Source: Pelagomonas calceolata
Lineage: Eukaryota
Assembly (NCBI GenBank): GCA_918797485.1
Contig: CAKKNE010000003.1
Location: 3,782,001 to 3,846,000, forward strand
Length of the DNA: 64,000 nt
Reading direction: 5' to 3'
Positions 1 to 64,000 of the stretch are shown here, piece by piece. The position numbers and the translations under genes are program-made. Each line of letters begins with the position of its first letter. Positions within the stretch are counted from its first letter, which is position 1. The notes under the pieces were generated by a model. That model did not search any database and was not told where the DNA came from. It saw nothing but the letters and a program-made list of their open reading frames with translations.

Positions 1-471
1 CATTTGGGCCCCGAGCTGACTGCCGAACTCCGACCCAACCGCCTTCATGGCGTCCACACCTTGTCTCATCGCTTGCTTGAGCTGCGCCGGGTCGTTGAAA
101 GCATCCGATTGCAACAACGCTTCGACCTGCTCGGACGCGCCGGGAATGGCATTAATCAGCGGGTTGTTCTTGATCGTCGCCTTCAGCAGTTCCGGATTGG
201 CGAGCATCTCCTCCATCTCGGGCGAGTCCATCAGGGACTCCCACATGTCGCCCATGCCCGCGAACATGTCCTCGCCGCCCGCGCCGCCCGCGGCGCCCGC
301 TTGTTGGAGATTCTTCACCATGTCGTTGAGCTTGCTAAAGTCCGTGTCGCCGGCGGCGGGGTCCGCCGCGACGGGGGCATCTTTGTCCTTGTTCTTCCGC
401 CGGTTCACCCAGGGGTTTTGGGCCGCTGAGAGGCTGGTGAGGGCCAGCACCAACAAGCACCGCCGCGCCAT
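1..471 (-). CDS. Secreted/organellar protein with STI1-like (DP/NP, Met-rich) region; 3' end runs off the window
   Basis: Open minus-strand frame from ATG 471 to position 1, absent from the ORF track because it has no stop: MARRCLLVLALTSLSAA (signal peptide)...MMDSPEMEEMLANPELLK-like...FNDPAQLKQAM. Confidence 0.6.
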   Translation of the reverse strand, partial: MARRCLLVLALTSLSAAQNPWVNRRKNKDKDAPVAADPAAGDTDFSKLNDMVKNLQQAGAAGGAGGEDMFAGMGDMWESLMDSPEMEEMLANPELLKATIKNNPLINAIPGASEQVEALLQSDAFNDPAQLKQAMRQGVDAMKAVGSEFGSQLGAQM

Positions 472-891
472 GATGGTTGCTGTCGTCCTCTTGGATTTCG
501 TGCTGCAACGGACTGCTTTGCACTGCTGCGCAACGCTTTTGTCTTGAGAGTACGCTAGACGGCGGCGATCTCGCTCAATTAGCAAGCTCGTCAATCTCAA
601 TGCAGCCGCCTCCGCGTGGACGCCGGAGCTGGGTCGCGGCGACGGCGACGGAGCCGTCGCAGCACCTCTCGCCGGCGACCGATCGCGGTCCGCAAGGACG
701 CCTCGCGTTCGGTCGTCAACGCGCCCGCGGCGGCCGCGGACGCCAGGGCTCGAGCACTGGCCCCACGCCCGACGCTGTCGACGCGACGCGCCGACTAGTC
801 AGCCCAGACCGACCTGCCAGACGCCGTCATCGAGGCGGCCAGCGGCTCGAGCACTACAACGCCCGCCGCCGGTCGTCGCAACATAAGAAAC

Positions 892-1920
892 CTAGAAGCT
901 TACGCCCCGCGGGTCGTTGTATCTCTTCACAGACTCCCAGAAGTTGCCGGTAGTCCGCAGCGACTCCATCTGGGACGCGTTCGACCGGCGCGACTGGTTG
1001 AACGCTCTAGAAACAGACGTCCGCTCGAGTTCGTAGGCCCGGTTGTATCTTTTCGGGTTCAATACTGAACTTTGATAAAATTTCCCGAAACAGATCTTTT
1101 CCGAGTTGCGCAATCCAGACTCCCGGAACTTCATGTTCGGGTACATGGCTCGCAGCGCGTTCTCCCGGAGTAAATGCGGATTCAGGCTGTAGTGGCAGAG
1201 CCCGTCCGCGTTCCTACCTTTTTCCGCCTTGGCAGCTTCCCGCCCGCGCACCCTATACTGACCATCATCCCCCAATAAATCATCCACAGACTTCAGCCGC
1301 GTGTCCGTGATACCTCTTTGCCTTTTACGCACGACCTCTTCCTTCGACTCCTTCACGCGCAGTAACCAGAGTTCACACCGCCGCAGCCAGTCCAGCCGCA
1401 TCGTCTTGATCTGGAAGGGCGTGTAGTCCTTCTCGCGGATCGACTGGAGCGTCGCGACCGTCTCAGAATCCTTCTTCCGTAAAGAGCGCTGTGTTACGGC
1501 GTCCCGTTGCCGCTTGACGAAGTTCTCCTTGAAGGTCCCTTTCAACGTCCCGGTCGCGAACTCCTTCGCGAGCTGCTTGTAGATCCTCGTTTTTTGTTTA
1601 TCATTGAGCGCGCAGCCCGGTAAGGAGACATCCCGTCGAGGCACGCACAGCGGCCACGTCTGCTTGTGTTCACCGCTCGTAATCGCCGTCCGCAGAAAAT
1701 TCCCCTCCAGCAGCAAGTCCTCGCCCTTCTTTATTAACTCGAAATCGTCGAGTTTTTCGCACTTCTCCCATGCAATCTTTCTCATCAAGAGGTAGTCCGC
1801 CGTCAGGTCGATGCCGTCGCGCAGAAAACCAGCTAAGTACTCTTCTCGGGTCACGCGGCCGTCTCCATCCGCGTCGTACTCGTCGACCACTTCGAGCGTC
1901 GGGGCGTCGCCCCTGCCCAT
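892..1920 (-). CDS. Hypothetical protein with N-terminal EF-hand
   Basis: 342-aa ORF; DADGDGRVTREE is a canonical EF-hand loop; the rest is basic and unassigned. Confidence 0.65.
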   Translation of the reverse strand: MGRGDAPTLEVVDEYDADGDGRVTREEYLAGFLRDGIDLTADYLLMRKIAWEKCEKLDDFELIKKGEDLLLEGNFLRTAITSGEHKQTWPLCVPRRDVSLPGCALNDKQKTRIYKQLAKEFATGTLKGTFKENFVKRQRDAVTQRSLRKKDSETVATLQSIREKDYTPFQIKTMRLDWLRRCELWLLRVKESKEEVVRKRQRGITDTRLKSVDDLLGDDGQYRVRGREAAKAEKGRNADGLCHYSLNPHLLRENALRAMYPNMKFRESGLRNSEKICFGKFYQSSVLNPKRYNRAYELERTSVSRAFNQSRRSNASQMESLRTTGNFWESVKRYNDPRGVSF

Positions 1921-2191
1921 GGTTGCTTGGTGCTACTGCTGGGGCAGCCCTTTTTGGTGCGGCTGTCGGCGCGGCTCGTTGCAACGCGGTGCCGTTCTAC
2001 CTTGCGTGGCGTGCGTCGCGGGTCTGCTGCGTCGGTCCGGGCGCGGCGGGATGCGAGTGCTCGTTTATGTCCGGAGAGCTTGCGTTAAAGTCCAGGCTCT
2101 CGCGCCGAGACGCGGCGGACGCGCTCCGCGGCGATGCAGCTATGCGCGAGCGTGCCTTCGACTGCTCTACGGGTTCTTTGGACGGATGCAA

Positions 2192-2216
2192 GCTAGCGGC
2201 CGGTAAGACACTAGCA
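2192..2216 (+). promoter_or_regulatory. Conserved intergenic CTAG-n-CTAG motif copy
   Basis: gctagcggccggtaagacactagca between divergent genes; near-identical to copies at 8852, 16180 and 16233. Confidence 0.55.
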
Positions 2217-2478
2217 ACACTGGCAAAGCGAGTCGGGCGTGGGCGCTGCAGCATAGCAATCGCTGCGGGGAGTTTGTGCCTGCTGTGGCATTGATTCGCG
2301 CCAGAGCGAGCTGCGCAACAGGCTGCGAAACTCTCGCGTTGGGAAGGCTGGCCGCATAGACTATCTCCCAGCGCCGACTCGGGAGGCAGCAGCGCCGCAG
2401 CGATCGACGCCGTCGACGCGCCACCTCACAGGACGTCCTACCGCATTAGTCGCAAGGCGCAGGATCGACAGGACGAGC

Positions 2479-3594
2479 ATGGCCCAAGTCTGGTGCGTCT
2501 ACGACGTCCAGGGCGACCGCGACGCCGGCGAAAACGCCTTTGAAGTGTTTTGTAGTGATCCGGATGCCCCAACGCTCGCTGAATTGCAACGCTCGTGCCC
2601 CTTCACGTCCACGGGCGGCGACTGGCGCTGGCGGGCGAAGGTGGCTGATGACGTCTTCGGCTACTGCTGGCGCGACGTCCGGGACGCGCACGAGCCTGTG
2701 GGCGCCGAGCAAAGCGGCGATGCGCTCGTCGTGCGCATGCGGGTGGTCGATGTGTCTCCACAAGCCATCGCGCGGCGCCGGCTGAAACCAGGCAGAATGC
2801 CGCGGGCGCGGCGCGCCGCCAAGGGCTACGCCGATGCTCCGACTGGAGGCGGCCGCGCGACGTGGGAGGAAGCGAGTCGCGCGAACGGCTCAAGAGCGCA
2901 CGTGCCGCCGCCCTCGCAAAGAGCGCCGCCGCCGAAGCCGCCTCCTAGAAAACCTTCACTGGACATGGTCGACCTCGGCGCCGCGCCTGAACCACCAAAA
3001 AAGAATGCCCAGTCCCTCTCGCAAGACACCGTCCAACAGCTCGTGAGGGAGGGCAAGATGCGCTGGGACGACGTGGACCAGCGCTACGTCGCCGTCGAGG
3101 TCGTCGAAGAGGTTCGTATCGGTATCCAGGCCGTGTCTATTGGGAACGAGGACTTGTCCTCGAAGGCTCCCGAGGTGCAGCAGGCCATCCTCGAGCGGAG
3201 GCAGGCCTTACAAGATGCGCAGGAGGAGAAGCGGGCTAGACTAAGGGCGCAGCGGTCCGCCGCCGAGAGCGAGGCCGACGCGCAAATCGCTCTCAAAGCG
3301 CAACTGGATCCTCAGTTAAAGCGGTGGAGCGAGGACCACGGCAAGAAGAAGAACATCCGGGCGCTATTGGCGGGCATGGACCAGGTCATGTGGGAGGGGA
3401 GCGGCTGGAAACCCATCTCGATAGGCGACCTGCTCGAGCCGAAGAAGGTCAAGCGGGCCTACTACAAGGCGTCGCGCTTCGTGCACCCGGACAAGCTCGT
3501 TAATTTATCGATCGAGCAGCGCTTCGTCGGGAAGCGGATCTTCGATGCCTTGTCCCAGGCGTACGCGGAGTTCGAGGAGAGCGGGATGGGGTGA
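2479..3594 (+). CDS. Auxilin-like J-domain protein with N-terminal DIX-like domain
   Basis: C-terminal NIRALLAGMDQVMWEGSGWKPISIGDLLEPKKVKRAYYKASRFVHPDKL (auxilin-type J domain, HPD); coiled coil; N-terminal DIX-like segment (FGYCWRDV). Confidence 0.85.
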   Translation: MAQVWCVYDVQGDRDAGENAFEVFCSDPDAPTLAELQRSCPFTSTGGDWRWRAKVADDVFGYCWRDVRDAHEPVGAEQSGDALVVRMRVVDVSPQAIARRRLKPGRMPRARRAAKGYADAPTGGGRATWEEASRANGSRAHVPPPSQRAPPPKPPPRKPSLDMVDLGAAPEPPKKNAQSLSQDTVQQLVREGKMRWDDVDQRYVAVEVVEEVRIGIQAVSIGNEDLSSKAPEVQQAILERRQALQDAQEEKRARLRAQRSAAESEADAQIALKAQLDPQLKRWSEDHGKKKNIRALLAGMDQVMWEGSGWKPISIGDLLEPKKVKRAYYKASRFVHPDKLVNLSIEQRFVGKRIFDALSQAYAEFEESGMG

Positions 3595-3620
3595 GTAGGT
3601 GTGTGTTGTTTACTTGAATC

Positions 3621-4757
3621 TTACGCGGCGACGTCCTCGCGCTTCATTCGTGCACCCTCGAGAATCGCGAGGGCACGTATTGTCTCCGGGTGATGATTTC
3701 CGAAGACTCGTCGGCGGGCTCTCACCACATCCTCGAGTATTGTCACGGCCTCTAAAACATCAGCTCGGGACGCGCCCGCGTCGCTGTAGAGGGCCTCCGC
3801 AAAGGCCGCGTGGCAGTTCAGCGTCATTACGTGATTGGACCCGAGCGCCCGCCGGCACTGTGGGATGAGCTTGCCCGCAAATTCCTTCGCTTCGGCGTAT
3901 TGCCCTTGCTGAATTAACGAATGTGCAAGGTTGTTGCCGGTGTGAAGCGTACTTTTGTTTGTCGTTCCAAGTAGTTCCTTGCATCTAGCGTAAACATCAC
4001 GCTCCATCGCGAGAGCCTCGTCTAGTCGCCCGAGCGAGTGGAGACAATTGGCAAAATTGGATCTGGTGACGATAATGGGGTATTCTGATATCCCGAGACG
4101 CCTCTGAGTGGCCAACTGGACCTCAACTATAGCCAGCCGCTCCGCGTGACGTTCCGCTGCCCACAACCCATTCCCGAGCACCGTTAGCGCATTGACTCGA
4201 GCCCAATCCGTCTCCGGCCGGCCCACGTACGTCTTCCAGCAAGCCCACCCGAGCGCGCACCACACGAAGCCGTGGTATCGTTGCTCGCAAAGGCCGCACT
4301 CTTCCCAACGCATCCACCTCTTATCAAACGCCTCGCCGTCCAAGTCTGTCTCCTCGCCCTCGTCACACAAAATCTTTGCTTGCCGCGCCAAGCACGACAC
4401 GTGCGCGACGCCCAGTTCCGGAGACGAAACGCCGTCGCGATCTCCGCACGCACATCCGCGCACGAGGCCTTCTCCCGTGTGCGGATGCACGGCCTCGAGA
4501 CAGATGTAGCATTTTTGCCCTTCGTGTCGTCCGCGGCACGCCTCGACCGCGACCGCGACGGCCTCCTTGTATTTTTTGTCGGCGTAGTATTGCTCCGCGT
4601 TGCCGCCGCGGTGTATTTTTTTGCAGATCTGCTTGTGGCCGCGGCGCCAGTGGTCCATCTGGCAAGTTTTGTTACAATATCTTGTGTGACAGCGTATGCA
4701 TCGCGGCGCGTCGTGGGCCAGTGGGGCGGCGCAGGCGGGGCAGGTTGTGAGGATCAT
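3621..4757 (-). CDS. zf-MYND + RING-variant + TPR protein (expanded pelagophyte family)
   Basis: CPAC..CIRC..YCNKTCQMDHWRRGHKQIC (MYND); CYIC..CAC..HVSCL..CGLC (RINGv-like); kinesin-light-chain-type TPRs (RRVFGNHHPET). Confidence 0.8.
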   Translation of the reverse strand: MILTTCPACAAPLAHDAPRCIRCHTRYCNKTCQMDHWRRGHKQICKKIHRGGNAEQYYADKKYKEAVAVAVEACRGRHEGQKCYICLEAVHPHTGEGLVRGCACGDRDGVSSPELGVAHVSCLARQAKILCDEGEETDLDGEAFDKRWMRWEECGLCEQRYHGFVWCALGWACWKTYVGRPETDWARVNALTVLGNGLWAAERHAERLAIVEVQLATQRRLGISEYPIIVTRSNFANCLHSLGRLDEALAMERDVYARCKELLGTTNKSTLHTGNNLAHSLIQQGQYAEAKEFAGKLIPQCRRALGSNHVMTLNCHAAFAEALYSDAGASRADVLEAVTILEDVVRARRRVFGNHHPETIRALAILEGARMKREDVAA

Positions 4758-5071
4758 TTTTGTGGCGTGAGGCGTTTGGGGTCGCGCGTCGTGATTTTGT
4801 TTCTAGTAGCTTACAACGCTAGCTTGGCAATTTTTCAGAACGCGACGGGGGAGCTCTGAGCGGGTCCTCGGTAAGTTGTTGGTGTGTCCCTATTGCGTGC
4901 TCAGGCTCAGGCTAGTTACGTCGCGGGGTCCCCCGTACCCTCCCGGTCCCCCCGGGCCCGCCCGTCCGGCAGGACTACGCAGGCTAGTATGTATCGACGC
5001 TAGGCCGAGGAGATTTCCTCCGCGTGGAGCATCTCCATAAAAATCCAGCCCACGTGCTCACAATCGCAACG

Positions 5072-5909
5072 ATGAAGGCCGCCGCCCTCCTCCTCGCCCT
5101 CGCGGCGTCGACGCATGCCACCGTGCTCACGCCTGACAACTACGACGACCTCACCCAGGACAAGAGCGTGACCCGCGGCGTCCGCGGCGCGCATGCATGC
5201 ATTTTTGTAGCGCGCGCACGTCCGCGTACCCGCACCGCACCAGGCGCATACGCTGCGCGCGCGCGCGGCGCGAAACCGCGACGCGCGCAAAGACTGCGGA
5301 CCCGCTCGACGCGCGCGTAACTCACACGCCATCGCCGCGACCCGCCACAAAACGCAGGTCTTCATCAAGTTCTTCGCGCCCTGGTGCGGCCACTGCAAGA
5401 AGCTGAAACCCACCTGGGACATACTCATAGACGAGTACAAGGGCCACAAGGACATTTTGGTCGCCGACGTCGACTGCACGGCCGAGGGCAAGCCCCTCTG
5501 CGACGCGAATGGAGTGAAAGGATTCCCGACGCTCAAGTACGGCGACCCGAGCGACCTCCAGGACTACCAAGGTGGGAGAGACGAAAAAGACCTCAAAAAG
5601 TTCGCGTCCGAGAAGCTCGGGCCCCAGTGCGGCGTCAAGAATTTGGACCTCTGCTCCGACGAGAAGAAGGCGCAGATCGCTTCGTTCCAAGCGATGGGTG
5701 CCGAGAAATTGGGCGAATTTATTGGAGAGCAGGAGGCGAAGATCAAGGAGCTCAACGAAAACTTCAGCAAGCAAGTGGAAGACCTCCAGAAGCTCTACGA
5801 GGGCTACATGAAGGACAAGGAGGCCGCCGAGGCCGCGCTCAAGGGCCAGGGGCTGGGCCTCGCCAAGGCCGTGCGCAAGTCGCTCGAGGCCACGACGGAC
5901 GAGCTCTGA
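5072..5909 (+). CDS. Protein disulfide isomerase-like thioredoxin-domain protein, ER-resident; exons 5072-5167 and 5358-5909
   Basis: Signal peptide MKAAALLLALAASTHA; splicing GT-AG intron 5168-5357 joins DKS|VFIKFFAPWCGHCK in frame; GFPTLKY; C-terminal TDEL. Confidence 0.9.
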
Positions 5910-6073
5910 GGGGCGCGGGCGTGCGTGTCCTCCCCTATGCCCTATGACGCGGCGGCGGGCCTAGACCGGGTCCGCGGCCGCCGAGCCCCCCGCCGCCCGG
6001 CGCGGCCCCCGCGACCACGCGCCGCCCGCGTAAGGTGCGACTCGTGACATTGTCTCTTATACTCTAGATCGGC

Positions 6074-7525
6074 CTAGCCGACCTTCTTTGCGAAGAATGG
6101 GCCGCCAGCGGCGTAGCCGGAATTGCGATAATATGTAGAAGCTATTGGGCAGCAACCTCCTTCGATGCATGTTATCTCGTCCTCCAATCCGAACCCATTC
6201 GTCGGATAGCTGCGGCCGCCGCCGCCATCGTGGTATGTCCGCGTGTACGTTTCAGAACAGATGGACCACCAGGGGCACAGACCACATCTGAGGCCCGACT
6301 CCGCGTACCGGTCCTCGTCAAGCGCCTTCTTCCTCGTCCAGTAAAAGCACGAAAGTGGCCAAAGCGGAATACACGGGCTGCAACAGCAGCCGCACCAGGT
6401 GCCCGCGAGGTCCCTCGTCTCGACCTTGCGGAAGGGCCGTTTCTGCGAGTGTGGGCGTTTTTTGAAGCCTCCACCGGCCGTTCCATCGGCCGAGAACGTC
6501 ATCCAATCGAAATCATTGGTGCCCGGCTTGCGCGTCAAGACCTTACCATTCGCCCGCGGCCCAATACAAGAAGGGGGAACACAACACACCCACGAATCAA
6601 ACGTCTCGATCGCGTCGGGCCCGAACGGAATCACGGTCTTCGATCTGCAGCATCTCCCGTCCTCACACGGGGCCGAATACTCGCCCGAGATCTCGCCCGT
6701 GCTCAGCAGGCCGTCGTCCGGCGGGCCGGTGTGCAGGTCCTCCGGCGCGAGCGGCGGCGGGCGTCCTGCCCATTTCGATCTGTCGAGGCCTCCGCGCGGT
6801 AGCGTGACGCGGTAGACCGCCATTTGGTCCTGAGCTCCAAAATCCCCCTTATGAAAATCGACGACGCCCTCGAAGCCGGCGAAGCGGATGTTTTCATGCT
6901 TTATGTACTCCAGCCCGACAAGGCCGTGTCGCTGATAGCTCACGTCGTCCGCGCTGGCGGACCAGGAAAGCCGGGCACCCTCTCTCTCGCGACCAATTAC
7001 GAGAATGCCGCTCGGCGCGTTTTTCTGCACGAGCTCTTCGACGAGCCGGCCGAAGGCCACTCGGGCACCCGTGAAATCGTTCCATTCAATGTTCAGACCA
7101 TACTTTAACTTGACGGGCATCGCGCGGTCATCTTTTTTCTCGTGCCAGCGGCCGAGGAACTCGACAGAGCCGACTCCCTCGCCCGCGCCGCCCTCCGCGG
7201 GCGCCTCGCGCTCCATCACCTCACTTACGACCACGGGCTGCGTACTTGCTGCGGGCTCCGCGGGCCTCACGTCGACGGGCTCCGACTCTACGGCCTCCGC
7301 CGCGACGGGCTCCGCAGCGGCAGCGACGGCGGGCCGGTCGTCTGCAGCGTCGCTGTCAAGAAACGCGTTCGTGACGGCGACGAAGCCCGGCCACGCCTGA
7401 AGCACGCCCGGCGTCGCCGGGTACGGGCCCCAGGCGGCGCGCAGCGCGTCGCACTCCGGCCTGTTGTACCAGTCGGCCATGCGATGGTACATCTTTGTCT
7501 CGTCGGCGCTCGCCGCGGGAGCCAT
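6074..7525 (-). CDS. Hypothetical protein with Cys-rich C-terminal region
   Basis: 483-aa ORF with coding-like composition; WCGCCCSPC and other CC motifs; no family recognised. Confidence 0.55.
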   Translation of the reverse strand: MAPAASADETKMYHRMADWYNRPECDALRAAWGPYPATPGVLQAWPGFVAVTNAFLDSDAADDRPAVAAAAEPVAAEAVESEPVDVRPAEPAASTQPVVVSEVMEREAPAEGGAGEGVGSVEFLGRWHEKKDDRAMPVKLKYGLNIEWNDFTGARVAFGRLVEELVQKNAPSGILVIGREREGARLSWSASADDVSYQRHGLVGLEYIKHENIRFAGFEGVVDFHKGDFGAQDQMAVYRVTLPRGGLDRSKWAGRPPPLAPEDLHTGPPDDGLLSTGEISGEYSAPCEDGRCCRSKTVIPFGPDAIETFDSWVCCVPPSCIGPRANGKVLTRKPGTNDFDWMTFSADGTAGGGFKKRPHSQKRPFRKVETRDLAGTWCGCCCSPCIPLWPLSCFYWTRKKALDEDRYAESGLRCGLCPWWSICSETYTRTYHDGGGGRSYPTNGFGLEDEITCIEGGCCPIASTYYRNSGYAAGGPFFAKKVG

Positions 7526-7840
7526 CGCGAAGCTGCCCGCGGGAGTCGGTCGCGATGCAAATGGGCTGCCGCCCCGGGGAGCGTCTGGGGCTCGAGGCTC
7601 TCCCGACCCGCGCGAAGACGCGAAGACGAACGAATCAAATCATCATCGCCAGAAGAGTCGCCCGACGCCTCGGCGCGACCCCGGCGCCCCGAGGTGTACA
7701 TGCGAGAGAAGCACAAAACACAAACCAAAGCGCCTCTGGCAGCGCTGTGGCCGTGCGCACGCCATCGACGCGGCCGCCGCGACCCGGGCAGCGCACTCGA
7801 AGACGCGTGCACCAGGCAGCCATCGCAGAGGGCAGCCCCC

Positions 7841-8353
7841 ATGGCCCAGACCGCTGCCGATGCTTTCGACTACAGCGCAATTAATTTGCACATGGCGAAA
7901 CAACTCGTCAAGGACCTGCTCGAGGCCTTCGACGCCGAGGGGAATCGGACGAGGCTGGCCCGGGCGCTCGTGACTGCGCAGGAGAAGACCGATGCGCTGA
8001 TGTTAACCGTCACGCCGCTCGCCGTCGACATTGCGTCCGAAGCCTTATCAAGGTGGGGCATTGTTGAAAACGAGGGCGACGCCTTCGTGCGTGTGATGGA
8101 GCGCATCTCGCTATTAGCTCCTAGAGATGAAGAGTTGTCGTACGACGTGTATCAGCTTCACCAGAAATTTCTGCCCGTACCGCCCAAAGAGTTACTGGAA
8201 GCGGAAGCCAAACGAGTCAAGGAGGAGCTCCGGCAGAAAAAACGAATGGAGCAGCAGGCGAAGGAGGAAGAAGAAGCCGCAGCCGAGGCTCAACGAAAGG
8301 CGGAAGCGAGGCAGTTCGCGCGGGAGACGTTCGGCGAGGGGACGACCGCTTGA
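7841..8353 (+). CDS. Protein C10 (C12orf57/Grcc10)-like helical protein with C-terminal coiled coil
   Basis: From ATG 7841: MLTVTPLAVDIASEALSRWGI...DEELSYDVYQLHQKFLP resembles the P_C10 domain pattern (ends L..KFLP). Confidence 0.55.
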   Translation: MAQTAADAFDYSAINLHMAKQLVKDLLEAFDAEGNRTRLARALVTAQEKTDALMLTVTPLAVDIASEALSRWGIVENEGDAFVRVMERISLLAPRDEELSYDVYQLHQKFLPVPPKELLEAEAKRVKEELRQKKRMEQQAKEEEEAAAEAQRKAEARQFARETFGEGTTA

Positions 8354-8804
8354 GTAAGGTGTTGTTGTGTTGCTCGTAGTGCGGCGACGGCGTCTCTGGC
8401 GGCGTCTCTCGTGGTTCGCGACGGCGCGGCCGGCTTTCGCGGCGAGCCCTGTGCACTTCTCGCCTAAATCTAGAGCCTAAATCGGCGCACGAGTCGCCGT
8501 CGTCGTCGGGCCGCGGCGTGGGCGCGGGCGCGGGCTCGTCGTCCTGTGCGCTGATTAGTTGTGCCTCCGACGCCCAAGCGTCCCGCGGGCAAGCTCGGTA
8601 GTCAAATGCGGAGCTAGGCGTACCCTAGAAGTCCGGGGAGCCGTCTCCCGGACCCGTAGTCGTAATAGAGGTGCCGCGCGCGGCGGCCAATAGCGCCGCT
8701 CTCAAGCTTTGAAACCGGTGCAGAGTTTCGCGCGTGTGCTGCACGCGAGAACGCGAGGCGTTTTGTGCACGCTCGCGTGCCTTTCTAAAGGCCAATTGAC
8801 AGAA

Positions 8805-11411
8805 ATGTGAGCAAATTTTGAGTCTGTTTTACGTTTTTCTGAAAAACGCGCGCTAGCGGCCTGTAAGACACTAGCAAGCCAGCTTTTCGTCCCACACAGG
8901 TCGGCCGCGTACGTCTACGGCCACGGAACCAATAATGCTGCTGCTGGTGTTGTTGTTCGAGACGACAAGCCTGATCCATGGAAGCACAAGCGGGAACTGG
9001 AAGCGCAGCGCAAGACGCTCCAGCCGCACGAGCTGGATGGCCTGAACGAGGCGTCGTTCGCGCAACGGCAGGCCTGGAACCCCAAGGGCGGCTCGTACCC
9101 GCCGCTGGACACGTCCGGGTACGGCCCCATCCAAGAAGCTCTCAAACAAAAGGTCGGCGACGCGTACGTCCGCGTGCTGTCGCCCTCCGCGGGCGCCGCG
9201 CTGAAAAAAGTCGGAGCGGCGTTCCGGGAGAGCGACAAGGGCTGGGGCGGACGAGGATACAGCTTGTCCGAAAATCAGGGCCGCCGCGGCATCCCGTTTC
9301 ACCGTGTCGGGACGGGCGAGCTGACGCCGAGCGGCGAGCATTTGCGCGGCTTGGTGTCCCACGAGCCGTTCGACGTCGTCGAGGACGTCGTGCGGACGCT
9401 CGTCGGCGACGAGTTCCTCGACGATAGCCACACGCGCCTCCTGGTGGCGAACCCGACGCGCGGCGGCGTGCTCTCGCAGGGCCCGCACGCCGACGCCGTC
9501 GTCGTCCACAAGCACAAGGTCGAGGAGGAGGAGACGCACGAGCAGCTGCGCTGGCTCTGGATGAGCGCCATGGCCGTCATCTGCTTCGTCGTCAGCTTCG
9601 AGAACGGCAACTACGGGATCCCGCGCGAAGGCCCGCTCTTCGGGATTTTCGCTTGTGTCACCCTCGAGCTCCCGGCCAGCGCGATCTACGCGCTGACGGC
9701 GCTGCTCGCCGGCCAGAAGCCCTTCGGCTTCGTGCGCATCGACGGCGAGATCTACAAGCTGCGCATCTACCACCTGGTCTTCGGCATCAAGGAGCAGCGC
9801 GCGCTGACGGTGGCGTCGGTCCTCGTCCCGCTCGGCGGCGCCGCCGCGGCGATCGCGGCGGCCGACCGGCGCATCGACGCGCTCGCGCGACGCCTCTCCT
9901 GCGACGACGTGCTCACGGTCGCCGAGCTGTTCCCGCTGCGCGTCGCGCCGTGCGTCGTCGGCGCCGTCAGCGGCCTCCTCGGCCTCGGCGGCGGCAGCGT
10001 GCTCTGCTACGGCGGCGCGCCCGCGGGCGACGCCGACGCCCTGGCGGCGGCCGTGGTTTTGCCGGCGGAGGCGAAGAAGCTGCGGCGCGAGAACCGGCGC
10101 GCGGCGGACGCGGCCCGCGAGGCGTTGCGCGACCTCTTCGTGCGATCGGGCGACGCGCGCGGCGCGCGCGCGCTTCTCGGTTTTAGCGGACACGATACGG
10201 CGGCGCACGACGCGGGCGCGAACGCGCTCGCCGATCTCGAGACGCTGGTCGAGCGCGAGGCGCGGCGAGACGCGCGCGCACGCCGTGAAGCGGAACTGTG
10301 CGCCGCGCACATGCGGCAGTTTAGGCCGTCGGATGAGACGCTAGGGCGTTTCCAGATGCCGACGGATGTGTTCGCGGCGCCGTCGGACGCGGCGTTCGGT
10401 GCTGTTCTGCCGCCGCCCCCACCTTTGCCTGCGCGGCACTTTGTTCTGGATGAGACGCGAAGGCGTTTCCAGGTGCCGACGGATGTGTTCGCGGCGCCGT
10501 CGGACGCGGCGTTCGGTGCTGTTTCGCCGCCGCCCCCACCTCTGCCTCGGACGCTAGGTTTCCAGGAGCAGGGCCCGCGCCTCGCTGATTTAATGGACCA
10601 ATTCTTTCCCAAGGGAGGAACGACGTCCGAGCGGCCGCGGGTCGAGCTGCCGCAGCCAACGACCTTCGAGCGGCCGCGGGTCGAGCTGCCGCCGCCACGG
10701 GACGATGAGCGCCGCGCGAAGGCACCGAGGGCGCCGGGGGTGCCGAAGGAGGTGTGTGCCGCGATGGATTCAGCGCTGGGTAGGCTGGAGCGCCGCCTCG
10801 AGACGCCGGATCAACGCGAGGCGCGGCTGGCGCCGGCGCGGGAGCGGTGGCGAGACGCGCGCGACGCCTTGCGCGAGAAGCACGGGTCCTTCTGCCGCTG
10901 CAAGAACTCCAAGTGCCTCAAGAGGTACTGCGAGTGCTTCGAGCGCGGCGTGCTGTGCGGCGACTCGTGCAAGTGCGAGAACTGCGAGAACATTGCGGGC
11001 TCGGCTTCATTGCGGGAGGCGCGCGCTGCGATCGCGGAGCTCCCGCCGTCGCGCGACGGCTGCACCTGCAAGAATAGTCGCTGCCTCAAGCTCTACTGCG
11101 TCTGCTTTAAGGCCGGCAGCAAATGCGTCGCGGCGTGCAAGTGCGTCGACTGCCAGAACGGCCGGCCCGCCGATGCGCCCATCCCCGCGCCGCCGAAGAA
11201 GCGCCGCGCCGCGCCGTCGAAGAAGGCCGCGCCGCCGAAGAAGCGCCAGAGAGTTGACCGCGCAGCCGACGAGACCGCCGACGATGCTGCTGGGGAGGTT
11301 CGAGGAGGCCTACTGCTCAACGCGGCGCGGCTGGCGGCTCTTAGGGAAGAGTACGCGCGCGAGCGCGAGCGGGCCGCCGCGGGGGCGACGCCGTCGCCGC
11401 CGTCGCAGTGA
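8805..11411 (+). CDS. Tesmin/TSO1-like CXC (CRC) domain protein; start inferred as AT|G split by intron 8807-8899
   Basis: Two CXC domains CRCKNSKCLKRYCECF..C..C.C..C.N and CTCKNSRCLKLYCVCF..C...C.C..C.N; NLS-like PPKKRR; frame is open upstream of 9174 back to 8900. Confidence 0.8.
8852..8876 (+). promoter_or_regulatory. Conserved CTAG-n-CTAG motif copy
   Basis: gctagcggcctgtaagacactagca, identical to the reverse complement of 16180-16204. Confidence 0.55.
10331..10547 (+). repeat. Two-copy in-frame tandem repeat, 117-bp period
   Basis: DET..RFQ(M/V)PTDVFAAPSDAAFGAV(L/S)PPPPPLP twice, starting 10331 and 10448. Confidence 0.85.
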
Positions 11412-11775
11412 CGGGCGTCGCGGCGGGCCCGCGGACTATCGCCTGATATGAACGTCGCGGATCCGAGACGTGGGGCGCGCGTCGTGCGCGTCGACCGAAT
11501 CACGATTCCATAACTTGTTGTTCTTTTGGAAGTTGTGCTACGCCGGAAGATCACGCAGTCCTGCTTCCTAGAATCTCAGAGCACGCTAGCTCGCGCTCTC
11601 GTTAAAGTTTAAAACTCAGCAGGCGCCCGCTCGATTTACGAGCGCGCGGTACAAAAGAATGACCGCCCTGGCAATGCCGCACGTCGACAGCGTCCAGAGC
11701 TCAACGCCCACAGCTTGGCGCGCCGCGCGCGGCCGCTCAGCGCGCGGTTTCGGCCAAAAGCCGACTGAGTTTGAA

Positions 11776-14765
11776 ATGTGCACTGCGGAGCGCGCGGGAG
11801 CGCCAGGCGGCCGCGCGGCCCGGCCACGCTGCCGCCACCCGCCCGCCCACACACTCACAGCCTCGCCGCCCCCGCAAAACCGCGCGCACGGAGGACAGCA
11901 CACGCGCCGGCGCACGCCGCGACTCGGAAACTCTGAGCTGGCGCCGGCCGGCCGCCGCGGCGCGCGGACGCCGTGGCCCCGCCGCCGCCGCGGTCCCCGC
12001 CACGCGCACTACGACGAGAGGTCGCACCCACGCCCACCACACGCCGCGACTCAGAATCCCGACGAAACCGCCGACCGCAGGCCCGCGAACCTGTCGAGGG
12101 ACCAGTCCCGCGTCTCCGAGGACGACGACGACATCCACGTCATCAAGCGCAACGGCAAGAAGGAGGTCGTGCGCTACGACAAGATCACGAGCCGCATCAA
12201 AAAGTTATGCTATGGTTTGGACTCCAAGTACATCAAGCCGAACGTCCTGACCCAAAAGGTCATCCAGGGCGTCTACGACGGCGTCACGACCCACGAGCTC
12301 GACGAGCTCGCCGCCCAGACGGCGGCCTACATGGCCACGCAGCACCCGGACTTTTCGCGTTTGGCGGCGAGGATCTCGGTCTCGAACCTCCACAAGTCCA
12401 CCGACAAGGTCTTCAGCGATGTGGTGGAGAAGCTCCACAAGCACGTCCACCCGAAGACGAAGAAGCCCGCGTCGCTCATCGCCGACGACGTCTACGAGGT
12501 CATCATGTGCGTCTCGCGGCGTCCTCGCATCGCGCCCAAAATCACGTCTCCCGTCACGCGACACCGCCGCAGGTCGAACAAGGACAAGATCAACGGGGCG
12601 ATCGTCTACGACCGCGACTTTGAATACGACTACTTCGGCTTCAAGACCCTCGAGAGAAGCTACTTGATGCGCTGCGACGGCGAGATCGCGGAACGGCCCC
12701 AGCACATGATCATGCGCGTGGCGATCGGTATTCACGGGAGTGACGTCGACGCGGCCATCGAGACCTACGAGCTCATGTCCCAGAAGTACTTCACGCACGC
12801 GACGCCGACGCTCTTCAACGCCGGGACGCCGAGACCCCAATTATCTTCCTGTTTCTTATTAGCGATGAAGGAGGACAGCATCGAGGGGATTTACGACACT
12901 TTGAAGAGGTGTGCCTGCATCTCGAAGTACGCCGGCGGCATCGGCCTGTCCGTGCACAACATCCGGGCCACGGATTCTTATATTCGCGGTTCGAACGGTA
13001 CGTCCAACGGCATCGTGCCGATGCTCCGCGTTTACAATGACACTGCGAGATATGTGGACCAGGGCGGCGGCAAGAGGAAAGGGTCGTTCGCCATCTACTT
13101 GGAGCCCTGGCACGCCGACATCGAGACGTTCTTGGATTTGAAGAAGAACCACGGCAACGAGTTGGAACGGGCCCGGGATTTATTTTACGGCCTTTGGATT
13201 CCCGACCTGTTCATGCGTAGAGTGGAGGCGAACGAGCAGTGGTCGCTCATGTGTCCGAATGAGTGCCCGGGCTTGGCGGATTGCCACGGGAAGGAATTTG
13301 AGGAGCTCTATGAAAAATATGAAAAGGAGGGCCGGGCGCGCAAGCAGATCCCGGCTCAACAGTTGTGGTTCGCGATCCTCGATTCGCAAGTCGAGACGGG
13401 CACGCCCTACATGCTCTACAAGGACGCTTGTAATGGGAAGAGCAACCAGAAGCATTTGGGGACGATCAAATCCAGCAACTTGTGCACGGAGATCGTCGAG
13501 TACACGTCGCCCGACGAAGTCGCCGTCTGCAACCTGGCCTCGATCAACCTCACGGCCATGGTCACTGATGATCAGTTCGACTTCAAGCAACTCCGTAAAA
13601 TTGCCAACGTGGTTACTCGTAATTTGAACAAAGTGATTGACGTGAACTACTACCCCGTCCAGGAGGCCGAGAACAGCAACATGCGCCACCGCCCCATCGG
13701 CATCGGCGTGCAAGGTCTCGCGGATGCGTTGGTGAAGCTGCGCCTCCCGTACGAGGGCGACGCCGCGCGCCAGCTCAACAAGGACATCTTCGAGACGATC
13801 TATTACGGCGCGGTGCGGTGTCCTATGCACTTCACGATGACGACGCGACTCGTCTCCAGGAATGATGGAACCGCGTCGTGACTCGATGTCGAACGCAGGC
13901 GCCATGGAGGCCTCGATCCAGCTCGCCAAGGAGCAGGGCACCTACGAGACGTACGAAGGGTCTCCGACGTCCCAAGGCTTGTTACAACCTGATCTGTGGA
14001 ACGTGACGCCCAGCAGCCGCTGGGACTGGGCCCAATTACGTAGAGATCTGGCCGAGCACGGGTGCAGGAACTCGCTCCTCCTCGCCCCGATGCCCACGGC
14101 GTCGACGGCCCAGATCCTCGGGAACAACGAGTCGTTTGAACCTTTTACGAGCAACATGTTCACCAGACGTGTCTTGGCCGGCGAGTTCGCCGTGGTCAAC
14201 AAGTACCTGCTGAACGACTTGATTGCGCGGGGCCTCTGGACGCCGGAGGTCCGCAACCAGATCATCGCGGACAAGGGAAGCGTCCAGGCCGTCGCGGGCA
14301 TTCCCGACGACCTTAAGGCCCTCTACAAGACGACGTGGGAGATCAAGCAGAAGTGCGTGCTCGACATGTCGGCGGATCGGGGCGCGTTCATCTGCCAGTC
14401 GCAGTCCCTCAATTTACATATTGCGGAGCCGTCCCCGGGCAAGCTCACGTCCATGCACTTCTACGCCTGGAAGAAGGGCCTCAAGACGGGCATGTACTAC
14501 CTGCGGACGCGCCCGAAGGCCGACGCCATCGCCTTCACGGTGGACCAGGCCATGGCCGCGAAGTCGCGCGGCGAGAACGCGCTCAAGCCCGTGAACACGG
14601 AGCCCGAGGAGTGCCTGAGCTGCGGCGCGTTCGTTTCCCGCGTCTTGTGTTTTTCGTTTGCGCGAGATGTACACCCCGCGGACCTCCACGCGGCGATGGC
14701 GTGCACCGCCCGCCGTCACCGCGCTACGCCGTCGCCGCGTCGACGCTCTCGATACACGCAGGTAA
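11776..14765 (+). CDS. RNR1: Ribonucleoside-diphosphate reductase large subunit (class Ia); introns 12507-12572, 13808-13898 (GC-AG), 14629-14761; start uncertain
   Basis: ATP cone [59 protein letters not shown]; splicing restores YYG|AMEAS and the terminal ECLSCGA*. Confidence 0.97.
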
Positions 14766-14899
14766 AACTAGGCGCGTACCCCCCTTTCCCCCCATTCTAA
14801 CTTGAACGATTACATTGGCCTCGTCGCCGCGCAGTCAGTCCGCCTTCCGAGTGGCTCTGATGAGTATACAAATCTTACAAAGGGCCGAACGACGACGCG

Positions 14900-15412
14900 C
14901 TACGGGAGGCTCTTCTCGAAGGCCTCGACGGCTTTCAATGAGGGCAGCTCGTGGCTGTACGTCCCCGCGACGACGAAGGGAGCTCCGGCCTGCGGCGCGG
15001 CCTCGACGCGGGGATCGCACAACCGCGCGCAGAGCGCAACACTGGCAACGGCCGCGGCGCCGGCCGCGACGTGCGCCCTCACCTCATCGCTCTCGTCCGC
15101 CGGCACGAGCGCCGACAGGCTCGCGCCGAGCGCCGCTCCTAAAATGCCGCATCTACGTGTACACGCCGCGGCGGCGTCCGCCGACGCCTGGGGCACGAGC
15201 AGCGGGGGCGGCGTCACCACACCTGGCTTGTTCAAAGCCACGGCGGGCGGCTTTGCCTTCTCGGCGGCGAGGCCGAGCTTGCGCATGGCCGCGCGCAGAT
15301 TCTGGCAGGGCAGGCTATCAGCCTTGGAGCAGCCAAGGTCCTCGAAGTCTTTATTGAGGCCGCGGATGGCCATCACCTCGTCGAGGGCGTTGCTGCCGAA
15401 GAGCTTGTCCAT
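14900..15412 (-). CDS. Hypothetical protein
   Basis: ~170-aa ORF from MDKLFGSNALDEV with coding-like codon use; an upstream exon is possible. Confidence 0.45.
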   Translation of the reverse strand: MDKLFGSNALDEVMAIRGLNKDFEDLGCSKADSLPCQNLRAAMRKLGLAAEKAKPPAVALNKPGVVTPPPLLVPQASADAAAACTRRCGILGAALGASLSALVPADESDEVRAHVAAGAAAVASVALCARLCDPRVEAAPQAGAPFVVAGTYSHELPSLKAVEAFEKSLP

Positions 15413-16179
15413 TCCTGTGTTTGGCACGAGAGCTGTCTCTCACTAGAACGCTCTGTTGCCGCAGTGCCGCGCTTAGCCTAGCCTAGCCTCTGCTTAACCG
15501 ACGGGTTTTTGCGCGCGGTCTTGCGGGACCCCTCCCCGCCCCAGGGGACTCGTCGCAGAGGTCGTGCAGCGATGTGCGGGAAAAAAAGGGGAACCGCCAC
15601 CACACAACCTTGGGTCTGCTGAACGCGGACGCGGAGGCGCTTTGCTTGAGACCCGACCCAGAGCTAGTCAGGGTATTCGGGATCCCGCCGTGCCGCCGCT
15701 CCGTGGAGTCGTGCCCGAGTGCCGCCGCCAAGGAGGCCCCCGTAGCCTAGTGATCCTCGCCGCCGCGCGCACGAGGACCCGACGGGGAGTCGCGAAAAAC
15801 ACACCCGCCAGGTGCCCCGCACGACACGACGACGGGCCCGGGCGGATCTGTCCAAGGAAGCAGCTTGAATTGCTGGGGTGAGTCAACATCGCCAATGAAG
15901 GCCCGTCGACCCGTTGAATTGCGAGGAAGCCGAGGATGAATCGCCTACTTGCCCAACATGTCACGCCACGCCGAACGCCGCCATGACGCGTTCGCGAGGC
16001 CCTCGCGCACGCCCGGCTGGACTTAGAGATCAGAAATCGCGTGGAGATCAGGTGTCGTCGTCCTCCTCCCCATCAGAACTAGATTCAGAGTCAGACGCGG
16101 TCGTGCGATACATGCGAGGAACGACATGCTCGCGTTCCTTCGTCGCCCACGCACCCAACGTCTGCGCTGCGCTGCTGCT

Positions 16180-16257
16180 TGCTAGTGTCTTACAGGCCGC
16201 TAGCCACGCGAAGCCGCGGCGCCGCGCTGCGGGCTAGCGTCCAGTAAGACACTAGCA
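16180..16257. promoter_or_regulatory. Inverted pair of the conserved CTAG-n-CTAG motif in a divergent intergenic region
   Basis: tgctagtgtcttacaggccgctagc (16180-16204) and gctagcgtccagtaagacactagca (16233-16257). Confidence 0.6.
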
Positions 16258-16430
16258 AGCGGCCGAGGTTGCTGCGACTGCCGCTGCAGCGAACGCTTTG
16301 CTAGAAAACTTTAGAACCACACGGGCTTATCTCTGAGACGCAGCGACCGACGGCGGAAGCGTCCTGTGCCCAGGGGAGCAGTGTTTGACAACTTGCACAA
16401 AAGTGCTCTCTCAACAAGCAGCAACTACAA

Positions 16431-18129
16431 ATGGGCAAGCGCGGCAAGGAGCGCAAGCGCAAGCGCGCCGGGCTGACGCCGGAGCCCGGCGCCGACGCCG
16501 AGATCGATGCCGACGACCCCCTCGGCGGCCTGTCGGAGGCCGACCTAACAACAACGATTCGGACGCTCGAAGTTCTAGGCCGGGACGCGGCCCTCTTCAA
16601 GTCGCGGCCCTTCAAGAAATTACGAGCGGCTTTGGCGCCCTGCGCCCTGGCCTTAATTGGACAGGACGCGACTGACGACCGGCAGCGCAGGAAATTGGAG
16701 CGACCCGTCCAGGACGAAGATGAAAGAAGAAGGGTCATGGACCGCGACGCGAAGAATCGGACGGCGCTGCGGAAAGAACGCTTGGATCGCCTGGCGACGG
16801 CGGGCTTGGTCGCGGACGGTCCGGCCCTCGCTCCACAATTACTCCTCACCGACGGCAAACAAGAGGATTCTCTGAAGCGCGCCGTCGCCTGCTACTGCTG
16901 CAAGGCGCCCTTCTCGGAGCTGCACCACTTCTACGCGGCGCTCTGCCCCGCGTGCGCTTCATTAAATTTCGAAAAGCGGACGCAGACGGCGGATCTAAGA
17001 GGGCGGGGCGCGCTCGTGACGGGCGCGCGCGTCAAGATCGGGTTTCGCGTCGCGCTGAAATTACTAAGGGCCGGCGCGACGGTCGTCGCGACGTCGCGCT
17101 TCCCCGCGGACGCGGCGGCGCGCTACGCGGCCGAGGCCGATGCGGAAGAGTGGCGCGACCGTCTGAGAGTCGTGGGCTGCGACTTCCGGGACTTGGGCGC
17201 CGTCGAGGCGCTGTGCGCGGCCGTGCCGGAGCTGCTGGGGTGTGGACTGGACGTTCTCGTGAACAACGCGTGCCAGACGGTGCGCCGGCCCCCTCAATAC
17301 TACGCGCAGACCGTCGCGCGGGAAGCGAAGCTACGGAAGGCCATCGGCAACGCGTCCTTACCATTACTCGAGGGGCCGGCGATCGCAGACGCGAATGAAC
17401 CGACGGCGGACGTGTCGTTGATGCGCTCCTGGACGGCCAAAGCTCCAACGACGTCGGATCCGGCGTTACGGGCGTTGCTCTGCGTCGCGCCCGGCGACGA
17501 CGTGCGCGACGATGCGGCCTTCCCGGAGGGCCGCACAGACGCGAACGCCGATCTAAGTGAACAGCTCGACCTGCGGCGCGACAACTCGTGGACGCAGAGG
17601 ATCGACGAGATCTCGACGCCCGAATTAGCTGAAGTGTTCGCGATCAACGCCCTGGCGCCCTTCGTCATCAACTCGAAGCTCATACCGGTACTTAAGGATG
17701 GCGCGTCGAACGAAAGACGCCGGTTCGTGGTCAACGTCTCGGCGATGGAGGGCAAGTTCTACCGCCACAAGCAGCCGACGCACCCGCACACGTGCTGACT
17801 CCGTGTCCTATCTACATTTTTGGGCTCGCGTCGACGGCGACTGCTGGTCATCACACAGGAACATGGCCAAGGCCGCGCTCAACATGATGACGCGGACCTG
17901 CGCCGCGGACCTCGCGAAGGCGCACGTGTTCATGACGGCCGTCGACACGGGCTGGATCAACGACGAGAAGCCCACCGGCCGCGCCGTCGAGCACGCCCGG
18001 CGCCACGCCTTCCAGACGCCCCTCGACGAAATAGATGCTGCCGCGCGGATCCTGGACCCGGTCCTCGGCGGCCACGAGCCGCCGCTGCACGGCGTCTTCC
18101 TCAAGGACTACGCGCCGTGCGAGTGGTGA
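16431..18129 (+). CDS. Short-chain dehydrogenase/reductase with N-terminal CxxC..CxxC segment; intron 17792-17858
   Basis: CYCC..HHFY..LCPAC; ALVTGARVKIG; LVNNACQT; NVSAMEG; splicing gives HPHT|NMAKAALNMMTRT; VDTGWI. Confidence 0.9.
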
Positions 18130-18335
18130 GTAAGGGGGTTTGTGTGTCTCACTGTCGCGGGTTTTTCGTCAAAATTTTTGCGTTCGGCGCCGGTCCTTCT
18201 CGCCGCTACGCACGTGGCACGCGCGTCTACGTACCTCAGACGCGTCGTGACGCCCAGCGCTCGCGCGACCGCGCGGAAGCGCTCCAAAAAAAACGTGACC
18301 TGGCAAAGCAGTCTCCTCGAGGTCGTGAAACCAAC

Positions 18336-18788
18336 ATGAACCTCGGCGACGAGCACATGACCGACGAGACGCGCGAGGTGTACCGAGCCAAGGTCGCCGA
18401 GCGCCAGGCGAAGGAGGACGCGCTCGTCCAGAAAAGAATAGAGGAGGCGTCCGACTACGTCGGCACCCGTGTGGAAACCAACCGGTGAGTCGGGTTCACG
18501 AGGAACTGGCATCGCACGGAACGCGTCGCGAATGTCCACACGCAGGTCGGCACGTTCAGGGCGGAACGCGAGACGAAGCTGCGCGACGTGACCATGCCGA
18601 AGAACCGTGAAGGCGAGCACGCGTTCCTCGAGGCGCTCGAGACCGCCGCCGAGTCGGACGCGACATGGGCCCGCGTCCTCTCGCTCGTCGACACGGAGCC
18701 CGACGCCTGGGGCGGCGTGGACCTGGCGCGCCTCCGCGCCGTGCTCATCAAGAAGAAGGCCGAGGAGACGCAGGCGCTCGCCGCGTAG
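18336..18788 (+). CDS. Clathrin light chain-like protein; intron 18459-18545
   Basis: Spliced product has a charged central helix plus TWARVLSLVD....DLARLRAVLIKKK, matching the CLC C-terminal WERV..L.D / D.SRMR.VL pattern. Confidence 0.7.
18467..18545 (+). mobile_element. Introner element (diverged TIRs, perfect 8-bp TSD)
   Basis: gtcggcac TSD at 18459-18466 and 18546-18553; element starts ccgtgtggaaaccaaccggtgagtcgggt and ends cacacgcag. Confidence 0.8.
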
Positions 18789-18984
18789 GGGCGTAAGCGC
18801 GGATGGCGCCTCGGAGGAGCCGCTGCCGCGGGGCGTGGGCCCGCGACGCAGTAGGTCTCGAGGAAGGGGGAGATACGTCCGCGGTAGACGGCTCTGGTCA
18901 CGCTTAAGCTTCGATGATTGCGTGCGGGTTTTCAGCGGCCGCCCTTTGCAAGCACGCGCACGCCCCGGACAGACGAATAGAGAG

Positions 18985-21900
18985 ATGCCGAGCCTCGCCG
19001 TGGTCGCCGGCGCCCTGCTGCTGCGCTTGGGCAGCGCCGCGCCGCCGCGGGCGCCCGCGCGGGGCGGCATCAAACTGAGCAGCTGCCCCAGGGGCTCGAG
19101 CCCCGCCGCGGCGCACGACGACAGCGAAGCGGCGATCGAAACATTTGCTCGAGACTACGAAATCACCACGTCCTACGAAAACGGCAGCACGTGCGCCGCG
19201 CAAGCCGGCGAGAACGGCCTCGACGGCGCTGCCCCCAAGGCCCTGGCGACGAGCGCCGCAGCGAGGAACACGTGGCTCCAGCTCTACAAGAACAACGGCG
19301 CGGACGGCCTCTACGCCGACGCGTTCGACTCCGAGCCTATCAAAGGCGCGGCGACGACCGAGCTCGACTCGAACAAGTACCAGGCGGGCGGGGTGCACGC
19401 GCTCCACGCCATCGAGCAGACCGTCGGCAGCGACGTGCAATACAAGAACTACCGGTCGGACGGCACCATATTGATGTTGGCGGCCCCGACCAAGGGCGGC
19501 GTCGACGTCTTGGACGTCGCGTCCGCCGAGCTGGCGCCTACGCCCGGCACCACGATGCAGTTCAAGGGCGGCGTCGACGAAGAAGAAGCGGCCCAGAGCT
19601 ACCTTGGGCGGACTTCCTGGTGCATCTTCCAGGTACTCGCTTCGGTGGTTCCGCGGCGCAGTAGCTCGGCGAAGGGCGCGGCCTGGCGCTTGTCCGTCGT
19701 CGGCTACATGGTTATTTGGGACGTCGCCCGCGCTGCACCAAGCTCCATACCGACGACCGGCGCGCCGACGTACTGGACGCCCTGGCCGACACGTCGGCCG
19801 TCGTTTGCGCCGACGTCGACGCCGGCGCCAACCTTGACGCCCGCGCCAACGCGAGCGCCGACGACGCCCGCGCCAACGCGAGCGCCGACACCTGTGCCGA
19901 CGTCGACGCCCGCGCCGACACCTGCACCGACGTCGCTGCCCACCGCGACGCCAGCGCCTACGACGGCTGCGCCTACGGCTACACCCATTGTCGCGGACGA
20001 CAGCACTATTAGAACGGCCGTTTTGCTCTGGTTCTCGGACCGCGCCGCCGCCATCCGCACGTACGGCCACATCTCGACGTGGGAGACATCAGGGGTGACG
20101 GACATGTCCTGCCTATTTGGTACCAATACGTGGTGTGGCGGTAACACAGCCGCAGCGTCCTTTAACGAGGACATCGGCGCGTGGGGCACCTCCGGCGTAA
20201 CGAGGATGTACGGGATGTTCTGGGGCGCCTCGTCGTTCAATCAGAATGTTGGCGGCTGGAGCGTCGAGAACGTGTATGAGATGGGCCAGATGTTCACCTC
20301 CGCCTCGGCCTTTAATCAGGACATCGGCGGCTGGAGCGTCGACAACGTCAGGGATATGCACTACATGTTCCACTACGCCTCGGCCTTCGACCAGGACCTC
20401 AACTGGTGCCTAGGCGACGACGTGAACCTCGACGAGGCGTTTTCCGGCACGCCGTGCGTGTCGACGTCGTGCGGCATCGTGCGGGGCCGTTCTGAGGGTG
20501 GCATATGTGTGACGCTTGCGCCGACATTCTTCGATGGCGCATTTAGCGACGAAAGCATCCGCACGGCAGTCCGAGCCTGGATGGAGGACCGCGCCGCCGC
20601 CGAGGCGACGTACGGCCACATTTCTTCGTGGGAGACCTCCGAGGTGACGGACATGTCGAAGTTGTTTTGCGTGTGGCAGGATTGGATGGGAGGCGAATCG
20701 TGGTATGACGATTGCGTCTCGGAGGCGTCCTTCAACGAGGACATCGGCGCGTGGGACACCTCTGGCGTAACGAGGATGTACGGGATGTTCTGGTACGCCT
20801 CGTCGTTCAATCAGAATATTGGCGGCTGGAGCGTAGGAAACGTCAGGGATATGGTCTACATGTTCAACTACGCCTCGTCGTTCAATCAGAATATAGGCGG
20901 CTGGAACGTCGAAAACGTCAGGGATATGCACCAGATGTTCAGCGGCGCCTCGTCATTTAATCAGGACATCGGCGGCTGGCGCGTCGAGCAGGTCCTAGAT
21001 ATAAGCTACATGTTCCACTATGCCTCGGCCTTCGACCAAGACCTCGGCTGGTGCGTGGGCGACGGCGTCTTTGATGGCGACCTGTACGCTACGTTCGTCG
21101 GCACCCCGTGCGCGTCGACGTCGTGCGGCGTGAGGAAAGTTGCGGGTGGCTGCGCACCATCGCCCGCGCCCACCGCCTCGGCGGCGCCGACCCCGAGCAA
21201 CATTATGAGCGACTCCAGAATCGGCACGGCAGTCCGAGCCTGGGCGGAGGACCGCGCCGCCGCCGAGGCGACGTACGGCCACATCTCGACGTGGGAGACT
21301 GGGGGGGTGACGGACATGTCGTTCTTGTTTTGCGTGCGGCAGGACCATATGGAGGGCGAATCGTGGCATGACTATTGCGTCTTTTCAACGTCGTCCTTTA
21401 ACGAGGACATTGGCGCGTGGGACACCTCTGGCGTCACGTCGATGTCCAGGATGTTCAGCGGCGCCTCGGCCTTCGACCAGGACATCAGCGCCTGGAACGT
21501 CGAAAACGTCAGGGATATGTCCTGGATGTTCGGCTCCGCCTCGTTCTTCAATCAGAACATAGCCGGTTGGAGCGTTGCCCGAGTCATCACTATGCACAAG
21601 ATGTTCCAAGGCGCCTCGGCGTTCAACCAGCCGCTGAACGACTGGCGCGTCGACAACGTCAGGGATATGTCCTGGATGTTCACCAGCGCCTCGTCGTTCA
21701 ATCAGAACATAGGCGGCTGGAACGTCGAACAAGTCACCAATATGAACTGGATGTTCACCTCCGCCTCGGCCTTCGACCAGGACATCAGCGCCTGGAGCGT
21801 CGAACAAGTCACCAATATGCACTGGATGTTCGGACACGCCTCGTCCTTTAATCAGGACATCAGCGGCTGGCGCGTCGAAAACGTCAGGGACATGGACCAT

Positions 21901-24900
21901 ATGTTCCACCACGCCTCGGCCTTCGACCAGGACCTCGGCGGCTGGCGCGTCGAGCAGGTCACGGATATGCACTACATGTTCCACTGGGCCTCGTCCTTCA
22001 GCCAGAACCTCAACTGGTGCCTAGGCGACGACGTGAACCTCGACGAGGCGTTCTCCGGCACGCTGTGCGCGCCGACGTCGTGCGGCGTCCAACAGCGTGC
22101 TGCAGGCAGCTGCGCGCCGTCGCCCGCGCCGACGACGACCGTCCCCACGATCAGTGCCGCCCCCACGATGGACGTCTGCCCATCGATCGGCGAATCCGAC
22201 TACGAGGGCCGCACGCTCTACTGCTTCGAAGCCGGGGGCGAGATTCACAACGTCCTGCGCGTCGAAGATGAACAAACAACCTGCCGCCACACGGACGAGA
22301 ACAGCTGCCCAGACGGCTTCGACATCTGGGTGCCGCGGAACTACGAGCACCTCCAAGCTGTTTACAGCCTCGCGAGAGACTGGTGGCCGCACGAGGACTG
22401 GCGCGCCTACGAGATGATGAACCCAGTGGGCGTCTACCGCGAAGAGAACGGCTGCGGTCCGTGCCACGACTCTGCGATGAACAGCGAGGCGATGGCCGGC
22501 TACACTGGTGTCGCGTGGCAGAGTGTAGCGGGCGATCCGTGGTTCCTGTCGACAAACGGCATCGACGACTGGGGAGAGTACGAAGCCGGCTGTTGGCTCG
22601 GGATCCAGCACTACTGGGATCAGGGATTGAAGCTCTACTCCTCCCATTGCAATATGTGCCAATCGTCTTACCTGTGCTCGACGAACCTGGCCAAGGCAGC
22701 TCCCAGTCCAGCGCCGACGACGGCCGTCCCCACGATCAGCGCGGCGCCAACGATGGACGTCTGCTCTTCTGTTGGCGAGTTCGAGTACGAGGGCCGCACG
22801 CTCTACTGCGTCGAGGCCGAGGGCGAGCTCCACAACGTCCTGCGCGTCGAGGGCGGCCGCAATACGTGCCGCCACACGGACGAGAACAGCTGCCCCGCCG
22901 GCTTCGACATCTGGGTGCCGCGCAGCTACGCGCACGCGTTCGCAGTCGTCGAGGCGACGGGCGGGCAAGACCTCCAGCATCACAACTTCCTCGTCGGCAT
23001 TTACCGCGACGAGGACGGCTGCGGCTCGTGCCAGGACTACGCCATGAACAGCGACGCCATGGCCACATACGGCGGCGTCGGCTGGCGGGGCGTTGCAAGA
23101 GGCGATTGGTTCATGCGGTCGTCGGCCTACCACCAGCCAGATGGCGACTACGAAGCAGGCTGCTGGCTTGGCACGAACGGCTGGACGGCCGACGAGGGCT
23201 TCGAATTCTACGACAGCCAGTGTCACCAGTGCTTCTCGACGTACCTGTGCTCGACGAATACCGTCAAAGCCGCGCCCAGCCCCGCGCCGACGCTCACCCC
23301 GGCGCCGTCAATCAGCCTGGCGCCCACGATTGACATCTGCGCGGCGTCCGGCGAGTTCGAGTACGAGGGCCACACGCTCTACTGCGTCGAGGCTGCGGGC
23401 GAGATCCACAGCGTTCTGCCTGTCAACTTTGGTCAAACGACGTGCCGTTACACGGACGAGAACAGCTGCCCCGCCGGCTTCGACATCTGGGTGCCGCGGA
23501 ACTACGAGCACCTCCAAGCTGTTTACAGCCTCGCGAGAGACTGGTGGCCGCACGAGGACTGGCGTGCCTATGAGATGATGAACCCCGTGGGCGTCTACCG
23601 CGAAGAGAACGGCTGCGGGCCGTGCTGGGAGTACGAGATGAACAGCGAGGCGATGGCCGGCTACACTGGTGTCGCGTGGCAGAGTGTAGCGGGCGATCCG
23701 TGGTTCCTGCGGTCGACGAGCGGCTTGGATCACTGGGACGAGTACGAAGCTGGCTGCTGGCTCGGAGTTCATGGCCACTGGGATCAGGGGCTGGCGTTAT
23801 ACACTAACCGCTGCAATAACTGCCAGTCGTCGTACCTGTGCTCGACGAACCTAGGCAAGGCAGCTCCCAGTCCAGCGCCGACGACGGCCGTCCCCACGAT
23901 CAGCGCCGCGCCCACGATGGACGTCTGCTCTTCTGTTGGCGAGTTCGAGTACGAGGGCCGCACGCTCTACTGCGTCGAGGCCGAGGGCGAGCTCCACAAC
24001 GTCCTGCGCGTCGAGGGCGGCCGCAATACGTGCCGCCACACGGACGAGAACAGCTGCCCCGCCGGCTTCGACATCTGGGTGCCGCGCAGCTACGCGCACG
24101 CGTTCGCAGTCGTCGAGGCGACGGGCGGGCAAGACCTCCAGCATCACAACTTCCTCGTCGGCATTTACCGCGACGAGGACGGCTGCGGCTCGTGCCAGGA
24201 CTACGCCATGAACAGCGACGCCATGGCCACATACGGCGGCGTCGGCTGGCGGGGCGTTGCAAGAGGCGATTGGTTCATGCGGTCGTCGGCCTACCACCAG
24301 CCAGATGGCGACTACGAAGCAGGCTGCTGGCTTGGCACGAACGGCTGGACGGCCGACGAGGGCTTCGAATTCTACGACAGCCAGTGTCACCAGTGCTTCT
24401 CGACGTACCTGTGCTCGACGAATACCGTCAAAGCCGCGCCCAGCCCCGCGCCGACGCTCACCCCGGCGCCGTCAATCAGCCTGGCGCCCACGATCGACAT
24501 CTGCGCGGCGTCCGGCGAGTTCGAGTACGAGGGCCGCACGCTCTACTGCGTCGAGGCAGCGGGCGAGATCCACAGTGTTCTGCCTGTGTTTGGTCAAACG
24601 ACGTGCCGATACACGGACGAGAACAGCTGCCCAGACGGCTTCGACATCTGGGTGCCGCGGAACTACGAGCACCTCCAAGCTGTCTACGGGATCGTGCAAA
24701 GCTTTGAGATGATGAGTCCCGTGGGCGTCTACCGCGAAGAGAATGGCTGCGGGCCGTGCCACGACTATGCGATGAACAGCGAGGCGATGGCCGGCTACAC
24801 TGGTGTTGCTTGGCAGAGCGTCGCGGGCGATCCGTGGTTCCTGCGGTCGACAAGCGGCATCGACGACTGGGGAGAGTACGAGGCCGGCTGTTGGCTCGGC

Positions 24901-27900
24901 CTTCAGCACTACTGGGATCAGGGATTGAAGGTCTACTCCTCCCATTGCAATATGTGCCAGTCGTCGTACCTGTGCTCGACGAACGTGGCCAAGGCCGCGC
25001 CGTCGCCCGCGCCCACCGCCTCGGCGGCGCCGACCCCGAGCAACGTTGTGAGCGACGCCAGAATCCGCATGGCAGTCCGAGCCTGGATGGAGGACCGCGC
25101 CGCCGCCGAGGCGACGTACGGCCACATCTCGACGTGGGAGACTGGCGGGGTGACGGACATGTCGCACTTGTTTTGCGTGCGGCAGGATTGGATGGAAGGC
25201 GAATCGTGGGACGATTGCGTTTCGGAGGCGTCCTTCAACGAAGACATCGGCGCGTGGGACACCTCTGGCGTCACCGATATGAACCACATGTTCGAAGGCG
25301 CCTCGTCGTTCAATCAGGCGATCGGCGTGTGGACGGTCGGCGAAGTCAGGCAGATGCAGGGCATGTTTAAGAGTGCGCATATGTTTGACCAAGACCTAAG
25401 CGCCTGGACTGTCGACAGCGTTACAGATATGGCTTGGATGTTCGCCTGGGCCTCGTCGTTCAATCAGAATATAGGCGGCTGGAGCGTTGCACAAGTCACC
25501 AATATGAACAACATGTTCAGCGGCGCCTCGGCCTTTAATCAGGACATCGGCGGCTGGCGCGTCTACAGCGTCAGGGATATGCACTACATGTTCCACCACG
25601 CCTCGGCCTTCGACCAGGACCTCAGTGCGTGGGAAACCTCTGGTGTTACGAACATGCACCAGATGTTCAGCTGGGCCTCGTCGTTCGACCAGGACATCAG
25701 CGCCTGGAACGTCGAGAACGTCAGGGACATGCACTACATGTTCCACTACGCCTCGGCCTTCGACCAGGACCTCGGCTGGTGCGTCGACAACGACGTGAAC
25801 CTCGACGAGGCGTTCTCCGGCACGCCGTGCGTGTCGACGTCGTGCGGCGTCGTGCAGGGCCGTTCTGAGGGTGGCATATGTGTGACGCTTGCACCGACAT
25901 TCTTCGATGGAGCATTTGGCGACGAAAGTATCCGCACGGCAGTCCGAGCCTGGATGGAGGACCGCGCCGCCGCCGAGGCGATGTACGGCCACATCTCGAC
26001 GTGGGAGACTTCCGGGGTGACAGACATGTCGTATTTGCTTTGCGCGAATCAATGGGATATAAACTGCAACTCGGTCGCGGCGTCTTTTAACGAGGACATC
26101 GGCGCGTGGGACACCTCTGGCGTAACGAGGATGTACGGGATGTTCGGGGACGCCTCGTCGTTCAATCAGAATATAGGCGGTTGGAGCGTTGCCAACGTTC
26201 ATGGGATGGGCCGGATGTTCGAAGGCGCCTCGGCCTTCGACCAGGACATAGGCGGCTGGCGCGTCGAGAACGTCAGGGACATGCACCAGATGTTCAACTC
26301 CGCCTCGGCCTTCAGCCAGAACCTCAACTGGTGCGTAGGCGACGACGTGAACCTCGACGAGGCGTTCTCCGGCACGCTGTGCGCGCCGACGTCGTGCGGC
26401 GTCCAACAGCGTGCTGCAGGCAGCTGCGCGCCGTCGCCCGCGCCGACGACGACCGTCCCCACGATCAGTGCCGCCCCCACGATGGACGTCTGCCCATCGA
26501 TCGGCGAATCCGACTACGAGGGCCGCACGCTCTACTGCTTCGAAGCCGGGGGCGAGATCCATAACATTCTGCGCGTCGAAGATGAACAAACAACCTGCCG
26601 CCACACGGACGAGAACAGCTGCCCAGACGGCTTCGACATCTGGGTGCCGCGGAACTACGAGCACCTCCAAGCTGTTTACAGCCTCGCGAGAGACTGGTGG
26701 CCGCACGAGGACTGGCGCGCCTACGAGATGATGAACCCAGTGGGCGTCTACCGCGAAGAGAACGGCTGCGGTCCGTGCCACGACTCTGCGATGAACAGCG
26801 AGGCGATGGCCGGCTACACTGGTGTCGCTTGGCAGAGCGTCGCGGGCGATCCGTGGTTCCTGCGGTCGACGGGCGGCATCGACGACTGGGGAGAGTACGA
26901 AGCCGGCTGTTGGCTCGGGATCCAGCACTACTGGGATCAGGGATTGAAGGTCTACTCCTCCCATTGCAATATGTGCCAGTCGTCGTACCTGTGCTCCACG
27001 AACCTGGCCAAGGCAGCTCCCAGTCCCGCGCCGACGACGGCCGTCCCCACGATCAGCGCTGCGCCAACGATGGACGTCTGCTCTTCTGTTGGCGAATTCG
27101 ACTACGAGGGCCGCACGCTGCACTGCGTCGAGGCCGAGGGCGAGATCCACAACGTCCTGCGCGTCGAGGGCGGCCGCAATACGTGCCGCCACACGGACGA
27201 GAACAGCTGCCCCGCCGGCTTCGACATCTGGGTGCCGCGCAGCTACGCGCACGCGTTCGCAGTCGTCGAGGCAACGGGCTGGCAGGACCTCCAGCATCAC
27301 AACTTCCTCGTCGGCATTTACCGCGACGAGGACGGCTGCGGTTCGTGCCAGGACTACGCGATGAACAGCGACGCCATGGCCACATACGGCGGCGTCGGCT
27401 GGCGGGGCGTTGCAAGAGGCGATTGGTTCATGCGGTCGTCGGCCTACCACCGGCCAGATGGCGACTACGAAGCCGGCTGCTGGCTTGGCACGCACGGCTG
27501 GACGGCCGACGAGGGCTTCGAGTTCGAAGACAGCCAGTGTCACCGGTGCTTCTCGACGTACCTGTGCTCGACGAATACCGCAAAGGCCGCGCCCAGTCCC
27601 GCGCCGACGATCACGCCGCGGCCGACGGTGACCGCTGCGCCGACTGTCGAGATTTGTTCGACAACCGGCGAGTTCGAGCACGAGGGCCACACACTCTACT
27701 GCGTCGAGGCAGCGGGCGAGATCCACAGCGTCCTGCCTGTCAACTTTGGTCAAACGACCTGCCGATACACGGACGAGAACAGCTGCCCAGACGGCTTCGA
27801 CATCTGGGTGCCGCGCAGCTACGAGCACCTCCGGGCGGTCTACGATCTCGCGAGAGAGGAGTGGCGCGCCTTCGAGACGATGAGGCCCGTGGGTATCTAC

Positions 27901-30900
27901 CGCGATGGGGACGGCTGCGGCTCGTGCGGCGACTACGCGATGAACAGCGACGCCATGGCGGACTACGACGGCGTCGGCTGGCGGAGCGTCGCGGGCGATC
28001 CGTGGTTCCTGCGGTCGACAAACGGCTTGGAAAACCATGGCGAGTACGAGGCCGGCTGCTGGCTCGGGTTTCATGGCCACTGGGATCAGGGGCTGGCACT
28101 ATACACTTCCCACTGCAATAACTGCCAGTCGTCGTACCTGTGCTCGACGAACCTAGCCAAGGCAGCTCCCAGTCCCGCGCCGACGACGGCCGTCCCCACG
28201 ATCAGTGTCGCACCCACGATGGATGTGTGCTCTTCTGTTGGCGAGTTCGACTACGAGGGCCGCACGCTGCACTGCGTCGAGGCCGAGGGCGAGATCCACA
28301 ACGTCCTGCGCGTCGAGGGCGGCCGCGATACGTGCCGCCACACGGACGAGAACAGCTGCCCCGCCGGCTTCGACATCTGGGTGCCGCGCAGCTACGCGCA
28401 CGCGTTCGCAGTCCTCGAGGCAACGGGCTGGCAGGACCTCCACCACGAGCACTTTCTCGTCGGCATTTACCGCGACGAGGACGGCTGCGGCTCGTGCCAG
28501 GACTACGCGATGAACAGCGACGCCATGGCCACGTACAGCGGCGTCGGCTGGCAAAGCGTTGCCGGGGATCCGTGGTTCATGCGGTCGTCGACCTACAGCG
28601 AGCCAAACGGCGACTACGAAGCCGGCTGCTGGCTTCGTACGAACGGCTGGACGGCCGGCGAGGGCTTCGAGTTCAACGATGCGACCTGTAATTATTGCTT
28701 CTCGACGTACCTGTGCTCGACGAATACCGCAAAGGCAGCGCCCAGTCCCGCGCCGACGCTCACGCTGGGGCCGACCGCGACCGCGGTGCCGACTGTCGAG
28801 ATGTGTTCTTCTTCCGGCGAGTTCGCGTACGAGGGCCACACGCTCTACTGCGTCGAGGCAGCGGGCGAGATCCACAGCGTTTTGCCCGTCAACTTTGGTC
28901 GCACGACGTGCCGTTACACGGACGAGAACAGCTGCCCAGACGGCTTCGACATCTGGGTGCCGCGGAACTACGAGCACCTCCAAGCTGTCTACGGGATCGT
29001 GCAAAGCTTTGAGATGATGAGTCCCGTGGGCGTCTACCGCGAAGAGAATGGCTGCGGGCCGTGCCACGACTATGCGATGAACAGCAAGGCGATGGCCGGC
29101 TACACTGGTGTTGCTTGGCAGAGCGTCGCGGGCGATCCGTGGTTCCTGCGGTCGACAAGCGGCATCGACGACTGGGGAGAGTACGAGGCCGGCTGTTGGA
29201 TCGGGGTTCATGGCCACTGGGATCAGGGGCTGGCGTTATACACTTCCCACTGCAATATGTGCCAGTCGTCGTACCTGTGCTCGACGAACGTGGCCAAGGC
29301 CGCGCCGTCGCCCGCGCCCACCGCCTCGGCGGCGCCGACCCCGAGCAACATTATGAGCGACGCCAGAATCCGCACGGCAGTCCGAGCCTGGGCGGAGGAC
29401 CGCGCCGCCGCCGAGGCGACGTACGGCCACATCTCGACGTGGGACACATCAGGAGTGACGGACATGTCGTATTTGTTTTGCGTGCGGCAGGATTGGATGG
29501 AAGGCCAATCGTGGTATGACGATTGCGTCTCGGAGGCGTCCTTCAACGAGGACATCGGCGCGTGGGACACCTCTGGCGTAACGAGGATGTACGGGATGTT
29601 CTGGGGCGCCTCATCGTTCAATCAGAATATTGGCGGCTGGAGCGTCGAGAACGTTGATGAGATGGGCCACATGTTCACCTCCGCCTCGGCCTTCGACCAG
29701 GACATCAGTGGTTGGGCGGTCCAAAGCGTCACGACGATGTACAGGATGTTCGCCGGCGCCTCGTCGTTCAATCAGAATATAGGCGGCTGGAGCGTTGCAC
29801 AAGTCACCAATATGAACAACATGTTCAGCGGCGCCTCGGCCTTTAATCAGGACATCGGCGGCTGGAGCGTCGAGAACGTCAGGGACATGCACTACATGTT
29901 CCACTACGCCTCGGCCTTCGACCAGGACCTCGGCTGGTGCGTCGACAACGACGTGAACCTCGACGAGGCGTTCTCCGGCACGCCGTGCGTGTCGACGTCG
30001 TGCGGAATCGTGCGGGGCCGTTCTGAGGGTGGCATATGTGTGACACTTGCGCCGACATTCTTCGATGGCGCATTTGGTGACGAAAGTATCCGCACGGCAG
30101 TCCGAGCCTGGATGGAGGACCGCGCCGCCCCCGAGGCGACGTACGGCCACATCTCGACGTGGGAGACATCGGGGGTGACGGACATGTCGCATTTGTTTTG
30201 CGTGCGGCAGGATTGGATGGAAGGCGAACCGTGGTATGACGATTGCGTCTTATCGACGTCGTCCTTCAACGAGGACATCGGCGCGTGGGACACCTCCGGC
30301 GTAACGAGGATGTACGGGATGTTCTGGGGCGCCTCGTCGTTCAATCAGAATATTGGCGGCTGGAGCGTCGAGAACGTTGATGAGATGGGCCACATGTTCA
30401 CCTCCGCCTCGGCCTTCGACCAGGACATCAGTGGTTGGGCGGTCCAAAGCGTCACGACGATGTACAGGATGTTCGCCGGCGCCTCGTCGTTCAATCAGAA
30501 CATAGGCGGCTGGAACGTCGAACAAGTCACCAATATGCACTGGATGTTCGGACACGCCTCGTCCTTTAATCAGAACATTGGCGGCTGGAGCGTCGAGAAG
30601 GTCACGGATATGCACTACATGTTCCACCACGCCTCGGCCTTCGACCAGGACCTCGGCTGGTGTGTCGACAACGATGTATACCTCGACGAGGCGTTCTCCG
30701 GCAGCGGGTGCTGCTCAATGTCCTGCGGCGTCGCTCAAAAGGACGAAACCGGCGACTGCCAAATCATAGATTCGTGGGGCTGCTACTACTACTACGACGA
30801 CGACGACGACGACGACGATGGGGCCACGGAACTCGTCATGTCAACGGGACTCGCGGCGATTGGCATCACGTTCACGGGCCTCACCATCGCGGCGATCGCG

Positions 30901-31143
30901 AATGCGGTCCAGGAACAATGCGCCCTGGGCCCCACGATCGTCTACGAAGCCGGCACGACGCACCCGTACTACATCTCACCAAATCTATGCACCATCGGGA
31001 CCAAGACCTTTTCGTCGGACAAGACAGTTCGCGACGCGTCTCCGCGCAAGGTCTGCCGCAAGTTCTGCGAGGCTGCATCGGAGAAGGGCAAACTGGCGCT
31101 CAAGCACGTCCAGGGCCTGACGTGCTACTGCAAACGGAGGTAG
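18985..31143 (+). CDS. Giant (~4000 aa) surface protein: 7 DUF285/BspA-like repeat modules, 10 Cys/Trp-rich putative lectin-like domains, P/T linkers, C-terminal TM segment
   Basis: Uninterrupted ORF; 25-aa W.(T/V)..V..M..MF..AS.FNQ.I repeats; domain DENSCP.GFDIWVPR...YEAGCWL...YLCSTN x10; hydrophobic GLAAIGITFTGLTIAAIANA near the end; true start uncertain. Confidence 0.85.
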   Translation: MPSLAVVAGALLLRLGSAAPPRAPARGGIKLSSCPRGSSPAAAHDDSEAAIETFARDYEITTSYENGSTCAAQAGENGLDGAAPKALATSAAARNTWLQLYKNNGADGLYADAFDSEPIKGAATTELDSNKYQAGGVHALHAIEQTVGSDVQYKNYRSDGTILMLAAPTKGGVDVLDVASAELAPTPGTTMQFKGGVDEEEAAQSYLGRTSWCIFQVLASVVPRRSSSAKGAAWRLSVVGYMVIWDVARAAPSSIPTTGAPTYWTPWPTRRPSFAPTSTPAPTLTPAPTRAPTTPAPTRAPTPVPTSTPAPTPAPTSLPTATPAPTTAAPTATPIVADDSTIRTAVLLWFSDRAAAIRTYGHISTWETSGVTDMSCLFGTNTWCGGNTAAASFNEDIGAWGTSGVTRMYGMFWGASSFNQNVGGWSVENVYEMGQMFTSASAFNQDIGGWSVDNVRDMHYMFHYASAFDQDLNWCLGDDVNLDEAFSGTPCVSTSCGIVRGRSEGGICVTLAPTFFDGAFSDESIRTAVRAWMEDRAAAEATYGHISSWETSEVTDMSKLFCVWQDWMGGESWYDDCVSEASFNEDIGAWDTSGVTRMYGMFWYASSFNQNIGGWSVGNVRDMVYMFNYASSFNQNIGGWNVENVRDMHQMFSGASSFNQDIGGWRVEQVLDISYMFHYASAFDQDLGWCVGDGVFDGDLYATFVGTPCASTSCGVRKVAGGCAPSPAPTASAAPTPSNIMSDSRIGTAVRAWAEDRAAAEATYGHISTWETGGVTDMSFLFCVRQDHMEGESWHDYCVFSTSSFNEDIGAWDTSGVTSMSRMFSGASAFDQDISAWNVENVRDMSWMFGSASFFNQNIAGWSVARVITMHKMFQGASAFNQPLNDWRVDNVRDMSWMFTSASSFNQNIGGWNVEQVTNMNWMFTSASAFDQDISAWSVEQVTNMHWMFGHASSFNQDISGWRVENVRDMDHMFHHASAFDQDLGGWRVEQVTDMHYMFHWASSFSQNLNWCLGDDVNLDEAFSGTLCAPTSCGVQQRAAGSCAPSPAPTTTVPTISAAPTMDVCPSIGESDYEGRTLYCFEAGGEIHNVLRVEDEQTTCRHTDENSCPDGFDIWVPRNYEHLQAVYSLARDWWPHEDWRAYEMMNPVGVYREENGCGPCHDSAMNSEAMAGYTGVAWQSVAGDPWFLSTNGIDDWGEYEAGCWLGIQHYWDQGLKLYSSHCNMCQSSYLCSTNLAKAAPSPAPTTAVPTISAAPTMDVCSSVGEFEYEGRTLYCVEAEGELHNVLRVEGGRNTCRHTDENSCPAGFDIWVPRSYAHAFAVVEATGGQDLQHHNFLVGIYRDEDGCGSCQDYAMNSDAMATYGGVGWRGVARGDWFMRSSAYHQPDGDYEAGCWLGTNGWTADEGFEFYDSQCHQCFSTYLCSTNTVKAAPSPAPTLTPAPSISLAPTIDICAASGEFEYEGHTLYCVEAAGEIHSVLPVNFGQTTCRYTDENSCPAGFDIWVPRNYEHLQAVYSLARDWWPHEDWRAYEMMNPVGVYREENGCGPCWEYEMNSEAMAGYTGVAWQSVAGDPWFLRSTSGLDHWDEYEAGCWLGVHGHWDQGLALYTNRCNNCQSSYLCSTNLGKAAPSPAPTTAVPTISAAPTMDVCSSVGEFEYEGRTLYCVEAEGELHNVLRVEGGRNTCRHTDENSCPAGFDIWVPRSYAHAFAVVEATGGQDLQHHNFLVGIYRDEDGCGSCQDYAMNSDAMATYGGVGWRGVARGDWFMRSSAYHQPDGDYEAGCWLGTNGWTADEGFEFYDSQCHQCFSTYLCSTNTVKAAPSPAPTLTPAPSISLAPTIDICAASGEFEYEGRTLYCVEAAGEIHSVLPVFGQTTCRYTDENSCPDGFDIWVPRNYEHLQAVYGIVQSFEMMSPVGVYREENGCGPCHDYAMNSEAMAGYTGVAWQSVAGDPWFLRSTSGIDDWGEYEAGCWLGLQHYWDQGLKVYSSHCNMCQSSYLCSTNVAKAAPSPAPTASAAPTPSNVVSDARIRMAVRAWMEDRAAAEATYGHISTWETGGVTDMSHLFCVRQDWMEGESWDDCVSEASFNEDIGAWDTSGVTDMNHMFEGASSFNQAIGVWTVGEVRQMQGMFKSAHMFDQDLSAWTVDSVTDMAWMFAWASSFNQNIGGWSVAQVTNMNNMFSGASAFNQDIGGWRVYSVRDMHYMFHHASAFDQDLSAWETSGVTNMHQMFSWASSFDQDISAWNVENVRDMHYMFHYASAFDQDLGWCVDNDVNLDEAFSGTPCVSTSCGVVQGRSEGGICVTLAPTFFDGAFGDESIRTAVRAWMEDRAAAEAMYGHISTWETSGVTDMSYLLCANQWDINCNSVAASFNEDIGAWDTSGVTRMYGMFGDASSFNQNIGGWSVANVHGMGRMFEGASAFDQDIGGWRVENVRDMHQMFNSASAFSQNLNWCVGDDVNLDEAFSGTLCAPTSCGVQQRAAGSCAPSPAPTTTVPTISAAPTMDVCPSIGESDYEGRTLYCFEAGGEIHNILRVEDEQTTCRHTDENSCPDGFDIWVPRNYEHLQAVYSLARDWWPHEDWRAYEMMNPVGVYREENGCGPCHDSAMNSEAMAGYTGVAWQSVAGDPWFLRSTGGIDDWGEYEAGCWLGIQHYWDQGLKVYSSHCNMCQSSYLCSTNLAKAAPSPAPTTAVPTISAAPTMDVCSSVGEFDYEGRTLHCVEAEGEIHNVLRVEGGRNTCRHTDENSCPAGFDIWVPRSYAHAFAVVEATGWQDLQHHNFLVGIYRDEDGCGSCQDYAMNSDAMATYGGVGWRGVARGDWFMRSSAYHRPDGDYEAGCWLGTHGWTADEGFEFEDSQCHRCFSTYLCSTNTAKAAPSPAPTITPRPTVTAAPTVEICSTTGEFEHEGHTLYCVEAAGEIHSVLPVNFGQTTCRYTDENSCPDGFDIWVPRSYEHLRAVYDLAREEWRAFETMRPVGIYRDGDGCGSCGDYAMNSDAMADYDGVGWRSVAGDPWFLRSTNGLENHGEYEAGCWLGFHGHWDQGLALYTSHCNNCQSSYLCSTNLAKAAPSPAPTTAVPTISVAPTMDVCSSVGEFDYEGRTLHCVEAEGEIHNVLRVEGGRDTCRHTDENSCPAGFDIWVPRSYAHAFAVLEATGWQDLHHEHFLVGIYRDEDGCGSCQDYAMNSDAMATYSGVGWQSVAGDPWFMRSSTYSEPNGDYEAGCWLRTNGWTAGEGFEFNDATCNYCFSTYLCSTNTAKAAPSPAPTLTLGPTATAVPTVEMCSSSGEFAYEGHTLYCVEAAGEIHSVLPVNFGRTTCRYTDENSCPDGFDIWVPRNYEHLQAVYGIVQSFEMMSPVGVYREENGCGPCHDYAMNSKAMAGYTGVAWQSVAGDPWFLRSTSGIDDWGEYEAGCWIGVHGHWDQGLALYTSHCNMCQSSYLCSTNVAKAAPSPAPTASAAPTPSNIMSDARIRTAVRAWAEDRAAAEATYGHISTWDTSGVTDMSYLFCVRQDWMEGQSWYDDCVSEASFNEDIGAWDTSGVTRMYGMFWGASSFNQNIGGWSVENVDEMGHMFTSASAFDQDISGWAVQSVTTMYRMFAGASSFNQNIGGWSVAQVTNMNNMFSGASAFNQDIGGWSVENVRDMHYMFHYASAFDQDLGWCVDNDVNLDEAFSGTPCVSTSCGIVRGRSEGGICVTLAPTFFDGAFGDESIRTAVRAWMEDRAAPEATYGHISTWETSGVTDMSHLFCVRQDWMEGEPWYDDCVLSTSSFNEDIGAWDTSGVTRMYGMFWGASSFNQNIGGWSVENVDEMGHMFTSASAFDQDISGWAVQSVTTMYRMFAGASSFNQNIGGWNVEQVTNMHWMFGHASSFNQNIGGWSVEKVTDMHYMFHHASAFDQDLGWCVDNDVYLDEAFSGSGCCSMSCGVAQKDETGDCQIIDSWGCYYYYDDDDDDDDGATELVMSTGLAAIGITFTGLTIAAIANAVQEQCALGPTIVYEAGTTHPYYISPNLCTIGTKTFSSDKTVRDASPRKVCRKFCEAASEKGKLALKHVQGLTCYCKRR
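22168..24984 (+). repeat. Block 1 of five tandem Cys/Trp domains (A-B-A-B-A), AB period 1164 bp
   Basis: Domain starts at ~22168, 22752, 23329, 23916, 24493; the B copies at 22752 and 23916 are near-identical in DNA. Confidence 0.9.
26482..29289 (+). repeat. Block 2 of five tandem Cys/Trp domains; block offset 4314 bp from block 1
   Basis: MDVCPSIGESDYEGR at 22168 and 26482; further copies at ~27070, 27646, 28219, 28795. Confidence 0.9.
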
Positions 31144-31250
31144 AGCCTCGCCCCCCCCTCCCCAATAGACTGCCGACGCCTGGGAGATGTAAGGCATGGT
31201 ATAATTATGCTATGTGGCTAGTCACAAGAATTTAGTTCACAACGGGTCGC

Positions 31251-33424
31251 TCACGCGCCGGGCAGGCGGACGCGCTTCATCGGCCCCCCGGGCACCGTGG
31301 GGTTCGGCGCGCACCACGCCCGCCGCAGCGCCGGGCACGCGTCGGCGACGGGCGGCCAGCTCCCACCGTTCTTAACCGATCGGACCTCCTCCACCGTCCG
31401 CGGACAGAGCGACAGGTTCTCGACGCCGTCGGCCCGAACTAAGACGTCGTCCTCGAGTCGCACGCCCCCAAAACCCCGGAACTCTCGCAGTCGGTCGGCG
31501 TTCAGGAACTTTGCGAGAGAAGGGTCCTTGAGCGCGTCGTCCAACAACCGGTCGATGAAGTAGCAGCCCGGCTCCACAGTGAGCATCATACCCTCCTCGA
31601 CGATCCGCGCCGTTCTCAATTTATTGAGGCCCGGTCTCTGCGGTCGGTCCGGGTTGCCGTCCAGGTAGCCGCCGACCTGCGCGGACGTCGAACTTCGGGC
31701 GCCCCGCGGCGTCGACGCGACGCCGTGACCGTACGAACCTAACTCACCGCGTGATTTCCACACCGGCACACACGTCGTGCGTGTCCAGCCCGATCAGGTG
31801 CCCGAGGCCGTGCGGCATGAAGGTCGAGCCCAGGTCGGCCGCCAGCATCTCCTCAATATCGCCCGCGAGGACGCCTCCCCTGGTTAAGTGTTCCAGGATC
31901 GTCCGCTCGGCGAGGCGGTGCATGTCCGGCCACGCGACCTGTGTGGAAATCAACCAGTGTGTTGCGTGCACTTCTCGGCGATGACGCGGCCGTGCTGGCT
32001 CCGTCGAGCGGTAAGGAACCGGCATCGCCACGCCATCGAGCAGGCGTCGCGTCGAGAACGCGCCGTAAAATTTTGATTTCCACACAGCACGCGACGCCCG
32101 GCTTCAAGGCACCAATGACCGCCACCTGCGCCGCCAGCACGGCCTCGTGGACCAAAATTTGATCCGACGTGAAGTCCGAGGAGATGGGGAAGCTGCACGT
32201 GATGTCGCTGGCATAACAATGGTACTCCGCGCCCATGTCCAATAGCGCCTGGTCGCCCTCTTTAAGTAACCGCGCGTTCGGCGCGCCTGCGTGGTCATCG
32301 ACTCTACGCGCCGTCGCGCGGACGGTTCCCACGCGGAGCCCGCGCCCGCGTGGCCGTAGTGCAGCACGGCCGGGTTCGGGCCACAAGCACAGATGCACGT
32401 GTACGCCATGTGGCGACACCCCCCGTGCGTGTACGTGTGGTGCATGAACAGCGACTCGAGCTGGTACTCCATCTGGCCCGGCCTCGCGTACCGCATCACC
32501 TCCGAGTGCGCCATGGAAGAGACCTGTGTGCTGGATCGTCGCGTCGACCTCCACGCCATCGACGCGACGCCTGCTCGATAGCGTGGCGGTGCCGGTTCCT
32601 CACTGCTCGACGGAGCCAGCGCAGCCGCGCCATCGCCGAGAAAATGAGCACCCGACGCACTGGTTGATTTCCACGCCGGACGACACCCAGTTGACGTACC
32701 GCATGACCTCGACCTCGGCCGCCGTTTTTCTGGTCCTCAAGTCGGCGATGGCGTCGAATAATGTGGTAAGGTCCCGTCGCTCGCGAAAAACGTCGTCGCC
32801 GTCGAAGGAAGCCGGCGCCGCGTAGTTGCCGCTGTCGCTGTTCCGCCCGTGCAACAAGTACACCTTAGCTGTGTCGTCCGTCGCGATCGCGTCCGCGAGC
32901 CAGTTCTGGAGGCTGCCCGTGAAGTAGCACGCATCGACCGCGTACTTTTCGACAAACGCTGCGCACGACGGCGCCCTACCACAAAAGACCTCGTAGGCCT
33001 CGCTGCGTAGATCGGGCACAAATAGAGTCGCGGAGCCGTCCTGCAAGTTTACTGCACCGTAGCAACCCGGCTCGGAGACCCCGAACAGCCACTGGAAGTA
33101 CGACTCCTGGCGGAAGACGGGTTCATGGTCCGTGTCGTACCTCAATTGCTGGTCGCCGCCCTGCACTAACACAACGCCTCGATGCGCCTTCATGCGGTCG
33201 CAGAGCCTCGCCCTATTCAGCGCATGCAGCGCCATCGGCACGCGGTAGGTATCTAACCCTTGGTCGTACTTCGCGCCGATCTGGCCCGTTTCGAGGCACG
33301 TGCGGCACTCGGCCTCGCTGATGGAGCGCCGGTCCGCGAGCGAGGGCATGCGACCCCTCGCCGCGAGGGCTTCCGTTTGCGCGTGCAGCAGGGCTAACAG
33401 GAGCCAGCTGCGGAGGCTTGGCAT
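31251..33424 (-). CDS. PEPD: Xaa-Pro dipeptidase (prolidase, M24B); exons 33424-32687, 32523-32346, 32286-32096, 31938-31774, 31676-31251
   Basis: [86 protein letters not shown]; the four predicted introns keep frame exactly. Confidence 0.95.
31677..31773 (-). mobile_element. Degenerate introner-derived intron (one TIR retained)
   Basis: Minus strand: THD|gtgtgtgc-cggtgtggaaatca...cgcag|VGG. Confidence 0.6.
31939..32087. mobile_element. Intact introner element, 149 bp, perfect TIRs and 8-bp TSD
   Basis: cacgcgac + ctgtgtggaaatcaa ... ttgatttccacacag + cacgcgac; intron on minus strand = 31939-32095. Confidence 0.92.
32524..32678. mobile_element. Introner element, same family, partly diverged
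   Basis: Minus strand starts cggcgtggaaatcaaccagtgcgtcgggtg and ends cacacag; TSD gtgtcgtc/gtctcttc (6/8); internal sequence aligns with 31939-32087 in the opposite orientation; intron 32524-32686. Confidence 0.85.
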
Positions 33425-33647
33425 GCTTGCTCTGTGCGCAGGTAGAAAGAAGACGAAGCGCTCGAGAAAACCAGGGTGAGTGAGTAGTGTGGTGTTTTGC
33501 GAGCACGTTATGTGCAGAATAGCTTGAATAGCTTCACCAGCGTGTGTTTTGCGTTTTGCTCTGCCGCTAGTAGGCCGCGCATGGTCAAACCAGCTCGCAG
33601 TTCGGTGCGACTTGCATCTCGACGCGCTGACGCAGCCAATCCCACCA

Positions 33648-34490
33648 ATGCGCACCCTCCTCCTCGTGTGCTCGACGGCTGCCGCCTTGCGGAGCCCGGC
33701 GCACCGCGTACGGCTCCCCAGCTTGCAGAGGGCCGCCGCGCCGGCCGCACCGCCCGCACCGGTGGCCGCCGCGGGCAACAAGGTCCAGAAGCGCCTCATC
33801 GCTCTCCTATCCTTCAACGCGGGCGTGGCGGACGTCGTGCTCTTCAAGAAGCACGGCTGCTTCGCGACGATGATGACCGGCAACCTCATCAAGGGCACGT
33901 GCGCCTTAGTGGATGCGAAGTGGGCGGACGCGCGATTCTTTGGATGTATGATCCTGAGTTATCTCGCCGGTTGCAGCGGCCAGCGCATTTTGGACCAACG
34001 CGCGACGCCGCGCACGAAGTCGCGAGTCATCGCGCTGGCGACGTTCCTGCTGTTCCGGTGCTCGGACGTGTTCGGCGGCGCGTCGGCGAGGCGGGGCGCG
34101 TTGTGGCTCGCGGCCGGCTTCGGCCTCGTGAACGCGGTCTCCGTCGACGTATTATTAACGATCACGTGGATGCTCACGATCCACATGCAAAAACTTACAA
34201 ATTACGCGACGGACGCGATTGGGTTATCTGGCGCGAAGGCCAAGGCGTCGGCGAAGTTTGGGCCCGTCCTGCGGCGGTCCTGCGTCGTGCTCGCTCTCTT
34301 CGCCGCGGGCATCGGCGCGGGCCACTACTTCTGCGAGGCCTGCTTGGACATGGCGGGCTTCTCCACGTTGTTCGGCGCGTGGTACGCGCTCATCGTCCTC
34401 AGCCACGACCAGGGCCGCGTCGGCCTCGACTCGCTCGGCAAGGCGCTGCTGCTGAACAAGAACGCGAACCCGGGGCTGCTGGACGAGTGA
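33648..34490 (+). CDS. DUF1275 (YoaK-like) membrane protein with N-terminal targeting peptide
   Basis: LLSFNAGVADVVLF....FATMMTGNL is the DUF1275 signature; multiple TM helices; signal-like MRTLLLVCSTAAA. Confidence 0.75.
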   Translation: MRTLLLVCSTAAALRSPAHRVRLPSLQRAAAPAAPPAPVAAAGNKVQKRLIALLSFNAGVADVVLFKKHGCFATMMTGNLIKGTCALVDAKWADARFFGCMILSYLAGCSGQRILDQRATPRTKSRVIALATFLLFRCSDVFGGASARRGALWLAAGFGLVNAVSVDVLLTITWMLTIHMQKLTNYATDAIGLSGAKAKASAKFGPVLRRSCVVLALFAAGIGAGHYFCEACLDMAGFSTLFGAWYALIVLSHDQGRVGLDSLGKALLLNKNANPGLLDE

Positions 34491-34695
34491 GTAAGTACCA
34501 AGTCTAGGACGGTCGCGTCGTGAACTGCACGGCATGCCAGTAGCAAGGGTCCTTTAAATGGGCGCACGACCCTTCGTCGCCGCTGCGTCGCACAAAGCCG
34601 CGGCGCGGTGGTATTCGCGCGGTCACTGGCATAGCGACCAGCCCGCAGCGAAAGCGTCGACGCGGCGCCGCGCATGGCTAGGAAAACACCCACTC

Positions 34696-35694
34696 TTAGT
34701 AGTAGCCCGCGATGGCGGTACCTTGCCGCCGGAGCGCGTCGCGCCTTCGCTCGGCCGACGCGGCGGACTTTTGGGACCACGACGGCGTCCGTCGCATGAT
34801 TGGCGACGCGGGCCGTTTTTTACGAAGGGCGTCCATGAGCCGCTGGTACGCGATCGACCGGAGCGCGAGGTGGTGCCGTTTCAGGCCACTCTTCAAGCGC
34901 CACAACCCCCGGTCGACCTCCGCCGCCCGCAACGCGACGGCGCAGTCCGCGGCGAACTTGCGATGTGTTAATTGCTGGTTGGAGAGTTCTTGCGCGTAGT
35001 GCGTCGCCCGTTGCCGCTCCTCGCGCTGCGTTTCTCGAGCTTTCGTTAATTGGAGCGAGGCCGAATCCAGCCGCTCCTCGACCGTCTCACTAAGGACGCG
35101 GTCGCGACTTCGCGACCGTCGTAACACAGCAATGCCGCGGCGGCTCGCGCGCCGCTCGGCGCGCAACCCGGCGAGCTCCGCGTCGAGCGTGGCAGTCCTC
35201 TTCGTCAACCCGTGGTACGTCGCCTGCGTCGCGTCGCGCGCGGCGCGCGCCGCTTGTGCCGCATCTTGGGCCACCTTCGCGTCGTCGAGGGCTTTGTCGC
35301 GCTCGGAGTTTGCGGTTTTCGCGCTCTCGTCGGACAAGGCCGCCCTCCTTTCAGCGTCGGCCCGCGCGCTCTCCGCTTCCAGCCTTAATTCGCGCTCGCG
35401 CATGGCCGCAGACCGCAGCTCCGCGGCCCGCGCCGCCGCCTCCCTCAATAGGTCGGGCAGCGCCGCATCGGGCGAGGGCTGCTCGCCGCCACTCAAAGCA
35501 GCGACGAGGCGCCGCGCGACGGACGTGGCCGCCTCCAGGTCGCGCCGCAGGGCGCCGCCCGGCGAGAGCGCCGCGTCGGGCAGCGCGGCGCGCCGCGCGG
35601 GCCGGGGGGTGGGTGTTGGGAGCAGCCGCCGTCTCGGCGTCGCACTCGTCGCCGCCGTCGGCGGCGTGGCGTGGCGCCGGGCGGAGGCGGCCAT
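34696..35694 (-). CDS. Hypothetical coiled-coil protein
   Basis: 332-aa ORF with a Pro-rich N-terminus and long Ala/Glu/Arg heptads. Confidence 0.6.
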   Translation of the reverse strand: MAASARRHATPPTAATSATPRRRLLPTPTPRPARRAALPDAALSPGGALRRDLEAATSVARRLVAALSGGEQPSPDAALPDLLREAAARAAELRSAAMRERELRLEAESARADAERRAALSDESAKTANSERDKALDDAKVAQDAAQAARAARDATQATYHGLTKRTATLDAELAGLRAERRASRRGIAVLRRSRSRDRVLSETVEERLDSASLQLTKARETQREERQRATHYAQELSNQQLTHRKFAADCAVALRAAEVDRGLWRLKSGLKRHHLALRSIAYQRLMDALRKKRPASPIMRRTPSWSQKSAASAERRRDALRRQGTAIAGYY

Positions 35695-35962
35695 CAGTAG
35701 ACCACGAATGCGGACGGCTGCGGGCCTACGACGCCCGTGAGGCGCAAACGCGCACCGCCAAGGCTGCCCATCGTTCTACTGCTAGTGCCCCTACCGCTTA
35801 GCTCCCCGACACGAATAACGGCTCCCAGCCGTACCACCCACCGGTCCGTGGAGGCGCCCCCGCCCCAAGCGTCCCGAACCGCGCCGCGGCGCTCCTGTGC
35901 GCTCTGACGTCGCGCGTTGGTCCTTGGAATCAAGAGCTCGCAACCACGCGCCGCGCGACGCC

Positions 35963-36907
35963 ATGGCCGCCGCCGCGACGCTGCCGCCGCGCGTCTCCAC
36001 TCTAGGCCATGGCCCACGGGTCCTGGGGGCAGCCGCGCCCGCCGCGGAGGCCCTCGGGCTCGGGGCAGCCATGCGAGACCGGCCGCTGGGCCCGCTGAGC
36101 CCGAACCCCGACGACTGGGGCCAGTACGTCGACGACGACGATCTACAAACATCGGAGGACGATGGGTATGCGTCTACTGTTTCTCTCGTCCGCGGCTCGC
36201 AGGACAATTTGAGCCGCGACGTCTCGTCGCAGTCGCTCGACTCGCTCTGCGAGCTCGCGGCGGCGAAGCAATCGCGCTCGCCGAGCGACGCGAGCGACGC
36301 GCCGGCGCGGGAGCACTGCCTCTCGACCTTACATCAGCTCGTCGCCGAGGACCTTTCGGACGAGGACACCGTTTTAGTGGTGGCGCGGGGCCCCGGGTCC
36401 GCGCGCTTCGAGCAGGAGCGCTGGTCGAGTGAAGCTCATAACGGCTGCGCCGTGCCCCGCTCCGCTTCTTACTCACCGGCAACAGCTCCAAGCGTGTGGT
36501 CGCGCGAGTTCGAGCACGGCGTCGTCGTCGGCTGCAGCCTCGGCGGCATCCGCGTGCGGCGGGAACGCCTCTGGCATTACGCGTCTTATAGACTGTTGGT
36601 CTCGACGGAGGCGACGTGCACGGAGCGCTGGCTGCGCCACTCCGATTTGCGGGCGTTGCATAGTGCGCTGCCCGCTACCGCCGCCTTCGACCGCGTGCGG
36701 TCGCTGTGGAACGAGGCTGAATGTAGCAGAAAACGGTGGCGGTCCCTAGATTTGAGCTACCTCGTCCAGCGGCGGCGCTTCTACGAGGCGTATATTGCCG
36801 AACTGGTTTTCGCCGTGTCGTCGCCGGACGAGTTGGCTTTTTACTTGGGTAGTGGGCGGTCGGCGGCGGCGCGCGTGGCGCCGAGAGCCGCGCGCGAGGC
36901 GAGGTAA
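35963..36907 (+). CDS. Hypothetical protein with possible PX-like C-terminal domain
   Basis: ORF from ATG 35963; ASYRLLV....ERWLRHSDLRALH...LVQRRRFYEAYI resembles the PX pattern. Confidence 0.55.
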   Translation: MAAAATLPPRVSTLGHGPRVLGAAAPAAEALGLGAAMRDRPLGPLSPNPDDWGQYVDDDDLQTSEDDGYASTVSLVRGSQDNLSRDVSSQSLDSLCELAAAKQSRSPSDASDAPAREHCLSTLHQLVAEDLSDEDTVLVVARGPGSARFEQERWSSEAHNGCAVPRSASYSPATAPSVWSREFEHGVVVGCSLGGIRVRRERLWHYASYRLLVSTEATCTERWLRHSDLRALHSALPATAAFDRVRSLWNEAECSRKRWRSLDLSYLVQRRRFYEAYIAELVFAVSSPDELAFYLGSGRSAAARVAPRAAREAR

Positions 36908-36982
36908 CAACATGTTTTAACTATCTACATTGCGGACGCCCCGGGGTTCGCCGCGACGACAGCACGCCATCGCCGCGACACG

Positions 36983-38017
36983 TCACGCGATCTTCTCCTT
37001 CGCAGAGTCCTCGAAGTCCGCAAAGAACGCGACCCAAACAAGTAGAGGCACCAGGACAAAAACCACGACGAGCGACGTGTACAACACGTCCGTCGCGCCC
37101 TTCTCCGCCGCCTGGCACAACGCTTCATCAAAAAAGAAGGCGAGGACGAAGCGGTCGCCACTCGTCACGTCTTCGCCCCCGTGCTTCAGGCGCGCCCCGT
37201 GGACCACGGCGCCACCCATCTCCGGCGAGAAGACGACGTCCCTCAGTGACGAGAAGCGCGTGCCGCCGCCGTCAAAGTCGTAGGCGTCATTTTCACGTGT
37301 CGTCAACGTGGACGCGCAGACCCCACAATCACACTTCGTCCGTAGATGCGGCTCGACCTCGTCGCAGCTCTGGCCCAGACAACTCAAAGGGCAGAACTCG
37401 TCGTATGTTAACAGAGGATATTCTGGAGAGAAGTGTTCTCTTGAGAAGGTTCGCTCGGGAAACGCCGCGTTGCACGTCTCGTTCGCGAAGCCGCGCTTTC
37501 TCAGTTCACAAGTCTGCGGTTCTAAGGAAGCGTAGTCCGGCACGTTGACGCCGCTCAAACGCGGGCGACGCAGCGCGACCGTCGCCGAATACCTCCCGCC
37601 GTCGCCGTGCTGCTCGAGGCCGGCCTGTCTTGACGTGGAATATTTGATGACGAAGCCATCATGTAGAACTGGGTCGGTGGCGCCGCAGCGATGTATGAGG
37701 TCGTCGATGGTGGCGTTTCTGGCTTTGTGGACCGCTCTCTTCGCGGCCGCGGCCTGCGCACCGCCGTCGGCGTAGACTGTTGATACGGGAAGATCGACCG
37801 TCGCGTAGTACGTGTGGCGGCTCGACGTGTAGTTGCGTTTCGCTGCGGCGGCCTCGGTCGCCTCGATTATTGCTGCCGTTTCGGCCGCGGTCAAAATGGC
37901 TGGCAGCAGCCGCGGCAAACATAGCGCTCGCTCGTCGAACTGGTGGTGCGGGCAGCGGGAGTGCGCTTTCAGGGCGACGGTGATCAGTGACCACCAGTGC
38001 GTGAGCAGGGCGAGCAT
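36983..38017 (-). CDS. 2OG-Fe(II) oxygenase (prolyl/lysyl-hydroxylase-like) with Cys-rich insertion and C-terminal TM
   Basis: FVIKY....LEQHGD (HxD); FDGGGTRF; KHGG..VTSGDRFVL (distal His, Arg); signal-like N-terminus. Confidence 0.8.
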   Translation of the reverse strand: MLALLTHWWSLITVALKAHSRCPHHQFDERALCLPRLLPAILTAAETAAIIEATEAAAAKRNYTSSRHTYYATVDLPVSTVYADGGAQAAAAKRAVHKARNATIDDLIHRCGATDPVLHDGFVIKYSTSRQAGLEQHGDGGRYSATVALRRPRLSGVNVPDYASLEPQTCELRKRGFANETCNAAFPERTFSREHFSPEYPLLTYDEFCPLSCLGQSCDEVEPHLRTKCDCGVCASTLTTRENDAYDFDGGGTRFSSLRDVVFSPEMGGAVVHGARLKHGGEDVTSGDRFVLAFFFDEALCQAAEKGATDVLYTSLVVVFVLVPLLVWVAFFADFEDSAKEKIA

Positions 38018-38435
38018 GTTGCTGTACAGTGGCAAGGGCTGGTGGTTGCTTGCCTCAAAGCGGCGCGAGCGGTGCAATTTTCTGGCTTGTATGGCTTCGC
38101 CGAGCAGTTGTGTGGCTCTGGACGACGGCTTGTCTCAATGCGCCGCGCTGCGGCGGCGTTTCGAGCACAGATGCACAAATGCAGCCTGCGGAGCAGCGCC
38201 GCCTCCCAGGTCCTAGCTCGTCGTGCACGGCAGCACGAATGGCACGAATGCCTCCTTGAGCTCTTGTGGGCCTCTTGATCCTGCTGCAAGCGTGAAGCGA
38301 TCGGACGAGGCGCTGCGTGGCCGCACCGGCAAGGTGCCCTGTGAGCCAGCCTGCAGTGCTGCCTTGACGCCGTCGCGGCGGGCCCACCGGTGGTGCGAGC
38401 CACACTGCGTTGACGCCGTCGCTGCGGCGCACACT

Positions 38436-39527
38436 ATGACTCTCGGCGACGTATGGCTCGACTTCGACCCCGCGGCCCTCGTCGCAACGGGATTAGACGT
38501 CGACGACGATCTCGCATTCCTGGCGCTGCTGGCGCTGCAGCGCCGCGGCCGCCTGAACTTGATAGGAGTGTCGGTGACGGCGGGGAACGCCGCGCTGCGC
38601 GACACGTTGGCAAACGCGAAAAGTCTCCTGCGCCTCGCGGGTGTGAAGCTCGAGCCGGCGGCCGGCGCGTCCTATCGTGATATGCACGTACCCTGGCCGT
38701 GGGTCCGGCGCCTCCACAACGTGCGCGGCGACGTCGCGTCCTCGCCCGACGCCGTCGATGCGATCCGATCTGCGGTGCTGGCGCGGCCGCCGCACTCGCT
38801 GACGATCGTAGCCCTCGGGCCGCTGACGAACGTCGCGGCCGCGTTAATGGATTCAGACGTCGCGGGCCGCGTCGGCCGCGTCGTGTCCATGGGCGGCGCC
38901 CTCGACGGCAAGAGGCTCGACCTGAACTGGCTGTCGGACCGGGCCGCGGCGCGCGCCGTCGTCGCGTCTCGGGTGCCGCTGACGGTCGCGCCCGTGGAGC
39001 TCTGCGCGCAGGCCGCCGTGCAGCCAGAGGACGTCGACCGGCTCGTGGAGAGGTGCTGCCCGGGCGCTGCCGTTTGTTCATTGGCTCGGGCTATGCGGCG
39101 GCAGTGCGCGTTCTCGCGGCGCTTTGTTAATAAGGGGCTCGTGGCCCGCGTGTCAAATGCACACACTGCCCTAAAAAGCGACGCCTTCGTGCCGTGGGAC
39201 GTCGTGGCGGTCCTCGCGGTTGCAGAGCCGGAGCTGTTTGGGGAGTGGCGCGAATTCGACGTCGCCGTGCCGCCGTGTGTTTCGGGCGAGCCGTGCGACG
39301 GCACTGTCGTAGTCCGGAACGGGTCGGGGGTCCTGGCGCCGACGCGGCTCGCGCCCGGCGGCGTCGTCGACGCGCTGGTCGACCTGGTCTGTGACGTGCC
39401 GGCCGTCGGGCCGGCGCCGGGTATTGTTGGCGCGCCGGTGCTTTTCGGTTCAGTCGCTGTCGCGGTTTTGGTGCCCTTGTTGTTGTTGAGAGGAGTAGTG
39501 AGTAAGTTTAGATCAAAGACCAGCTAG
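38436..39527 (+). CDS. Inosine/uridine-preferring nucleoside hydrolase family protein, C-terminally anchored
   Basis: WLDFDP...DVDDDLA; VSVTAGN; ALGPLTNVA; MGG; LNWLSDRAAA; PWDVVAV; hydrophobic tail. Confidence 0.85.
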   Translation: MTLGDVWLDFDPAALVATGLDVDDDLAFLALLALQRRGRLNLIGVSVTAGNAALRDTLANAKSLLRLAGVKLEPAAGASYRDMHVPWPWVRRLHNVRGDVASSPDAVDAIRSAVLARPPHSLTIVALGPLTNVAAALMDSDVAGRVGRVVSMGGALDGKRLDLNWLSDRAAARAVVASRVPLTVAPVELCAQAAVQPEDVDRLVERCCPGAAVCSLARAMRRQCAFSRRFVNKGLVARVSNAHTALKSDAFVPWDVVAVLAVAEPELFGEWREFDVAVPPCVSGEPCDGTVVVRNGSGVLAPTRLAPGGVVDALVDLVCDVPAVGPAPGIVGAPVLFGSVAVAVLVPLLLLRGVVSKFRSKTS

Positions 39528-39661
39528 CGGCATGTAACACACTAGCACCATCACATTTTTCTAGACGCCGCTGCGCCGCCTATAAGCCAAAGGCTGCCCA
39601 AAAATAATGCCATGACCCCTTCGCATCGCTAACTTAGTCCAACGCGGCCGAATTCGCATCG

Positions 39662-41341
39662 ATGAGTGCGGCAAAACGCCTGCCCGCCTGGGCAGCAGCC
39701 TGCCTCCTCGTGGCCGCCGCGACCGATGAATGTCATGCGCCGGTCGCGAACACCTACACCATGGACCCGCCGGCGGCCACCTACCCGGCGCGACCGCTGC
39801 GCGAACTCACGACGCCGCTGACAACTGTAATTCGCTGGCTCGGTAACGACGAGGCCCAACTCGCGGCCTCCCTCGGCACGCTGCGCGCGACGCTGCCGCG
39901 GGCGCGCATCACCATTGCTGCGCGCGATATGGAGCGAGCGCGCCGCGTCGGCGCGCGCTTCGAGGTCGAGCGCGTCGTCGGCGTCGATGCCGTTCCGACG
40001 CTCACTACCGGACAGGTTGTCGTGGCCGACGCGTCGGTCGTATTCCAGCCCGACGCGACGCGGACTCGACTCGTCGCCATGAAGGGCTGCGCGGCGGCGG
40101 GCCGTCGCTTCGCAGTCGGTGATGCACAGAGCGTCGCGGGGTGGCTCCGCGGCGGCGACTGCTCGGAATCGACCACCGGTCTTATTCTAGCAAATGGCTG
40201 CGCGCATTCAAACGCCTTCGGCGAGGTCGTCTCAGAGAATGAGCTCCCCTACTTCGCTCTGTTACATCCGAGCGCGGACTGCCCCTGGCGCTCCACATTA
40301 ACGGCGCGTTTACAAACCTTCTCCGCCGTCTGCGCCAAGCCGCCCTGCGCCGTGCCGCTGTCGCGCGTCAAGAACCGGAAGCGGACGCAGCAGCTACTTG
40401 ACACGCACGGGCTGAATGATAAGACCGGCGCCGACGCGGCTTTATTATTGCGAAAGCGGCGGCCGCTCTTCGCTGAACCATATCATAATGAAACGCCGAC
40501 GACGGACTGCCTCTTGATGGGCGCCGGCGACTACAAGGATCCCCAGGTTTATGCGACGTTCCTGCGGAGCCTCCGCGAGGCCGGGTCGGCCTGCGACGTG
40601 ACGCTCTTCACGAACGACGCCGCCTCTCCAGATATTCAATCTATTTTCAACAAATTCAACGCGAGGTGGCACCGCTTTCTACCGGTAGTGGACGGGCTCT
40701 CGAGCGACGACGTCGCGAGACAAGCCTTCCAGACCGCACCCGGATTGGGTAGGTTAGCGTCGACTTTACGGTTCCGCATCTTCCGCAGCTATTTAATGGG
40801 AGAATCGCGCCATACGTATGTGGGCTGGGCCGACGTCCGCGACGTCTTTTTCCAGAGCTGTCCGTTTTCTCGCCTCAGAAGTGGCGCCTTGCACGTCTTC
40901 TCGGAGACGGCTCTGCTCACCCTAGCGCATAAACGGCGCGTCTACCTCGAGTGGTCGCGGCGGGCGTGGGGTTTTGACTGCTCTGATGAGTACGAAACGT
41001 ATCACGACGCGCCGCCGGTCAATCTAGGCGTCGTGCTCGGTGCCCGATCCTCAGTGTTGCAGGCGTTGGATACTTTAATATGTCAATTGGAGAGGTGCGG
41101 CGGCTGGGACCAGTTTTTGTGGAGCAAGTTGGTTTACGAGAGGACGATCGGAGCGACGGCTCATATTGGAGACGACGACGCGGCCGTCGCGAACCTGTGC
41201 GCGAATCTTGACGTGGAGGTCGGCGACGCGTCGCGCGTCGTGTCGAGTCGAGGTGAGCCTTATTCGATCGTGCACCAATATGATCGGTACGACGGCGTGG
41301 TGCGCGCGGTGGCTTCGAGGTGGCCGTTTGCGGCTGCTTGA
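39662..41341 (+). CDS. Secreted/Golgi glycosyltransferase-like hypothetical protein
   Basis: Signal peptide; ATFLRSLR..G..CDV; RF..F..YL; ADVRDVFFQ..PF (DxRD); DQ; IVHQYDR. Confidence 0.6.
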   Translation: MSAAKRLPAWAAACLLVAAATDECHAPVANTYTMDPPAATYPARPLRELTTPLTTVIRWLGNDEAQLAASLGTLRATLPRARITIAARDMERARRVGARFEVERVVGVDAVPTLTTGQVVVADASVVFQPDATRTRLVAMKGCAAAGRRFAVGDAQSVAGWLRGGDCSESTTGLILANGCAHSNAFGEVVSENELPYFALLHPSADCPWRSTLTARLQTFSAVCAKPPCAVPLSRVKNRKRTQQLLDTHGLNDKTGADAALLLRKRRPLFAEPYHNETPTTDCLLMGAGDYKDPQVYATFLRSLREAGSACDVTLFTNDAASPDIQSIFNKFNARWHRFLPVVDGLSSDDVARQAFQTAPGLGRLASTLRFRIFRSYLMGESRHTYVGWADVRDVFFQSCPFSRLRSGALHVFSETALLTLAHKRRVYLEWSRRAWGFDCSDEYETYHDAPPVNLGVVLGARSSVLQALDTLICQLERCGGWDQFLWSKLVYERTIGATAHIGDDDAAVANLCANLDVEVGDASRVVSSRGEPYSIVHQYDRYDGVVRAVASRWPFAAA

Positions 41342-41527
41342 GGCGTCGGCGTAGGTGTGTTCTTGTTACTATAGCCTTGTTTTGGGAGTCGTCCGCCTCG
41401 CCGCGCGGACGTGCGTGCGGGTGACCCTGAAGGGGAGAGATGTCGTCTCCCGTCGTTTGGTCGCGGTTTGTACACGCTATAGTTGTCCGCGCGCCGCGCA
41501 GCCGCTGTCATCGCACTCCATAGATCA

Positions 41528-43210
41528 ATGGAGCAGCAGCCCGAGGACGAGCGCCGCGGCCGGCGCGCCGGCCGGCCCCCCATCCGCTTGCCTCTCCACA
41601 GAAACAGCTTCAGGCGCAGCCGGAGCCTCTCGCCGTTCTGGCACGACGACGACGCCAACATGTATGCTCTGAGCAGACCCGCCGGTGAAGCGGGTGATTC
41701 TGGAGACGAGCCATTGCTGGTCCGCGAGACGGCGCCGACGACGCGCGCAGAAGAACCGATGGCATTGTCGCGGCCCCAATGGAACGCAGCTCCGATGGAA
41801 CGCGGCCTCGATGGAATGCCCCGCGCGTCGTTTGATCCCAACAGCGACAACCTGCCGTTCACGGGAGGCCGGGACCACTTCGATGTTGGACTTGAGCTTC
41901 AGAAGCTGCGCGGTATGAACGGGCCGGAGATGGAGAGATACATTAATGACGAGATGGATAGAGCCGATCTTGCAACCATGTTAGTTGAAACTAGGATGTG
42001 GATTCACTGGGGATTTGATGGGGCTCGCCGCGCCATGGAAGAAGGCAGGCCCGGCCTTTTCAATTTCCCCGACGAGCCACGGGGGCACACGAGCCGTATT
42101 CCAGACCAGTCGTCGCAGGGCTCCGCGCCCGGCGGCGTTCCCCAGAAATCCGCGCCGGCCCGGCCCGCGGCCTCCGACCGGCGCCAGAAGCAGACGGACG
42201 CCCAGTCGAAGGCCTGCGACGCTAGATTTGCGATGGGCCGCACTTCCTCGCCCGCGGACGCCGACGCGGACTCCTACCCGCCGGACCAGGAGGACTCGCC
42301 GCCGCTGCGGGTCTCGCGACTCTCGCCGCCGCCGCGGCGCGTCGTCGACCGCCCGCTGCAGCGGGATGGGGATCATTACCGCCCGTCGCCGCCGCGAGAT
42401 GATGTTCTCGATGATATTGGGCCCGCCCTCGCCTACGCCGACTCCATGCGGGTTCACTTTAGAGGCCTCGCTTCCAGAGAGGCACTTAATAGCACGGGCC
42501 TCACGGCTCGAACTGGGGCCGCCCAGGCTTGGATGCACGCACATCTTGCTATCCAGAGACAGCAGGCCCAGGAGATGGTCAATGGCTTCTCGGAGTCGTC
42601 GCCGCCCCCGGCCAATCCGGGCAATGCTCCTCCTCCTCCTCAAGGTCCTACTCCTGCTGTTTCCGACAATAGCCCCTTACCCTTCAACCAGAGTGATTGT
42701 GATTTTGGAGCTGTCATGCAGAAACTCCGAGGCATGGATTGGCCAGAGGCGGCGGCTTGGGCCAAAGCCGAAACGGATAGGGCTGGGCTTGCTAAGGCGT
42801 TGATTATGAATAGGATGTATTGCTATGCCCATCAAGAGTCTGAACGGCGAATTATCAATAATATGACCTCCGGCGGAGATACGAGGGGCCCGGTGTTCCA
42901 CGCTACCGACGATACTCTACCGCTTTGGGATAGCTGTGAGCGGCCAGGACCACATTTGAACCACCCGCGTCAGGACCACGGCGCCGCCTGCCAGGATCCA
43001 GGCATCTCGCCGGCACTGGCGTTGGGGCCGACGCCGGACCAAGTGGAGCTCGCCAAGTGCCGACGGGCGCTCGCCGCGGCCAAGCGAGCTCTAGAAGACA
43101 ACGCGCCCCTGGAACCCTCGAGTCCAGAATACTTCTGGGCGAGCGCGCGCGCCAGGGCCGCGTCGGCCCTCGCCGAGATCTCCAAGGTACTAGAGGGGGA
43201 AGAACTCTAG
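41528..43210 (+). CDS. Hypothetical protein with an internally duplicated ~55-aa domain
   Basis: Long ORF; SDN.LPF....D.G...QKLRGM...E......E.DRA.LA..L...RM occurs twice (~41843 and ~42662). Confidence 0.55.
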   Translation: MEQQPEDERRGRRAGRPPIRLPLHRNSFRRSRSLSPFWHDDDANMYALSRPAGEAGDSGDEPLLVRETAPTTRAEEPMALSRPQWNAAPMERGLDGMPRASFDPNSDNLPFTGGRDHFDVGLELQKLRGMNGPEMERYINDEMDRADLATMLVETRMWIHWGFDGARRAMEEGRPGLFNFPDEPRGHTSRIPDQSSQGSAPGGVPQKSAPARPAASDRRQKQTDAQSKACDARFAMGRTSSPADADADSYPPDQEDSPPLRVSRLSPPPRRVVDRPLQRDGDHYRPSPPRDDVLDDIGPALAYADSMRVHFRGLASREALNSTGLTARTGAAQAWMHAHLAIQRQQAQEMVNGFSESSPPPANPGNAPPPPQGPTPAVSDNSPLPFNQSDCDFGAVMQKLRGMDWPEAAAWAKAETDRAGLAKALIMNRMYCYAHQESERRIINNMTSGGDTRGPVFHATDDTLPLWDSCERPGPHLNHPRQDHGAACQDPGISPALALGPTPDQVELAKCRRALAAAKRALEDNAPLEPSSPEYFWASARARAASALAEISKVLEGEEL

Positions 43211-43492
43211 GGACCCTGTAAAACAAGAAGAATCGTATATCACGTTTCTGCCTAAGGATCGCTACACAGCGATCGCAAAACCCGTTTTGCAATTAGATCA
43301 TTTTGCGGGGGAGACACACACACTTGCACAGGACGCAAAAAGCGTAACAGAGGGCCGCAGCGCTCCTCAAACGACGCGCACGTTGGCGTTTCGAACCGCT
43401 GCGTCGCCCGTCTGCCATAACATTGATCGCTAAGCAAGGCAACCAACCGGGGCTGCTGAAGCAGCACTGACTGCAACGCAGCATCGCAATAA

Positions 43493-44449
43493 ATGCGCCG
43501 CTGCGCAGCCGTGCTGGCAATGCTGCGGGCCGCGGCGATCGTGCCGCGCACCCGCTGGCAGCCGCAAGCCGAGCGCCACCTCGCGAGGGTCACGAAGCTG
43601 CTCGGCGCTGCACCGGACGTCGCCGCGGCGCGGTCGCGCGACGACCCGTTGCTGAATTTCGTATTTACGTATTACGGTAGCGACTTGGGCGCAGCCGCGA
43701 ATCTCGGGCGATGGTGCCCGCCGGTAGGTGTGGCCATCGAAGCATCACAGGACGACCGCGAACGGCTCTGGCGCGGCATCGAGAGCAGCGGCTCGTACGA
43801 TCCGCGAAAGCTCCCCAAGAAGCGCCTCGCGGCCTTGGAGCGCGGCCGCGCCGCTCTCGCCGCGACGCGCAAACGGCCGCCGATCTGGCACTGCTACGGG
43901 CTCCACGAGTGGGCGATGCTCTACCGGCCCGACGGTGCCCCGCAACCGCACAAGCACCAGTCGCTACCGCTCCGCGTCGACCAGGCGACGATTAATCGCG
44001 TCGTCGAGGCGGACGAGATCAAGTGCACGCACTTTGACGCCTTTCGCTTCTTCGCGCCCGAAGCCACGGACAAGAACCGCCACGCGCTGACGCGGCAGAC
44101 GCAGCTCGACCACGAGCAGCCGGCCTGCGTCCACGCGAACATGGATTTACTACGGTACGCGCTGCGGCTGGCGCCCTTCGTCGACGCTAGTCTCATCGGC
44201 GACGCGCTGGACGTCGCGTTGCAGGCGCGGGACTTGGACATTCGCGCGTCGCCCTATTTGCTCGCCGGCGCCGTGCCGGTGGAAGTCGAGACCACGGCCG
44301 GGCGAAAGGAGTACGTCCGACGCCAAGCCGCGGTCCACGACGCCGCCGCACCCGTCAGAGACCGCCTGCTTGCGGCCTACGACGACTTCTTCCTCGCACA
44401 CGCGCTCGTGCCGGACGCTCGCGCGGAGGAGGCTAAACTTGTTGTATAG
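43493..44449 (+). CDS. Homolog of an actinobacterial-type conserved protein commonly auto-annotated '3-methyladenine DNA glycosylase'
   Basis: FVFTYY; CYGLHEWAMLY; PLR; CTHFDAFRFF; EQPACVHANMDL; LDIRASPY; ET..GRKEY, all recalled family motifs. Confidence 0.7.
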   Translation: MRRCAAVLAMLRAAAIVPRTRWQPQAERHLARVTKLLGAAPDVAAARSRDDPLLNFVFTYYGSDLGAAANLGRWCPPVGVAIEASQDDRERLWRGIESSGSYDPRKLPKKRLAALERGRAALAATRKRPPIWHCYGLHEWAMLYRPDGAPQPHKHQSLPLRVDQATINRVVEADEIKCTHFDAFRFFAPEATDKNRHALTRQTQLDHEQPACVHANMDLLRYALRLAPFVDASLIGDALDVALQARDLDIRASPYLLAGAVPVEVETTAGRKEYVRRQAAVHDAAAPVRDRLLAAYDDFFLAHALVPDARAEEAKLVV

Positions 44450-44566
44450 ACTATTTTCAACTTTGTGGTATTTTTTTTAGCGGAACAGGCGGGGGATTTT
44501 GATTTTGAGGAGTACACACAGGGTCTTGGGCGTGATTTTGAGGACCGATTTTCAGAGAAAGATCGT

Positions 44567-45500
44567 TCAGAGAAAGATCGGTTGCCTGTGTGGGAACGAC
44601 ACAGTCACGAAACGACCGCGGCTCTCTCACGAGGCATGTAGACTCTCATGCGGCCGCATCGACGGCGTCGAGGCGGTGCGGCACCGCGTCGACGCCATCG
44701 CCGCGACCACGTCATGTTGAAGCTCATTTTATGCTCTGAGTCAGCACCATCCGGGCGGCTTGTGCTTGCAGGCCTTGGAGTGTGCGACCTGTGTAGAAAT
44801 GAAGTCTCGCGCTGAATCATATGGCTTGATTTCCACACAGGCGCCAGACGGCGGCGGGTGCGTGCCCGAAGACTCGGCCACACTTGTGCGCGCAGGGATA
44901 GTTCCCATCAGCGTCTTGGGGAGGCTTCGACATCGCCTGGTGGTTGCGTCGGAAGCGCGAGGGGGCGAACGGCCGCGGGGCCGACGACGCCTTGGGCGCG
45001 CGTCGGGGCGGGGCCGGTGCTTGCGGTAAGGCCTTGCGCGGCGGCTTGAGGGATAAAAGGAGCCAGGCGGCGCGGTTGGGGTTCTCGTCGAGAATGCGCA
45101 CGGCATCTAATTGGGAGGGCTTGACGGGCTCGTAGAGGAGCTCGGGCGTCCGGTAGACGGCTCCCGGCGAAGCCACGGCCGCGAGGAGCTCGCGCTTCTC
45201 GACGCCGGGCGTCGGCGGGAGCCGCGCCGCGGAGGCGGCGCGCGGGGAAGCTTCATCGTCCGAGGAGCTCACCTTCGGTACCGGCGCTTCGACAGTGACG
45301 CGGACGCCCGGCGGCCACGCGGGGAGCGCGGCGTCCGGGCGGCGGCCCGAGGGGCTGCGTTGCTCCGGCGGCGTCACCGTTCCCGCTCGTACGAGAGCCG
45401 ACGGCACGACGACGCTCATCTTGGCGGCGGGGGGTGCCTTGGCGAGGGCCGGGGCGGCCGACGCGATCTTCGTGGTGCTTGCGGTGGGCGCGGGTGTCAT
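44567..45500 (-). CDS. Low-complexity protein with C-terminal C2HC-type zinc finger; introns 44789-44849 and probably 44586-44747
   Basis: Splicing restores CAHKCGRVFGHAPAA|VAHSKAC; the second intron gives a KPPGWQPIFL* end (KPPGWC* if unspliced). Confidence 0.6.
44789..44840. mobile_element. Minimal 52-bp introner element
   Basis: ctgtgtagaaatga ... tgatttccacacag TIRs; TSD degenerate; intron 44789-44849 on minus strand. Confidence 0.75.
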
Positions 45501-46128
45501 GGTGAATAGTAGTCGCCTCTTGAATTAAAACGACTTTTGAGGTCCTGGCAGCACCGCGCGGCGGCCCGGTGGCAGCTAGGATGGTATGGAAGGCGCACAC
45601 CGCCTTTGGCGTGCGTACGATGCGAATTGCGGCGGTGCGCAGCTGCCTCAAATGGGGAGAGTGCCTCGCTTGACCTGGCATCGATTTACTTTAGTTAGGC
45701 TAGCCGCCCCCGCACGTCATTCACTCAGAATTTTGAAATAGTCCATTCGACGAGACTCCGGTCGGCCTGGGGGAGGCGCCCGGCCACTACCTGGTCACTG
45801 CCCAGTCATCGAAGGTACGAGGAAGGGGCTGCCCCATCGCACCGTAAAAAAACGGGGGCTCTTCCGCCGTTCTTACGCTCCCGACCCGTCCTCGGCAGCC
45901 CTGGTACTCCGCTTCGAGGCCTCGCGCGGGCGGCGGGGGACCGAAAAACAGGTTGGGCAGCCAGCCAGGCGAACGCTAAAAAACCGCGTCCAGCGCGCCC
46001 GCCGCCGCGAGTGTTGACGAGTCAGCCCAGTCACCAGTCACCCGTCACCCGTCCACAGCGAGTCGCGCTGCTTACAAGGCGCACCGCCGCGCAGCAGGCG
46101 AGCTCGAGACCAGGGCTGCTGCAGCGCC

Positions 46129-47211
46129 ATGGCGCCGACGCACAAGGGCTCGATCCCCTCGCCCGCAAGGGTCCACGGCGCGTTAGGACTCTGCCAGGTC
46201 TTGTTTGGCGCCGGCGCCGTCGTCGGCGCGCTGGGGCTCCCTGCATTCAATCCATTAGTTTTCGCTTTACTGAGGGAAGCGCTAGCCGCACCTCTATTAG
46301 CAACAGCAGCCTACCTGACAACAAGAACGACATTCACCGACGTCGCGCCCTATAGCCGATTGTTCGGCGAGTGCGGCACTCTTATTTTTGGAAATCAAGT
46401 GCTGTTCGTCGTCGGCCTCAAGCTCTCGAATCCGGTAGCAGGAGCCATCTGGCAGCCTTCGCAGCCCATCTTCACGGCGGCTTTGGCCTCGTTCATCGGC
46501 GCGGAGACGCCGTCTCCTCTACGCTTTGCTGGCGTGGCATTGGCGTTCCTAGGTTGCGCGACGATGGTCTCGTTTCGCGCCCACGAGACGCACACGAGCG
46601 GCGGGAACCTCACGAGGGAGCTCTGCGGCCACGTGTGTTTCTTCGGCAACTGCCTCTGCACGTCCGGATATGTGTTGCGGTCGAAGCAGTTGCTTCGAAG
46701 GTTCCCGGCGCTCTGCGTGACCGCTGGAAGCTATGTGGTGGCCGCTCTGTGCATGCTGGTGACCTGCGTGTTGCTCAACTCGAACGCGTATATCGTGGAG
46801 TTCTTGTGTCCCGATTGTACGAGTGCCTGGGCGGTACCTAGAGGCGCATGGCTACCTTTGCTGTATTGGGTCCTGTGCCAGTCGTGCGCCGCCTACGCGT
46901 TGATGACCTGGGCGAACCGGGTGGCGTCCGCGTCATTGGTGTCAGGCTACTCCGCGCTGCAACCGGTGACCGCGGCCGTGCTCGCGGCGGTCGCCGTCGC
47001 GCTGGAGTGGGCGCCGGCCTGCACGCCTCTGAGTAGAGGTGGGTCCTGTTTGGCCTATCCTGGTGTGGGTGATCTCGGTGCGGTGGGCGTGTTCGCGGGA
47101 CTTTATCTGGTCGTCGCGTCGGAGCCGGCGGCGACGTCGTCGCGGGATCCCGTCGACCCGGCGCCCCTACTATCGGCGGAGAAGAGTTCCTCCGAGGCGT
47201 TGGGGCCCTGA
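46129..47211 (+). CDS. EamA/DMT-superfamily transporter (WAT1-related)
   Basis: ~10 TM helices in two EamA repeats; FALLRE..A; QPIFTAALA; YSALQPV. Confidence 0.85.
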   Translation: MAPTHKGSIPSPARVHGALGLCQVLFGAGAVVGALGLPAFNPLVFALLREALAAPLLATAAYLTTRTTFTDVAPYSRLFGECGTLIFGNQVLFVVGLKLSNPVAGAIWQPSQPIFTAALASFIGAETPSPLRFAGVALAFLGCATMVSFRAHETHTSGGNLTRELCGHVCFFGNCLCTSGYVLRSKQLLRRFPALCVTAGSYVVAALCMLVTCVLLNSNAYIVEFLCPDCTSAWAVPRGAWLPLLYWVLCQSCAAYALMTWANRVASASLVSGYSALQPVTAAVLAAVAVALEWAPACTPLSRGGSCLAYPGVGDLGAVGVFAGLYLVVASEPAATSSRDPVDPAPLLSAEKSSSEALGP

Positions 47212-47261
47212 GTGTCCTTTGGTTTTGATTTTTGTGTGAACTAAATTTCCAAGCTTATAGA

Positions 47262-48092
47262 TTACGACTCCGTCGCCAGCGCGAGGACCTCCTGCGCCGA
47301 GTGCCCCAATAACAAATCGACGGCGGCCGCTTCATCATTGTTCGAAATAGACAACGCGGCCTCGCAGACCTGCTGCGACCAGCCCATCGCGACGAGCCGC
47401 GCGACCGCACCGTCAGCCGAAGACGGCGGCGGCGGCGGCTTCAGCGCGTCAACAGGAACCTCGTCAAGAACGCCCCGCAGGTCCACGGCCAGCGCGAGTG
47501 ATTGGGGCGACCAGTCCCCCTCAACAGACCAGACCCGGTCCTGGGTAGGGTCCTCGAACTTCCTCTGAAAGTCGTCGACGACGGCCTTGGAAGCAGGGAC
47601 CGGAGGTAAGGTTTTGTGGTTCTTCCTCTGTAGAACTCTTTGTTTGCACGTCTCCACATCTTCATCCAAGTGGAGTACTAATGCCACGGCGTTCTTGTCC
47701 TTTGGGGCGTGTTTTTTCATGAGCTCGACCCAGAGGTCCCTTTGTTGGTTCGTGTGGTTGCATCGATCCACCACACACCGTCTTCCTCTCTTCATCAGGT
47801 CCGTCACGGCGTCCTCGCACGCTTGTCTTGATCCTAGTGAATCTTGGCACACGAGCGAGAATCCTCTAGCTCGCAACTGGGCGGCTAGGAGTGATTTACC
47901 ACTGCCAGGCAGGCCCGTCAGTACGACCAGTAATAAGTAAGGCGGCGGGTCCTCCTTTTCCGCCAATTGCTGCATCATGAACCGCGCGCCGGACCGCTCC
48001 CACGCGTGGTCCGCGGCCACACGCCAGGCCGGCTTTTTATTGGCCTGGCGCTCCTTGCGCGCCTGGGCGGGCTGGACCTGCCACTCGCTCAT
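47262..48092 (-). CDS. P-loop kinase (AAA_33-like) with C-terminal UBA domain
   Basis: LTGLPGSGKS; VCQD; VVDRCNH; CKQRVLQR; LVAMGW....AL..SNND..AAVDLLL. Confidence 0.85.
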   Translation of the reverse strand: MSEWQVQPAQARKERQANKKPAWRVAADHAWERSGARFMMQQLAEKEDPPPYLLLVVLTGLPGSGKSLLAAQLRARGFSLVCQDSLGSRQACEDAVTDLMKRGRRCVVDRCNHTNQQRDLWVELMKKHAPKDKNAVALVLHLDEDVETCKQRVLQRKNHKTLPPVPASKAVVDDFQRKFEDPTQDRVWSVEGDWSPQSLALAVDLRGVLDEVPVDALKPPPPPSSADGAVARLVAMGWSQQVCEAALSISNNDEAAAVDLLLGHSAQEVLALATES

Positions 48093-48454
48093 GGCTGCGT
48101 GCGCTCGCGGCGGCTGGCGTCCAGGTGTCCTATGCGCGCGGCGCGGTGCGTCGGCGGCGTCCCAAGTGTCCTGTGCGCGTGCGCGGCGCGTCGGCGGCGG
48201 GGGCTTCCAAGAGGTCCAAGAGGGCAGGGCTCCTATATGACTGCGCGGCAGAAGCTGCGCTGCAGGGCTGGGCGGAGAGGTCCCGCAGGCCTTGTTATTC
48301 TTGCAAAATGGCTACGGCAGCGTCCAAGCGGCGGCGTCTGGCTCGAGCCGGCGGCTTGCTAGTGTCTTACAGCGCTAGTTAAAGTGCCTTAACGAAGATG
48401 GCGACGGCGTAATATAATAAGCGACGCCGTTCGAGGGTAGCGACGGCGTCCCGC

Positions 48455-48847
48455 TCAGCGGCGCTTCTTCTCCGGCGCCTCCTGGACGGCGACGGCCCCG
48501 GCGAGCGAGAGCGCGAGCATGAGGCCCTCCGGGACGTAGTGCATCGGGTACTTGAGCGGGAGATTCGGCGTGAGGTAGCCGAATCTCGCGTTCCAGGGGT
48601 AGAGGATGCCGATACCGACGGACGCCGCCAGCGCGGCCTTGGCCGCGACGGCCGTCTCAACGTTCATCATCAGGAAGACCTCGCAGAAGATGGTCACGGC
48701 GTGGCCGCGGATCCAGAACTCCATCTCCGGCGTCGACGCGATGTCCCAGTGGTCCGTGACCATGCCGCCGGGATTGAGGAGCATCATGACCCCATAGACA
48801 CCGAAGATGGCGCACGACGCCTTGACGTAGGTCGCCGCGAAGCCCAT
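48455..48847 (-). CDS. Small hypothetical membrane protein
   Basis: ~130 aa from MGFAATYVK with four hydrophobic segments and strong GC3 bias. Confidence 0.7.
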   Translation of the reverse strand: MGFAATYVKASCAIFGVYGVMMLLNPGGMVTDHWDIASTPEMEFWIRGHAVTIFCEVFLMMNVETAVAAKAALAASVGIGILYPWNARFGYLTPNLPLKYPMHYVPEGLMLALSLAGAVAVQEAPEKKRR

Positions 48848-49157
48848 AGTTGCGTCCGGGTGCGGCTTGCGTGCAAAGGCAGCGATTGATGCGCGGCACC
48901 GATCTGTTCTCTCGTTCCTCAAGGGGGGCTAAGTTTGCCCCCCATGCGTTCCTGTCGCGTGCAGCTAGCTGCTGTAAAGACACTAGCAAGGCCAGACACT
49001 GTCATGCCCGCCGTTACTTGTGTCGGTCGCCCCTGGGAGCGCTCTTGATTAGTATTAGCCTAGTATACCCATCAGAAAGCCGCCGGCCTGGTTGTCCTTG
49101 CCCGTCTTGCCATGTGCCGCCGTCGACCGATTGCCAAATATAGTACAACACTCATAC

Positions 49158-51320
49158 TTAACGCGAGTCACTACGACGCCGGCGCCCGCGGTCGCGCGAG
49201 CGCGAACGGTCTCGACGCCGCCGCCCTCGCGACCGCGACCGCGAGCGATCCGCATACGCCCCGGGCGGCGGCGGGCCGGACGGCATCTGCGGCGGCGCGA
49301 CGCCTTGCGTCTCGGACATCCAGGCCGGCCGGTTGTCGACGCCGCGGCCGCGCCCGCCACCGCCGCCGCCGCCGTAGTGCCCGTTGCCGCCGCTATCGCC
49401 GTAGTGCCCATTACTGCCGCCGCCATCCCCATAATGCCCGTTGCCGCCGCCGCCCTGGCCGCGGCGGCCGCCGCCAGACGAGAACTGCATCGACGAGCCC
49501 ATGTGCCCACCGCCGCGAACCATGGCCCTTAATTCATCAGGAACTTGTTGACCGGCGTCCTCCATCAGCTTAACTAACGGACCGGCCTTCCGGTCGTCCC
49601 GTTGCGTGAAGAAGGTGTAGGCGTTGCCCGTGGCGCCCGCTCTCCCAGTACGACCAATTCGATGCACGTAGTCCTCCACGTTGCCCGGAAAGTCGTAATT
49701 TATGACAGCGCGCACATCTTTAATATCCAAGCCCCGCGCCGCGACGTCCGTCGCGATGAGCACGGGACAGATGCCCACTTTAAAGGCCTCGATCGTTTGT
49801 GTTCTCTGATACTGGTCCTTGTCGCCGTGCATCGCTGAGCAGCGCAACTGCAGCAGGCGCGGCATGGACCGCTCGAGCTGGTCACATAAGCGCTTCGAAT
49901 TCGCAAAAACAATAATCCGACACGTTTGACCTTGAGCGGCCTCTACTTCTTTCCGCACGCACTCCGCGAGTAGTCTATCTTTATCCTGCGGTGATCTCGT
50001 CACGAAGACGTGCTGCGTCACGTCACTATTAGCTTTCAGCGAGCCCGACGTATCTCCGACATATATCACAACCTGTGTGAAAATCAAAATTTTACGGCAC
50101 GCCATCGACGCGACGCCTGCTCGATGGCACCCGACGCACTGGTTGATTTCCACACAGATCACCACGGGCTCACTCAAAAACTCCGACGCCAGCGACCGCA
50201 CCTCGCGCGGCCACGTCGCCGTGAAGAATAACGTCTGCCGCCGGTCGGGGCAGCGTTGTACGATGCGCCGAATTTGGGGCTCGAAGCCCATGTCGAGCAT
50301 CCTATCGGCCTCGTCAAAGACCAGGTAGCGACACGCGTACAGGTCGACCATCCCGGCCTCGAGGAAGTCGTTCAGGCGCCCGGGCGTGGCGATGCACACG
50401 TGCGCGCCTTGTCGTAAAGCAGCCATCTGCGGGCCTTTTGGGGCGCCCCCGTAGCAGCAGACGCTTTTCACGCCGAGCGGGCCGCCAAATTTCCGCGCCT
50501 CGTCCTCGATCTGCGTCGCGAGCTCGCGCGTCGGGGCCAAGACCAAGACCTTCGGCGCGCAGGCCTGGCACGGCCGCGGGTAGCCCTCGCCGCAAAGTAA
50601 TTTGAACGCCGGCACGAGGAAGCCTAACGTTTTGCCGCTGCCCGTTTTTGCGACGCCAATAACGTCTCTCCCTTGAAGGGCCGGAGGCCAGGCCTGGCCC
50701 TGGATGGGCGACGGCGTGGCGAAGCCGGCGGCTTTCAGCGAGGTATACAAGGCGGGCAGCAACGGCGCGTCCTCGAAGCGAGGAAAACAAGAATCGCAGC
50801 CGCCCGCGACCGTGATGTCCCGCTCGCGTCGCCACCGGAGCACGTCGGGCGGGCTCTCCAAATCTTTTTTTAACGAAGAGAGGTCCCCGCCGCGCTTCTT
50901 CGGTTGTGTAGAAGGCACGGAAAACTGCGGCGGCGGCCTTCCCATGCGCGACGCCGCGATGTGCGCCTGCACGGCGTCCCACGCGTCCTGGGCCTCCTCG
51001 GGCAAGGTCTGGGCCGAGGCGCCCTCGTAGTTCTGCGGTACCTGGGTTGAGGGCGGCAAGGGTTGTGCCGAGGCCGCTACGACGGGTTCCGGTGCTTTCG
51101 GCGGCGTCCACGAGACCTTGCCCGTGCTATGTTCGTAGAAGTAGGTGTTGCCCGTCGTCGGGCAGCGGGCCGGCGACCAGCCTGCCGGGAGGCCGGGCAT
51201 CGCTGGTGGCGGCGGTGGCTGCGCGGCCTGCTGCGGCTGCGCGTAGCTCTGCGGCGCTTGCCCGGCGTAGGCGGCCTGCTGTTGACCATAACTGGCGCCG
51301 TTGGCGTAGCCGCCGTACAT
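49158..51320 (-). CDS. DEAD-box RNA helicase, DBP2/DDX5-like with N-terminal WW domain (plant RH14-like); intron 50073-50165
   Basis: LPAGW......YFY....VSW (WW); PSPIQ; AKTGSGKT; PTRELA; DEAD; TAT; ARGLD; HRIGRTGR; Gly-rich and RS tail. Confidence 0.93.
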   Translation of the reverse strand: MYGGYANGASYGQQQAAYAGQAPQSYAQPQQAAQPPPPPAMPGLPAGWSPARCPTTGNTYFYEHSTGKVSWTPPKAPEPVVAASAQPLPPSTQVPQNYEGASAQTLPEEAQDAWDAVQAHIAASRMGRPPPQFSVPSTQPKKRGGDLSSLKKDLESPPDVLRWRRERDITVAGGCDSCFPRFEDAPLLPALYTSLKAAGFATPSPIQGQAWPPALQGRDVIGVAKTGSGKTLGFLVPAFKLLCGEGYPRPCQACAPKVLVLAPTRELATQIEDEARKFGGPLGVKSVCCYGGAPKGPQMAALRQGAHVCIATPGRLNDFLEAGMVDLYACRYLVFDEADRMLDMGFEPQIRRIVQRCPDRRQTLFFTATWPREVRSLASEFLSEPVVICVEINQCVGCHRAGVASMACRKILIFTQVVIYVGDTSGSLKANSDVTQHVFVTRSPQDKDRLLAECVRKEVEAAQGQTCRIIVFANSKRLCDQLERSMPRLLQLRCSAMHGDKDQYQRTQTIEAFKVGICPVLIATDVAARGLDIKDVRAVINYDFPGNVEDYVHRIGRTGRAGATGNAYTFFTQRDDRKAGPLVKLMEDAGQQVPDELRAMVRGGGHMGSSMQFSSGGGRRGQGGGGNGHYGDGGGSNGHYGDSGGNGHYGGGGGGGRGRGVDNRPAWMSETQGVAPPQMPSGPPPPGAYADRSRSRSRGRRRRDRSRSRDRGRRRRSDSR
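50073..50157. mobile_element. Introner element, 85 bp
   Basis: atcacaac + ctgtgtgaaaatcaa ... ttgatttccacacag + atcaccac (TSD 7/8); appears in the ORF track as a VVI...VVI duplication. Confidence 0.9.
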
Positions 51321-51834
51321 TGTTATTGGAGCTGTTATGCGTGCCGCGCTGGCGGCGTCTGAGCAGTTCTTTGAGCAATGCGCGCTGGCGTCGCGTCGGC
51401 GTCGCGTGTGTGCTGCTCGTTCAGCGGTCTGGATAATGTAATATATTGCGACAGCGCTCGAGAAATGCAAGAGCTACTGCGGTATTGAATGAATTCGATA
51501 GTTTCTCAGTTTTGAGGACGTGTGCGCGTGATGCGCGGCCGTCGTCGACGATGCCAAGGCAAAGCTAGTATCGATACTACGCTAGCAAAATCGCGCGAAG
51601 CCGACGCTTCGAGCAGGCGATGGACTCCTCCAGATTCGACTGACTCCTCCTCGGCTGGCTTGCTGCTCCTTTGGTAAAGGTCTCACATCTCGCCAACGAG
51701 GATAAAAAACGAGCTGTCCTACACCCTCGCGGCCGCATAGCTGGATTCAAGGGTCGGCAGTGATCATAGACTTGCCAAAGTTCGCCGCGGGCAAACAACC
51801 ACTGCAAAAAACGCATCGATAAGCGACTCCAGCC

Positions 51835-53322
51835 ATGCTGCGCTCACCCCTGCTGCGAGCGGCCGCCGCCTCGCGCATTGCCGAGCGAGCCGCGACGCGC
51901 GTCACCACGAGACAAGCGTCGTTAACAAAGTTAGTGGCCACGATCGGCCCCGCGTCGGAAGAGGCCGAGCCGCTCCAGAAGTGCGTTACGGCTGGCATGC
52001 ACGTCATGCGGTTGAATTTTAGTCATGCCACGCCCGAGGAGTTCTTTTTGAGAGTGAACAACCTGGCCGCGTCGGAAGGCGGTGACTACGTCGCCAAGTT
52101 ACTGGATACGCGCGGCCCCGAGGTGCGGCTCGGCGGCCTCGCGATCTGCAAAGAAACGGACAATCGCAAGGCGAAAGTCTTGCTCGAGCAGGGCAATGAA
52201 CTGAAATTAACCACGGATCCGGCGTACGACGGCGCCGGCGACGCCCAGACGATGTACGTGAATTATGAAAGGATCGCGGCCAAGGTCAAGGTCGGCGACC
52301 AGGTGTTGTTAGATGACGGGTTGGTCACGCTCGACGTCACCGCGACGGACGGCAGCACGACGGTGACCACCAAAATAGCCAACACGAACGAAATTGGCGA
52401 GAGGAAGGGCGTGAATCTGCCGGGCGTGGCCCTAGATCTACCCGCGCTCAGTGCGAAGGACGAGAAGGACGTGGCCTTCGGCATCGAGAACGGCATCGAT
52501 GTGGTGGCGGCCTCCTTTGTCAGAGACGGGGCCGGTGTCGACGCCATCAGACAATTTATTGATAAAGAAGTAGCAAAACATCCGTCCGTGTACCCCGACG
52601 GCGACACGGTCCACATTTGTAGCAAAATAGAGTCGTTGGACGCGTTGCAGAACATCGACGACATCATCGAGAAGAGCGACGGGATCATGGTCGCGCGCGG
52701 CGACTTGGGGGTCGAGGTCCCGCTCGCCCAGATCGCCACGTGGCAGAAGACCGTCGTCGCCAAGTGCCGAGAGGCGGGCAAGCCCGTGGTGGTCGCGACG
52801 CAGATGCTCGAGTCGATGCAGAAGAACCCGCGGCCGACGCGCGCGGAGGTTGCGGACGTGACCAATGCCGCTCTGGACCTGGCCGACGCCGTCATGCTTT
52901 CAGGGGAGTCTGCAAATGGGGACTACCCGGATCTGGCTATCAGGACGCAGCAGGATATCCTCGAGGCGGCCGAGGCGTGGGACGACGAGCTCTATGAACC
53001 TGATTTAGATGAGTTATCACCAGAGTATGCTTTAGCGAGGGCTTGTGTCGAGGCGCAACGAGTGTCAGATGCTGATTCGATCGTGGTCATCGACACGGAG
53101 CGGGGCGACATGACGCGGCGCGTCGCTGCCCTCGCTCCGGACGTGCCGGTCATTTCATTGGTGGAGTCGATGCGCGTCGGGCGCCAGCTCAACATGTCGC
53201 GGGGCGTCGCGCCGCAGTGCGTCGACGATCTGGGGTTGTCGAGCGACGCGGCGGCGCAGTACGCTTCTGGTACCGTCGTTGTGTACAAATCGGACGGCGT
53301 GTCGCTGCACGAGAAGCCGTAA
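51835..53322 (+). CDS. PYK: Pyruvate kinase, probable mitochondrial presequence
   Basis: TKLVATIGPAS; RLNFSH; LDTRGPEVR; KGVNLPG; SKIES; DGIMVARGDLGVE; ATQMLESM..NPRPTRAE; MLSGESA. Confidence 0.96.
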   Translation: MLRSPLLRAAAASRIAERAATRVTTRQASLTKLVATIGPASEEAEPLQKCVTAGMHVMRLNFSHATPEEFFLRVNNLAASEGGDYVAKLLDTRGPEVRLGGLAICKETDNRKAKVLLEQGNELKLTTDPAYDGAGDAQTMYVNYERIAAKVKVGDQVLLDDGLVTLDVTATDGSTTVTTKIANTNEIGERKGVNLPGVALDLPALSAKDEKDVAFGIENGIDVVAASFVRDGAGVDAIRQFIDKEVAKHPSVYPDGDTVHICSKIESLDALQNIDDIIEKSDGIMVARGDLGVEVPLAQIATWQKTVVAKCREAGKPVVVATQMLESMQKNPRPTRAEVADVTNAALDLADAVMLSGESANGDYPDLAIRTQQDILEAAEAWDDELYEPDLDELSPEYALARACVEAQRVSDADSIVVIDTERGDMTRRVAALAPDVPVISLVESMRVGRQLNMSRGVAPQCVDDLGLSSDAAAQYASGTVVVYKSDGVSLHEKP

Positions 53323-53852
53323 GAAGTTTAGGTAATTATCTTAGTAATGGGGCGAAACCCGTCTTGCTGACCGCGCACAGTGTGCGGAATTCGGGCAACC
53401 TGAACCCGATTTTTGGGCACAGCCAGTGACAAAAACCGACGAGCCGCGGCACGTAGTCACGGTTTTGATAAGAAGAAGTCATCATCATATATAGCGGACG
53501 CTACGGTAGAGAACCGCAACGACCGGAAAACCGCACAAACTCGACAAATGGCCATGCACCTGAAGCGCTCGCGCCACGCGGGCCGCGTGTCGCACCGGTA
53601 CTCCACCATATCGGAGGCCGCCACTTGCTAGGGCCGCAGGCCCAGGACGCCGTCGCGCCTGATGAGGCCGGCGGCGCCCGCCGACTCATGTCGGTACTTT
53701 CGACGCCGTCGACGCTAGAGCGGACGGCGTCGACAAATTTTTAGACGACCTTGTGTCAAAACTCTCGTGGCAGCCCGTCGACCTCTTGAGGACGACGGTG
53801 TCGCCGCACACCCTCTTCGTCCGCCGACCTATGCCGGCAGGCGTCATTGAGT

Positions 53853-54077
53853 GCGCTCAGACGACCTGGACGCACACCACACGCTGACGACGTGTGGACC
53901 ATCTAGTCGCCGCCGGCCGCGCAAGCGGCCGGCGGCGGCGCCAACACGGCAAAAGACAAGGAAGGCGATTTGCCGCGCGCACACCATCAAGCCTCCATGG
54001 CGCCGCCGAGCCGAGCAGACGCGACGCTGGACGCGCTCAGATGACCTGGACGCAAACCACACGCTGACGACGTGTGG
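53853..54077 (+). repeat. 45-bp direct repeat pair, 180-bp spacing
   Basis: gcgctcaga(c/t)gacctggacgca(c/a)accacacgctgacgacgtgtgg at 53853-53897 and 54033-54077. Confidence 0.85.
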
Positions 54078-56036
54078 CACCACCACCCAATCGATGCCCT
54101 CCCCTCGACTACTACGAGAACCGCGGCGGTTTCGGTGGACGCGCTGCGTCCTCCGTCGCCATGATGTTTCGTACGAGGGTGCCGTGTCGCCGCCGCACCA
54201 GGGAGCCGCCGTCGCCCGGTTCCAGGGCGCCGACTGCTCTTCGGCGCGGCAAAAAAGATAAGCCGCTCTCTCGATGCGATGATCCATCCCCTTGCTGTTC
54301 AAATCCCCCCCGACGTCCCCAAAGGCACCCCCACGAAATTGAGCTCGCGAGGATGCCTTGTCGGAACACGAGTACCGCTCTTTGACGGCGCATGCCGTCT
54401 AGCACTTGAAGCCACCTCTCCCGCCGAACGCGCGGTGCCCTGCTCACGACACACCAAGTGGAGTAAAGTGTGAATCTAAAATCGTAGTCTACGCGACGAC
54501 TGCGTCTTGAGGGATAGTTAAGCGGGCCCCCCTATACAAAGAAGAGCCAAACCGAGCTAGCGTATATCGACACACTAGTAAATTTAAAGATACGCCTCGA
54601 TAGCGTCAAAAGAAGGGCCCAAATTCAGAATACATCCTAGTCGTTCGGCGCGACCAAAGATTTCAAACTAGCGGCCCGGGAACATACCCTCGCGCCTCCC
54701 GGAAGGCACCGCCCGCGACATTCCCGGATGAGTCTTACGGCTCGCCAAATTACACCAGCGATTGATGGCGCCTTCTACCGTCCAAATGGGACATTATATC
54801 AACTCCAGCCCAGTTTTCATACATAATCGACGGAACCGGAGCCGACGGCCCGCGCTCGGAGGGCGGGAGAAGAGTTTTACTAGACAACTCCCGAGTTTAT
54901 GTTCGTTTCCATCCGTTTGTTAGTGGTAGAGTCCATCCAGCCCGCCTCAACATTTACTGAGCCCAGTCTCTTGATCCGTACGAGCCGCGGGATTCGGCGA
55001 CTTTGGTACCGCGCATTTATATACAAACGGGTAAATCAGTAGAACCCGCGAGTATCAGCGACGCAACCATCCAGATGGACCGTAACGCCGTTGTTCTATT
55101 CACAATCGACTGACTTGCCCGTTCTCCGCGGACGACGGTGTGTACGCGGGGCACTGAATTGGCCCCAGACCGGTGAGTTGTGAAATAAATTCGCGTTTCA
55201 GGCGCTTCGGTTCTAGGACGGTCCATCCATTTGGGCTGGACGGCTACCACATTGCTCCGAGACCCCAAGATGCTCCGCGCGGCTCGGCCATCCCGAGAGC
55301 CCACTATCTCTTTCATTTTGGCACAACACCTAGTCCTGCGGCCATCAGCGCGTGTACCTTCACCATGGACCATGACGCGATCATTTATTCCATGACCGAC
55401 GGACTTCCGCGAGGTCCAGATCAAGATGTTCACGTCCCGAGCGTTGGCAGTCCAAAGTACCCTTCTCGTGGTGTAGATGTCATATACTTGTAATTGACTA
55501 TCGCTGGGGTAGTATGGGGTCCAACGAGACCGCTACGGCGACTACTGGAGGCCCTCGGGTAATTGACGTTTTTTACGGGAACGGGGCGCCATCGGGTCCA
55601 AATTATTTACTTTTTTCGGATGTATATCGGCTCGCAGACTCCCTCCGGGATAGGTCTGGGGTCGGTTAGTCGCCTACACCGCAAGCGCAAGCGCTTGGGG
55701 CTCCCCAGAGAGCTCTGGATCCAAAACTTTGGGGGATCATGGTGGAGATCTGTGGGCAGTTGAGCACCTGTCCCGATATGTCTATACCGATGGAAGCCTT
55801 GGCGCATGCGGTGTAGACCACCACCCACGTCTAGTAACGACCTAGGCGACCCCGGGGAGACCTCAGGACAACGAATCGACAGGATTCCACCGACACGGCC
55901 GTCATGCTGTGACCGTCAATATCGCGAGTTAAAAAAATTAATTTTTTCGCCCCCCAGTAAGTGTCCCATTGATCTCTTTGGACCAGTAGCGAACTGAAGG
56001 ATACTCGAAAAGCTGCATGGCACATTTCGTTTTGCT

Positions 56037-56061
56037 TGCTAGTGTCTTACGAGACGCTAGC
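56037..56061 (-). promoter_or_regulatory. Conserved CTAG-n-CTAG motif copy
   Basis: tgctagtgtcttacgagacgctagc, 75 bp upstream of the fucosyltransferase ATG. Confidence 0.5.
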
Positions 56062-56135
56062 ATCAAAAAGCGCATCGACCGAGAAAAGGCAGCCCATCGA
56101 TCGCGTGGGGACGCGGGGCAGCCCCACCGACACAT

Positions 56136-57488
56136 ATGCGCAACAGAGTCGCCGCGGCGGCGGCCATCGTTCTCGCAATCGTCCTCCTCCGCCGCCAGCG
56201 CAGCCGGACCATTACAGCACACCGGCGGGACCTGGCGCATGTCAAATTCGAGGTCCATCTCCTGGAAAAGCAGCTCGAGCTCGCGGGGCTCGAGGCCGAC
56301 GCATCGCGCGCCCGCCACGAGCGGGACCTCCGGCAGGCGGCCGTCGACGCAGCACAAGAGCTGTCGAGCGCGCCCGCGGCGGCCGCGCAACCGCCCGCGG
56401 CGCCAGCGGCGCGGGCGCCGCCGCCGCCGGTGGCGCCCGCGCCGCCGCCGCCGCGTCCACCAGCGACGCCGGCGGCGCCCGCGCCGCCGCCCGCGACACC
56501 ACGGCCACCACCAGCAACGGGCCCGCTGACCTACCTGCGGGACCCCGCGTCGAATGCCCCGCGCCGCCGCATCACGGTCGTCGTCTACAACAAAATTAGG
56601 GGCTACCTCGACTGGCTCCGGCCGGACTTCGTGAACGACGCCCGCACAAAGTGCTCGACGGAGTGCGTTTTCACGGACCGACGGACGGCGCACGACGGCC
56701 TATTGTTCCACGCGAAAACTCATTCCGCACGAGACTTTCCCCGCGGCAAGAAGTCCGCGAAGTATCTACTGGTAAGTCTAGAACAGGACAAGTACGCGCC
56801 ACTACTGCGAAATCCGAACTACGTCTCGCGTTTCGACTACGTCATGACCTACAACCTCGATTCGCACCTGCCGATGATCACGGTGCACCCGCACTGGAAC
56901 GCTTCCGTGTACTTCGCGGCGCAAGGTGTACCCTGGGCGCAGAAGAAGAATGCGGTTGCGGCATTTGTGTCGAATTGTAGGAATGCCGGCGCGGAGCAGC
57001 GGCTGAAATTGCTCGAGGAACTCGGCAAGCACTACGAGGTCCATTCTTATGGAAGATGCTTACATAATCGGGACGAACCGCCGCTCAAAAAGGGCGAAAG
57101 CCGCGGCGAAGCCAAAAGGCGTCTATTGGCGTCGTACAAATTCTCATTAGCGTTCGAAAATGCCGTCGTCGGCGATTATGTGTCCGAGAAGGTCTACGAC
57201 GCGTTGCTGGCGGGTTCTCTACCGTTGTATAGGGGTGCAAAAAGAGTCGACGACCTGCTGCCGTCTCCGAAATCTGTGGTCAAATTCAGTGATTTCCAAG
57301 ACGACGCGCGGAAGCTCGCGGGCCATTTGGAGTACCTCGCTTCCAATGAACAGGCGTACGAGGAGTACTTCGCGTGGAAGCGGACTGGTGATATGGCGGC
57401 CTTCGACCGGGTCCTGGACATGACGGCTTATAAATATACGGCGCTGTGTCGAGTGTGCGCGCGGCTCGCGCAAGATCTACCTGTGTAA
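56136..57488 (+). CDS. Alpha-1,3/4-fucosyltransferase (GT10), type II membrane protein
   Basis: N-terminal TM, Pro-rich stem; FVSNC; VHSYGRC; YKFSLAFENA...DYVSEKVYDAL; YEEYFAW. Confidence 0.93.
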   Translation: MRNRVAAAAAIVLAIVLLRRQRSRTITAHRRDLAHVKFEVHLLEKQLELAGLEADASRARHERDLRQAAVDAAQELSSAPAAAAQPPAAPAARAPPPPVAPAPPPPRPPATPAAPAPPPATPRPPPATGPLTYLRDPASNAPRRRITVVVYNKIRGYLDWLRPDFVNDARTKCSTECVFTDRRTAHDGLLFHAKTHSARDFPRGKKSAKYLLVSLEQDKYAPLLRNPNYVSRFDYVMTYNLDSHLPMITVHPHWNASVYFAAQGVPWAQKKNAVAAFVSNCRNAGAEQRLKLLEELGKHYEVHSYGRCLHNRDEPPLKKGESRGEAKRRLLASYKFSLAFENAVVGDYVSEKVYDALLAGSLPLYRGAKRVDDLLPSPKSVVKFSDFQDDARKLAGHLEYLASNEQAYEEYFAWKRTGDMAAFDRVLDMTAYKYTALCRVCARLAQDLPV

Positions 57489-57506
57489 CACAATGTAGTA
57501 TACTTA

Positions 57507-58682
57507 CTAGGCGTTCTCGAGCGCGCAGACGACCTCGCCGAGCGTCGCGCCGCGCGCCATCGCGGCGTCGACGGCCGCGACGGCCGCGTCGTCCTTTCTT
57601 GATCGTTTTCCGTAGAGCACGCCGTAGGCGTTGAGGCACGCGCGCCGCGTCGCCGACTGCTGCTCGGCCGGCGTCAGGGGCGGCTGGACGCGGTCGAAGA
57701 TGTCCTGGAGGTCCGCGAAGTCTTGTTGCGCTCCTTTGGCTTGGCCGAAGGCCTCGCATTCGCCGACGGCGCCCGAGAGCGCCACGCAGGCCAAAGCTTC
57801 GGCATCGTCGCGCGTGTATGTACCGGTCTTGTAGTAGAATTCAACCCTTGGCCGGTCACCCGCTGAGTACTCGGCGACGGGCAGGCCGAGCCGGTAGCCC
57901 GCCACCAGATGCGCCGACTCGTGCCGGCGGCGGCGCTCCGAGGCGGCGAGGTCTTCAGCGGCACCGCGGACGATACCGTACAGCGCGACTATTACTCCAG
58001 GTGAACTGCTGCCGACACCAAGAAACACAATGGGTAGCACAGCAAATATGTACGTGAACGAGGCACCAACATTCCCTCCTATCAGAGCGCCTGACGCAAT
58101 CGCCAGAATTGCGGAGACGACGAACACACCCGCCGTCAACGCCCCGAGCTGGTCGTTCGAGACCTCCTCCTGGCTGAGAAGATCTTTTGCGCCGTTGATG
58201 CCCGTGGCGGCTCGAACCCTCGCCTCCGTGGGATTCTCCGCGCCGTCAGCGACGAGAGCGGCGCTGTTCCACTTCGTCGCTTGGCCCGCCTCCTTCAACG
58301 AACTAAGGGTGGACACGAAAGCCTCCCGCGACTTGTCGATGCCGGCGAACGCCGACGGCGCGAGGCCCGGCGTCGCGACGGCGACGGTCGCGGCCGGTGT
58401 GAGCGCCGCGGTCGCCGCCGCTGCCTTCTGTTCCGCCGCCGCCGCCACCGCAGCAGCTTTCTGTTGTTCCACGCGTGCTGATTCGAGGGCTACAGCCTCG
58501 GCTTGGGCTTCGGTTTCGAGCGCCGCGGCCTCGGCGCGAAGCTTATTCGCGGCTTCCAGCAATGCGGCGGCATCGTCATCGGCGCCTCGCAGCAGCGTAT
58601 GCCTTCGAGGCTGGACAAAGCGTGCTGGTGGCAGCAATGCGACCGTGGTGGCGAGCATGCATGTCACAGTCAGGAGCTGCAT
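57507..58682 (-). CDS. Plastid-targeted M41-like (FtsH protease-domain-only) membrane Zn-protease homolog
   Basis: Signal + transit-like N-terminus; two TM helices; RHESAHLVAGY..GLPV (HExxH); LSGAVGE...FG.AKG...D. Confidence 0.75.
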   Translation of the reverse strand: MQLLTVTCMLATTVALLPPARFVQPRRHTLLRGADDDAAALLEAANKLRAEAAALETEAQAEAVALESARVEQQKAAAVAAAAEQKAAAATAALTPAATVAVATPGLAPSAFAGIDKSREAFVSTLSSLKEAGQATKWNSAALVADGAENPTEARVRAATGINGAKDLLSQEEVSNDQLGALTAGVFVVSAILAIASGALIGGNVGASFTYIFAVLPIVFLGVGSSSPGVIVALYGIVRGAAEDLAASERRRRHESAHLVAGYRLGLPVAEYSAGDRPRVEFYYKTGTYTRDDAEALACVALSGAVGECEAFGQAKGAQQDFADLQDIFDRVQPPLTPAEQQSATRRACLNAYGVLYGKRSRKDDAAVAAVDAAMARGATLGEVVCALENA

Positions 58683-59027
58683 GCTTTATGCAGCTTGTCA
58701 GACTCAATTTATGCAAGGCTGATTCACGAAGCCGTGCAAGGATGATTGAGAACGGATTATAATAACGTGTTCGGCGTTGCCAGCTTGCGTGATCGTGTGC
58801 TGTCGCGCCTGACGTGTCAAAAAGGTTCGAGCTTGAGGCGTGCTAGAGGGGCTATAGCGCTAGCTCGGTTCGCGGGAAAGCGGGGGAGGCAGTTGGGAAG
58901 AGATATAAATGCAATACAATATCGACAAAAATGGATCTCGGCCGCGAAGACAGAGCACGCCGCGCACCGCGACACGAGAAACCAAGGATCGATATATGCT
59001 AAACTTATAAATAAAACGCCCCAGTCC

Positions 59028-60602
59028 TCAGAGCTCCACGACGGCCGCGGCCTCGTCGTCGTCGTCCGCCTCCTCGACAACCCCCCGCTGCTGCGACCGC
59101 ACGTACGCCAGCCGCGCGTCCCTATAAACGTCGGACCCGCCGGCCATGTTCGCCAATATAGTACTTCCGCGCGTGCGGCCGCTCTTGGACGACTCCTCGA
59201 CGTGCTTGTTCGGGTCGGAAGGGGGCGTGAAGCCCCAAACATCAGACTCGAACGGTAAAACCATGCCGTCGCGGTTCGTATCCTGGGAGGGAAGCGGCGC
59301 CAAGGGCTTGACCGCGCCGGACCGCCGCGCGTGCTCCATTTGGAGCTGCTGGTACAGCGTCGAGCCCTTGGCGACGCGCTTCCGGAAGGACTCGGCCGGC
59401 GGCCGCCGCGACAGGTTGCGCGGCTTCGGCGGTTGTTGGTACTCGGGCACGAGCTTCCGCGGCGTCGTCGTGCGCGGCGTGAGCGTCGTTGTAGGCGCGC
59501 GGCGCTCGGGGGATCTCAAACCGGTTTGTAGATTGTTCCGGGGCTTCGGCGCGAAGGTCCGCCGCCGCAGCTCGGCGGCGGCGCGGTTCCTTGCTTCGAA
59601 CGCGCCCGCTACCGAATTCTCCGGGGTGGTGATGCGTGGCTTTTGGTAGGGCGTCGGGCCGAAGCCCGGCGCCCGGTAGGGCCGCGGGGCCGCGGTCGGC
59701 GGCGCGTAGGGCGCCGGGGCCGCGGGCGGCGGCCGCGCCGGGTACGCGGGCGCGGCCGGCGGCGCGTAGGCGGCCGGCGGCGGCTGGCGCGGGTAGACCG
59801 GCACCGCGGCCGGCGGCACCGAAGGCGGCGCCACCGGCGCGGCGGCCGGCGCCGTCGACAGGTCCCGCAGCTGGCGCACCTCGGCCTTGGCGCCTCTACG
59901 TAGCCGCTCGCGCTTCGCGACCTCCTCGGCGAGCTCCGTCGCGTTGCGCTTCTGTGCGACGAGCTCGAGGCGCAGCCGCTCGTTCGCCGCGCGGAGGTCG
60001 CGCTGCGCTGACCGCAGCGCGTCGATCTCGACCCTCAAGGCCGCGACGGTGGCGCGGAGCGCGTCATCATCATCACCGTCAAAGGTACGGCGCGCCGCGC
60101 CGTAGCGCTCGCCATTTGAGGTTGGAGCGAGGGGCGGGCCGCGGAAGAGGCCGCGCGCGGGGCCGAAGACGGGCTGCGTCGTCACGGTGCCGGGTCGCGG
60201 CGGCGGCGGCGGCGCCGCGGCGGGCGGTGCGGTCCACGGCGGCGGCGCCGCGGCGGGCGCGCGCAGGAACGGCACCGCCGGGGGCGGCGGCGCCTCGCAG
60301 GGCGCCGCGCGCGCGTCGCTCCGCAGGAACGGCGACGCCTTCGAGGAGAACGCGGCCGCCGCGGCCGTCCGAGGCGCCGCGGCCGGCGGCGGCGCCGCGG
60401 GCCGCCCCGGCGGGGCGGCCGGCGCGGGACTGCGGCCGCCCCTGGCGCCGGGGAAGCCGGGCACGGCGGCCGTCGAGAGCCGGGGCAGCAGGACGCAGAG
60501 CCGCAGCAGGCGCGCGGCGCCGGAGCGGGTGCCGGCCGGCCGGCGGTGGTGCGGCGGCGCGGCGGCGTGCGGCCGCCGCGGGGGCTGTCGCGCTGGGGAC
60601 AT
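59028..60602 (-). CDS. Pro/Ala-rich hypothetical protein with coiled coil (start could be 60746)
   Basis: Long ORF; LRATVAALRVEIDALR..LRAANERLR coiled coil; low complexity. Confidence 0.5.
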   Translation of the reverse strand: MSPARQPPRRPHAAAPPHHRRPAGTRSGAARLLRLCVLLPRLSTAAVPGFPGARGGRSPAPAAPPGRPAAPPPAAAPRTAAAAAFSSKASPFLRSDARAAPCEAPPPPAVPFLRAPAAAPPPWTAPPAAAPPPPPRPGTVTTQPVFGPARGLFRGPPLAPTSNGERYGAARRTFDGDDDDALRATVAALRVEIDALRSAQRDLRAANERLRLELVAQKRNATELAEEVAKRERLRRGAKAEVRQLRDLSTAPAAAPVAPPSVPPAAVPVYPRQPPPAAYAPPAAPAYPARPPPAAPAPYAPPTAAPRPYRAPGFGPTPYQKPRITTPENSVAGAFEARNRAAAELRRRTFAPKPRNNLQTGLRSPERRAPTTTLTPRTTTPRKLVPEYQQPPKPRNLSRRPPAESFRKRVAKGSTLYQQLQMEHARRSGAVKPLAPLPSQDTNRDGMVLPFESDVWGFTPPSDPNKHVEESSKSGRTRGSTILANMAGGSDVYRDARLAYVRSQQRGVVEEADDDDEAAAVVEL

Positions 60603-61220
60603 GCATTGCGGCGGCGAGCCAGCGCACGCGCGGCCCCCGCGCGCGCAGGTATTTGCTGTATCGACTGCAGCGCTGCTGCAGGCCTGTGCGCCGCGCGCTG
60701 GCGTAGCGCGGCAGCCCGCGCTCGGTCGCATCGGTTCAGTATCCATGCCTAAGGCTTGCTAGCGTTATATAGCCATGCGGAAGTGGTCTAGCGGCGCGTT
60801 TATCGACTTCCCGCTTAAAATCGCAGCAGCCGTTAGTGCGGGTTTTGCGGCTAAATCGTAAGTCCCCCCAGAGTCGGACACCGGCCGGAGTACCCCTGGA
60901 CCAACACGGAAGAGCGTGGGCAGCCCTTTTAGTGCGGCAACGCCCAGGCTCGCGCTCGTGTGACGCGCCGACTCCGACGGTGTCGCAGGTATGCTGCCCA
61001 TTTTGGAGCAGCCGCGAGTATGATGCCGGTTCATATATCTATTCGCCCCGACGGTACCTGCCGGCCGGGTCCGGGCCCGGGAAAGCCGCCGAAACGCCCT
61101 CGGCGACGGGCAGCCGACGGCACGGGTCGTCTCTTGGCCCCAATCTACCCCCAGACCCAGTTCTGGCGCCAACGAGGCGCAAGATATACGCCACCGAGGA
61201 GAAAGCACACACACAATACG

Positions 61221-62195
61221 TTAAGAGGCCGGCGGCGCCCCGACAAAAAAGCCGCTCCGCCGCACCGGCGGGGCCACGCGCATGGTAGGCCGCTCCAGCA
61301 AAGGCGGGGGGCCCACATGGATCCCCCGTCGCCGATGCAGATGCCTATGACGATGGTGGTGCCGCGCCGGCGTGTTTGAAAAGAAGTCCAGCACGTCGAC
61401 CACCGACGGGCCCCTCATATCATTACTGGAAGGCCGCGCCAGATCATTAAACGTATGGGCCATCGTTTTATGTAAACACGCCGTCGTATTTGCTCTACAA
61501 CTCACACCGACGCGGCACGTCGCGTGCGTGCTCTCCACCACATTGTATGAAGCGCATCTATTCACGCGGAGCCACCGCTCGTAGACGCCGAAAAAATGAA
61601 CACATTCATCTGACCTCTCATCTATGTTACAGCAGCACTTGGCACCGCTACAACAACCAGTAACCTTGACCACGCCGTCCTTCAACCCGTGGTGCATGGT
61701 TATCGGCGTCGGTCGCGTCGTGTTCAGGTGCGTTTGGTGGCCGCCCCACGGCGAAATGCCGTCAAATAGATGGGCGGCTTTCGAGACCATATACCCACCG
61801 TTCGAGAAGCCAGCCCCAAACACGCGGTCCGCTCCTGTTCTATCTCGTACGTCTTCGACGAGCTTCTGGAGGAAGCCCACGTCGTCCAAATTCTGCTTTG
61901 CGGCGTCGCCGCAGCAGGCCCCGCCGTTCCACGACTTGTGATGACCATAAGGTGCGGCCGCGGCCCAGCCCCGGGACTGGACTAGTTTCGCCGTGCGCGC
62001 CCAGGCCCTTAATGGCGTGCCGCCGAAGCCGTGAATGAGGACTACCACTACCGGCGCGTGGCCACAAACGCCGTGGGCCCGTGGTCTCCATAAATGGTAG
62101 CGCCGCACGCCTAAGTGCAGAGCTTCGACGCAGTTGTGGTCGGTGTCCTGCGCGCGGGCCGCCGCGACGAGGGCTAGCAGGCTGAGATTGCGCAT
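61221..62195 (-). CDS. Secreted alpha/beta-hydrolase (LpqC/PHB-depolymerase/feruloyl-esterase-like)
   Basis: Signal peptide; LIHGFGG; WNGGACCG....DDVGFL; GFSNGG nucleophile elbow; HG..D. Confidence 0.85.
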   Translation of the reverse strand: MRNLSLLALVAAARAQDTDHNCVEALHLGVRRYHLWRPRAHGVCGHAPVVVVLIHGFGGTPLRAWARTAKLVQSRGWAAAAPYGHHKSWNGGACCGDAAKQNLDDVGFLQKLVEDVRDRTGADRVFGAGFSNGGYMVSKAAHLFDGISPWGGHQTHLNTTRPTPITMHHGLKDGVVKVTGCCSGAKCCCNIDERSDECVHFFGVYERWLRVNRCASYNVVESTHATCRVGVSCRANTTACLHKTMAHTFNDLARPSSNDMRGPSVVDVLDFFSNTPARHHHRHRHLHRRRGIHVGPPPLLERPTMRVAPPVRRSGFFVGAPPAS

Positions 62196-62566
62196 GTCTC
62201 GCGCTCGGTCGCGTCGAAGGCGTGGGGAGGCCAGAGCAAGGGTTCCGCAGCTGCTCTTCCTAGGCTCTGCCGAGCTCTAAAGCCCCAAATGAGGCTGCCC
62301 AAGGCCAAAAACCACAAGGTTGCTAGTATGTTACCGGACGCTAGCATCGCTTTGCAGCACGAAACAAAAAGAGCAGGAAGCGCGGCCGTGATCGCCGCAA
62401 ATACACGCGGGAGGGCCGACCGTACGCACGTTGCCGCTGTGCTCAAAAAGAGCGACGAGTTTGCGTCGACTAGCAAATCACTGCACGCTGCACTGCGCTG
62501 CAGCGGGCGATACCGCGGCGGAACGCCGGCGACGCGACGTAGACACAACAGGACCACCAGTGAACC

Positions 62567-63172
62567 ATGGGCCGCTCGCAGCGCAGCAACCGCCCACCAA
62601 AAATGGTCACGGAAGCCACATTCGACGTCGAGGCGCGAAAAGATTGGCTCCAAGGGTTCCGGAAGCGGAAGCGCGAGCGGCGCCTCACGGGCCTGGCCCA
62701 CGGCGCGCTCAAGGCGCGGAAGCAGAAGCTCGCCGACCGCGCGGCGCGGCGGTCGATGCGGCCGCCGCCGGCGCCCGAGCCCGTCGTCCTGGACGAGGCG
62801 CCGGCGACGCGCGAGACCGTCGTGCTCACTGACAGCAATGTCGTGGAGCAGTGGGGCGCCGCGGTCACGGTCACGACCACTGTGGGAGGTTTAGACGTGG
62901 ACGCCGAAGACGCGGACGCGGCCGAGGCTTTGTTACGCGGAGCCCACGCTCCGCCTCCGAAAAAACGCGTCGACGCGGCCCAGGTCGAAGCGGGCACGCT
63001 CGAAGCCGCTCGACGAAAGGTCGCCCACCTCGGCGCGCAGTCCGCGAAACGCCAGCGCCGCGCCGCCCGGAAACGGGACGCGAACCCGCATTTCAAGGGC
63101 GGCGGCCGCGGCGCGGCGCGCGCGCTACTGGACGGTGCGGCGGCGAAGCGCGGCGCCAAGCGTAAGAAATAA
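62567..63172 (+). CDS. NOL12: Nucleolar protein 12 / Rrp17 (Nop25) family
   Basis: TFDVEARKDWLQGFRKRKRERR matches the family N-terminal signature; TVTVTT; basic tail. Confidence 0.8.
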   Translation: MGRSQRSNRPPKMVTEATFDVEARKDWLQGFRKRKRERRLTGLAHGALKARKQKLADRAARRSMRPPPAPEPVVLDEAPATRETVVLTDSNVVEQWGAAVTVTTTVGGLDVDAEDADAAEALLRGAHAPPPKKRVDAAQVEAGTLEAARRKVAHLGAQSAKRQRRAARKRDANPHFKGGGRGAARALLDGAAAKRGAKRKK

Positions 63173-63184
63173 GTAGTAGTAGTC

Positions 63185-64000
63185 TTACATCACATTTTTT
63201 GGGTCGGTGGCTTTATCGAAGATCAGTGGTGGCGGCGGCGCCGCCGCGACGGCAGGCGGCGGCGCCACGCGGAAGGCGACGACGTCGCCGCACTCGTAGA
63301 CGGCGGCGACCACGTCGGGGCCAAGCCATCCCAAAAAGGCCGGTCTTTCCGAGGCCCCGGACGGGTGCGCCGCGTCGAGTTGCGGGAACAGGAAGAACTG
63401 CGGTTTCATATCTTCCGGCCGCTGCGGGTGGCCCTGGCCGCCCTTCTTCAGCCGGCCCCGCAGGTTCCAGAGCCGCACCACACCCGTTGAATCGGCGGTG
63501 GCCAGGATCGCGCCGCCCGGCGCCCACGCGACGCACCGCTCGCGCGACCCGTCCTGGAAGCCCAACACCCTAGGGATGTAGTCCGGCCCGTCGCCCCGGT
63601 CCCGTCGATAGGGGTGCGGTGGCCGGTCGCCCGAGAAGTCGAAGCATGCTGCGCGTGCGCCCGTCACCGCAAGAAATGCACCGTCCGCGCTCCAGGCCAG
63701 CGCTTCGCCGTCGCTCTGGCAAAACGACTGGAGCGACGCCGCGAGATCCTCGCCGCCCCAGACCTGGACCGCCCCGTCGAAGGTGCCCGCCGCCACAAAG
63801 TCCCCTCGGGCCAGGAGCGACCGCAGCGGCCTCTGGGAAGCGTAGCGCCAGTTGACCTCGCCGTCGCGCTGCACCAGCACGCAGACGCAGCCGTGCGCGA
63901 CCGCGTAGCCTCGGAACAGACCCGCGGACGCGTCGCAGAGCGCGCGCACCGGCGCCTCGAAGGTTACGGCATGGATCAAATCGCCGGTCAACGAGCAGCA
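63185..64000 (-). CDS. WD40-repeat protein, 5' end outside window
   Basis: AAGTFDGAVQVW; LAWSADGAFLAV; VAWAPGGAILATADSTGVVRLWN. Confidence 0.75.
   Translation of the reverse strand, partial: CCSLTGDLIHAVTFEAPVRALCDASAGLFRGYAVAHGCVCVLVQRDGEVNWRYASQRPLRSLLARGDFVAAGTFDGAVQVWGGEDLAASLQSFCQSDGEALAWSADGAFLAVTGARAACFDFSGDRPPHPYRRDRGDGPDYIPRVLGFQDGSRERCVAWAPGGAILATADSTGVVRLWNLRGRLKKGGQGHPQRPEDMKPQFFLFPQLDAAHPSGASERPAFLGWLGPDVVAAVYECGDVVAFRVAPPPAVAAAPPPPLIFDKATDPKNVM

Follow-up and report, generated by a model that had tools for sequence, protein, structure and literature searches.

The intergenic segments of a 64,000 nt stretch of the Pelagomonas calceolata genome (contig CAKKNE010000003.1, positions 3,782,001-3,846,000, assembly GCA_918797485.1; hereafter the window) contain dispersed copies of a two-box sequence motif. 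The genes beside them, which include those for thioredoxin/PDI, ribonucleotide reductase, pyruvate kinase, a DEAD helicase, a fucosyltransferase, Nop25 and a MYND-TPR protein, are as unrelated in function as originally described. The consensus, AGCTAGCGGCCTGTAAGACACTAGCAA, is 27 bases long, with two CTAG boxes 16-19 bases apart. All nine strong copies listed in the original prediction are present: its own consensus, at up to three mismatches, recovers seven of them where they had been placed and none in 100 shuffles, and the other two (48357, reverse complement, and 48964), which contain small indels, reach 32.7 and 26.6 bits under a profile whose spacer may vary. This profile was built on 118 metagenome sites, with two bases of freedom in the spacer and cut-offs at 8 and 20 bits; it finds 13 matches of at least 8 bits in the window (shuffle mean 1.1, maximum 3 in 30 shuffles) and 11 of at least 20 bits (none in shuffles), and the spacing of CTAG pairs in the window peaks at 18 (10 pairs). 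Six weaker copies had also been proposed, of which those near 4803, 11567, 51564 and 54556 reach 8 bits and those near 4982 and 58842 do not, although each is a CTAG pair with a 16-17 base spacing.

From left to right, the first strong copy (2191..2220, plus strand, 42.0 bits) lies in a divergent interval; the gene on the minus strand has its RNA 5′ end at 2067-2069, 136 bases from the motif centre. A degenerate copy with a spacer two bases shorter (4797..4824, minus, 23.8 bits), also between divergent genes, has next to it a diverged form of a 5′ flank that some copies elsewhere share (see below), and beside the weak CTAG pair at 4984..5003 (minus, below 8 bits) the thioredoxin/PDI gene has its RNA 5′ ends at 5010-5028. 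The strong copy at 8851..8880 (plus, 46.0 bits) precedes a plus-strand gene, in an interval between tandem genes, and a degenerate one at 11562..11591 (minus, 23.4 bits) is about 46 bases, centre to end, from the ribonucleotide reductase RNA 5′ ends at 11622-11629. Two strong copies form an inverted pair, 16176..16205 (minus, 47.7 bits) and 16232..16261 (plus, 42.4 bits), the latter centred 45 bases from a minus-strand RNA 5′ end at 16200 (one run listed, 7 molecules). The strong copy at 39522..39551 (plus, 35.9 bits) lies upstream of the next gene and overlaps the stop of the ORF at 38436-39527, the sole contact with a coding sequence, as had been noted. Farther on are strong copies at 48353..48380 (minus, spacer two bases shorter, tandem interval) and 48963..48992 (plus), the second about 40 bases from minus-strand RNA 5′ ends at 48933-48940; a weak copy at 51563..51591 (no strand assigned, 11.1 bits) in the interval from which the DEAD helicase and pyruvate kinase genes diverge, 128 bases from an RNA 5′ end at 51703; and a weak copy at 54555..54584 (plus, 13.8 bits) within a repeat-rich non-coding stretch. 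The strong copy at 56033..56062 (minus, 40.7 bits) is centred about 42 bases from the fucosyltransferase RNA 5′ ends at 56088-56095, and the last one (62317..62346, minus, 31.9 bits), in a divergent interval, 43 bases from that of the Nop25 gene at 62376; between them is the CTAG pair at 58843..58863 (no strand assigned, below 8 bits), whose membership is doubtful.

A metagenome scan with the motif pattern yielded at least 120 further loci, and Pelagomonas calceolata is named among the listed members of three of nine protein clusters drawn from them; a cluster member of one window protein has this label too. Three contigs from prokaryote genomes were kept out of the profile statistics, as were L093, a duplicate of L032, and L084, an orthologue of L005. 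Among 120 distinct sites, information extends from -2 to about +28, somewhat longer than the ~25 bp first proposed; positions that the search pattern left free are 70-97 % conserved, the left box is GCTAGC in 102 sites, and the flanks beyond -3 and about +28 carry no information. Second copies in locus flanks, which were not selected for, have CTAG-to-CTAG spacings of 17-20, and together with the conserved centre this describes two boxes joined by a conserved, slightly elastic middle. Matches occur once per 6-25 kb (9 in 228 kb, 11 in 64 kb), which extrapolates to perhaps 1,300-5,500 sites in 32.4 Mb.

The placement of the motif is on the promoter side of genes rather than random with respect to their starts. 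All 13 match centres in the window lie outside gene spans, which were drawn by hand and cover 80 % of it, in agreement with the non-coding placement claimed originally. Matches are present in 11 of the 23 intervals that contain a gene start and absent from the other 12; none of the 10 convergent intervals has one, a weak test since these total only 1,082 bases. For the metagenome loci, gene direction was called with a codon model (58/60 correct, on its training genes only) in 106 of 238 arms, leaving 132 uncalled. On the left, genes point away from the motif in 40 of the 51 arms with a call; on the right, they do so in 42 of 55. There is no bias between these sides (Fisher p=0.82), in line with the either-orientation placement noted originally; orientation is thus not tied to gene direction as it would be for a directional, TATA-like core promoter. 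Sites called on both sides (n=32) comprise 14 divergent, 17 tandem and 1 convergent (p=0.001 against 25 %), and the first ATG lies at a median of 156 bases from the motif edge on the right and 200 on the left.

Two rival readings give the motif another role. It could be an ordinary regulon site, bound by an activator or repressor of one co-regulated gene set, such as a tandem AP2-domain protein on the two CTAG boxes; the prevalent left box, GCTAGC, is indeed the hexamer of Toxoplasma AP2XI-5 (PMC13734140), but the flanking genes have no evident common function and the motif is present in about every second window interval that contains a gene start, and we regard this as very improbable. The yeast ACS is long, and the origins of Pichia are GC-rich and promoter-associated. 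A replication-origin consensus of that kind would likewise be long and rich in information, lie between genes and have A/T tracts and apparent phasing around it, yet one site per 6-25 kb is a high density for origins and the motif is tightly associated with RNA 5′ ends, so that this explanation is the least likely of those weighed.

The RNA evidence comes from four stranded polyA runs, all of one sample, on 34.5 kb of the window, and the read ends mark start sites only approximately. Among the clusters of RNA 5′ ends listed there are 15, of which four were set aside (two within a gene, two in a repeat region). Of the remaining 11, all at gene starts, five (11622-29, 16200, 48933-40, 56088-95 and 62376) have a strong copy centred 40-46 bases away, one is 25 from the weak pair at 4984, two are at 128-136, and three have no copy within 700 bases. 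A fixed spacing is therefore seen in five of the eight listed clusters that can be linked to a motif, a small number from one sample. In all five, among the clusters listed, the sharp end falls beyond the GCTAGC end of the motif, about 30 bases from that box, and none falls on the other side, a hint of directionality. This is what would be expected if the motif were a core-promoter element for the basal machinery (TATA-like or SNAPc-like), with transcription starting about 30 bases past the GCTAGC end and any nucleosome-like pattern simply following the start. Against such an element, genes that point away from the motif favour neither of its sides, and at 8852, 39523 and 48357 the sole gene start downstream lies opposite the GCTAGC end.

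Base composition around the motif-aligned loci adds a second line of evidence. The arms are CpG-poor to about 175 bases on both sides, with T exceeding A on the left and A exceeding T on the right. A step in CpG then occurs at 177 in right arms and 176 in left arms (p=0.002 for either arm, relative to 500 jittered alignments), at which CAG/CTG decrease and CCG/CGG increase, and both arms have a CpG/GC bump at 293-318 (p=0.012 and 0.006 against jitter). T-tracts at 22-42, reading away from the motif and ending where RNA 5′ ends fall, are found in 24/107 and 39/111 arms, against 2-11 and 8-14 in control windows. The step was recovered in three separate subsets of loci, with bins picked on the full data, and it persists where the ATG comes before 135 (n=31, p=0.012) or after 215 (n=22, p=0.015); the position of the ATG was accordingly rejected as its cause. 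The ATGs themselves cluster at 160-200 (28/87). As far as could be tested, the bump at 305 is no extraction artefact: it crosses the 300-base boundary without a break and is seen on either contig side (p=0.0017 and 0.0022); in 57 short arms the rise is not significant (p=0.64). The window's own 22 arms display the CpG step only as a trend (p=0.19) and have no T-tract excess (3/22). Neither a phased 10-base A/T dinucleotide periodicity in motif-aligned arms nor a clear peak at nucleosome length in the unphased CpG autocorrelation was seen; a phased G/C signal sat at the edge of the tested range (11.5) and was not used.

Sharp features that are equidistant on both sides form the mirror-image pattern that positioned nucleosomes would be expected to leave under CpG methylation of linkers. 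One register that fits would place the first nucleosome at about 30-177 with a repeat length near 200, and a second, with CpG-rich linkers near 125 and 305, could also be accommodated. The intron-length peak near 210 in Pelagomonas calceolata (10.1101/2021.10.25.465678) would fit a repeat length near 200, albeit as a post hoc fit. Introner positions, as a read-out of linkers, were too few to judge. The CpG step is not seen on arms facing a gene 3′ end (n=36, p=0.84), which indicates that it follows the transcription start and is not the product of a pure barrier; its confinement to arms that start a gene would suit the core-promoter element described above. Such an element would not account for the 3′-facing arms, which keep both the bump (18/25) and the T-tracts (9/36 against 2.6; bins picked on the full data), and on balance we consider it unlikely.

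How the copies arose can be addressed from their flanks. It had been suggested that the motif might be a tiny dispersed repeat, and this would hold in part, for a minority: a shared 5′ flank of 30-60 bases, best seen directly upstream of the motif in L007, is present above the null maximum in 7 of 135 copies, and above the 99 % null in 13, and other copies lack it. Some sites have thus probably spread by copying of a longer unit. L051 and L058 have two tandem copies each with the shared 5′ flank in between, and L115 has a 3′ flank in common with positions 4913-4960 of the window, which RNA reads link to the motif copy of another locus. Inverted pairs occur at 16180/16233 in the window (interior 28 bases) and in L026 (interior about 440 bases); no match between their interiors is reported, and most copies are single. 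All of these, the shared flanks, tandem copies, joined reads and inverted pairs, could be read as the residue of an element that moved or was copied in tandem (a transposase-binding end, for example), landed in open promoter DNA and has no function. Such a relic might have been expected to form the ends of a longer transposable element with target site duplications (TSDs), and this did not turn out to be so: the best of 560 choices of boundary and length gives a duplication at 2 of 115 sites. About 90 % of flanks in the metagenome loci are unrelated while the motif is near-perfect, and starts and compositional features at fixed distances would not be expected of passive insertions.

Comparison of orthologous loci also argues against a passive relic. 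L027 and L072 are 81-89 % identical in DNA and 90 % in protein; in one promoter both loci have one site only, placed differently and pointing the opposite way, and in the next L072 has a perfect site whereas its counterpart is a decayed copy with both CTAG boxes kept, so that one site is kept per promoter despite turnover. The orthologues L005 and L084 both retain the site, but both had been picked because they carry it. Taken together, these observations make a functionless remnant quite improbable.

Several other origins were considered and rejected. A viral origin finds no support among viral contigs, in which two motif patterns and the shared flank have no match. Prokaryote genomes gave three matching contigs, all in marine bins; two of these represent a single locus and one encodes a protein whose cluster name is PAPS transporter B3, for which reasons we read them as algal contamination and set aside a prokaryotic origin. 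The window contains no Rfam match and no tRNA gene, which speaks against a small RNA gene or a tRNA-derived SINE, and a DNA transposon with terminal inverted repeats (TIRs) or a MITE is not indicated by the TSD data or by paired inverted ends around a shared interior. Helitrons end at the 3′ side with CTAG followed by T; in unbiased lists of CTAG pairs the base after the outer box is mostly C or G. Nor does the motif resemble an RFX X-box, the base after CTAGCAA being mostly G and not C.

We favour the view, at a probability of roughly 0.62, that the motif is an orientation-independent site for a putative general regulatory (barrier) factor that would organize promoter chromatin, and that it likely serves a large share of Pelagomonas calceolata genes. 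The motif is real, and it is probably functional and new in sequence. Position, RNA 5′ ends, mirror-symmetric composition and the turnover in orthologous promoters all support the original suggestion of a general promoter or chromatin-organising element; the 'dimeric factor' and 'chromatin-organising' parts of it are what we infer from sequence features. A putative sequence-specific protein would bind both boxes and act as a barrier, keeping open a short region that the T-tracts at 22-42 would mark and fixing how far away start sites and nucleosomes lie in each direction; the latter would be recorded in the CpG step at 176 and the bump near 305. Point mutation would hardly produce a site of such length, so the source of new copies is probably the copying of a short cassette, after which selection would keep the motif while its flanks decay. 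A bolder version, possible but not one we would bet on, is that the motif is a lineage-specific master promoter element derived from a still-spreading mobile cassette, with a dedicated and possibly transposase-derived binder, which would set starts about 43 bases off and give thousands of genes the phase of their CpG-methylated nucleosome arrays.

The picoalga Pelagomonas calceolata is widespread in the open ocean, and the motif offers a direct handle for locating its gene starts, for the design of expression constructs and for pull-down of the factor. It also makes testable the gain and turnover of very long regulatory sites in a compact genome, and the source of the phase of nucleosomes and methylation in algae whose linkers are methylated; a master element from a mobile cassette, if true, would be the signal, missing so far, that phases periodic linker methylation in the pelagophytes.

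The claim that no description of the motif is known holds for our literature searches on the motif and on Pelagomonas promoters, in which none was found, and the words 'motif' and 'promoter' are absent from the main text of the species' genome preprint, supplements aside, which might list the motif among repeats. CTCF, ZNF143/SBS, DREF/BEAF-32 and the CENP-B box are animal proteins or sites of the long, high-information type, at housekeeping promoters or boundaries. They share with this motif the long sites and head-to-head promoters, and their symmetric phasing (CTCF) and spread by, or derivation from, mobile elements are features that it may have as well, but they have no likeness to it in sequence by eye. 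In Toxoplasma, the promoter hexamers GCTAGC (AP2XI-5) and GCATGC occur in 12 % and 46 % of promoters at -82 to -84, according to PMC13734140, and like them the Pelagomonas motif includes GCTAGC, is positionally fixed upstream of starts and is common. The Toxoplasma elements are 6-base palindromes, whereas that of this stramenopile is a 27-base two-box motif with GCTAGC about 30 from the 5′ end; its hexamer does not stand alone at about -83 but is embedded in the longer motif.

Closer to hand, the introners of Pelagomonas and Aureococcus are introns of about 210 bases with TIRs, located inside genes (10.1101/2021.10.25.465678); both they and the motif are dispersed in the same genome, although the motif is intergenic, 27 bases long and without TSDs. 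Periodic linker methylation linked to DNMT5 has been described in algae including the pelagophyte Aureococcus, and would explain a CpG imprint of nucleosome position in pelagophyte DNA; the accessible text of these accounts names no phase-setting DNA motif (PMC9998398, PMC9246332).

The nearest functional parallels are the sites of yeast Reb1, Abf1 and Rap1, which have in common with the motif a location in promoters and independence of orientation, and whose symmetric spacing to both sides the motif may share. A Reb1 site is about one third of the length of the motif, and by eye the motif is unlike the yeast general regulatory factor sites in sequence. The order of A-tract, motif and T-tract is the reverse of the Saccharomyces cerevisiae arrangement (PMC8347975). 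At Reb1 sites, remodelers align nucleosome arrays symmetrically regardless of orientation (10.1101/2020.02.28.969618). On these comparisons, the Pelagomonas motif, while matching no site found in its sequence, would appear to work like a general regulatory factor site.

A second short word, GGCTGCCC/GGGCAGCC, also lies on the promoter side of genes and clusters around the motif, the 27-base element with paired CTAG boxes, at distances of up to about 200 bases. It occurs in the window at 1942, 7830, 35762, 39592, 45955, 56116, 60918 and 62293 and at many of the metagenomic loci, and it is found in motif-free promoters too. The weak, low-scoring copies of the motif at 4984, 51565 and 54557, together with locus L122, have TATCGA or ATCGA in place of the usual centre, and copies of this type may constitute a second class of site.

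The inverted pair of motif copies (16176..16205, minus strand; 16232..16261, plus strand) coincides with the 5′ start of a polyadenylated, polymorphic transcript (15482-16200, minus strand) that is covered about 100-fold. It contains no ATG-initiated ORF of at least 90 aa, and may be a long non-coding RNA or one derived from repeats. A GC-rich repeat at 4913-4960 is also present in locus L115, downstream of the motif there, and RNA reads connect the window repeat to a motif copy through a joint of 4940 to 16177, which implies a further locus where repeat and motif lie side by side. The non-coding segment 53350-55900 is rich in repeats, carries cross-mapping reads on both of its strands, and probably consists of mobile-element relics.

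Introner-type repeats with inverted ends are located at 13807-13898, 50071-50163, 31939-32090, 32525-32680 and 44640-44840; the first two are shown to be spliced, the former being read as GC..AG. The segment 11679-12080 is a 402-base intron with a GC donor. By eye, GTAA or GTAG (TGAGTAAG-like) continues directly from many stop codons, for example at 3592, 8351, 18127 and 34488, and is perhaps a 3′-end signal.

A 4052-aa ORF (18985-31143, plus strand), in which DUF285 modules alternate with other repeated modules, likely encodes a large surface protein, and its promoter is without the motif. Genes of the MYND-TPR family adjoin a motif copy, in varying orientation, at three loci (window 3621-4757, L012 and L056). 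Loci L121, L122 and L123 are apparent Pelagomonas contigs inside prokaryote genome bins; the motif could be used as a marker of contamination.

What the first reader, a model, noticed from the sequence alone, without database searches (positions are those of the whole stretch)
22168..29289. Ten copies of an unassigned Cys/Trp domain carrying QPD/RPD/EPN lectin motifs
Seen: B-type copies have, at the same aligned position before GDYEAGCW, QPD (23134-23142), QPD (24298-24306), RPD (27451-27459) and EPN (28600-28608); A-type copies lack the motif. Established: QPD and EPN are the galactose- and mannose-type Ca2+/sugar-binding motifs of C-type lectin domains. Inference: a divergent C-type-lectin-like fold arrayed as alternating binding and non-binding modules with mixed specificity, fused to bacterial-type repeats. 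This would be a candidate recognition, adhesion or defence receptor in a picoalga.
Basis: partly seen in the sequence, partly recalled or inferred. Interest (0 to 1): 0.8.

Follow-up and report, generated by a model that had tools for sequence, protein, structure and literature searches.

The report
Hidden C-type lectin array in alga
A 4,052-residue protein of what is likely the marine picoalga Pelagomonas carries ten copies of a domain that Pfam does not recognise but that is predicted to fold as a C-type lectin; one copy keeps the full calcium/mannose-type motif and likely binds sugar, the others carry altered or lost motifs, and the same domain also occurs in cyanophage virion proteins.

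Summary
Observation confirmed. Ten ~168-aa Cys/Trp domains lie in two A-B-A-B-A arrays between DUF285/PARCEL blocks of one 4,052-aa ORF. QPD, QPD, RPD and EPN are at the stated coordinates. An AlphaFold model of the EPN copy (pLDDT 92.7) matches only C-type-lectin folds: 50 of 50 listed rows from 48,161 chains, best Z 8.0. The motif is the family norm. Of 295 homologous domains, 178 have EPN and 248 have [EQ]P[NDS], followed by FND/WND-x-x-C; 16 read EPN...WND literally. Cyanophage virion homologues lost the nearby cysteines but kept EPN and ND. Only the EPN copy keeps both motifs (EPN+FND). The two QPD copies are one identical duplicate with FYD, and the RPD copy has FED. Environmental alleles do swap EPN/QPD and FND/FYD/FHD. 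A copies lack both motifs but are under purifying selection. The EPN copy is transcribed. Best reading: a likely surface-exposed, multivalent recognition/adhesion protein built from an apparently undescribed, mobile C-type-lectin subfamily. No binding has been shown.

The parts
18985..31143 (+). Whole gene, one uninterrupted ORF, 4,052 aa
   Evidence: identical to P0296 (4,052 aa, held by NCBI/UniRef/nr on a 5.39-Mb contig)
18985..19038 (+). Putative signal peptide (short hydrophobic core; judged by eye, no predictor run)
   Evidence: sequence; it did not pass the 19-residue hydropathy cut of 1.6
19039..19998 (+). Unassigned N-terminal region (~250 aa) followed by a Pro/Thr-rich stalk
   Evidence: no Pfam hit, no usable Atlas hit
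19999..22089 (+). DUF285/PARCEL blocks 1-3 (19999-20478, 20548-21132, 21211-22089)
   Evidence: PF03382, 1124.6 bits for the whole protein; TIGR02167 on block 3; bounds
22171..22686 (+). R1, A-type CTLD-like copy (DDW / LYS; no Ca-site motifs)
22756..23259 (+). R2, B-type copy: QPD 23134-23142, FYD 23206-23214
23332..23850 (+). R3, A-type copy (DHW / LYT)
23920..24423 (+). R4, B-type copy identical to R2: QPD 24298-24306, FYD 24370-24378
24496..24984 (+). R5, A-type copy (DDW / VYS)
25054..26403 (+). DUF285/PARCEL blocks 4-5 (25054-25851, 25921-26403)
26485..27003 (+). R6, A-type copy, 98% identical to R1
27073..27576 (+). R7, B-type copy: RPD 27451-27459, FED 27523-27531
27649..28152 (+). R8, A-type copy (ENH / LYT)
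28222..28725 (+). R9, B-type copy with both Ca2+ site-2 motifs: EPN 28600-28608, candidate third acidic ligand Asp 28612-28614, FND 28672-28680
   Evidence: model pLDDT 92.7; CTLD fold; transcribed (P0297)
28798..29289 (+). R10, A-type copy (DDW / LYT)
29359..30732 (+). DUF285/PARCEL blocks 6-7 (29359-30009, 30079-30732)
30790..31143 (+). Acidic tract, weakly hydrophobic stretch from 30832 (possible membrane anchor) and a ~75-aa Cys-rich tail without a Pfam hit
   Evidence: hydropathy 1.72 over 19 residues
21817..29931 (+). Internal tandem duplication: 21817-25623 matches 26131-29931 at 89.9% over 3.8 kb; each half holds one A-B-A-B-A array

Best explanation
The ten repeats are predicted to be divergent long-form C-type-lectin domains, strung on Pro/Thr linkers in a likely cell-surface or secreted multivalent recognition/adhesion protein, in which the EPN copy likely binds mannose/fucose/glucose-type sugars through a Ca2+ ion. 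SHOWN: the gene is intact, the EPN copy is transcribed, the predicted fold is CTLD, and the EPN triad and an ND-x-x-C motif are the conserved core of a large family. INFERRED: in R9, Glu127, Asn129, probably Asp131, Asn152 and Asp153 hold Ca2+ around a cis-Pro, as at site 2 of animal lectins, and the ion binds two neighbouring sugar hydroxyls (~70%). The QPD/FYD copies keep four of the five candidate ligands and may bind galactosides weakly or in a changed way (~35%). The RPD copy and the six A copies probably do not use this Ca site and act as Ca-independent binding surfaces or spacers. Duplication and gene conversion among copies reshuffle the binding loops, so alleles differ in what they present. 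The ligand (bacterial or viral glycan, own wall or exopolymer) is unknown.
For: Fold: model pLDDT 92.7, pTM 0.88. All 41 Foldseek rows listed are CTLDs. VIA second look: best Z 8.8, rmsd 3.2 A, 128 residues. Unbiased VIA search of 48,161 chains: 50 of 50 listed rows are CTLD-fold, best Z 8.0, rmsd 3.2 A, 123 aligned, spanning model residues 4-168. ESM Atlas: 25 of 30 hits fall in clusters carrying Lectin_C (29% of members in the best one, score 0.94). Motifs in 295 complete homologous domains: EPN 178, [EQ]P[NDS] 248, central Pro 282, Asp131 248, Asp153 263, FND 167, WND 17, EPN+WND 16. Among 55 representatives below 60% identity, 32 keep both motifs, 11 lose both and 12 keep one. Cys136/Cys156 covary (phi 0.94), with the spacing xND-x-x-C. 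Viral homologues: 22 of 26 distinct domains have EPN+FND/YND, while 25 of 25 scorable ones lack both Cys136 and Cys156, so the motifs outlast the disulfide. The domain is fused in other proteins to extracellular modules: Lectin_C, LRR, FG-GAP, SRCR, LamG, F5/8, PA14, WSC, kringle. Stranded poly-A reads cover the EPN region at mean depth 13-38 in two runs of one sample, and a contig from another study matches 28503-28725 with 0 differences. Environmental alleles of the B copy read EPN+FYD, EPN+FHD and QPD+FHD. Bivalve lectins with QPD+FLD are listed as Ca-dependent asialofetuin binders (PMC12842671 Table 4, passage).
Against: No Foldseek hit reached E<=0.001 (best 8.4e-3), and Z 8 is at the level the tool calls middling. 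No sequence-level link to canonical CTLDs: Pfam Lectin_C misses the domain; PDB sequence searches gave only SP-A at E 0.6 below spurious ARF hits and nothing relevant otherwise; hhalign against three canonical domains gave probability 0.2%. DSSP shows no alpha1 helix before residue 58, and WIGL is replaced by VGIY. Nine of ten copies lack the complete motif pair. No positive selection was detected: pN/pS in the loop region is 0.66 (B) and 0.39 (A), Fisher p 0.18 and 0.63. Signal peptide and anchor are weak and were judged without a predictor. Motifs mispredict sugars and Ca dependence in invertebrate lectins. Environmental alleles come from short-read assemblies of a repeat and may be partly chimeric.
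Confidence: 0.65

Rival explanations
1. The fold is CTLD and the EPN/ND site holds Ca2+, but the ligand is not a simple sugar. The domain would bind protein, lipid, mineral or ice, as tetranectin, eggshell proteins and type II antifreeze proteins do (their functions are recalled, the entries are listed).
For: Non-sugar-binding CTLDs score as well as sugar binders in the fold searches. DUF285 solenoids have been likened to antifreeze proteins (PMC11992049, passages). Most copies here lack the full site.
Against: The family varies the triad through the same set seen in sugar-binding invertebrate lectins (EPN, EPS, QPS, QPN, QPD, EPD), and keeps EPN+ND in Cys-free phage virion proteins next to tail-fibre genes.
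Confidence: 0.2
2. The array is mainly a structural stalk or wall component. The lectin site is ancestral and is decaying in nine of ten copies, and QPD/RPD arose by drift and conversion with no change of specificity.
For: R9 sits at the base of the B clade with branch length about 0, so QPD/RPD and FYD/FED are derived (quick tree). A copies lost both motifs. No dN/dS above 1. The two QPD copies are one duplicate.
Against: EPN to QPD needs two amino-acid changes that give the known alternative triad (codons). QPD recurs in an environmental allele with a different second motif. No intermediate QPN or EPD was seen among 11 Pelagomonas-like B sequences (4 window copies, 7 stored proteins, some of them the same allele). 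Pro128, Asp131 and Asp153 are kept in all B copies. 12 of 27 variable B columns lie in the 40 columns of the loop/hairpin region, of 175.
Confidence: 0.12
3. Part of the array is an assembly or polishing artefact: R4 is a collapsed copy of R2, or the copy number is wrong.
For: 581-bp exact identity between the R2 and R4 regions, while the matching place in the duplicate half holds the EPN copy.
Against: The same 4,052-aa protein is in NCBI/UniRef (probably the same assembly, so not independent). The frame stays open for 12 kb. R9-R10 are confirmed by reads and an independent contig. QPD also occurs in environmental P0303.
Confidence: 0.08

Closest known systems
Animal Ca2+-dependent C-type carbohydrate-recognition domains, long form (mannose-receptor family CTLDs of MR, Endo180, DEC-205; MCL, Mincle, DCIR; codakine)
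   Same: Predicted fold over the whole domain (Z 7.8-8.8, rmsd 3.1-3.5 A, 119-129 residues). EPN/QPD triad before the beta3 Cys, xND-x-x-C on beta4, inferred disulfides C3-C18, C46-C165 and C136-C156. Tandem arrays in which only some copies keep the Ca site (recalled for the mannose receptor).
   Different: 7-18% identity, invisible to PF00059. About 168 aa, no clear alpha1, VGIY for WIGL, an inserted CGxC...AMNS segment, the third ligand probably Asp two residues after the triad, an extra C38-C159 pair in the pelagophyte-like branch, and fusion to DUF285.
Multi-CRD bivalve lectins with mixed motifs (AiCTL-9, CfLec-3/4, ScCTL-1; M6/M7 with QPD+FLD; SPL-1 with RPD)
   Same: Several CRDs in one chain with different triads and F/Y-x-D second motifs (PMC12842671, passages and Table 4).
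   Different: Those are canonical Lectin_C proteins of animals. This is a distinct subfamily in an alga, with ten copies and PARCEL solenoids.
phrog_15727, cyanophage 'virion structural protein' (S-PM2 p092, S-CAM4 gp168, P-RSM6 CPXG_00189)
   Same: Same domain at the C-terminus (R9 E 4.8e-10; Foldseek viral M4SKW9 E 4.3e-8), with EPNGDY and FND/YND.
   Different: Single copy, without the Cys136/Cys156 pair, encoded beside tail-fibre genes. Not annotated as a lectin in the records seen.
DUF285/PARCEL repeat surface proteins
   Same: 25-residue repeats with fixed hydrophobic and variable polar positions (33 units matched; PMC2996958 abstract). P. calceolata has 75 such genes (10.64898/2026.09.29.755320, passage).
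   Different: No fusion to lectin domains is mentioned in the passages seen.
Ca-independent CLec-fold adhesins (Bordetella phage Mtd, Bdellovibrio Bd2740)
   Same: C-type lectin fold used for host recognition outside animals (PMC10769870, passages).
   Different: Those have lost the Ca motif. This family keeps it, including in phages.

Membership tests
[quoted passage not shown] | Double-loop fold: beta1/beta5 pairing the ends, beta2-beta4 upper sheet, long loop | tested here: met
   On a predicted model: 50 of 50 listed rows from 48,161 chains are CTLD-fold, best Z 8.0, rmsd 3.2 A, 123 residues, model range 4-168
[quoted passage not shown] | Two flanking helices alpha1 and alpha2 | tested here: inconclusive
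   DSSP shows helix 58-68 (alpha2-like) but none of 4 or more residues before it; coordinates not available
[quoted passage not shown] | At least two conserved intrachain disulfides | tested here: met
   Indirect: C136/C156 covary (287 both, 8 neither, 1 discordant; phi 0.94), C46/C165 296 both of 303; spacing ND-x-x-C and Y-x-C at the end. Bonds themselves not seen
[quoted passage not shown] | WIGL motif on beta2 | tested here: inconclusive
   The place is V-G-[IV]-Y-R, Gly81 in 91% of aligned homologues, strand 82-84; Trp absent
Pfam PF00059 Lectin_C | Profile match at the gathering score | tested here: not met
   No hit on window copies; 1 of 62 members hit, on a separate canonical domain
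Ca2+-dependent carbohydrate-recognition domain (site 2) | EPN or QPD triad in the long loop before the beta3 Cys | tested here: met
   Met in R9 (EPN) and R2/R4 (QPD); not in R7 (RPD) or the six A copies; family 178 EPN and 6 QPD of 295
Ca2+-dependent carbohydrate-recognition domain (site 2) | WND motif on beta4 (Asn and Asp as ligands), in R9 | tested here: met
   FND-x-x-C at 151-156, strand 148-152; literal WND in 17 of 295 homologues
Ca2+-dependent carbohydrate-recognition domain (site 2) | WND motif on beta4, in the QPD and RPD copies | tested here: not met
   FYD in R2/R4, FED in R7; Asp kept, Asn lost
Ca2+-dependent carbohydrate-recognition domain (site 2) | Third acidic ligand before the beta3 Cys (E176 in mincle) | tested here: inconclusive
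   Asp131 is conserved in 248 of 295 but lies five residues before the Cys, not two; geometry not seen
Ca2+-dependent carbohydrate-recognition domain (site 2) | cis-proline in the triad | not testable with these tools
   Pro conserved in 282 of 295; no coordinates
Ca2+-dependent carbohydrate-recognition domain (site 2) | Ca2+-dependent sugar binding | not testable with these tools
   needs a binding assay
DUF285/PARCEL repeat proteins | Tandem 25-residue amphipathic repeats above the curated cut-off | tested here: met
   PF03382 1124.6 bits against cut-off 25; TIGR02167 104.3 against 30

The most novel reading that the evidence does not exclude
An unrecognised, Pfam-invisible C-type-lectin subfamily with a working Ca2+/sugar site is used on both sides of marine host-virus encounters: Cys-free on cyanophage virions beside the tail fibres, in coccolithovirus membrane proteins, and on algal surfaces. 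In Pelagomonas it forms a polymorphic receptor whose copies switch naturally between the mannose (EPN) and galactose (QPD) triads and are reshuffled between alleles.
Probability: 0.3. Interest if true: 0.8.

Novelty: new variant of a known kind. Interest (0 to 1): 0.58.

Why it matters
It gives a fold and a testable mechanism to a domain that Pfam and NCBIfam do not name. The domain turned up in 224 proteins, including a large group of multi-copy proteins on transcript-sized contigs, and in cyanophage virion proteins. Receptors for cyanophages and algal giant viruses, and glycan recognition by abundant picoalgae, are poorly known (own knowledge). This points to specific small domains and specific residues to assay. 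A natural EPN/QPD switch inside one algal protein would parallel the classic engineered mannose-to-galactose switch (recalled). It also ties DUF285, an abundant phytoplankton repeat of unknown function, to a surface-recognition module.

Tried and rejected
Pfam and NCBIfam name none of the copies tested. The weak whole-protein Pfam rows (CUB, Filo_glycop, TilS, dTDP_sugar_isom; E 0.004-0.007, below cut-off, no passing stretch) were rejected as repeat-summed noise. PDB sequence searches gave ARF, cytochrome and copper-protein rows, rejected as chance; SP-A at E 0.6 is only suggestive. hhalign against three canonical CTLDs failed (0.2%; template too shallow). The A-type fold (R5, 12 near-identical sequences) had pLDDT 43.7 and is uninformative, not evidence of misfolding. 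Positive selection on the binding face was not detected. The careful tree did not finish; only the quick tree is used. GTDB genome scan: one weak Acidobacteria hit (E 3e-4) that a profile search did not confirm (0 of 1 genome). Its patterns were specific to the window's copies, so it says little about bacteria. Bacterial presence is only inferred from P0033 (MXAN_6577-like and YCDxxxxGGGW domains). Viral contigs with algal-type queries: none. Plasmids: none. Metagenome DNA motif scan: none; protein scan: one locus, a different LRR-fused gene. The N-terminal 250 aa and the C-terminal tail remain unassigned. The 1.84-billion-protein profile search never ran, so the range given is a lower bound. 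Introns or an alternative start at the 5' end were not checked against reads. No whole genome was held, so paralogues outside the window were not counted; none lies elsewhere in the window. Literature: searches found no description of this domain or of these phage proteins as lectins. The library lacks most subscription papers and supplements were not read, so an earlier InterPro, TED or lectome assignment is not excluded.


Full report
Observation. The finding lies inside one open frame. From Met 18985 to the stop at 31143 it encodes 4,052 aa, identical to a protein held by NCBI/UniRef/nr (P0296). Near-identical UniRef fragments are labelled Pelagomonas calceolata, so the organism is inferred to be that alga. 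Ten domains of 163-173 aa, each with 10 Cys, form two A-B-A-B-A arrays on Pro/Thr linkers of 23-24 residues. Seven DUF285/PARCEL blocks flank them: three before, two between, two after. The two halves come from a 3.8-kb duplication (21817-25623 against 26131-29931, 89.9%). QPD, QPD, RPD and EPN are at the stated coordinates. The two QPD copies are identical and share 581 exact bases, so they are one event.

Is it a C-type lectin fold? Pfam and NCBIfam do not name the copies tested, and sequence searches of the PDB give nothing significant. An AlphaFold2 model of the EPN copy (R9), from a 62-sequence alignment, has pLDDT 92.7 and pTM 0.88. All 41 Foldseek rows listed are CTLDs, though none reaches E 0.001 (best 8.4e-3). 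Re-alignment gives Z up to 8.8, rmsd 3.2 A over 128 residues. A search of 48,161 representative chains without Foldseek lists 50 rows, all CTLD-fold by title or by my knowledge of the protein; the best is Z 8.0, and the rows span model residues 4-168. Z 8 alone is middling. The strength is that one fold fills the list and covers the whole domain. The ESM Atlas independently points to clusters with Lectin_C (25 of 30 hits; 29% of members in the best cluster). The cysteines fit a long-form CTLD. C136/C156 covary (phi 0.94) and C46/C165 are both present in 296 of 303; C38/C159 (phi 0.98) is an extra pair. C3-C18 as the N-terminal hairpin bond is my inference from spacing. Departures from the canonical fold: no alpha1 helix in DSSP, VGIY in place of WIGL, and an inserted CGxC...AMNS segment.

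Are the motifs at the sugar site? Canonical site 2 uses the EPN/QPD triad, one further acid, and the Asn and Asp of WND on beta4 (PMC7618208, passages). Three homologue searches gave 39, 64 and 135 proteins (120 of the last listed). A profile found 378 domains in 224 stored proteins, three named phage proteins included. Of these, 332 were at least 110 aa and 295 were complete at both motifs. Among the 295: EPN 178, EPS 34, QPS 18, QPN 9, QPD 6; central Pro 282; the Asp of GDY 248; FND 167, FDD 37, WND 17; EPN with literal WND 16. Among 55 representatives below 60% identity, 32 keep both motifs, 11 lose both and 12 keep one. In R9, FND ends strand 148-152 and is followed by x-x-C. So EPN...ND is the ancestral, conserved core of the family and not a chance tripeptide.

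What the ten copies keep. Only R9 has EPN+FND. R2/R4 have QPD+FYD, R7 has RPD+FED, and the six A copies have lost both motifs. On a quick tree (71 rows; the careful run did not finish) R9 sits at the base of the B clade, so QPD and RPD are derived. EPN to QPD took two amino-acid changes. Environmental relatives of the same gene show EPN+FYD (P0002, P0302, P0304), EPN+FHD (P0301) and QPD+FHD (P0303). The two motifs and the neighbouring loops therefore assort between alleles, though short-read chimeras may contribute. Bivalve lectins with QPD+FLD are listed as Ca-dependent asialofetuin binders, an RPD lectin binds without needing Ca, and triads often mispredict sugars (PMC12842671, passages and Table 4). 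Galactose binding by the QPD copies is thus possible but not readable from sequence. All copies are under purifying selection (pN/pS 0.32-0.66), and no excess of replacements reached significance (Fisher p 0.18 and 0.63). The A copies are therefore maintained, and calling them non-binding is untested. An A-copy model from a shallow alignment was uninformative (pLDDT 43.7).

Expression and location. Stranded poly-A reads from two runs of one sample cover the EPN region at mean depth 13-38, all in the orientation expected for + strand RNA. A contig from another study matches 28503-28725 with no difference. A UniRef fragment carries the R9 motifs letter for letter (P0297). A signal peptide and a C-terminal anchor are suggested by eye and by a weak hydropathy peak. 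Surface location is an inference, helped by the many disulfides, the Pro/Thr stalks and the extracellular partners of the domain in other proteins (Lectin_C, LRR, FG-GAP, SRCR, LamG, F5/8, PA14, WSC, kringle).

Range of the family. Named hits are P. calceolata, Aureococcus anophagefferens and two haptophyte transcriptome entries. A large unnamed group with mostly two copies per protein lies on ~3-kb contigs; that it is dinoflagellate is my recollection only. P0033 has a myxobacterial-type architecture. A tblastn search with homologue P0037 hit 11 of 50,697 phage records, from S-PM2, S-CAM4, ACG-2014j and P-RSM6, mostly annotated 'virion structural protein'. In the three inspected, the gene lies directly after, or one gene after, a tail-fibre gene. 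R9 matches their family, phrog_15727, at E 4.8e-10. In 69 loci scanned there were 29 domain hits and 26 distinct sequences: 22 with EPN+FND/YND, 3 with DPS+xND and 1 cut short. All 25 scorable ones lack both C136 and C156. Keeping EPN and ND while losing the disulfide argues that these residues are kept for function. The model also matches an Emiliania huxleyi virus 86 putative membrane protein (Q4A2U1, E 8e-5, 40% identity over 110 columns) and four unnamed viral entries more strongly; their motifs were not checked. EhV-86's described lectins are ehv060 and ehv149 (PMC2322966 and PMC4236053, passages); ehv149 is Q4A2Y5, a different accession.

Mechanism and verdict. Most likely (0.65) this is a surface or secreted multivalent recognition/adhesion protein. 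R9 would bind a Man/Fuc/Glc-type sugar through Ca2+ held by Glu127, Asn129, Asp131, Asn152 and Asp153; the other copies and the variable PARCEL solenoids would add altered or Ca-independent surfaces. The rivals are a non-sugar ligand (0.2), a decaying structural array (0.12) and a partial assembly artefact (0.08). It works like an animal multi-CRD receptor. It belongs to the CTLD fold superfamily on the predicted structure, but not to Pfam Lectin_C, and only R9 passes the sequence tests for a Ca-dependent CRD.

Literature seen. Passages of PMC12842671, PMC7618208, PMC11992049, PMC4236053, PMC2322966, PMC10769870, 10.64898/2026.09.29.755320 and 10.1101/2024.10.30.620910; the abstract of PMC2996958; the rest as search listings only. 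DUF285 function is stated to be unknown. Searches found no description of this subfamily; supplements and subscription papers were not seen. The scan's earlier notes hold no look-alike sequence. Notes on other EPN/QPD lectins give the same caution about reading specificity from triads, and they are not counted as evidence. Novelty: new variant of a known kind. Interest 0.58.

Noticed in passing
window 31251-33958 (-): Aminopeptidase-P/prolidase-like gene (AMP_N and Peptidase_M24) broken by related ~120-150-bp inserts: 31935-32055 matches 32559-32682 inverted at 86%, and 32032-32087 matches 50073-50128. They look like introner-type repeated introns (label recalled).
   Followed up: partly
window 33528-34490 (+) over 32600-33958 (-): A DUF1275 membrane-protein gene lies head-to-head with the peptidase gene; their stop-to-stop frames overlap.
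   Followed up: no
window 16389-18129 (+): Short-chain dehydrogenase with an N-terminal Cys/His cluster, upstream of the lectin gene; no link to the finding seen.
   Followed up: no
L002:7731-8651, L003:7770-8624, L004:7293-8552: Cyanophage virion proteins beside tail-fibre genes end in a version of this domain without the Cys136/Cys156 pair but with EPNGDY and FND/YND; candidates for a sugar-binding adsorption protein.
   Followed up: partly
L024, L026, L027: In three viral contigs (two named GVMAG, giant-virus bins) the domain is internal, followed by about 260 further residues.
   Followed up: no
window 19999-30732, DUF285 units: In 33 matched 25-residue units the positions flanking M-x-x-M-F-x-x-A are the most variable (2.3-3.1 bits) and rich in His/Tyr/Trp, like a variable binding stripe on a solenoid.
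   Followed up: partly
P0033, P0037-P0039, P0104-P0106: In bacterial-type and phage homologues the domain starts within a fibrinogen-like YCDxxxxGGG[WY] module, whose Cys and last strand align with the domain's own N-terminal hairpin.
   Followed up: no
L070:1-4234: A different pelagophyte-like membrane protein with LRRs and three copies of the domain, all with degenerate motifs.
   Followed up: no

Follow-up and report, generated by a model that had tools for sequence, protein, structure and literature searches.

A prolidase intron probably formed by an introner

Element C in the Pelagomonas calceolata window (the whole stretch of 64,000 nucleotides that was analyzed) is a real introner confirmed by RNA. 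Together with one copy of its 8-bp target duplicate, the element forms a GT-AG intron in a prolidase gene, termed intron C, which is spliced out precisely and very probably originated from the insertion of a non-autonomous cut-and-paste introner into coding sequence.

The non-coding element spans 149 bp (31939-32087) and its terminal inverted repeats (TIRs) are complementary at 15 of 15 positions. The flanks 31931-31938 and 32088-32095 are identical, constituting an exact 8-bp target-site duplication (TSD) that appeared at a flank length of 8 only among the lengths of 4-13 tried. The perfect ends and the flank match restricted to 8 bp bear out the preliminary description of a 149-bp element with perfect TIRs and an exact 8-bp duplication. 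The parts of the element and the intron are as follows.

31939..32087, no strand assigned: element C, TIR element without coding; inverted ends 15/15 and blastn likeness to copies A and E
31939..31953, + strand: TIR of element C; reads CAG at its end on the gene strand, giving the 3' splice site
32073..32087, - strand: second TIR of element C; starts 8 nt in from the 5' end of the intron
32088..32095, - strand: target duplication copy within the intron; its leading GT is the 5' splice site
31931..31938, - strand: target duplication copy kept in the mRNA, start of exon 4
31939..32095, - strand: intron C, 157 nt, GT-AG, phase 0; spliced in 4/4 RNA runs

A search for 10-bp inverted ends within 400 bp combined with an exact 8-bp direct flank returned element C as the sole match in the window, and the same pattern was found in none of 15 order-3 Markov simulations. 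The end motif had nine window matches at two or fewer mismatches compared to 0.04 expected (100 shuffles), and blastn aligned element C with copies A and E of the window at 85-91% likeness over the aligned stretches.

The host gene was identified by Pfam and by a frame that is open after removal of four introns.

31251..33424, - strand: Xaa-Pro dipeptidase (prolidase), five exons, 565 aa with an assumed start codon

Its exons matched AMP_N and colinear pieces of Peptidase_M24 (positions 10-65, 66-127, 131-164, and 168-207), with exon 4 alone scoring 21 bits, which is below the Pfam cut-off of 23. The closest named relatives were Aureococcus anophagefferens proteins, and a sister cluster that was 86% identical included proteins of 539-561 aa from contigs of up to 84 kb. 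Among homologues spanning the intron C junction, 119 of 122 were equal in length to the spliced prolidase there. The GC content of the window was 56-71% across 2-kb bins, and 63% is given for the P. calceolata genome in the accessible part of its description (PMC9481584), a value within that range. The named relatives and the GC content make an origin in a pelagophyte of the Pelagomonas lineage likely.

Splicing of intron C

The donor GT of intron C corresponds to the first two bases of the target duplication and the acceptor CAG to the end of the inverted repeat; removal of the intron joins PG/VAW in frame, while its retention causes a frameshift leading to a stop. This arrangement, including the restored PG/VAW, had been proposed in the preliminary description and was upheld by both sequence and RNA. 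The predicted junction (31938/32096) was present in spliced reads or contigs of 4/4 RNA runs and no rival junction was listed for intron C. In run X24, 17 raw poly-A reads with 15 different starts crossed the junction, all on the strand expected of a minus-strand gene, and runs X9, X11, and X13 (whose RNA status is presumed) each contributed one assembled contig spliced at intron C. RNA reads and contigs were placed on the gene at 99% likeness, and as the contig sets of X9, X11, and X13 carried no other letters at this likeness, they may represent one strain. All four predicted introns of the gene (A-D) were skipped in 4/4 RNA runs. In introns B and D, which are unique, coverage was approximately 5 compared to 20-45 in the exons, so that some unspliced RNA is present; coverage of intron C is mixed with reads of other family copies.

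Related introns and copies in the window

The remaining prolidase introns and three further copies in the window were attributed to the same family to different degrees.

32524..32686, - strand: intron A, GT-AG, 163 nt long; an older member of the family oriented opposite to C, with 6/8 of the duplication matching; spliced in 4/4 RNA runs
32287..32345, - strand: intron B, GC-AG, 59 nt long; probably a member of the family in strongly decayed form, with 5/8 of the duplication matching; spliced in 4/4 RNA runs
31677..31773, - strand: intron D, GT-AG, 97 nt long; a decayed member of the family, with 4/8 of the duplication matching; spliced in 4/4 RNA runs
50073..50157, - strand: copy E, 85 bp long, inverted ends matching at 14/15 and the duplication, beginning GT, at 7/8; predicted 93-nt in-frame intron of a DEAD-box helicase frame
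18467..18545, + strand: copy G, 79 bp, exact 8-bp duplication beginning GT; predicted 87-nt intron with an in-frame stop
44789..44840, no strand assigned: copy F, 52 bp, ends 13/15, duplication 1/8, i.e., none recognizable

A remnant of the end motif was located 8 nt past the donor in all four prolidase introns, ranging from perfect in C to barely visible in B, for which a weak end remnant is the sole basis of its probable membership. The target sites of G (8/8), E (7/8), and A (6/8) all begin with GT. Copy E with its duplicate (50073-50165, - strand, 93 nt) leaves the helicase frame open, and gene prediction would therefore translate it as 31 additional residues. The exons between the four prolidase introns measure 178, 191, and 165 nt. 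Such lengths approximate one nucleosome repeat.

A second suspected TIR family was rejected as an element since it proved to be a motif upstream of genes. The 24-bp motif GCTAGCGNCNNGTAASAYACTAGC had seven exact matches in the window and none in 100 shuffles, with two looser copies.

2192, 8852, 16233, and 39523, + strand: exact matches of the 24-bp motif
16204, 56061, and 62345, - strand: exact matches of the 24-bp motif
48370, - strand, and 48964, + strand: looser copies of the 24-bp motif

Seven of the nine copies lie 100-270 bp upstream of a same-strand ATG opening a frame of at least 100 aa, and two copies point outward at 16181-16256. From its placement, the motif looks like a promoter-type element; the literature search returned nothing on it. 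Elsewhere in the window, an open frame of 4183 codons (18592-31143, + strand) contains 12 DUF285 stretches and large internal duplications, and a ribonucleotide reductase large subunit (11590-14800, + strand) is split over two frames meeting near 13841-13881, which suggests a short intron at this position.

Copies beyond the window and the search for a transposase

In public DNA runs, 35-46 contigs per run exited the element end at 32087 into unrelated sequence. The sequence past this end was varied (agreement 0.42-0.47), yet its consensus began with GT in 5/5 runs listed, as expected if many other copies use that end as an acceptor with a GT target following. Read placement at 90% likeness was dominated by other copies, such that summed depths do not equal copy numbers, and of runs X1, X5, and X6, X6 alone bridged an element junction by a 31-letter standard. 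The claim of a non-autonomous family was thereby sustained in that the element is multi-copy with independent target sites (duplications of 8/8 in G and 8/8 in D' of locus L083, described below, plus the varied flanks).

Candidate copies in other collections were discarded. Viral contigs gave 53 single 15-mer matches, none of which exceeded 23 bases by blastn, and these were read as chance. Of 16 GTDB loci, nine in Bacteroidota bins had the 15-mer inside an unrelated AT-rich repeat and six were isolated matches. The AT-rich repeat is dispersed, carries the 15-mer internally, and is unrelated to element C (L055, L056, L059, L060, L062-L064, L068, and L069). At L058:2627-2675, a contig of 64% GC that was binned with marine bacteria ends in a 47-base match to the family terminal sequence, probably as eukaryotic carry-over.

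No transposase, including the hAT-like frame anticipated in the preliminary description, was found in 40 of the 155 window ORFs, 53 viral loci, and 16 GTDB loci, and blastn identified neither a complete element nor a long TIR-bounded copy in the 53 viral and 16 GTDB loci. Non-autonomous hAT elements have an 8-bp duplication and short inverted ends, features shared by element C. A duplication of 8 bp does not single out hAT, and the consensus of hAT ends begins (C/T)A(A/G), whereas the ends of element C begin CTG. The accessible part of the P. calceolata annotation table contains at least one transposase gene, which is Tc1-like, and no hAT term among the entries listed (PMC9481584).

Age of element C

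Metagenome contigs scanned for the exon-4 motif yielded 22 loci, of which two (L080 and L083) were same-lineage genomic copies of the prolidase gene. Site C was uninterrupted in 19 of the 20 other loci, the last being too short; these share 46-66% amino acid identity and some may be transcripts. Element C was present at the same site in both same-lineage genomic copies, and no empty allele of site C occurred among these two. Intron C of L083 was identical over 157 nt, and that of L080 differed at 10 of 139 aligned sites (7%) plus a 4-nt insertion and an 18-nt deletion, with the ends and duplication intact. The window copy also departed from most reads of other copies at three or more positions (31963, 31965, and 32013; 40 of 133 rows). 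The divergence of L080 and the differences from other copies mean that the intact ends of element C are no proof of youth, and the sequence comparisons place it as intact yet not brand new.

In two allele pairs, the ends and duplication differed at 0/76 sites and the interiors at 17/203 (Fisher p = 0.005; 0.06 for C alone), which suggests that element ends are kept for a while by selection or conversion and lost in older copies. A tract at 31335-31385, probably a heterozygous stretch, held seven linked variants that made up roughly half of the depth in DNA runs X1, X5, and X6 and were absent from the few X23 RNA reads there. Since they share this tract, X1, X5, and X6 probably represent one clone and provide no test of strain polymorphism.

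An alternative intron in two metagenome contigs

Both L080 and L083 lack intron D and instead carry D', a 132-bp family member inserted 7 nt upstream in the reverse orientation.

L083:1497-1636 and L080:2913-3052: intron D', ends 15/15, GC donor

The D' duplication, beginning GC, is exact in L083 and has one synonymous change in L080, and the two D' copies differ at 7/140 positions. Each allele type holds a single copy of the other's target, i.e., the D and D' sites are reciprocally empty. By sequence, the arrangement is read as two insertions that occurred independently in a single hotspot the size of a linker. It also bears on the earlier claim that the family was recently active: the part relating to copy C is weakened, as this copy differs from most others and is shared with the diverged L080 allele; activity after the split of the prolidase alleles would be retained if D and D' are insertions.

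It is unlikely that the pair goes back to a single ancestral insertion that left its site and landed 7 nt from it in the opposite orientation (a local hop), or that was inverted and slid. D' is the nearest to D among the eight copies compared (65/89 identical, 73%, compared to 46/79 to 58/86 for the others), a likeness also expected from independent insertions, as reads of other loci show the end variant shared by D and D' to be that of a common subfamily. The two sites, separated by 7 nt, exclude one another, and the 8 nt past the donor of D fit the TIR start (6/8) better than the expected duplication (4/8). Against a local hop, D is decayed whereas the ends of D' are perfect and its duplication is exact, and the exon of neither allele bears an excision scar. 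Similarly improbable is a course in which D became D' by local re-transposition after becoming an intron (intron sliding) and recombination afterwards carried intron C from one of the two deeply diverged haplotypes to the other.

For D' alone, a less probable but appreciable reading is that L080 and L083 derive from chimeric assembly, from a paralogue, or from a related species, in which case there would be no polymorphism within one species. Both are metagenome contigs, L080 lacks the 5' part of the prolidase gene, and L083 is a mosaic: its introns A-C are identical over all 379 nt, but exon 5 differs at 7/20 four-fold sites and exon 1 at 17/89. Opposed to this, the order C-exon 4-D' recurs within approximately 160 nt on two separate contigs whose D' copies differ at 7/140 positions, the L080 frame is open from exon 3 to the stop, and mosaics would also arise by recombination of diverged alleles. 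Compared to window positions 31531-33276, L083 consists of identical and strongly diverged blocks, with differences clustering at 32961-33253, at 32483-32493, and from intron D onward; the mosaic reflects either recombination of diverged alleles or an assembly chimera.

Proposed mechanism of insertion

For an origin by independent cut-and-paste insertions, a transposase supplied in trans would make an 8-bp staggered cut in the target. This target starts with GT, which after its duplication serves as the donor. Both ends of element C read CAG on the outward-facing strand and therefore put an acceptor on offer in either orientation. Splicing takes out the element and one duplicate such that the protein is unchanged, and insertions at G-T or G-C targets would survive because they splice. 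Insertion may prefer nucleosome linkers. Such a preference would account for the intervals of 178, 191, and 165 nt between the four insertions in one mRNA, which agree with the linker bias described for Aureococcus introners (PMC9860276, in part), and for the distance of 7 nt between the distinct insertions of different alleles. The weak spots include copy F without a duplication, introns B and D with duplications of 5/8 and 4/8, the negative transposase search in the loci listed above, and the presence of element C in both same-lineage genomic copies.

It is highly improbable that intron C spreads via RNA, with the excised intron being reverse-spliced and the inverted ends being merely a stem that aids splicing. 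Reverse splicing results in a single orientation and a fixed donor; the copies sit in both orientations relative to genes (C and D' one way and A, D, E, and G reversed), and the 8 nt past the donor vary among copies, agreeing with the downstream exon. In its favor, the intron C RNA folds to a long stem (z = -4.36), closed at a distance of 8 nt from the donor, by which the two splice sites come to lie close to each other, the transposase search was negative in the 40 window ORFs and the viral and GTDB loci, and an RNA-based model was put forward for Micromonas elements in the part of that report available (PMC4540971). The stem may assist splicing but is a consequence of the inverted ends.

Comparison with known introners

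The preliminary description had aligned element C with an Aureococcus-type mechanism and this fit held for the TIR, the 8-bp TSD, and the pairing of one carried and one co-opted splice site. Huff, Zilberman, and Roy reportedly described in 2016 Aureococcus introners with an 8-bp duplication, an acceptor at both ends, and a co-opted donor. These introners resemble element C in having a TSD and TIR but belong to another genus, whose prolidase cluster is 65% identical over exon 1. The accessible text of a later report characterizes the introners of A. anophagefferens as MITE-like with TSD, TIR, and linker-biased insertion, sets out the introner type with a carried acceptor and a co-opted donor, and includes two Pelagomonas MAGs with introners, where TSD and TIR are marked '?' for the four families shown (PMC9860276).

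In P. calceolata itself, the available portion of the genome report gives 956 putative introners with GT or GC donors, an AG acceptor, and a conserved TIR (Guerin et al., 2022; PMC9481584). Element C shares with them the repeat-derived introns, the GT and GC donors, the AG acceptor, and the TIR, while their length peaks at about 210 bp compared to 157 nt for intron C, and TSD, orientation, mechanism, and polymorphism are absent from that portion of the report (PMC9481584, in part). The element C family is probably this published family, likened by description since the published TIR letters are a figure logo; the element C TIR motif had no matches in the text supplements that were searched (PMC9481584 and PMC9860276, each in part).

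The accessible part of a study on Micromonas reported presence/absence polymorphism of introners in wild populations with hotspots, as well as a single codon in which different elements were inserted at different phases (Simmons et al., 2015; PMC4540971). Micromonas is a green alga with elements on the coding strand only in the text available, in contrast to the prolidase case, where one family gives rise to introns D and D' with a separation of 7 nt and reversed orientation. According to a further source, the majority of introners are non-autonomous and approximately 72% are unclassified; in its accessible main text, pelagophytes are absent (PMC12130899). The available part of another source contained nothing bearing on element C (PMC12166617). 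No pelagophyte account of alternative insertions at one site was found in the literature search, which covered few subscription papers.

Implications

Element C is a clean, RNA-confirmed case of intron birth from a DNA transposon for which the mechanism is in print and the family probably so, and its added value is small and testable. Identification of the transposase of the pelagophyte introners would be of greater importance than element C itself. Only the pair of alleles with D and D' goes beyond the published work found. One prolidase gene holds an age series of four introner-type introns at about nucleosome spacing, and the wild alleles D and D' allow parallel gain to be told from local hopping, with a hint of recombination in natural populations.

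What the first reader, a model, noticed from the sequence alone, without database searches (positions are those of the whole stretch)
50065..50165. Same introner family works in both orientations; this copy is an in-frame, stop-free intron
Seen: relative to the host transcript, this copy and those at 32524 and 18467 begin with the ...aaatcaaccagtgcg-type end. The 31939 copy begins with the ...aaatcaaaattttacggc end. Both TIR ends read ...CACACAG, so either orientation supplies an acceptor. The 93-nt intron has no stop and would insert 31 aa between the two RecA domains if retained, so gene predictors can miss it.
Basis: seen in the sequence. Interest (0 to 1): 0.7.

Follow-up and report, generated by a model that had tools for sequence, protein, structure and literature searches.

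The report
Two-way transposon intron in algal helicase
A shrunken copy of a small jumping DNA element sits in an RNA-helicase gene of a marine alga and is likely spliced out as an ordinary intron; its family makes introns facing either way, which is already known for such elements, and this copy's unbroken reading frame is likely chance.

Summary
Window 50073-50157 is an 85-bp element with 15-bp terminal inverted repeats and an 8-bp target duplication, in a minus-strand DBP2/DDX5-like helicase gene. The upstream duplication supplies GT and the element's end supplies CAG: a 93-nt, in-frame, stop-free intron. 119 of 120 homologues lack the 31 residues. It is a deletion derivative of a 203-bp element (211-nt intron), matching the ~210-bp introner peak published for Pelagomonas calceolata, the likely host. 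Both orientations are real: RNA reads splice out copies of each kind in one prolidase gene, and 52 unambiguous metagenome copies split 34:18. Two-way intron creation with 8-nt duplications is already reported for Aureococcus (seen second-hand). The open frame looks incidental: of 13 wild-relative protein clusters carrying this same insertion with other deletions, only 3 read through, against about 20% expected from random deletion.

The parts
50073..50157 (-). 85-bp introner (MITE-like) element, A end first relative to the host; a 203-bp element that lost 87 bp and 31 bp internally
   Evidence: alignment to 203-bp copies
50073..50087 (.). B-side terminal inverted repeat; supplies the acceptor CAG (50075-50073 on minus); one change from the family end (A at 50080)
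50143..50157 (.). A-side terminal inverted repeat, on the donor side; its AG faces the other strand
   Evidence: the two ends pair in the fold, z -4.4
50158..50165 (-). Upstream copy of the 8-bp target duplication (GTGGTGAT on minus); its GT is the likely donor
   Evidence: homologues read EP-VVIYVGD
50065..50072 (-). Downstream copy of the target duplication (GTTGTGAT on minus); exonic, restores the coding sequence
50073..50165 (-). 93-nt phase-0 GT-AG intron, 3n and stop-free (31 aa if retained)
   Evidence: absence from homologues; junction reads not displayed
50166..51320 (-). Exon 1 of a DBP2/DDX5-like DEAD-box helicase (WW domain 44-74, DEAD domain 204-375)
   Evidence: best PDB hit yeast Dbp2 8ark, E 3e-104
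49158..50072 (-). Exon 2: linker, Helicase_C domain, Gly-rich and RS-rich tail; the spliced protein would be 689 aa
31939..32087 (-). 149-bp copy, B end first, perfect duplication GTCGCGTG; 157-nt intron 31939-32095 in the prolidase gene, spliced
   Evidence: (joint 31930->32088)
32524..32678 (-). 155-bp copy, A end first; 163-nt intron 32524-32686 in the prolidase gene, spliced
   Evidence: (joint 32521->32685)
31677..31765 (-).
   Evidence: (joint 31674->31772)
18467..18545 (+). 79-bp copy, A end first, perfect duplication GTCGGCAC; likely 87-nt intron 18459-18545 in a clathrin light chain gene
   Evidence: outside the stretch on which reads were laid
44789..44840 (-). 52-bp copy, little more than the two ends; 61-nt intron 44789-44849, spliced; orientation tentatively A-first, judged by eye from the interior
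   Evidence: (joint 44785->44847)

Best explanation
This is a shortened copy of a 203-bp non-autonomous DNA transposon (an introner) that sits in a DBP2-like helicase gene and is likely removed by the spliceosome as an ordinary 93-nt GT-AG intron. Shown: the 8-bp target duplication, the inverted ends, splicing of sister copies in both orientations, and absence of the 31 aa from homologues. Inferred: a transposase acting in trans made an 8-bp staggered cut at a site starting GT. The upstream duplication became the donor, whichever inverted end lay downstream gave the AG, and the downstream duplication restored the coding sequence, so the protein was unchanged. Because both ends finish in CAG, either orientation works; selection keeps only insertions whose duplication starts GT or GC on the sense strand. 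The insertion is likely old and shared by several related lineages, which have since lost different parts of the interior. This lineage lost 118 bp and ended up 3n and stop-free, probably by chance.
For: Anatomy. Family: 120 metagenome loci, 80 with both ends found, 78 unique; 19 of 78 are exactly 203 bp; the duplication is perfect in 44 of 78 and has one mismatch in 24; donors are GT 63 and GC 14 of 77 called. Orientation: 34 A-first and 18 B-first among 52 unambiguous copies (p 0.036 against 1:1); an independent codon score agrees in 48 of 52. RNA joints for 4 of the 5 copies in 31400-51399, covering both orientations. 119 of 120 homologues have no insert, including the closest sister cluster P0002 and Aureococcus P0131. 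Same-site alleles: among 120 short homologues, 12 show the A end right after EFL[SA]EPVVI. Two read through (99 and 162 nt), 8 end inside the element (mostly where full-length copies have stops), 1 runs out of frame into exon 2 and 1 is ambiguous. With P0003 (156 nt) that is 3 of 13 reading through, against 19-20% simulated (p 0.73). Alleles that would truncate the helicase between its domains must be spliced, which argues that this one is too.
Against: The joint for this intron was not among the 15 of 132 joints that displayed, so its splicing was not seen directly. At 50088, inside the intron, 24 of 43 sense-strand reads over four runs carry this copy's letter, against a summed mean depth of about 150 in the neighbouring exon bin; these may be paralogue reads or real retention. 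The spliced 689-aa protein did not appear among the hits. The same-site alleles are predicted proteins from short metagenome contigs whose DNA I could not fetch; some may be chimeric or cut at a contig end. No transposase was looked for (no whole genome is held). The four RNA runs are one sample.
Confidence: 0.92

Rival explanations
1. The intron is spliced but also retained in a regulated share of transcripts, giving a helicase with a 31-aa longer linker; the open frame is kept by selection.
For: 3n and stop-free. Three other allele clusters at this site also read through. The acceptor AG lies inside a predicted stem formed by the two ends. 24 own-letter sense reads inside the intron. Yeast DBP2 and human DDX5 are regulated through their introns (recalled, no call).
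Against: 10 of 13 allele clusters do not read through. The read-through rate matches chance. The read-through alleles differ in length (33, 52, 54 aa) and sequence, and were the only ones a full-length protein search could find. Across the family only 2 of 78 copies are 3n and stop-free. Introners are reported as generally better spliced than other introns (PMC9860276, passages).
Confidence: 0.05
2. The element has been exonised: it is not spliced, and the 31 aa are a permanent insertion between the two RecA domains.
For: One unbroken 720-aa ORF; the junction was not displayed; the site lies between the DEAD and Helicase_C domains.
Against: Intact GT and CAG ends; sister copies are spliced; most same-site alleles would truncate the protein; depth at 50088 is well below the neighbouring exon bin; the read-through protein is not in the collection while 7 of 8 neighbouring ORFs are.
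Confidence: 0.02
3. The donor is the second GT of the duplication (GTG|GTGAT), giving a 90-nt intron and one extra valine.
For: A second GT lies 3 nt downstream and keeps the frame (sequence).
Against: Close homologues read EP-VVIYVGD with no extra residue; in the sister copies the RNA joints match intron length = element + 8.
Confidence: 0.03

Closest known systems
Pelagomonas calceolata introner elements (Guerin et al. 2022, PMC9481584 and its preprint 10.1101/2021.10.25.465678; passages of main text and supplement file 2 read)
   Same: Intron length peak near 210 bp (full length here 203 + 8 = 211 nt); GT and GC donors, AG acceptor, conserved TIRs; genome 63% GC (window about 56-71% per 2 kb). 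956 putative elements are reported.
   Different: The passages seen do not mention target duplications, orientation or internal deletion series. The sequence logo (Figure S3) could not be seen, so identity of sequence was not checked. The window's species is inferred, not shown.
Aureococcus anophagefferens introners (Huff, Zilberman and Roy 2016; not held; seen only as described in 10.1101/2020.10.14.339549 and PMC10228655, passages)
   Same: One splice site carried in the element and the other recruited from the duplication; introns created in either orientation; about 210 bp.
   Different: Different species. The Aureococcus orthologue of this helicase (P0131) has no insert here. Sequence homology between the two families was not tested.
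Polarella glacialis ILE classes 6, 8, 10 (10.1101/2020.10.14.339549, passages)
   Same: 8-nt duplication starting GH gives the 5' splice site, the element end gives the 3' site, either orientation works, with a bias to one orientation (34:18 here).
   Different: Dinoflagellate; GA donors are also used there; no sequence relationship tested.
Micromonas pusilla IE1 introners (PMC11282704, passages)
   Same: MITE-like elements with TIRs and target duplication that are spliced out cleanly.
   Different: 3-nt duplication; the element carries the donor and co-opts the acceptor, the reverse of this family.

Membership tests
TIR/TSD introners (Aureococcus type) | Many near-identical copies at unrelated sites, with similarity ending at the intron boundaries | tested here: met
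   6 copies in the window; 78 unique copies in metagenome loci, 203-bp copies with median 92% pairwise identity
TIR/TSD introners (Aureococcus type) | Terminal inverted repeats | tested here: met
   15-bp repeat, 14 of 15 matching in this copy
TIR/TSD introners (Aureococcus type) | 8-bp target-site duplication of variable sequence | tested here: met
   7 of 8 here; 0-1 mismatch in 68 of 78 loci (the search assumed 8 bp and allowed up to 3 mismatches); positions 3-8 vary freely
TIR/TSD introners (Aureococcus type) | 5' splice site co-opted from the duplication, 3' splice site carried by the element | tested here: met
   GT/GC start in 77 of 78; RNA joints skip element + 8 nt for 31677, 31939 and 32524
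TIR/TSD introners (Aureococcus type) | Introns formed in either orientation | tested here: met
   RNA joints for both orientations in one gene; 34:18
TIR/TSD introners (Aureococcus type) | This copy is spliced out, leaving the protein unchanged | tested here: inconclusive
   Strong indirect support; its junction was not among the 15 of 132 joints displayed
TIR/TSD introners (Aureococcus type) | Empty orthologous site in a relative | tested here: met
   Six members of the P0002 cluster, on contigs up to 29 kb, and Aureococcus P0131 lack the insert; seen at protein level only
TIR/TSD introners (Aureococcus type) | Autonomous transposase with matching ends; insertion in nucleosome linkers | not testable with these tools
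   No whole genome held; no nucleosome data
Pelagomonas calceolata IEs of Guerin et al. 2022 | About 210-bp repeat-derived introns, GT/GC-AG, with TIRs | tested here: met
   211 nt is the commonest length, 19 of 78,
Pelagomonas calceolata IEs of Guerin et al. 2022 | Same species and same repeat sequence as in their list | tested here: inconclusive
   Source names are withheld for the window's proteins; the logo figure is not readable; the species is inferred from GC, intron length and the Aureococcus orthologue (68% identity)
DBP2/DDX5-DDX17 DEAD-box helicases (host gene) | DEAD and Helicase_C domains with best match to Dbp2/DDX17 | tested here: met
   The closest named relatives are WW-domain plant RH14-type proteins, so 'DBP2-like' is safer than strict orthology; no tree was built

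The most novel reading that the evidence does not exclude
A transposon-born intron in a DBP2-like RNA helicase has been co-opted as a regulated retention switch: several lineages independently trimmed the same insertion to an open frame, so that retention yields a helicase with a longer inter-domain linker rather than a decay target.
Probability: 0.05. Interest if true: 0.55.

Novelty: already known. Interest (0 to 1): 0.13.

Why it matters
As a mechanism it adds little: two-way, duplication-donor introners are published for a related alga and the family appears to be described for the likely host. Two modest points are useful. First, read-through copies put false 26-54-residue-scale inserts into public metagenome protein sets (four examples at this site, 33-54 aa), and the translated ends (CVEINQC... 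KILI[SF]TQ) make a simple filter for them. Second, this one site survives in wild relatives as at least a dozen differently deleted versions, so it is a ready example of how an introner decays into an ordinary short intron while keeping its ends. If regulated retention were real, it would be a rare case of a young transposon intron gaining a function in an RNA-processing gene.

Tried and rejected
No whole genome was held, so no genome-wide count or transposase search was done. A narrow read-lay on this intron was not obtained, so junction reads and retention for this copy stay open. The shares of words (0.51-0.93 for 14 contig runs of the organism; 0.26-0.30 for 6 metatranscriptomes) were not used as evidence. 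The viral-contig scan gave 1 hit (L121) with only the A-end motif and no partner end or duplication seen by eye in the 501 bases read: rejected as chance or cellular DNA. None of the 121 loci is this helicase site; L070 hits exon 1 of the helicase elsewhere. 40 of 120 metagenome loci were dropped (38 no partner end found, 2 no flank), plus 2 duplicates. Because the pattern needed an intact 23-nt B end, the sample leans to young copies. Faster decay of the donor-side end was checked: terminal AG intact in 77 of 77 acceptor-side and 73 of 77 donor-side ends, too few for a claim. 13 of 78 introns are 3n (13 of 59 without the 203-bp copies), 2 of them stop-free; no claim of depletion is made. Huff et al. 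2016 is not held. PMC12130899 passages, PMC9860276 frame terms and the search on in-frame retention (listing only) gave nothing on this point. Earlier findings of this scan: none. Structure prediction was not run, as it could not decide splicing.

Full report
What is there. The flagged 101 bp are an 8-bp target duplication, an 85-bp element (50073-50157) and the second duplication copy, with one mismatch. The element has 15-bp inverted ends, so each strand ends in CACACAG. The host gene is on the minus strand, 51320->49158: WW domain, DEAD domain (204-375), Helicase_C (456-562), best solved relative yeast Dbp2. Read on that strand, the upstream duplication starts with GT and the element ends with CAG, which defines a 93-nt phase-0 intron. 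It has no stop in the host frame and would add 31 aa at residues 386-416 of a 720-aa read-through.

Other copies in the window. A scan for GY-starting duplications with family ends returned 6 candidates: 5 family copies (18467, 31677, 31939, 32524, 50073) and one weak match at 14990 that I did not pursue. The end motif found a sixth copy at 44789. Relative to the host strand, 18467, 31677, 32524 and 50073 begin with the A end and 31939 with the B end; 44789 looks A-first from its interior. Three copies, of both orientations, lie in one prolidase gene. Stranded polyA reads from four runs of one sample, laid on 31400-51399, show joints that skip 97, 157, 163 and 61 nt, matching 31677, 31939, 32524 and 44789. 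Both orientations are therefore spliced in vivo. Only 15 of 132 joints were displayed and the one for 50073 was not among them; 18467 lay outside the stretch.

The family. Both ends were found in 80, of which 78 are unique. The commonest length is 203 bp (19 of 78), that is a 211-nt intron; the rest range from 67 to 239 bp, mostly shorter. The duplication is perfect in 44 and one letter off in 24. It starts GT or GC on a usable strand in 77 of 78. In the 52 cases where only one strand qualifies, 34 are A-first and 18 B-first, and a codon-usage score trained on the window agrees in 48. The focal copy is a full-length element that lost 87 bp and 31 bp inside.

Are the 31 aa real protein? Of the 120 best full-length homologues, 119 have no insert at this point. 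The exception, P0003 (with its cluster mate P0127), is nearly identical to the window's protein and carries 52 aa translated from a longer copy at the same site. A search for shorter relatives (257 hits, 120 listed) showed why that exception should not be over-read. Twelve fragments carry the A end at this site: 2 read through (33 and 54 aa), 8 end inside the element, 1 leaves it out of frame and 1 is ambiguous. Most of the 8 end where full-length copies have stop codons. Two more begin inside the element, and one near-identical fragment (P0130) has no insert, being either a transcript or an empty allele. So one old insertion survives in many differently deleted forms, and 3 of 13 clusters read through (4 of 14 with the window). 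Random deletions of full-length copies at this site give a 3n, stop-free intron 19-20% of the time; the observed rate does not differ (p 0.73 and 0.50). Most alleles would cut the helicase in half if kept, so the segment must be spliced in those lineages. The caveat is that these are predicted proteins from short contigs whose DNA I could not fetch.

Retention. One search gives only a hint. At 50088, 43 sense-strand reads were laid over four runs; 19 carry a paralogue's letter and 24 this copy's, against a summed mean depth of about 150 in the exon bin 49409-50075. Paralogue reads clearly land here, and local depth may be below the bin mean, so this is neither a measure nor a tight ceiling. 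The two ends are predicted to pair and hide the acceptor (z -4.4), but sister copies with such ends are spliced.

Gene prediction. The window's own 720-aa read-through is not in the collection, while 7 of 8 neighbouring ORFs tested are, 6 of them with NCBI and UniRef records on a 5.39-Mb contig. This suggests that the reference annotation did not read through. The spliced protein itself did not appear in my searches.

What is known. Guerin et al. 2022 report for Pelagomonas calceolata an intron peak near 210 bp and 956 putative introners with GT/GC donors, AG acceptors and conserved TIRs (PMC9481584 main-text and supplement passages; preprint passages; supplement file 5 and the figures could not be read). 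The window is likely this species or a close relative; that is inferred from GC content, the 211-nt length and a 68% identical Aureococcus orthologue. [quoted passage not shown] The review PMC10228655 says Huff et al. 2016 reported co-opted splice sites and insertion in both orientations (passages). Huff et al. itself was not held. PMC9860276 lists the 'carries 3' site, recruits 5' site from the TSD' type and finds introners generally better spliced than other introns (passages). In five literature searches I saw no statement on orientation or frame for Pelagomonas copies, but the mechanism is the published one.

Verdict. The feature is real and was read correctly from sequence. It belongs to a known kind, and very probably to a family already reported in this organism. 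The in-frame, stop-free state is best explained as a chance outcome of internal deletion. Splicing of this one copy is inferred with high confidence; regulated retention remains a small possibility. Interest 0.13.

Noticed in passing
window 50157 and 32087 (loose ends): PolyA reads hold many unspliced family ends from other loci: 1261-1563 reads per run run on past the A end, largely into one flank (agreement 0.72-0.80), and 462-820 past the B end into mixed flanks starting GTC. Some copies elsewhere appear heavily retained or lie in UTRs of highly expressed genes.
   Followed up: no
window 17792-17858 (+) and 44586-44747 (-): Two introns both start GTGCTGACTC and end CACACAG; possibly a second family that carries its own donor, or old copies. 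The second is spliced (364/177/178/63 reads); the first is inferred from sequence.
   Followed up: partly
window 32287-32345 (-): 59-nt intron in the prolidase gene (joint 32281->32341), most simply read as GC-AG, with a decayed TIR-like start. The gene has at least four introns, three of them clear family copies.
   Followed up: partly
window 18985-31143 (+): 4052-aa ORF built from 25-aa (75-nt) repeats and larger 570-1160-nt repeat blocks; looks like a repeat-rich surface protein.
   Followed up: no
window 18473-18500 and 31740-31750: The 18467 and 31677 copies each contain a strong donor-like GGTGAGT inside the A end, which could act as an alternative 5' splice site.
   Followed up: no
L070:256-528: A metagenome locus holds exon 1 of the same helicase (89% identity) with what appears to be a family copy at a different site, upstream of the one studied here.
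   Followed up: no
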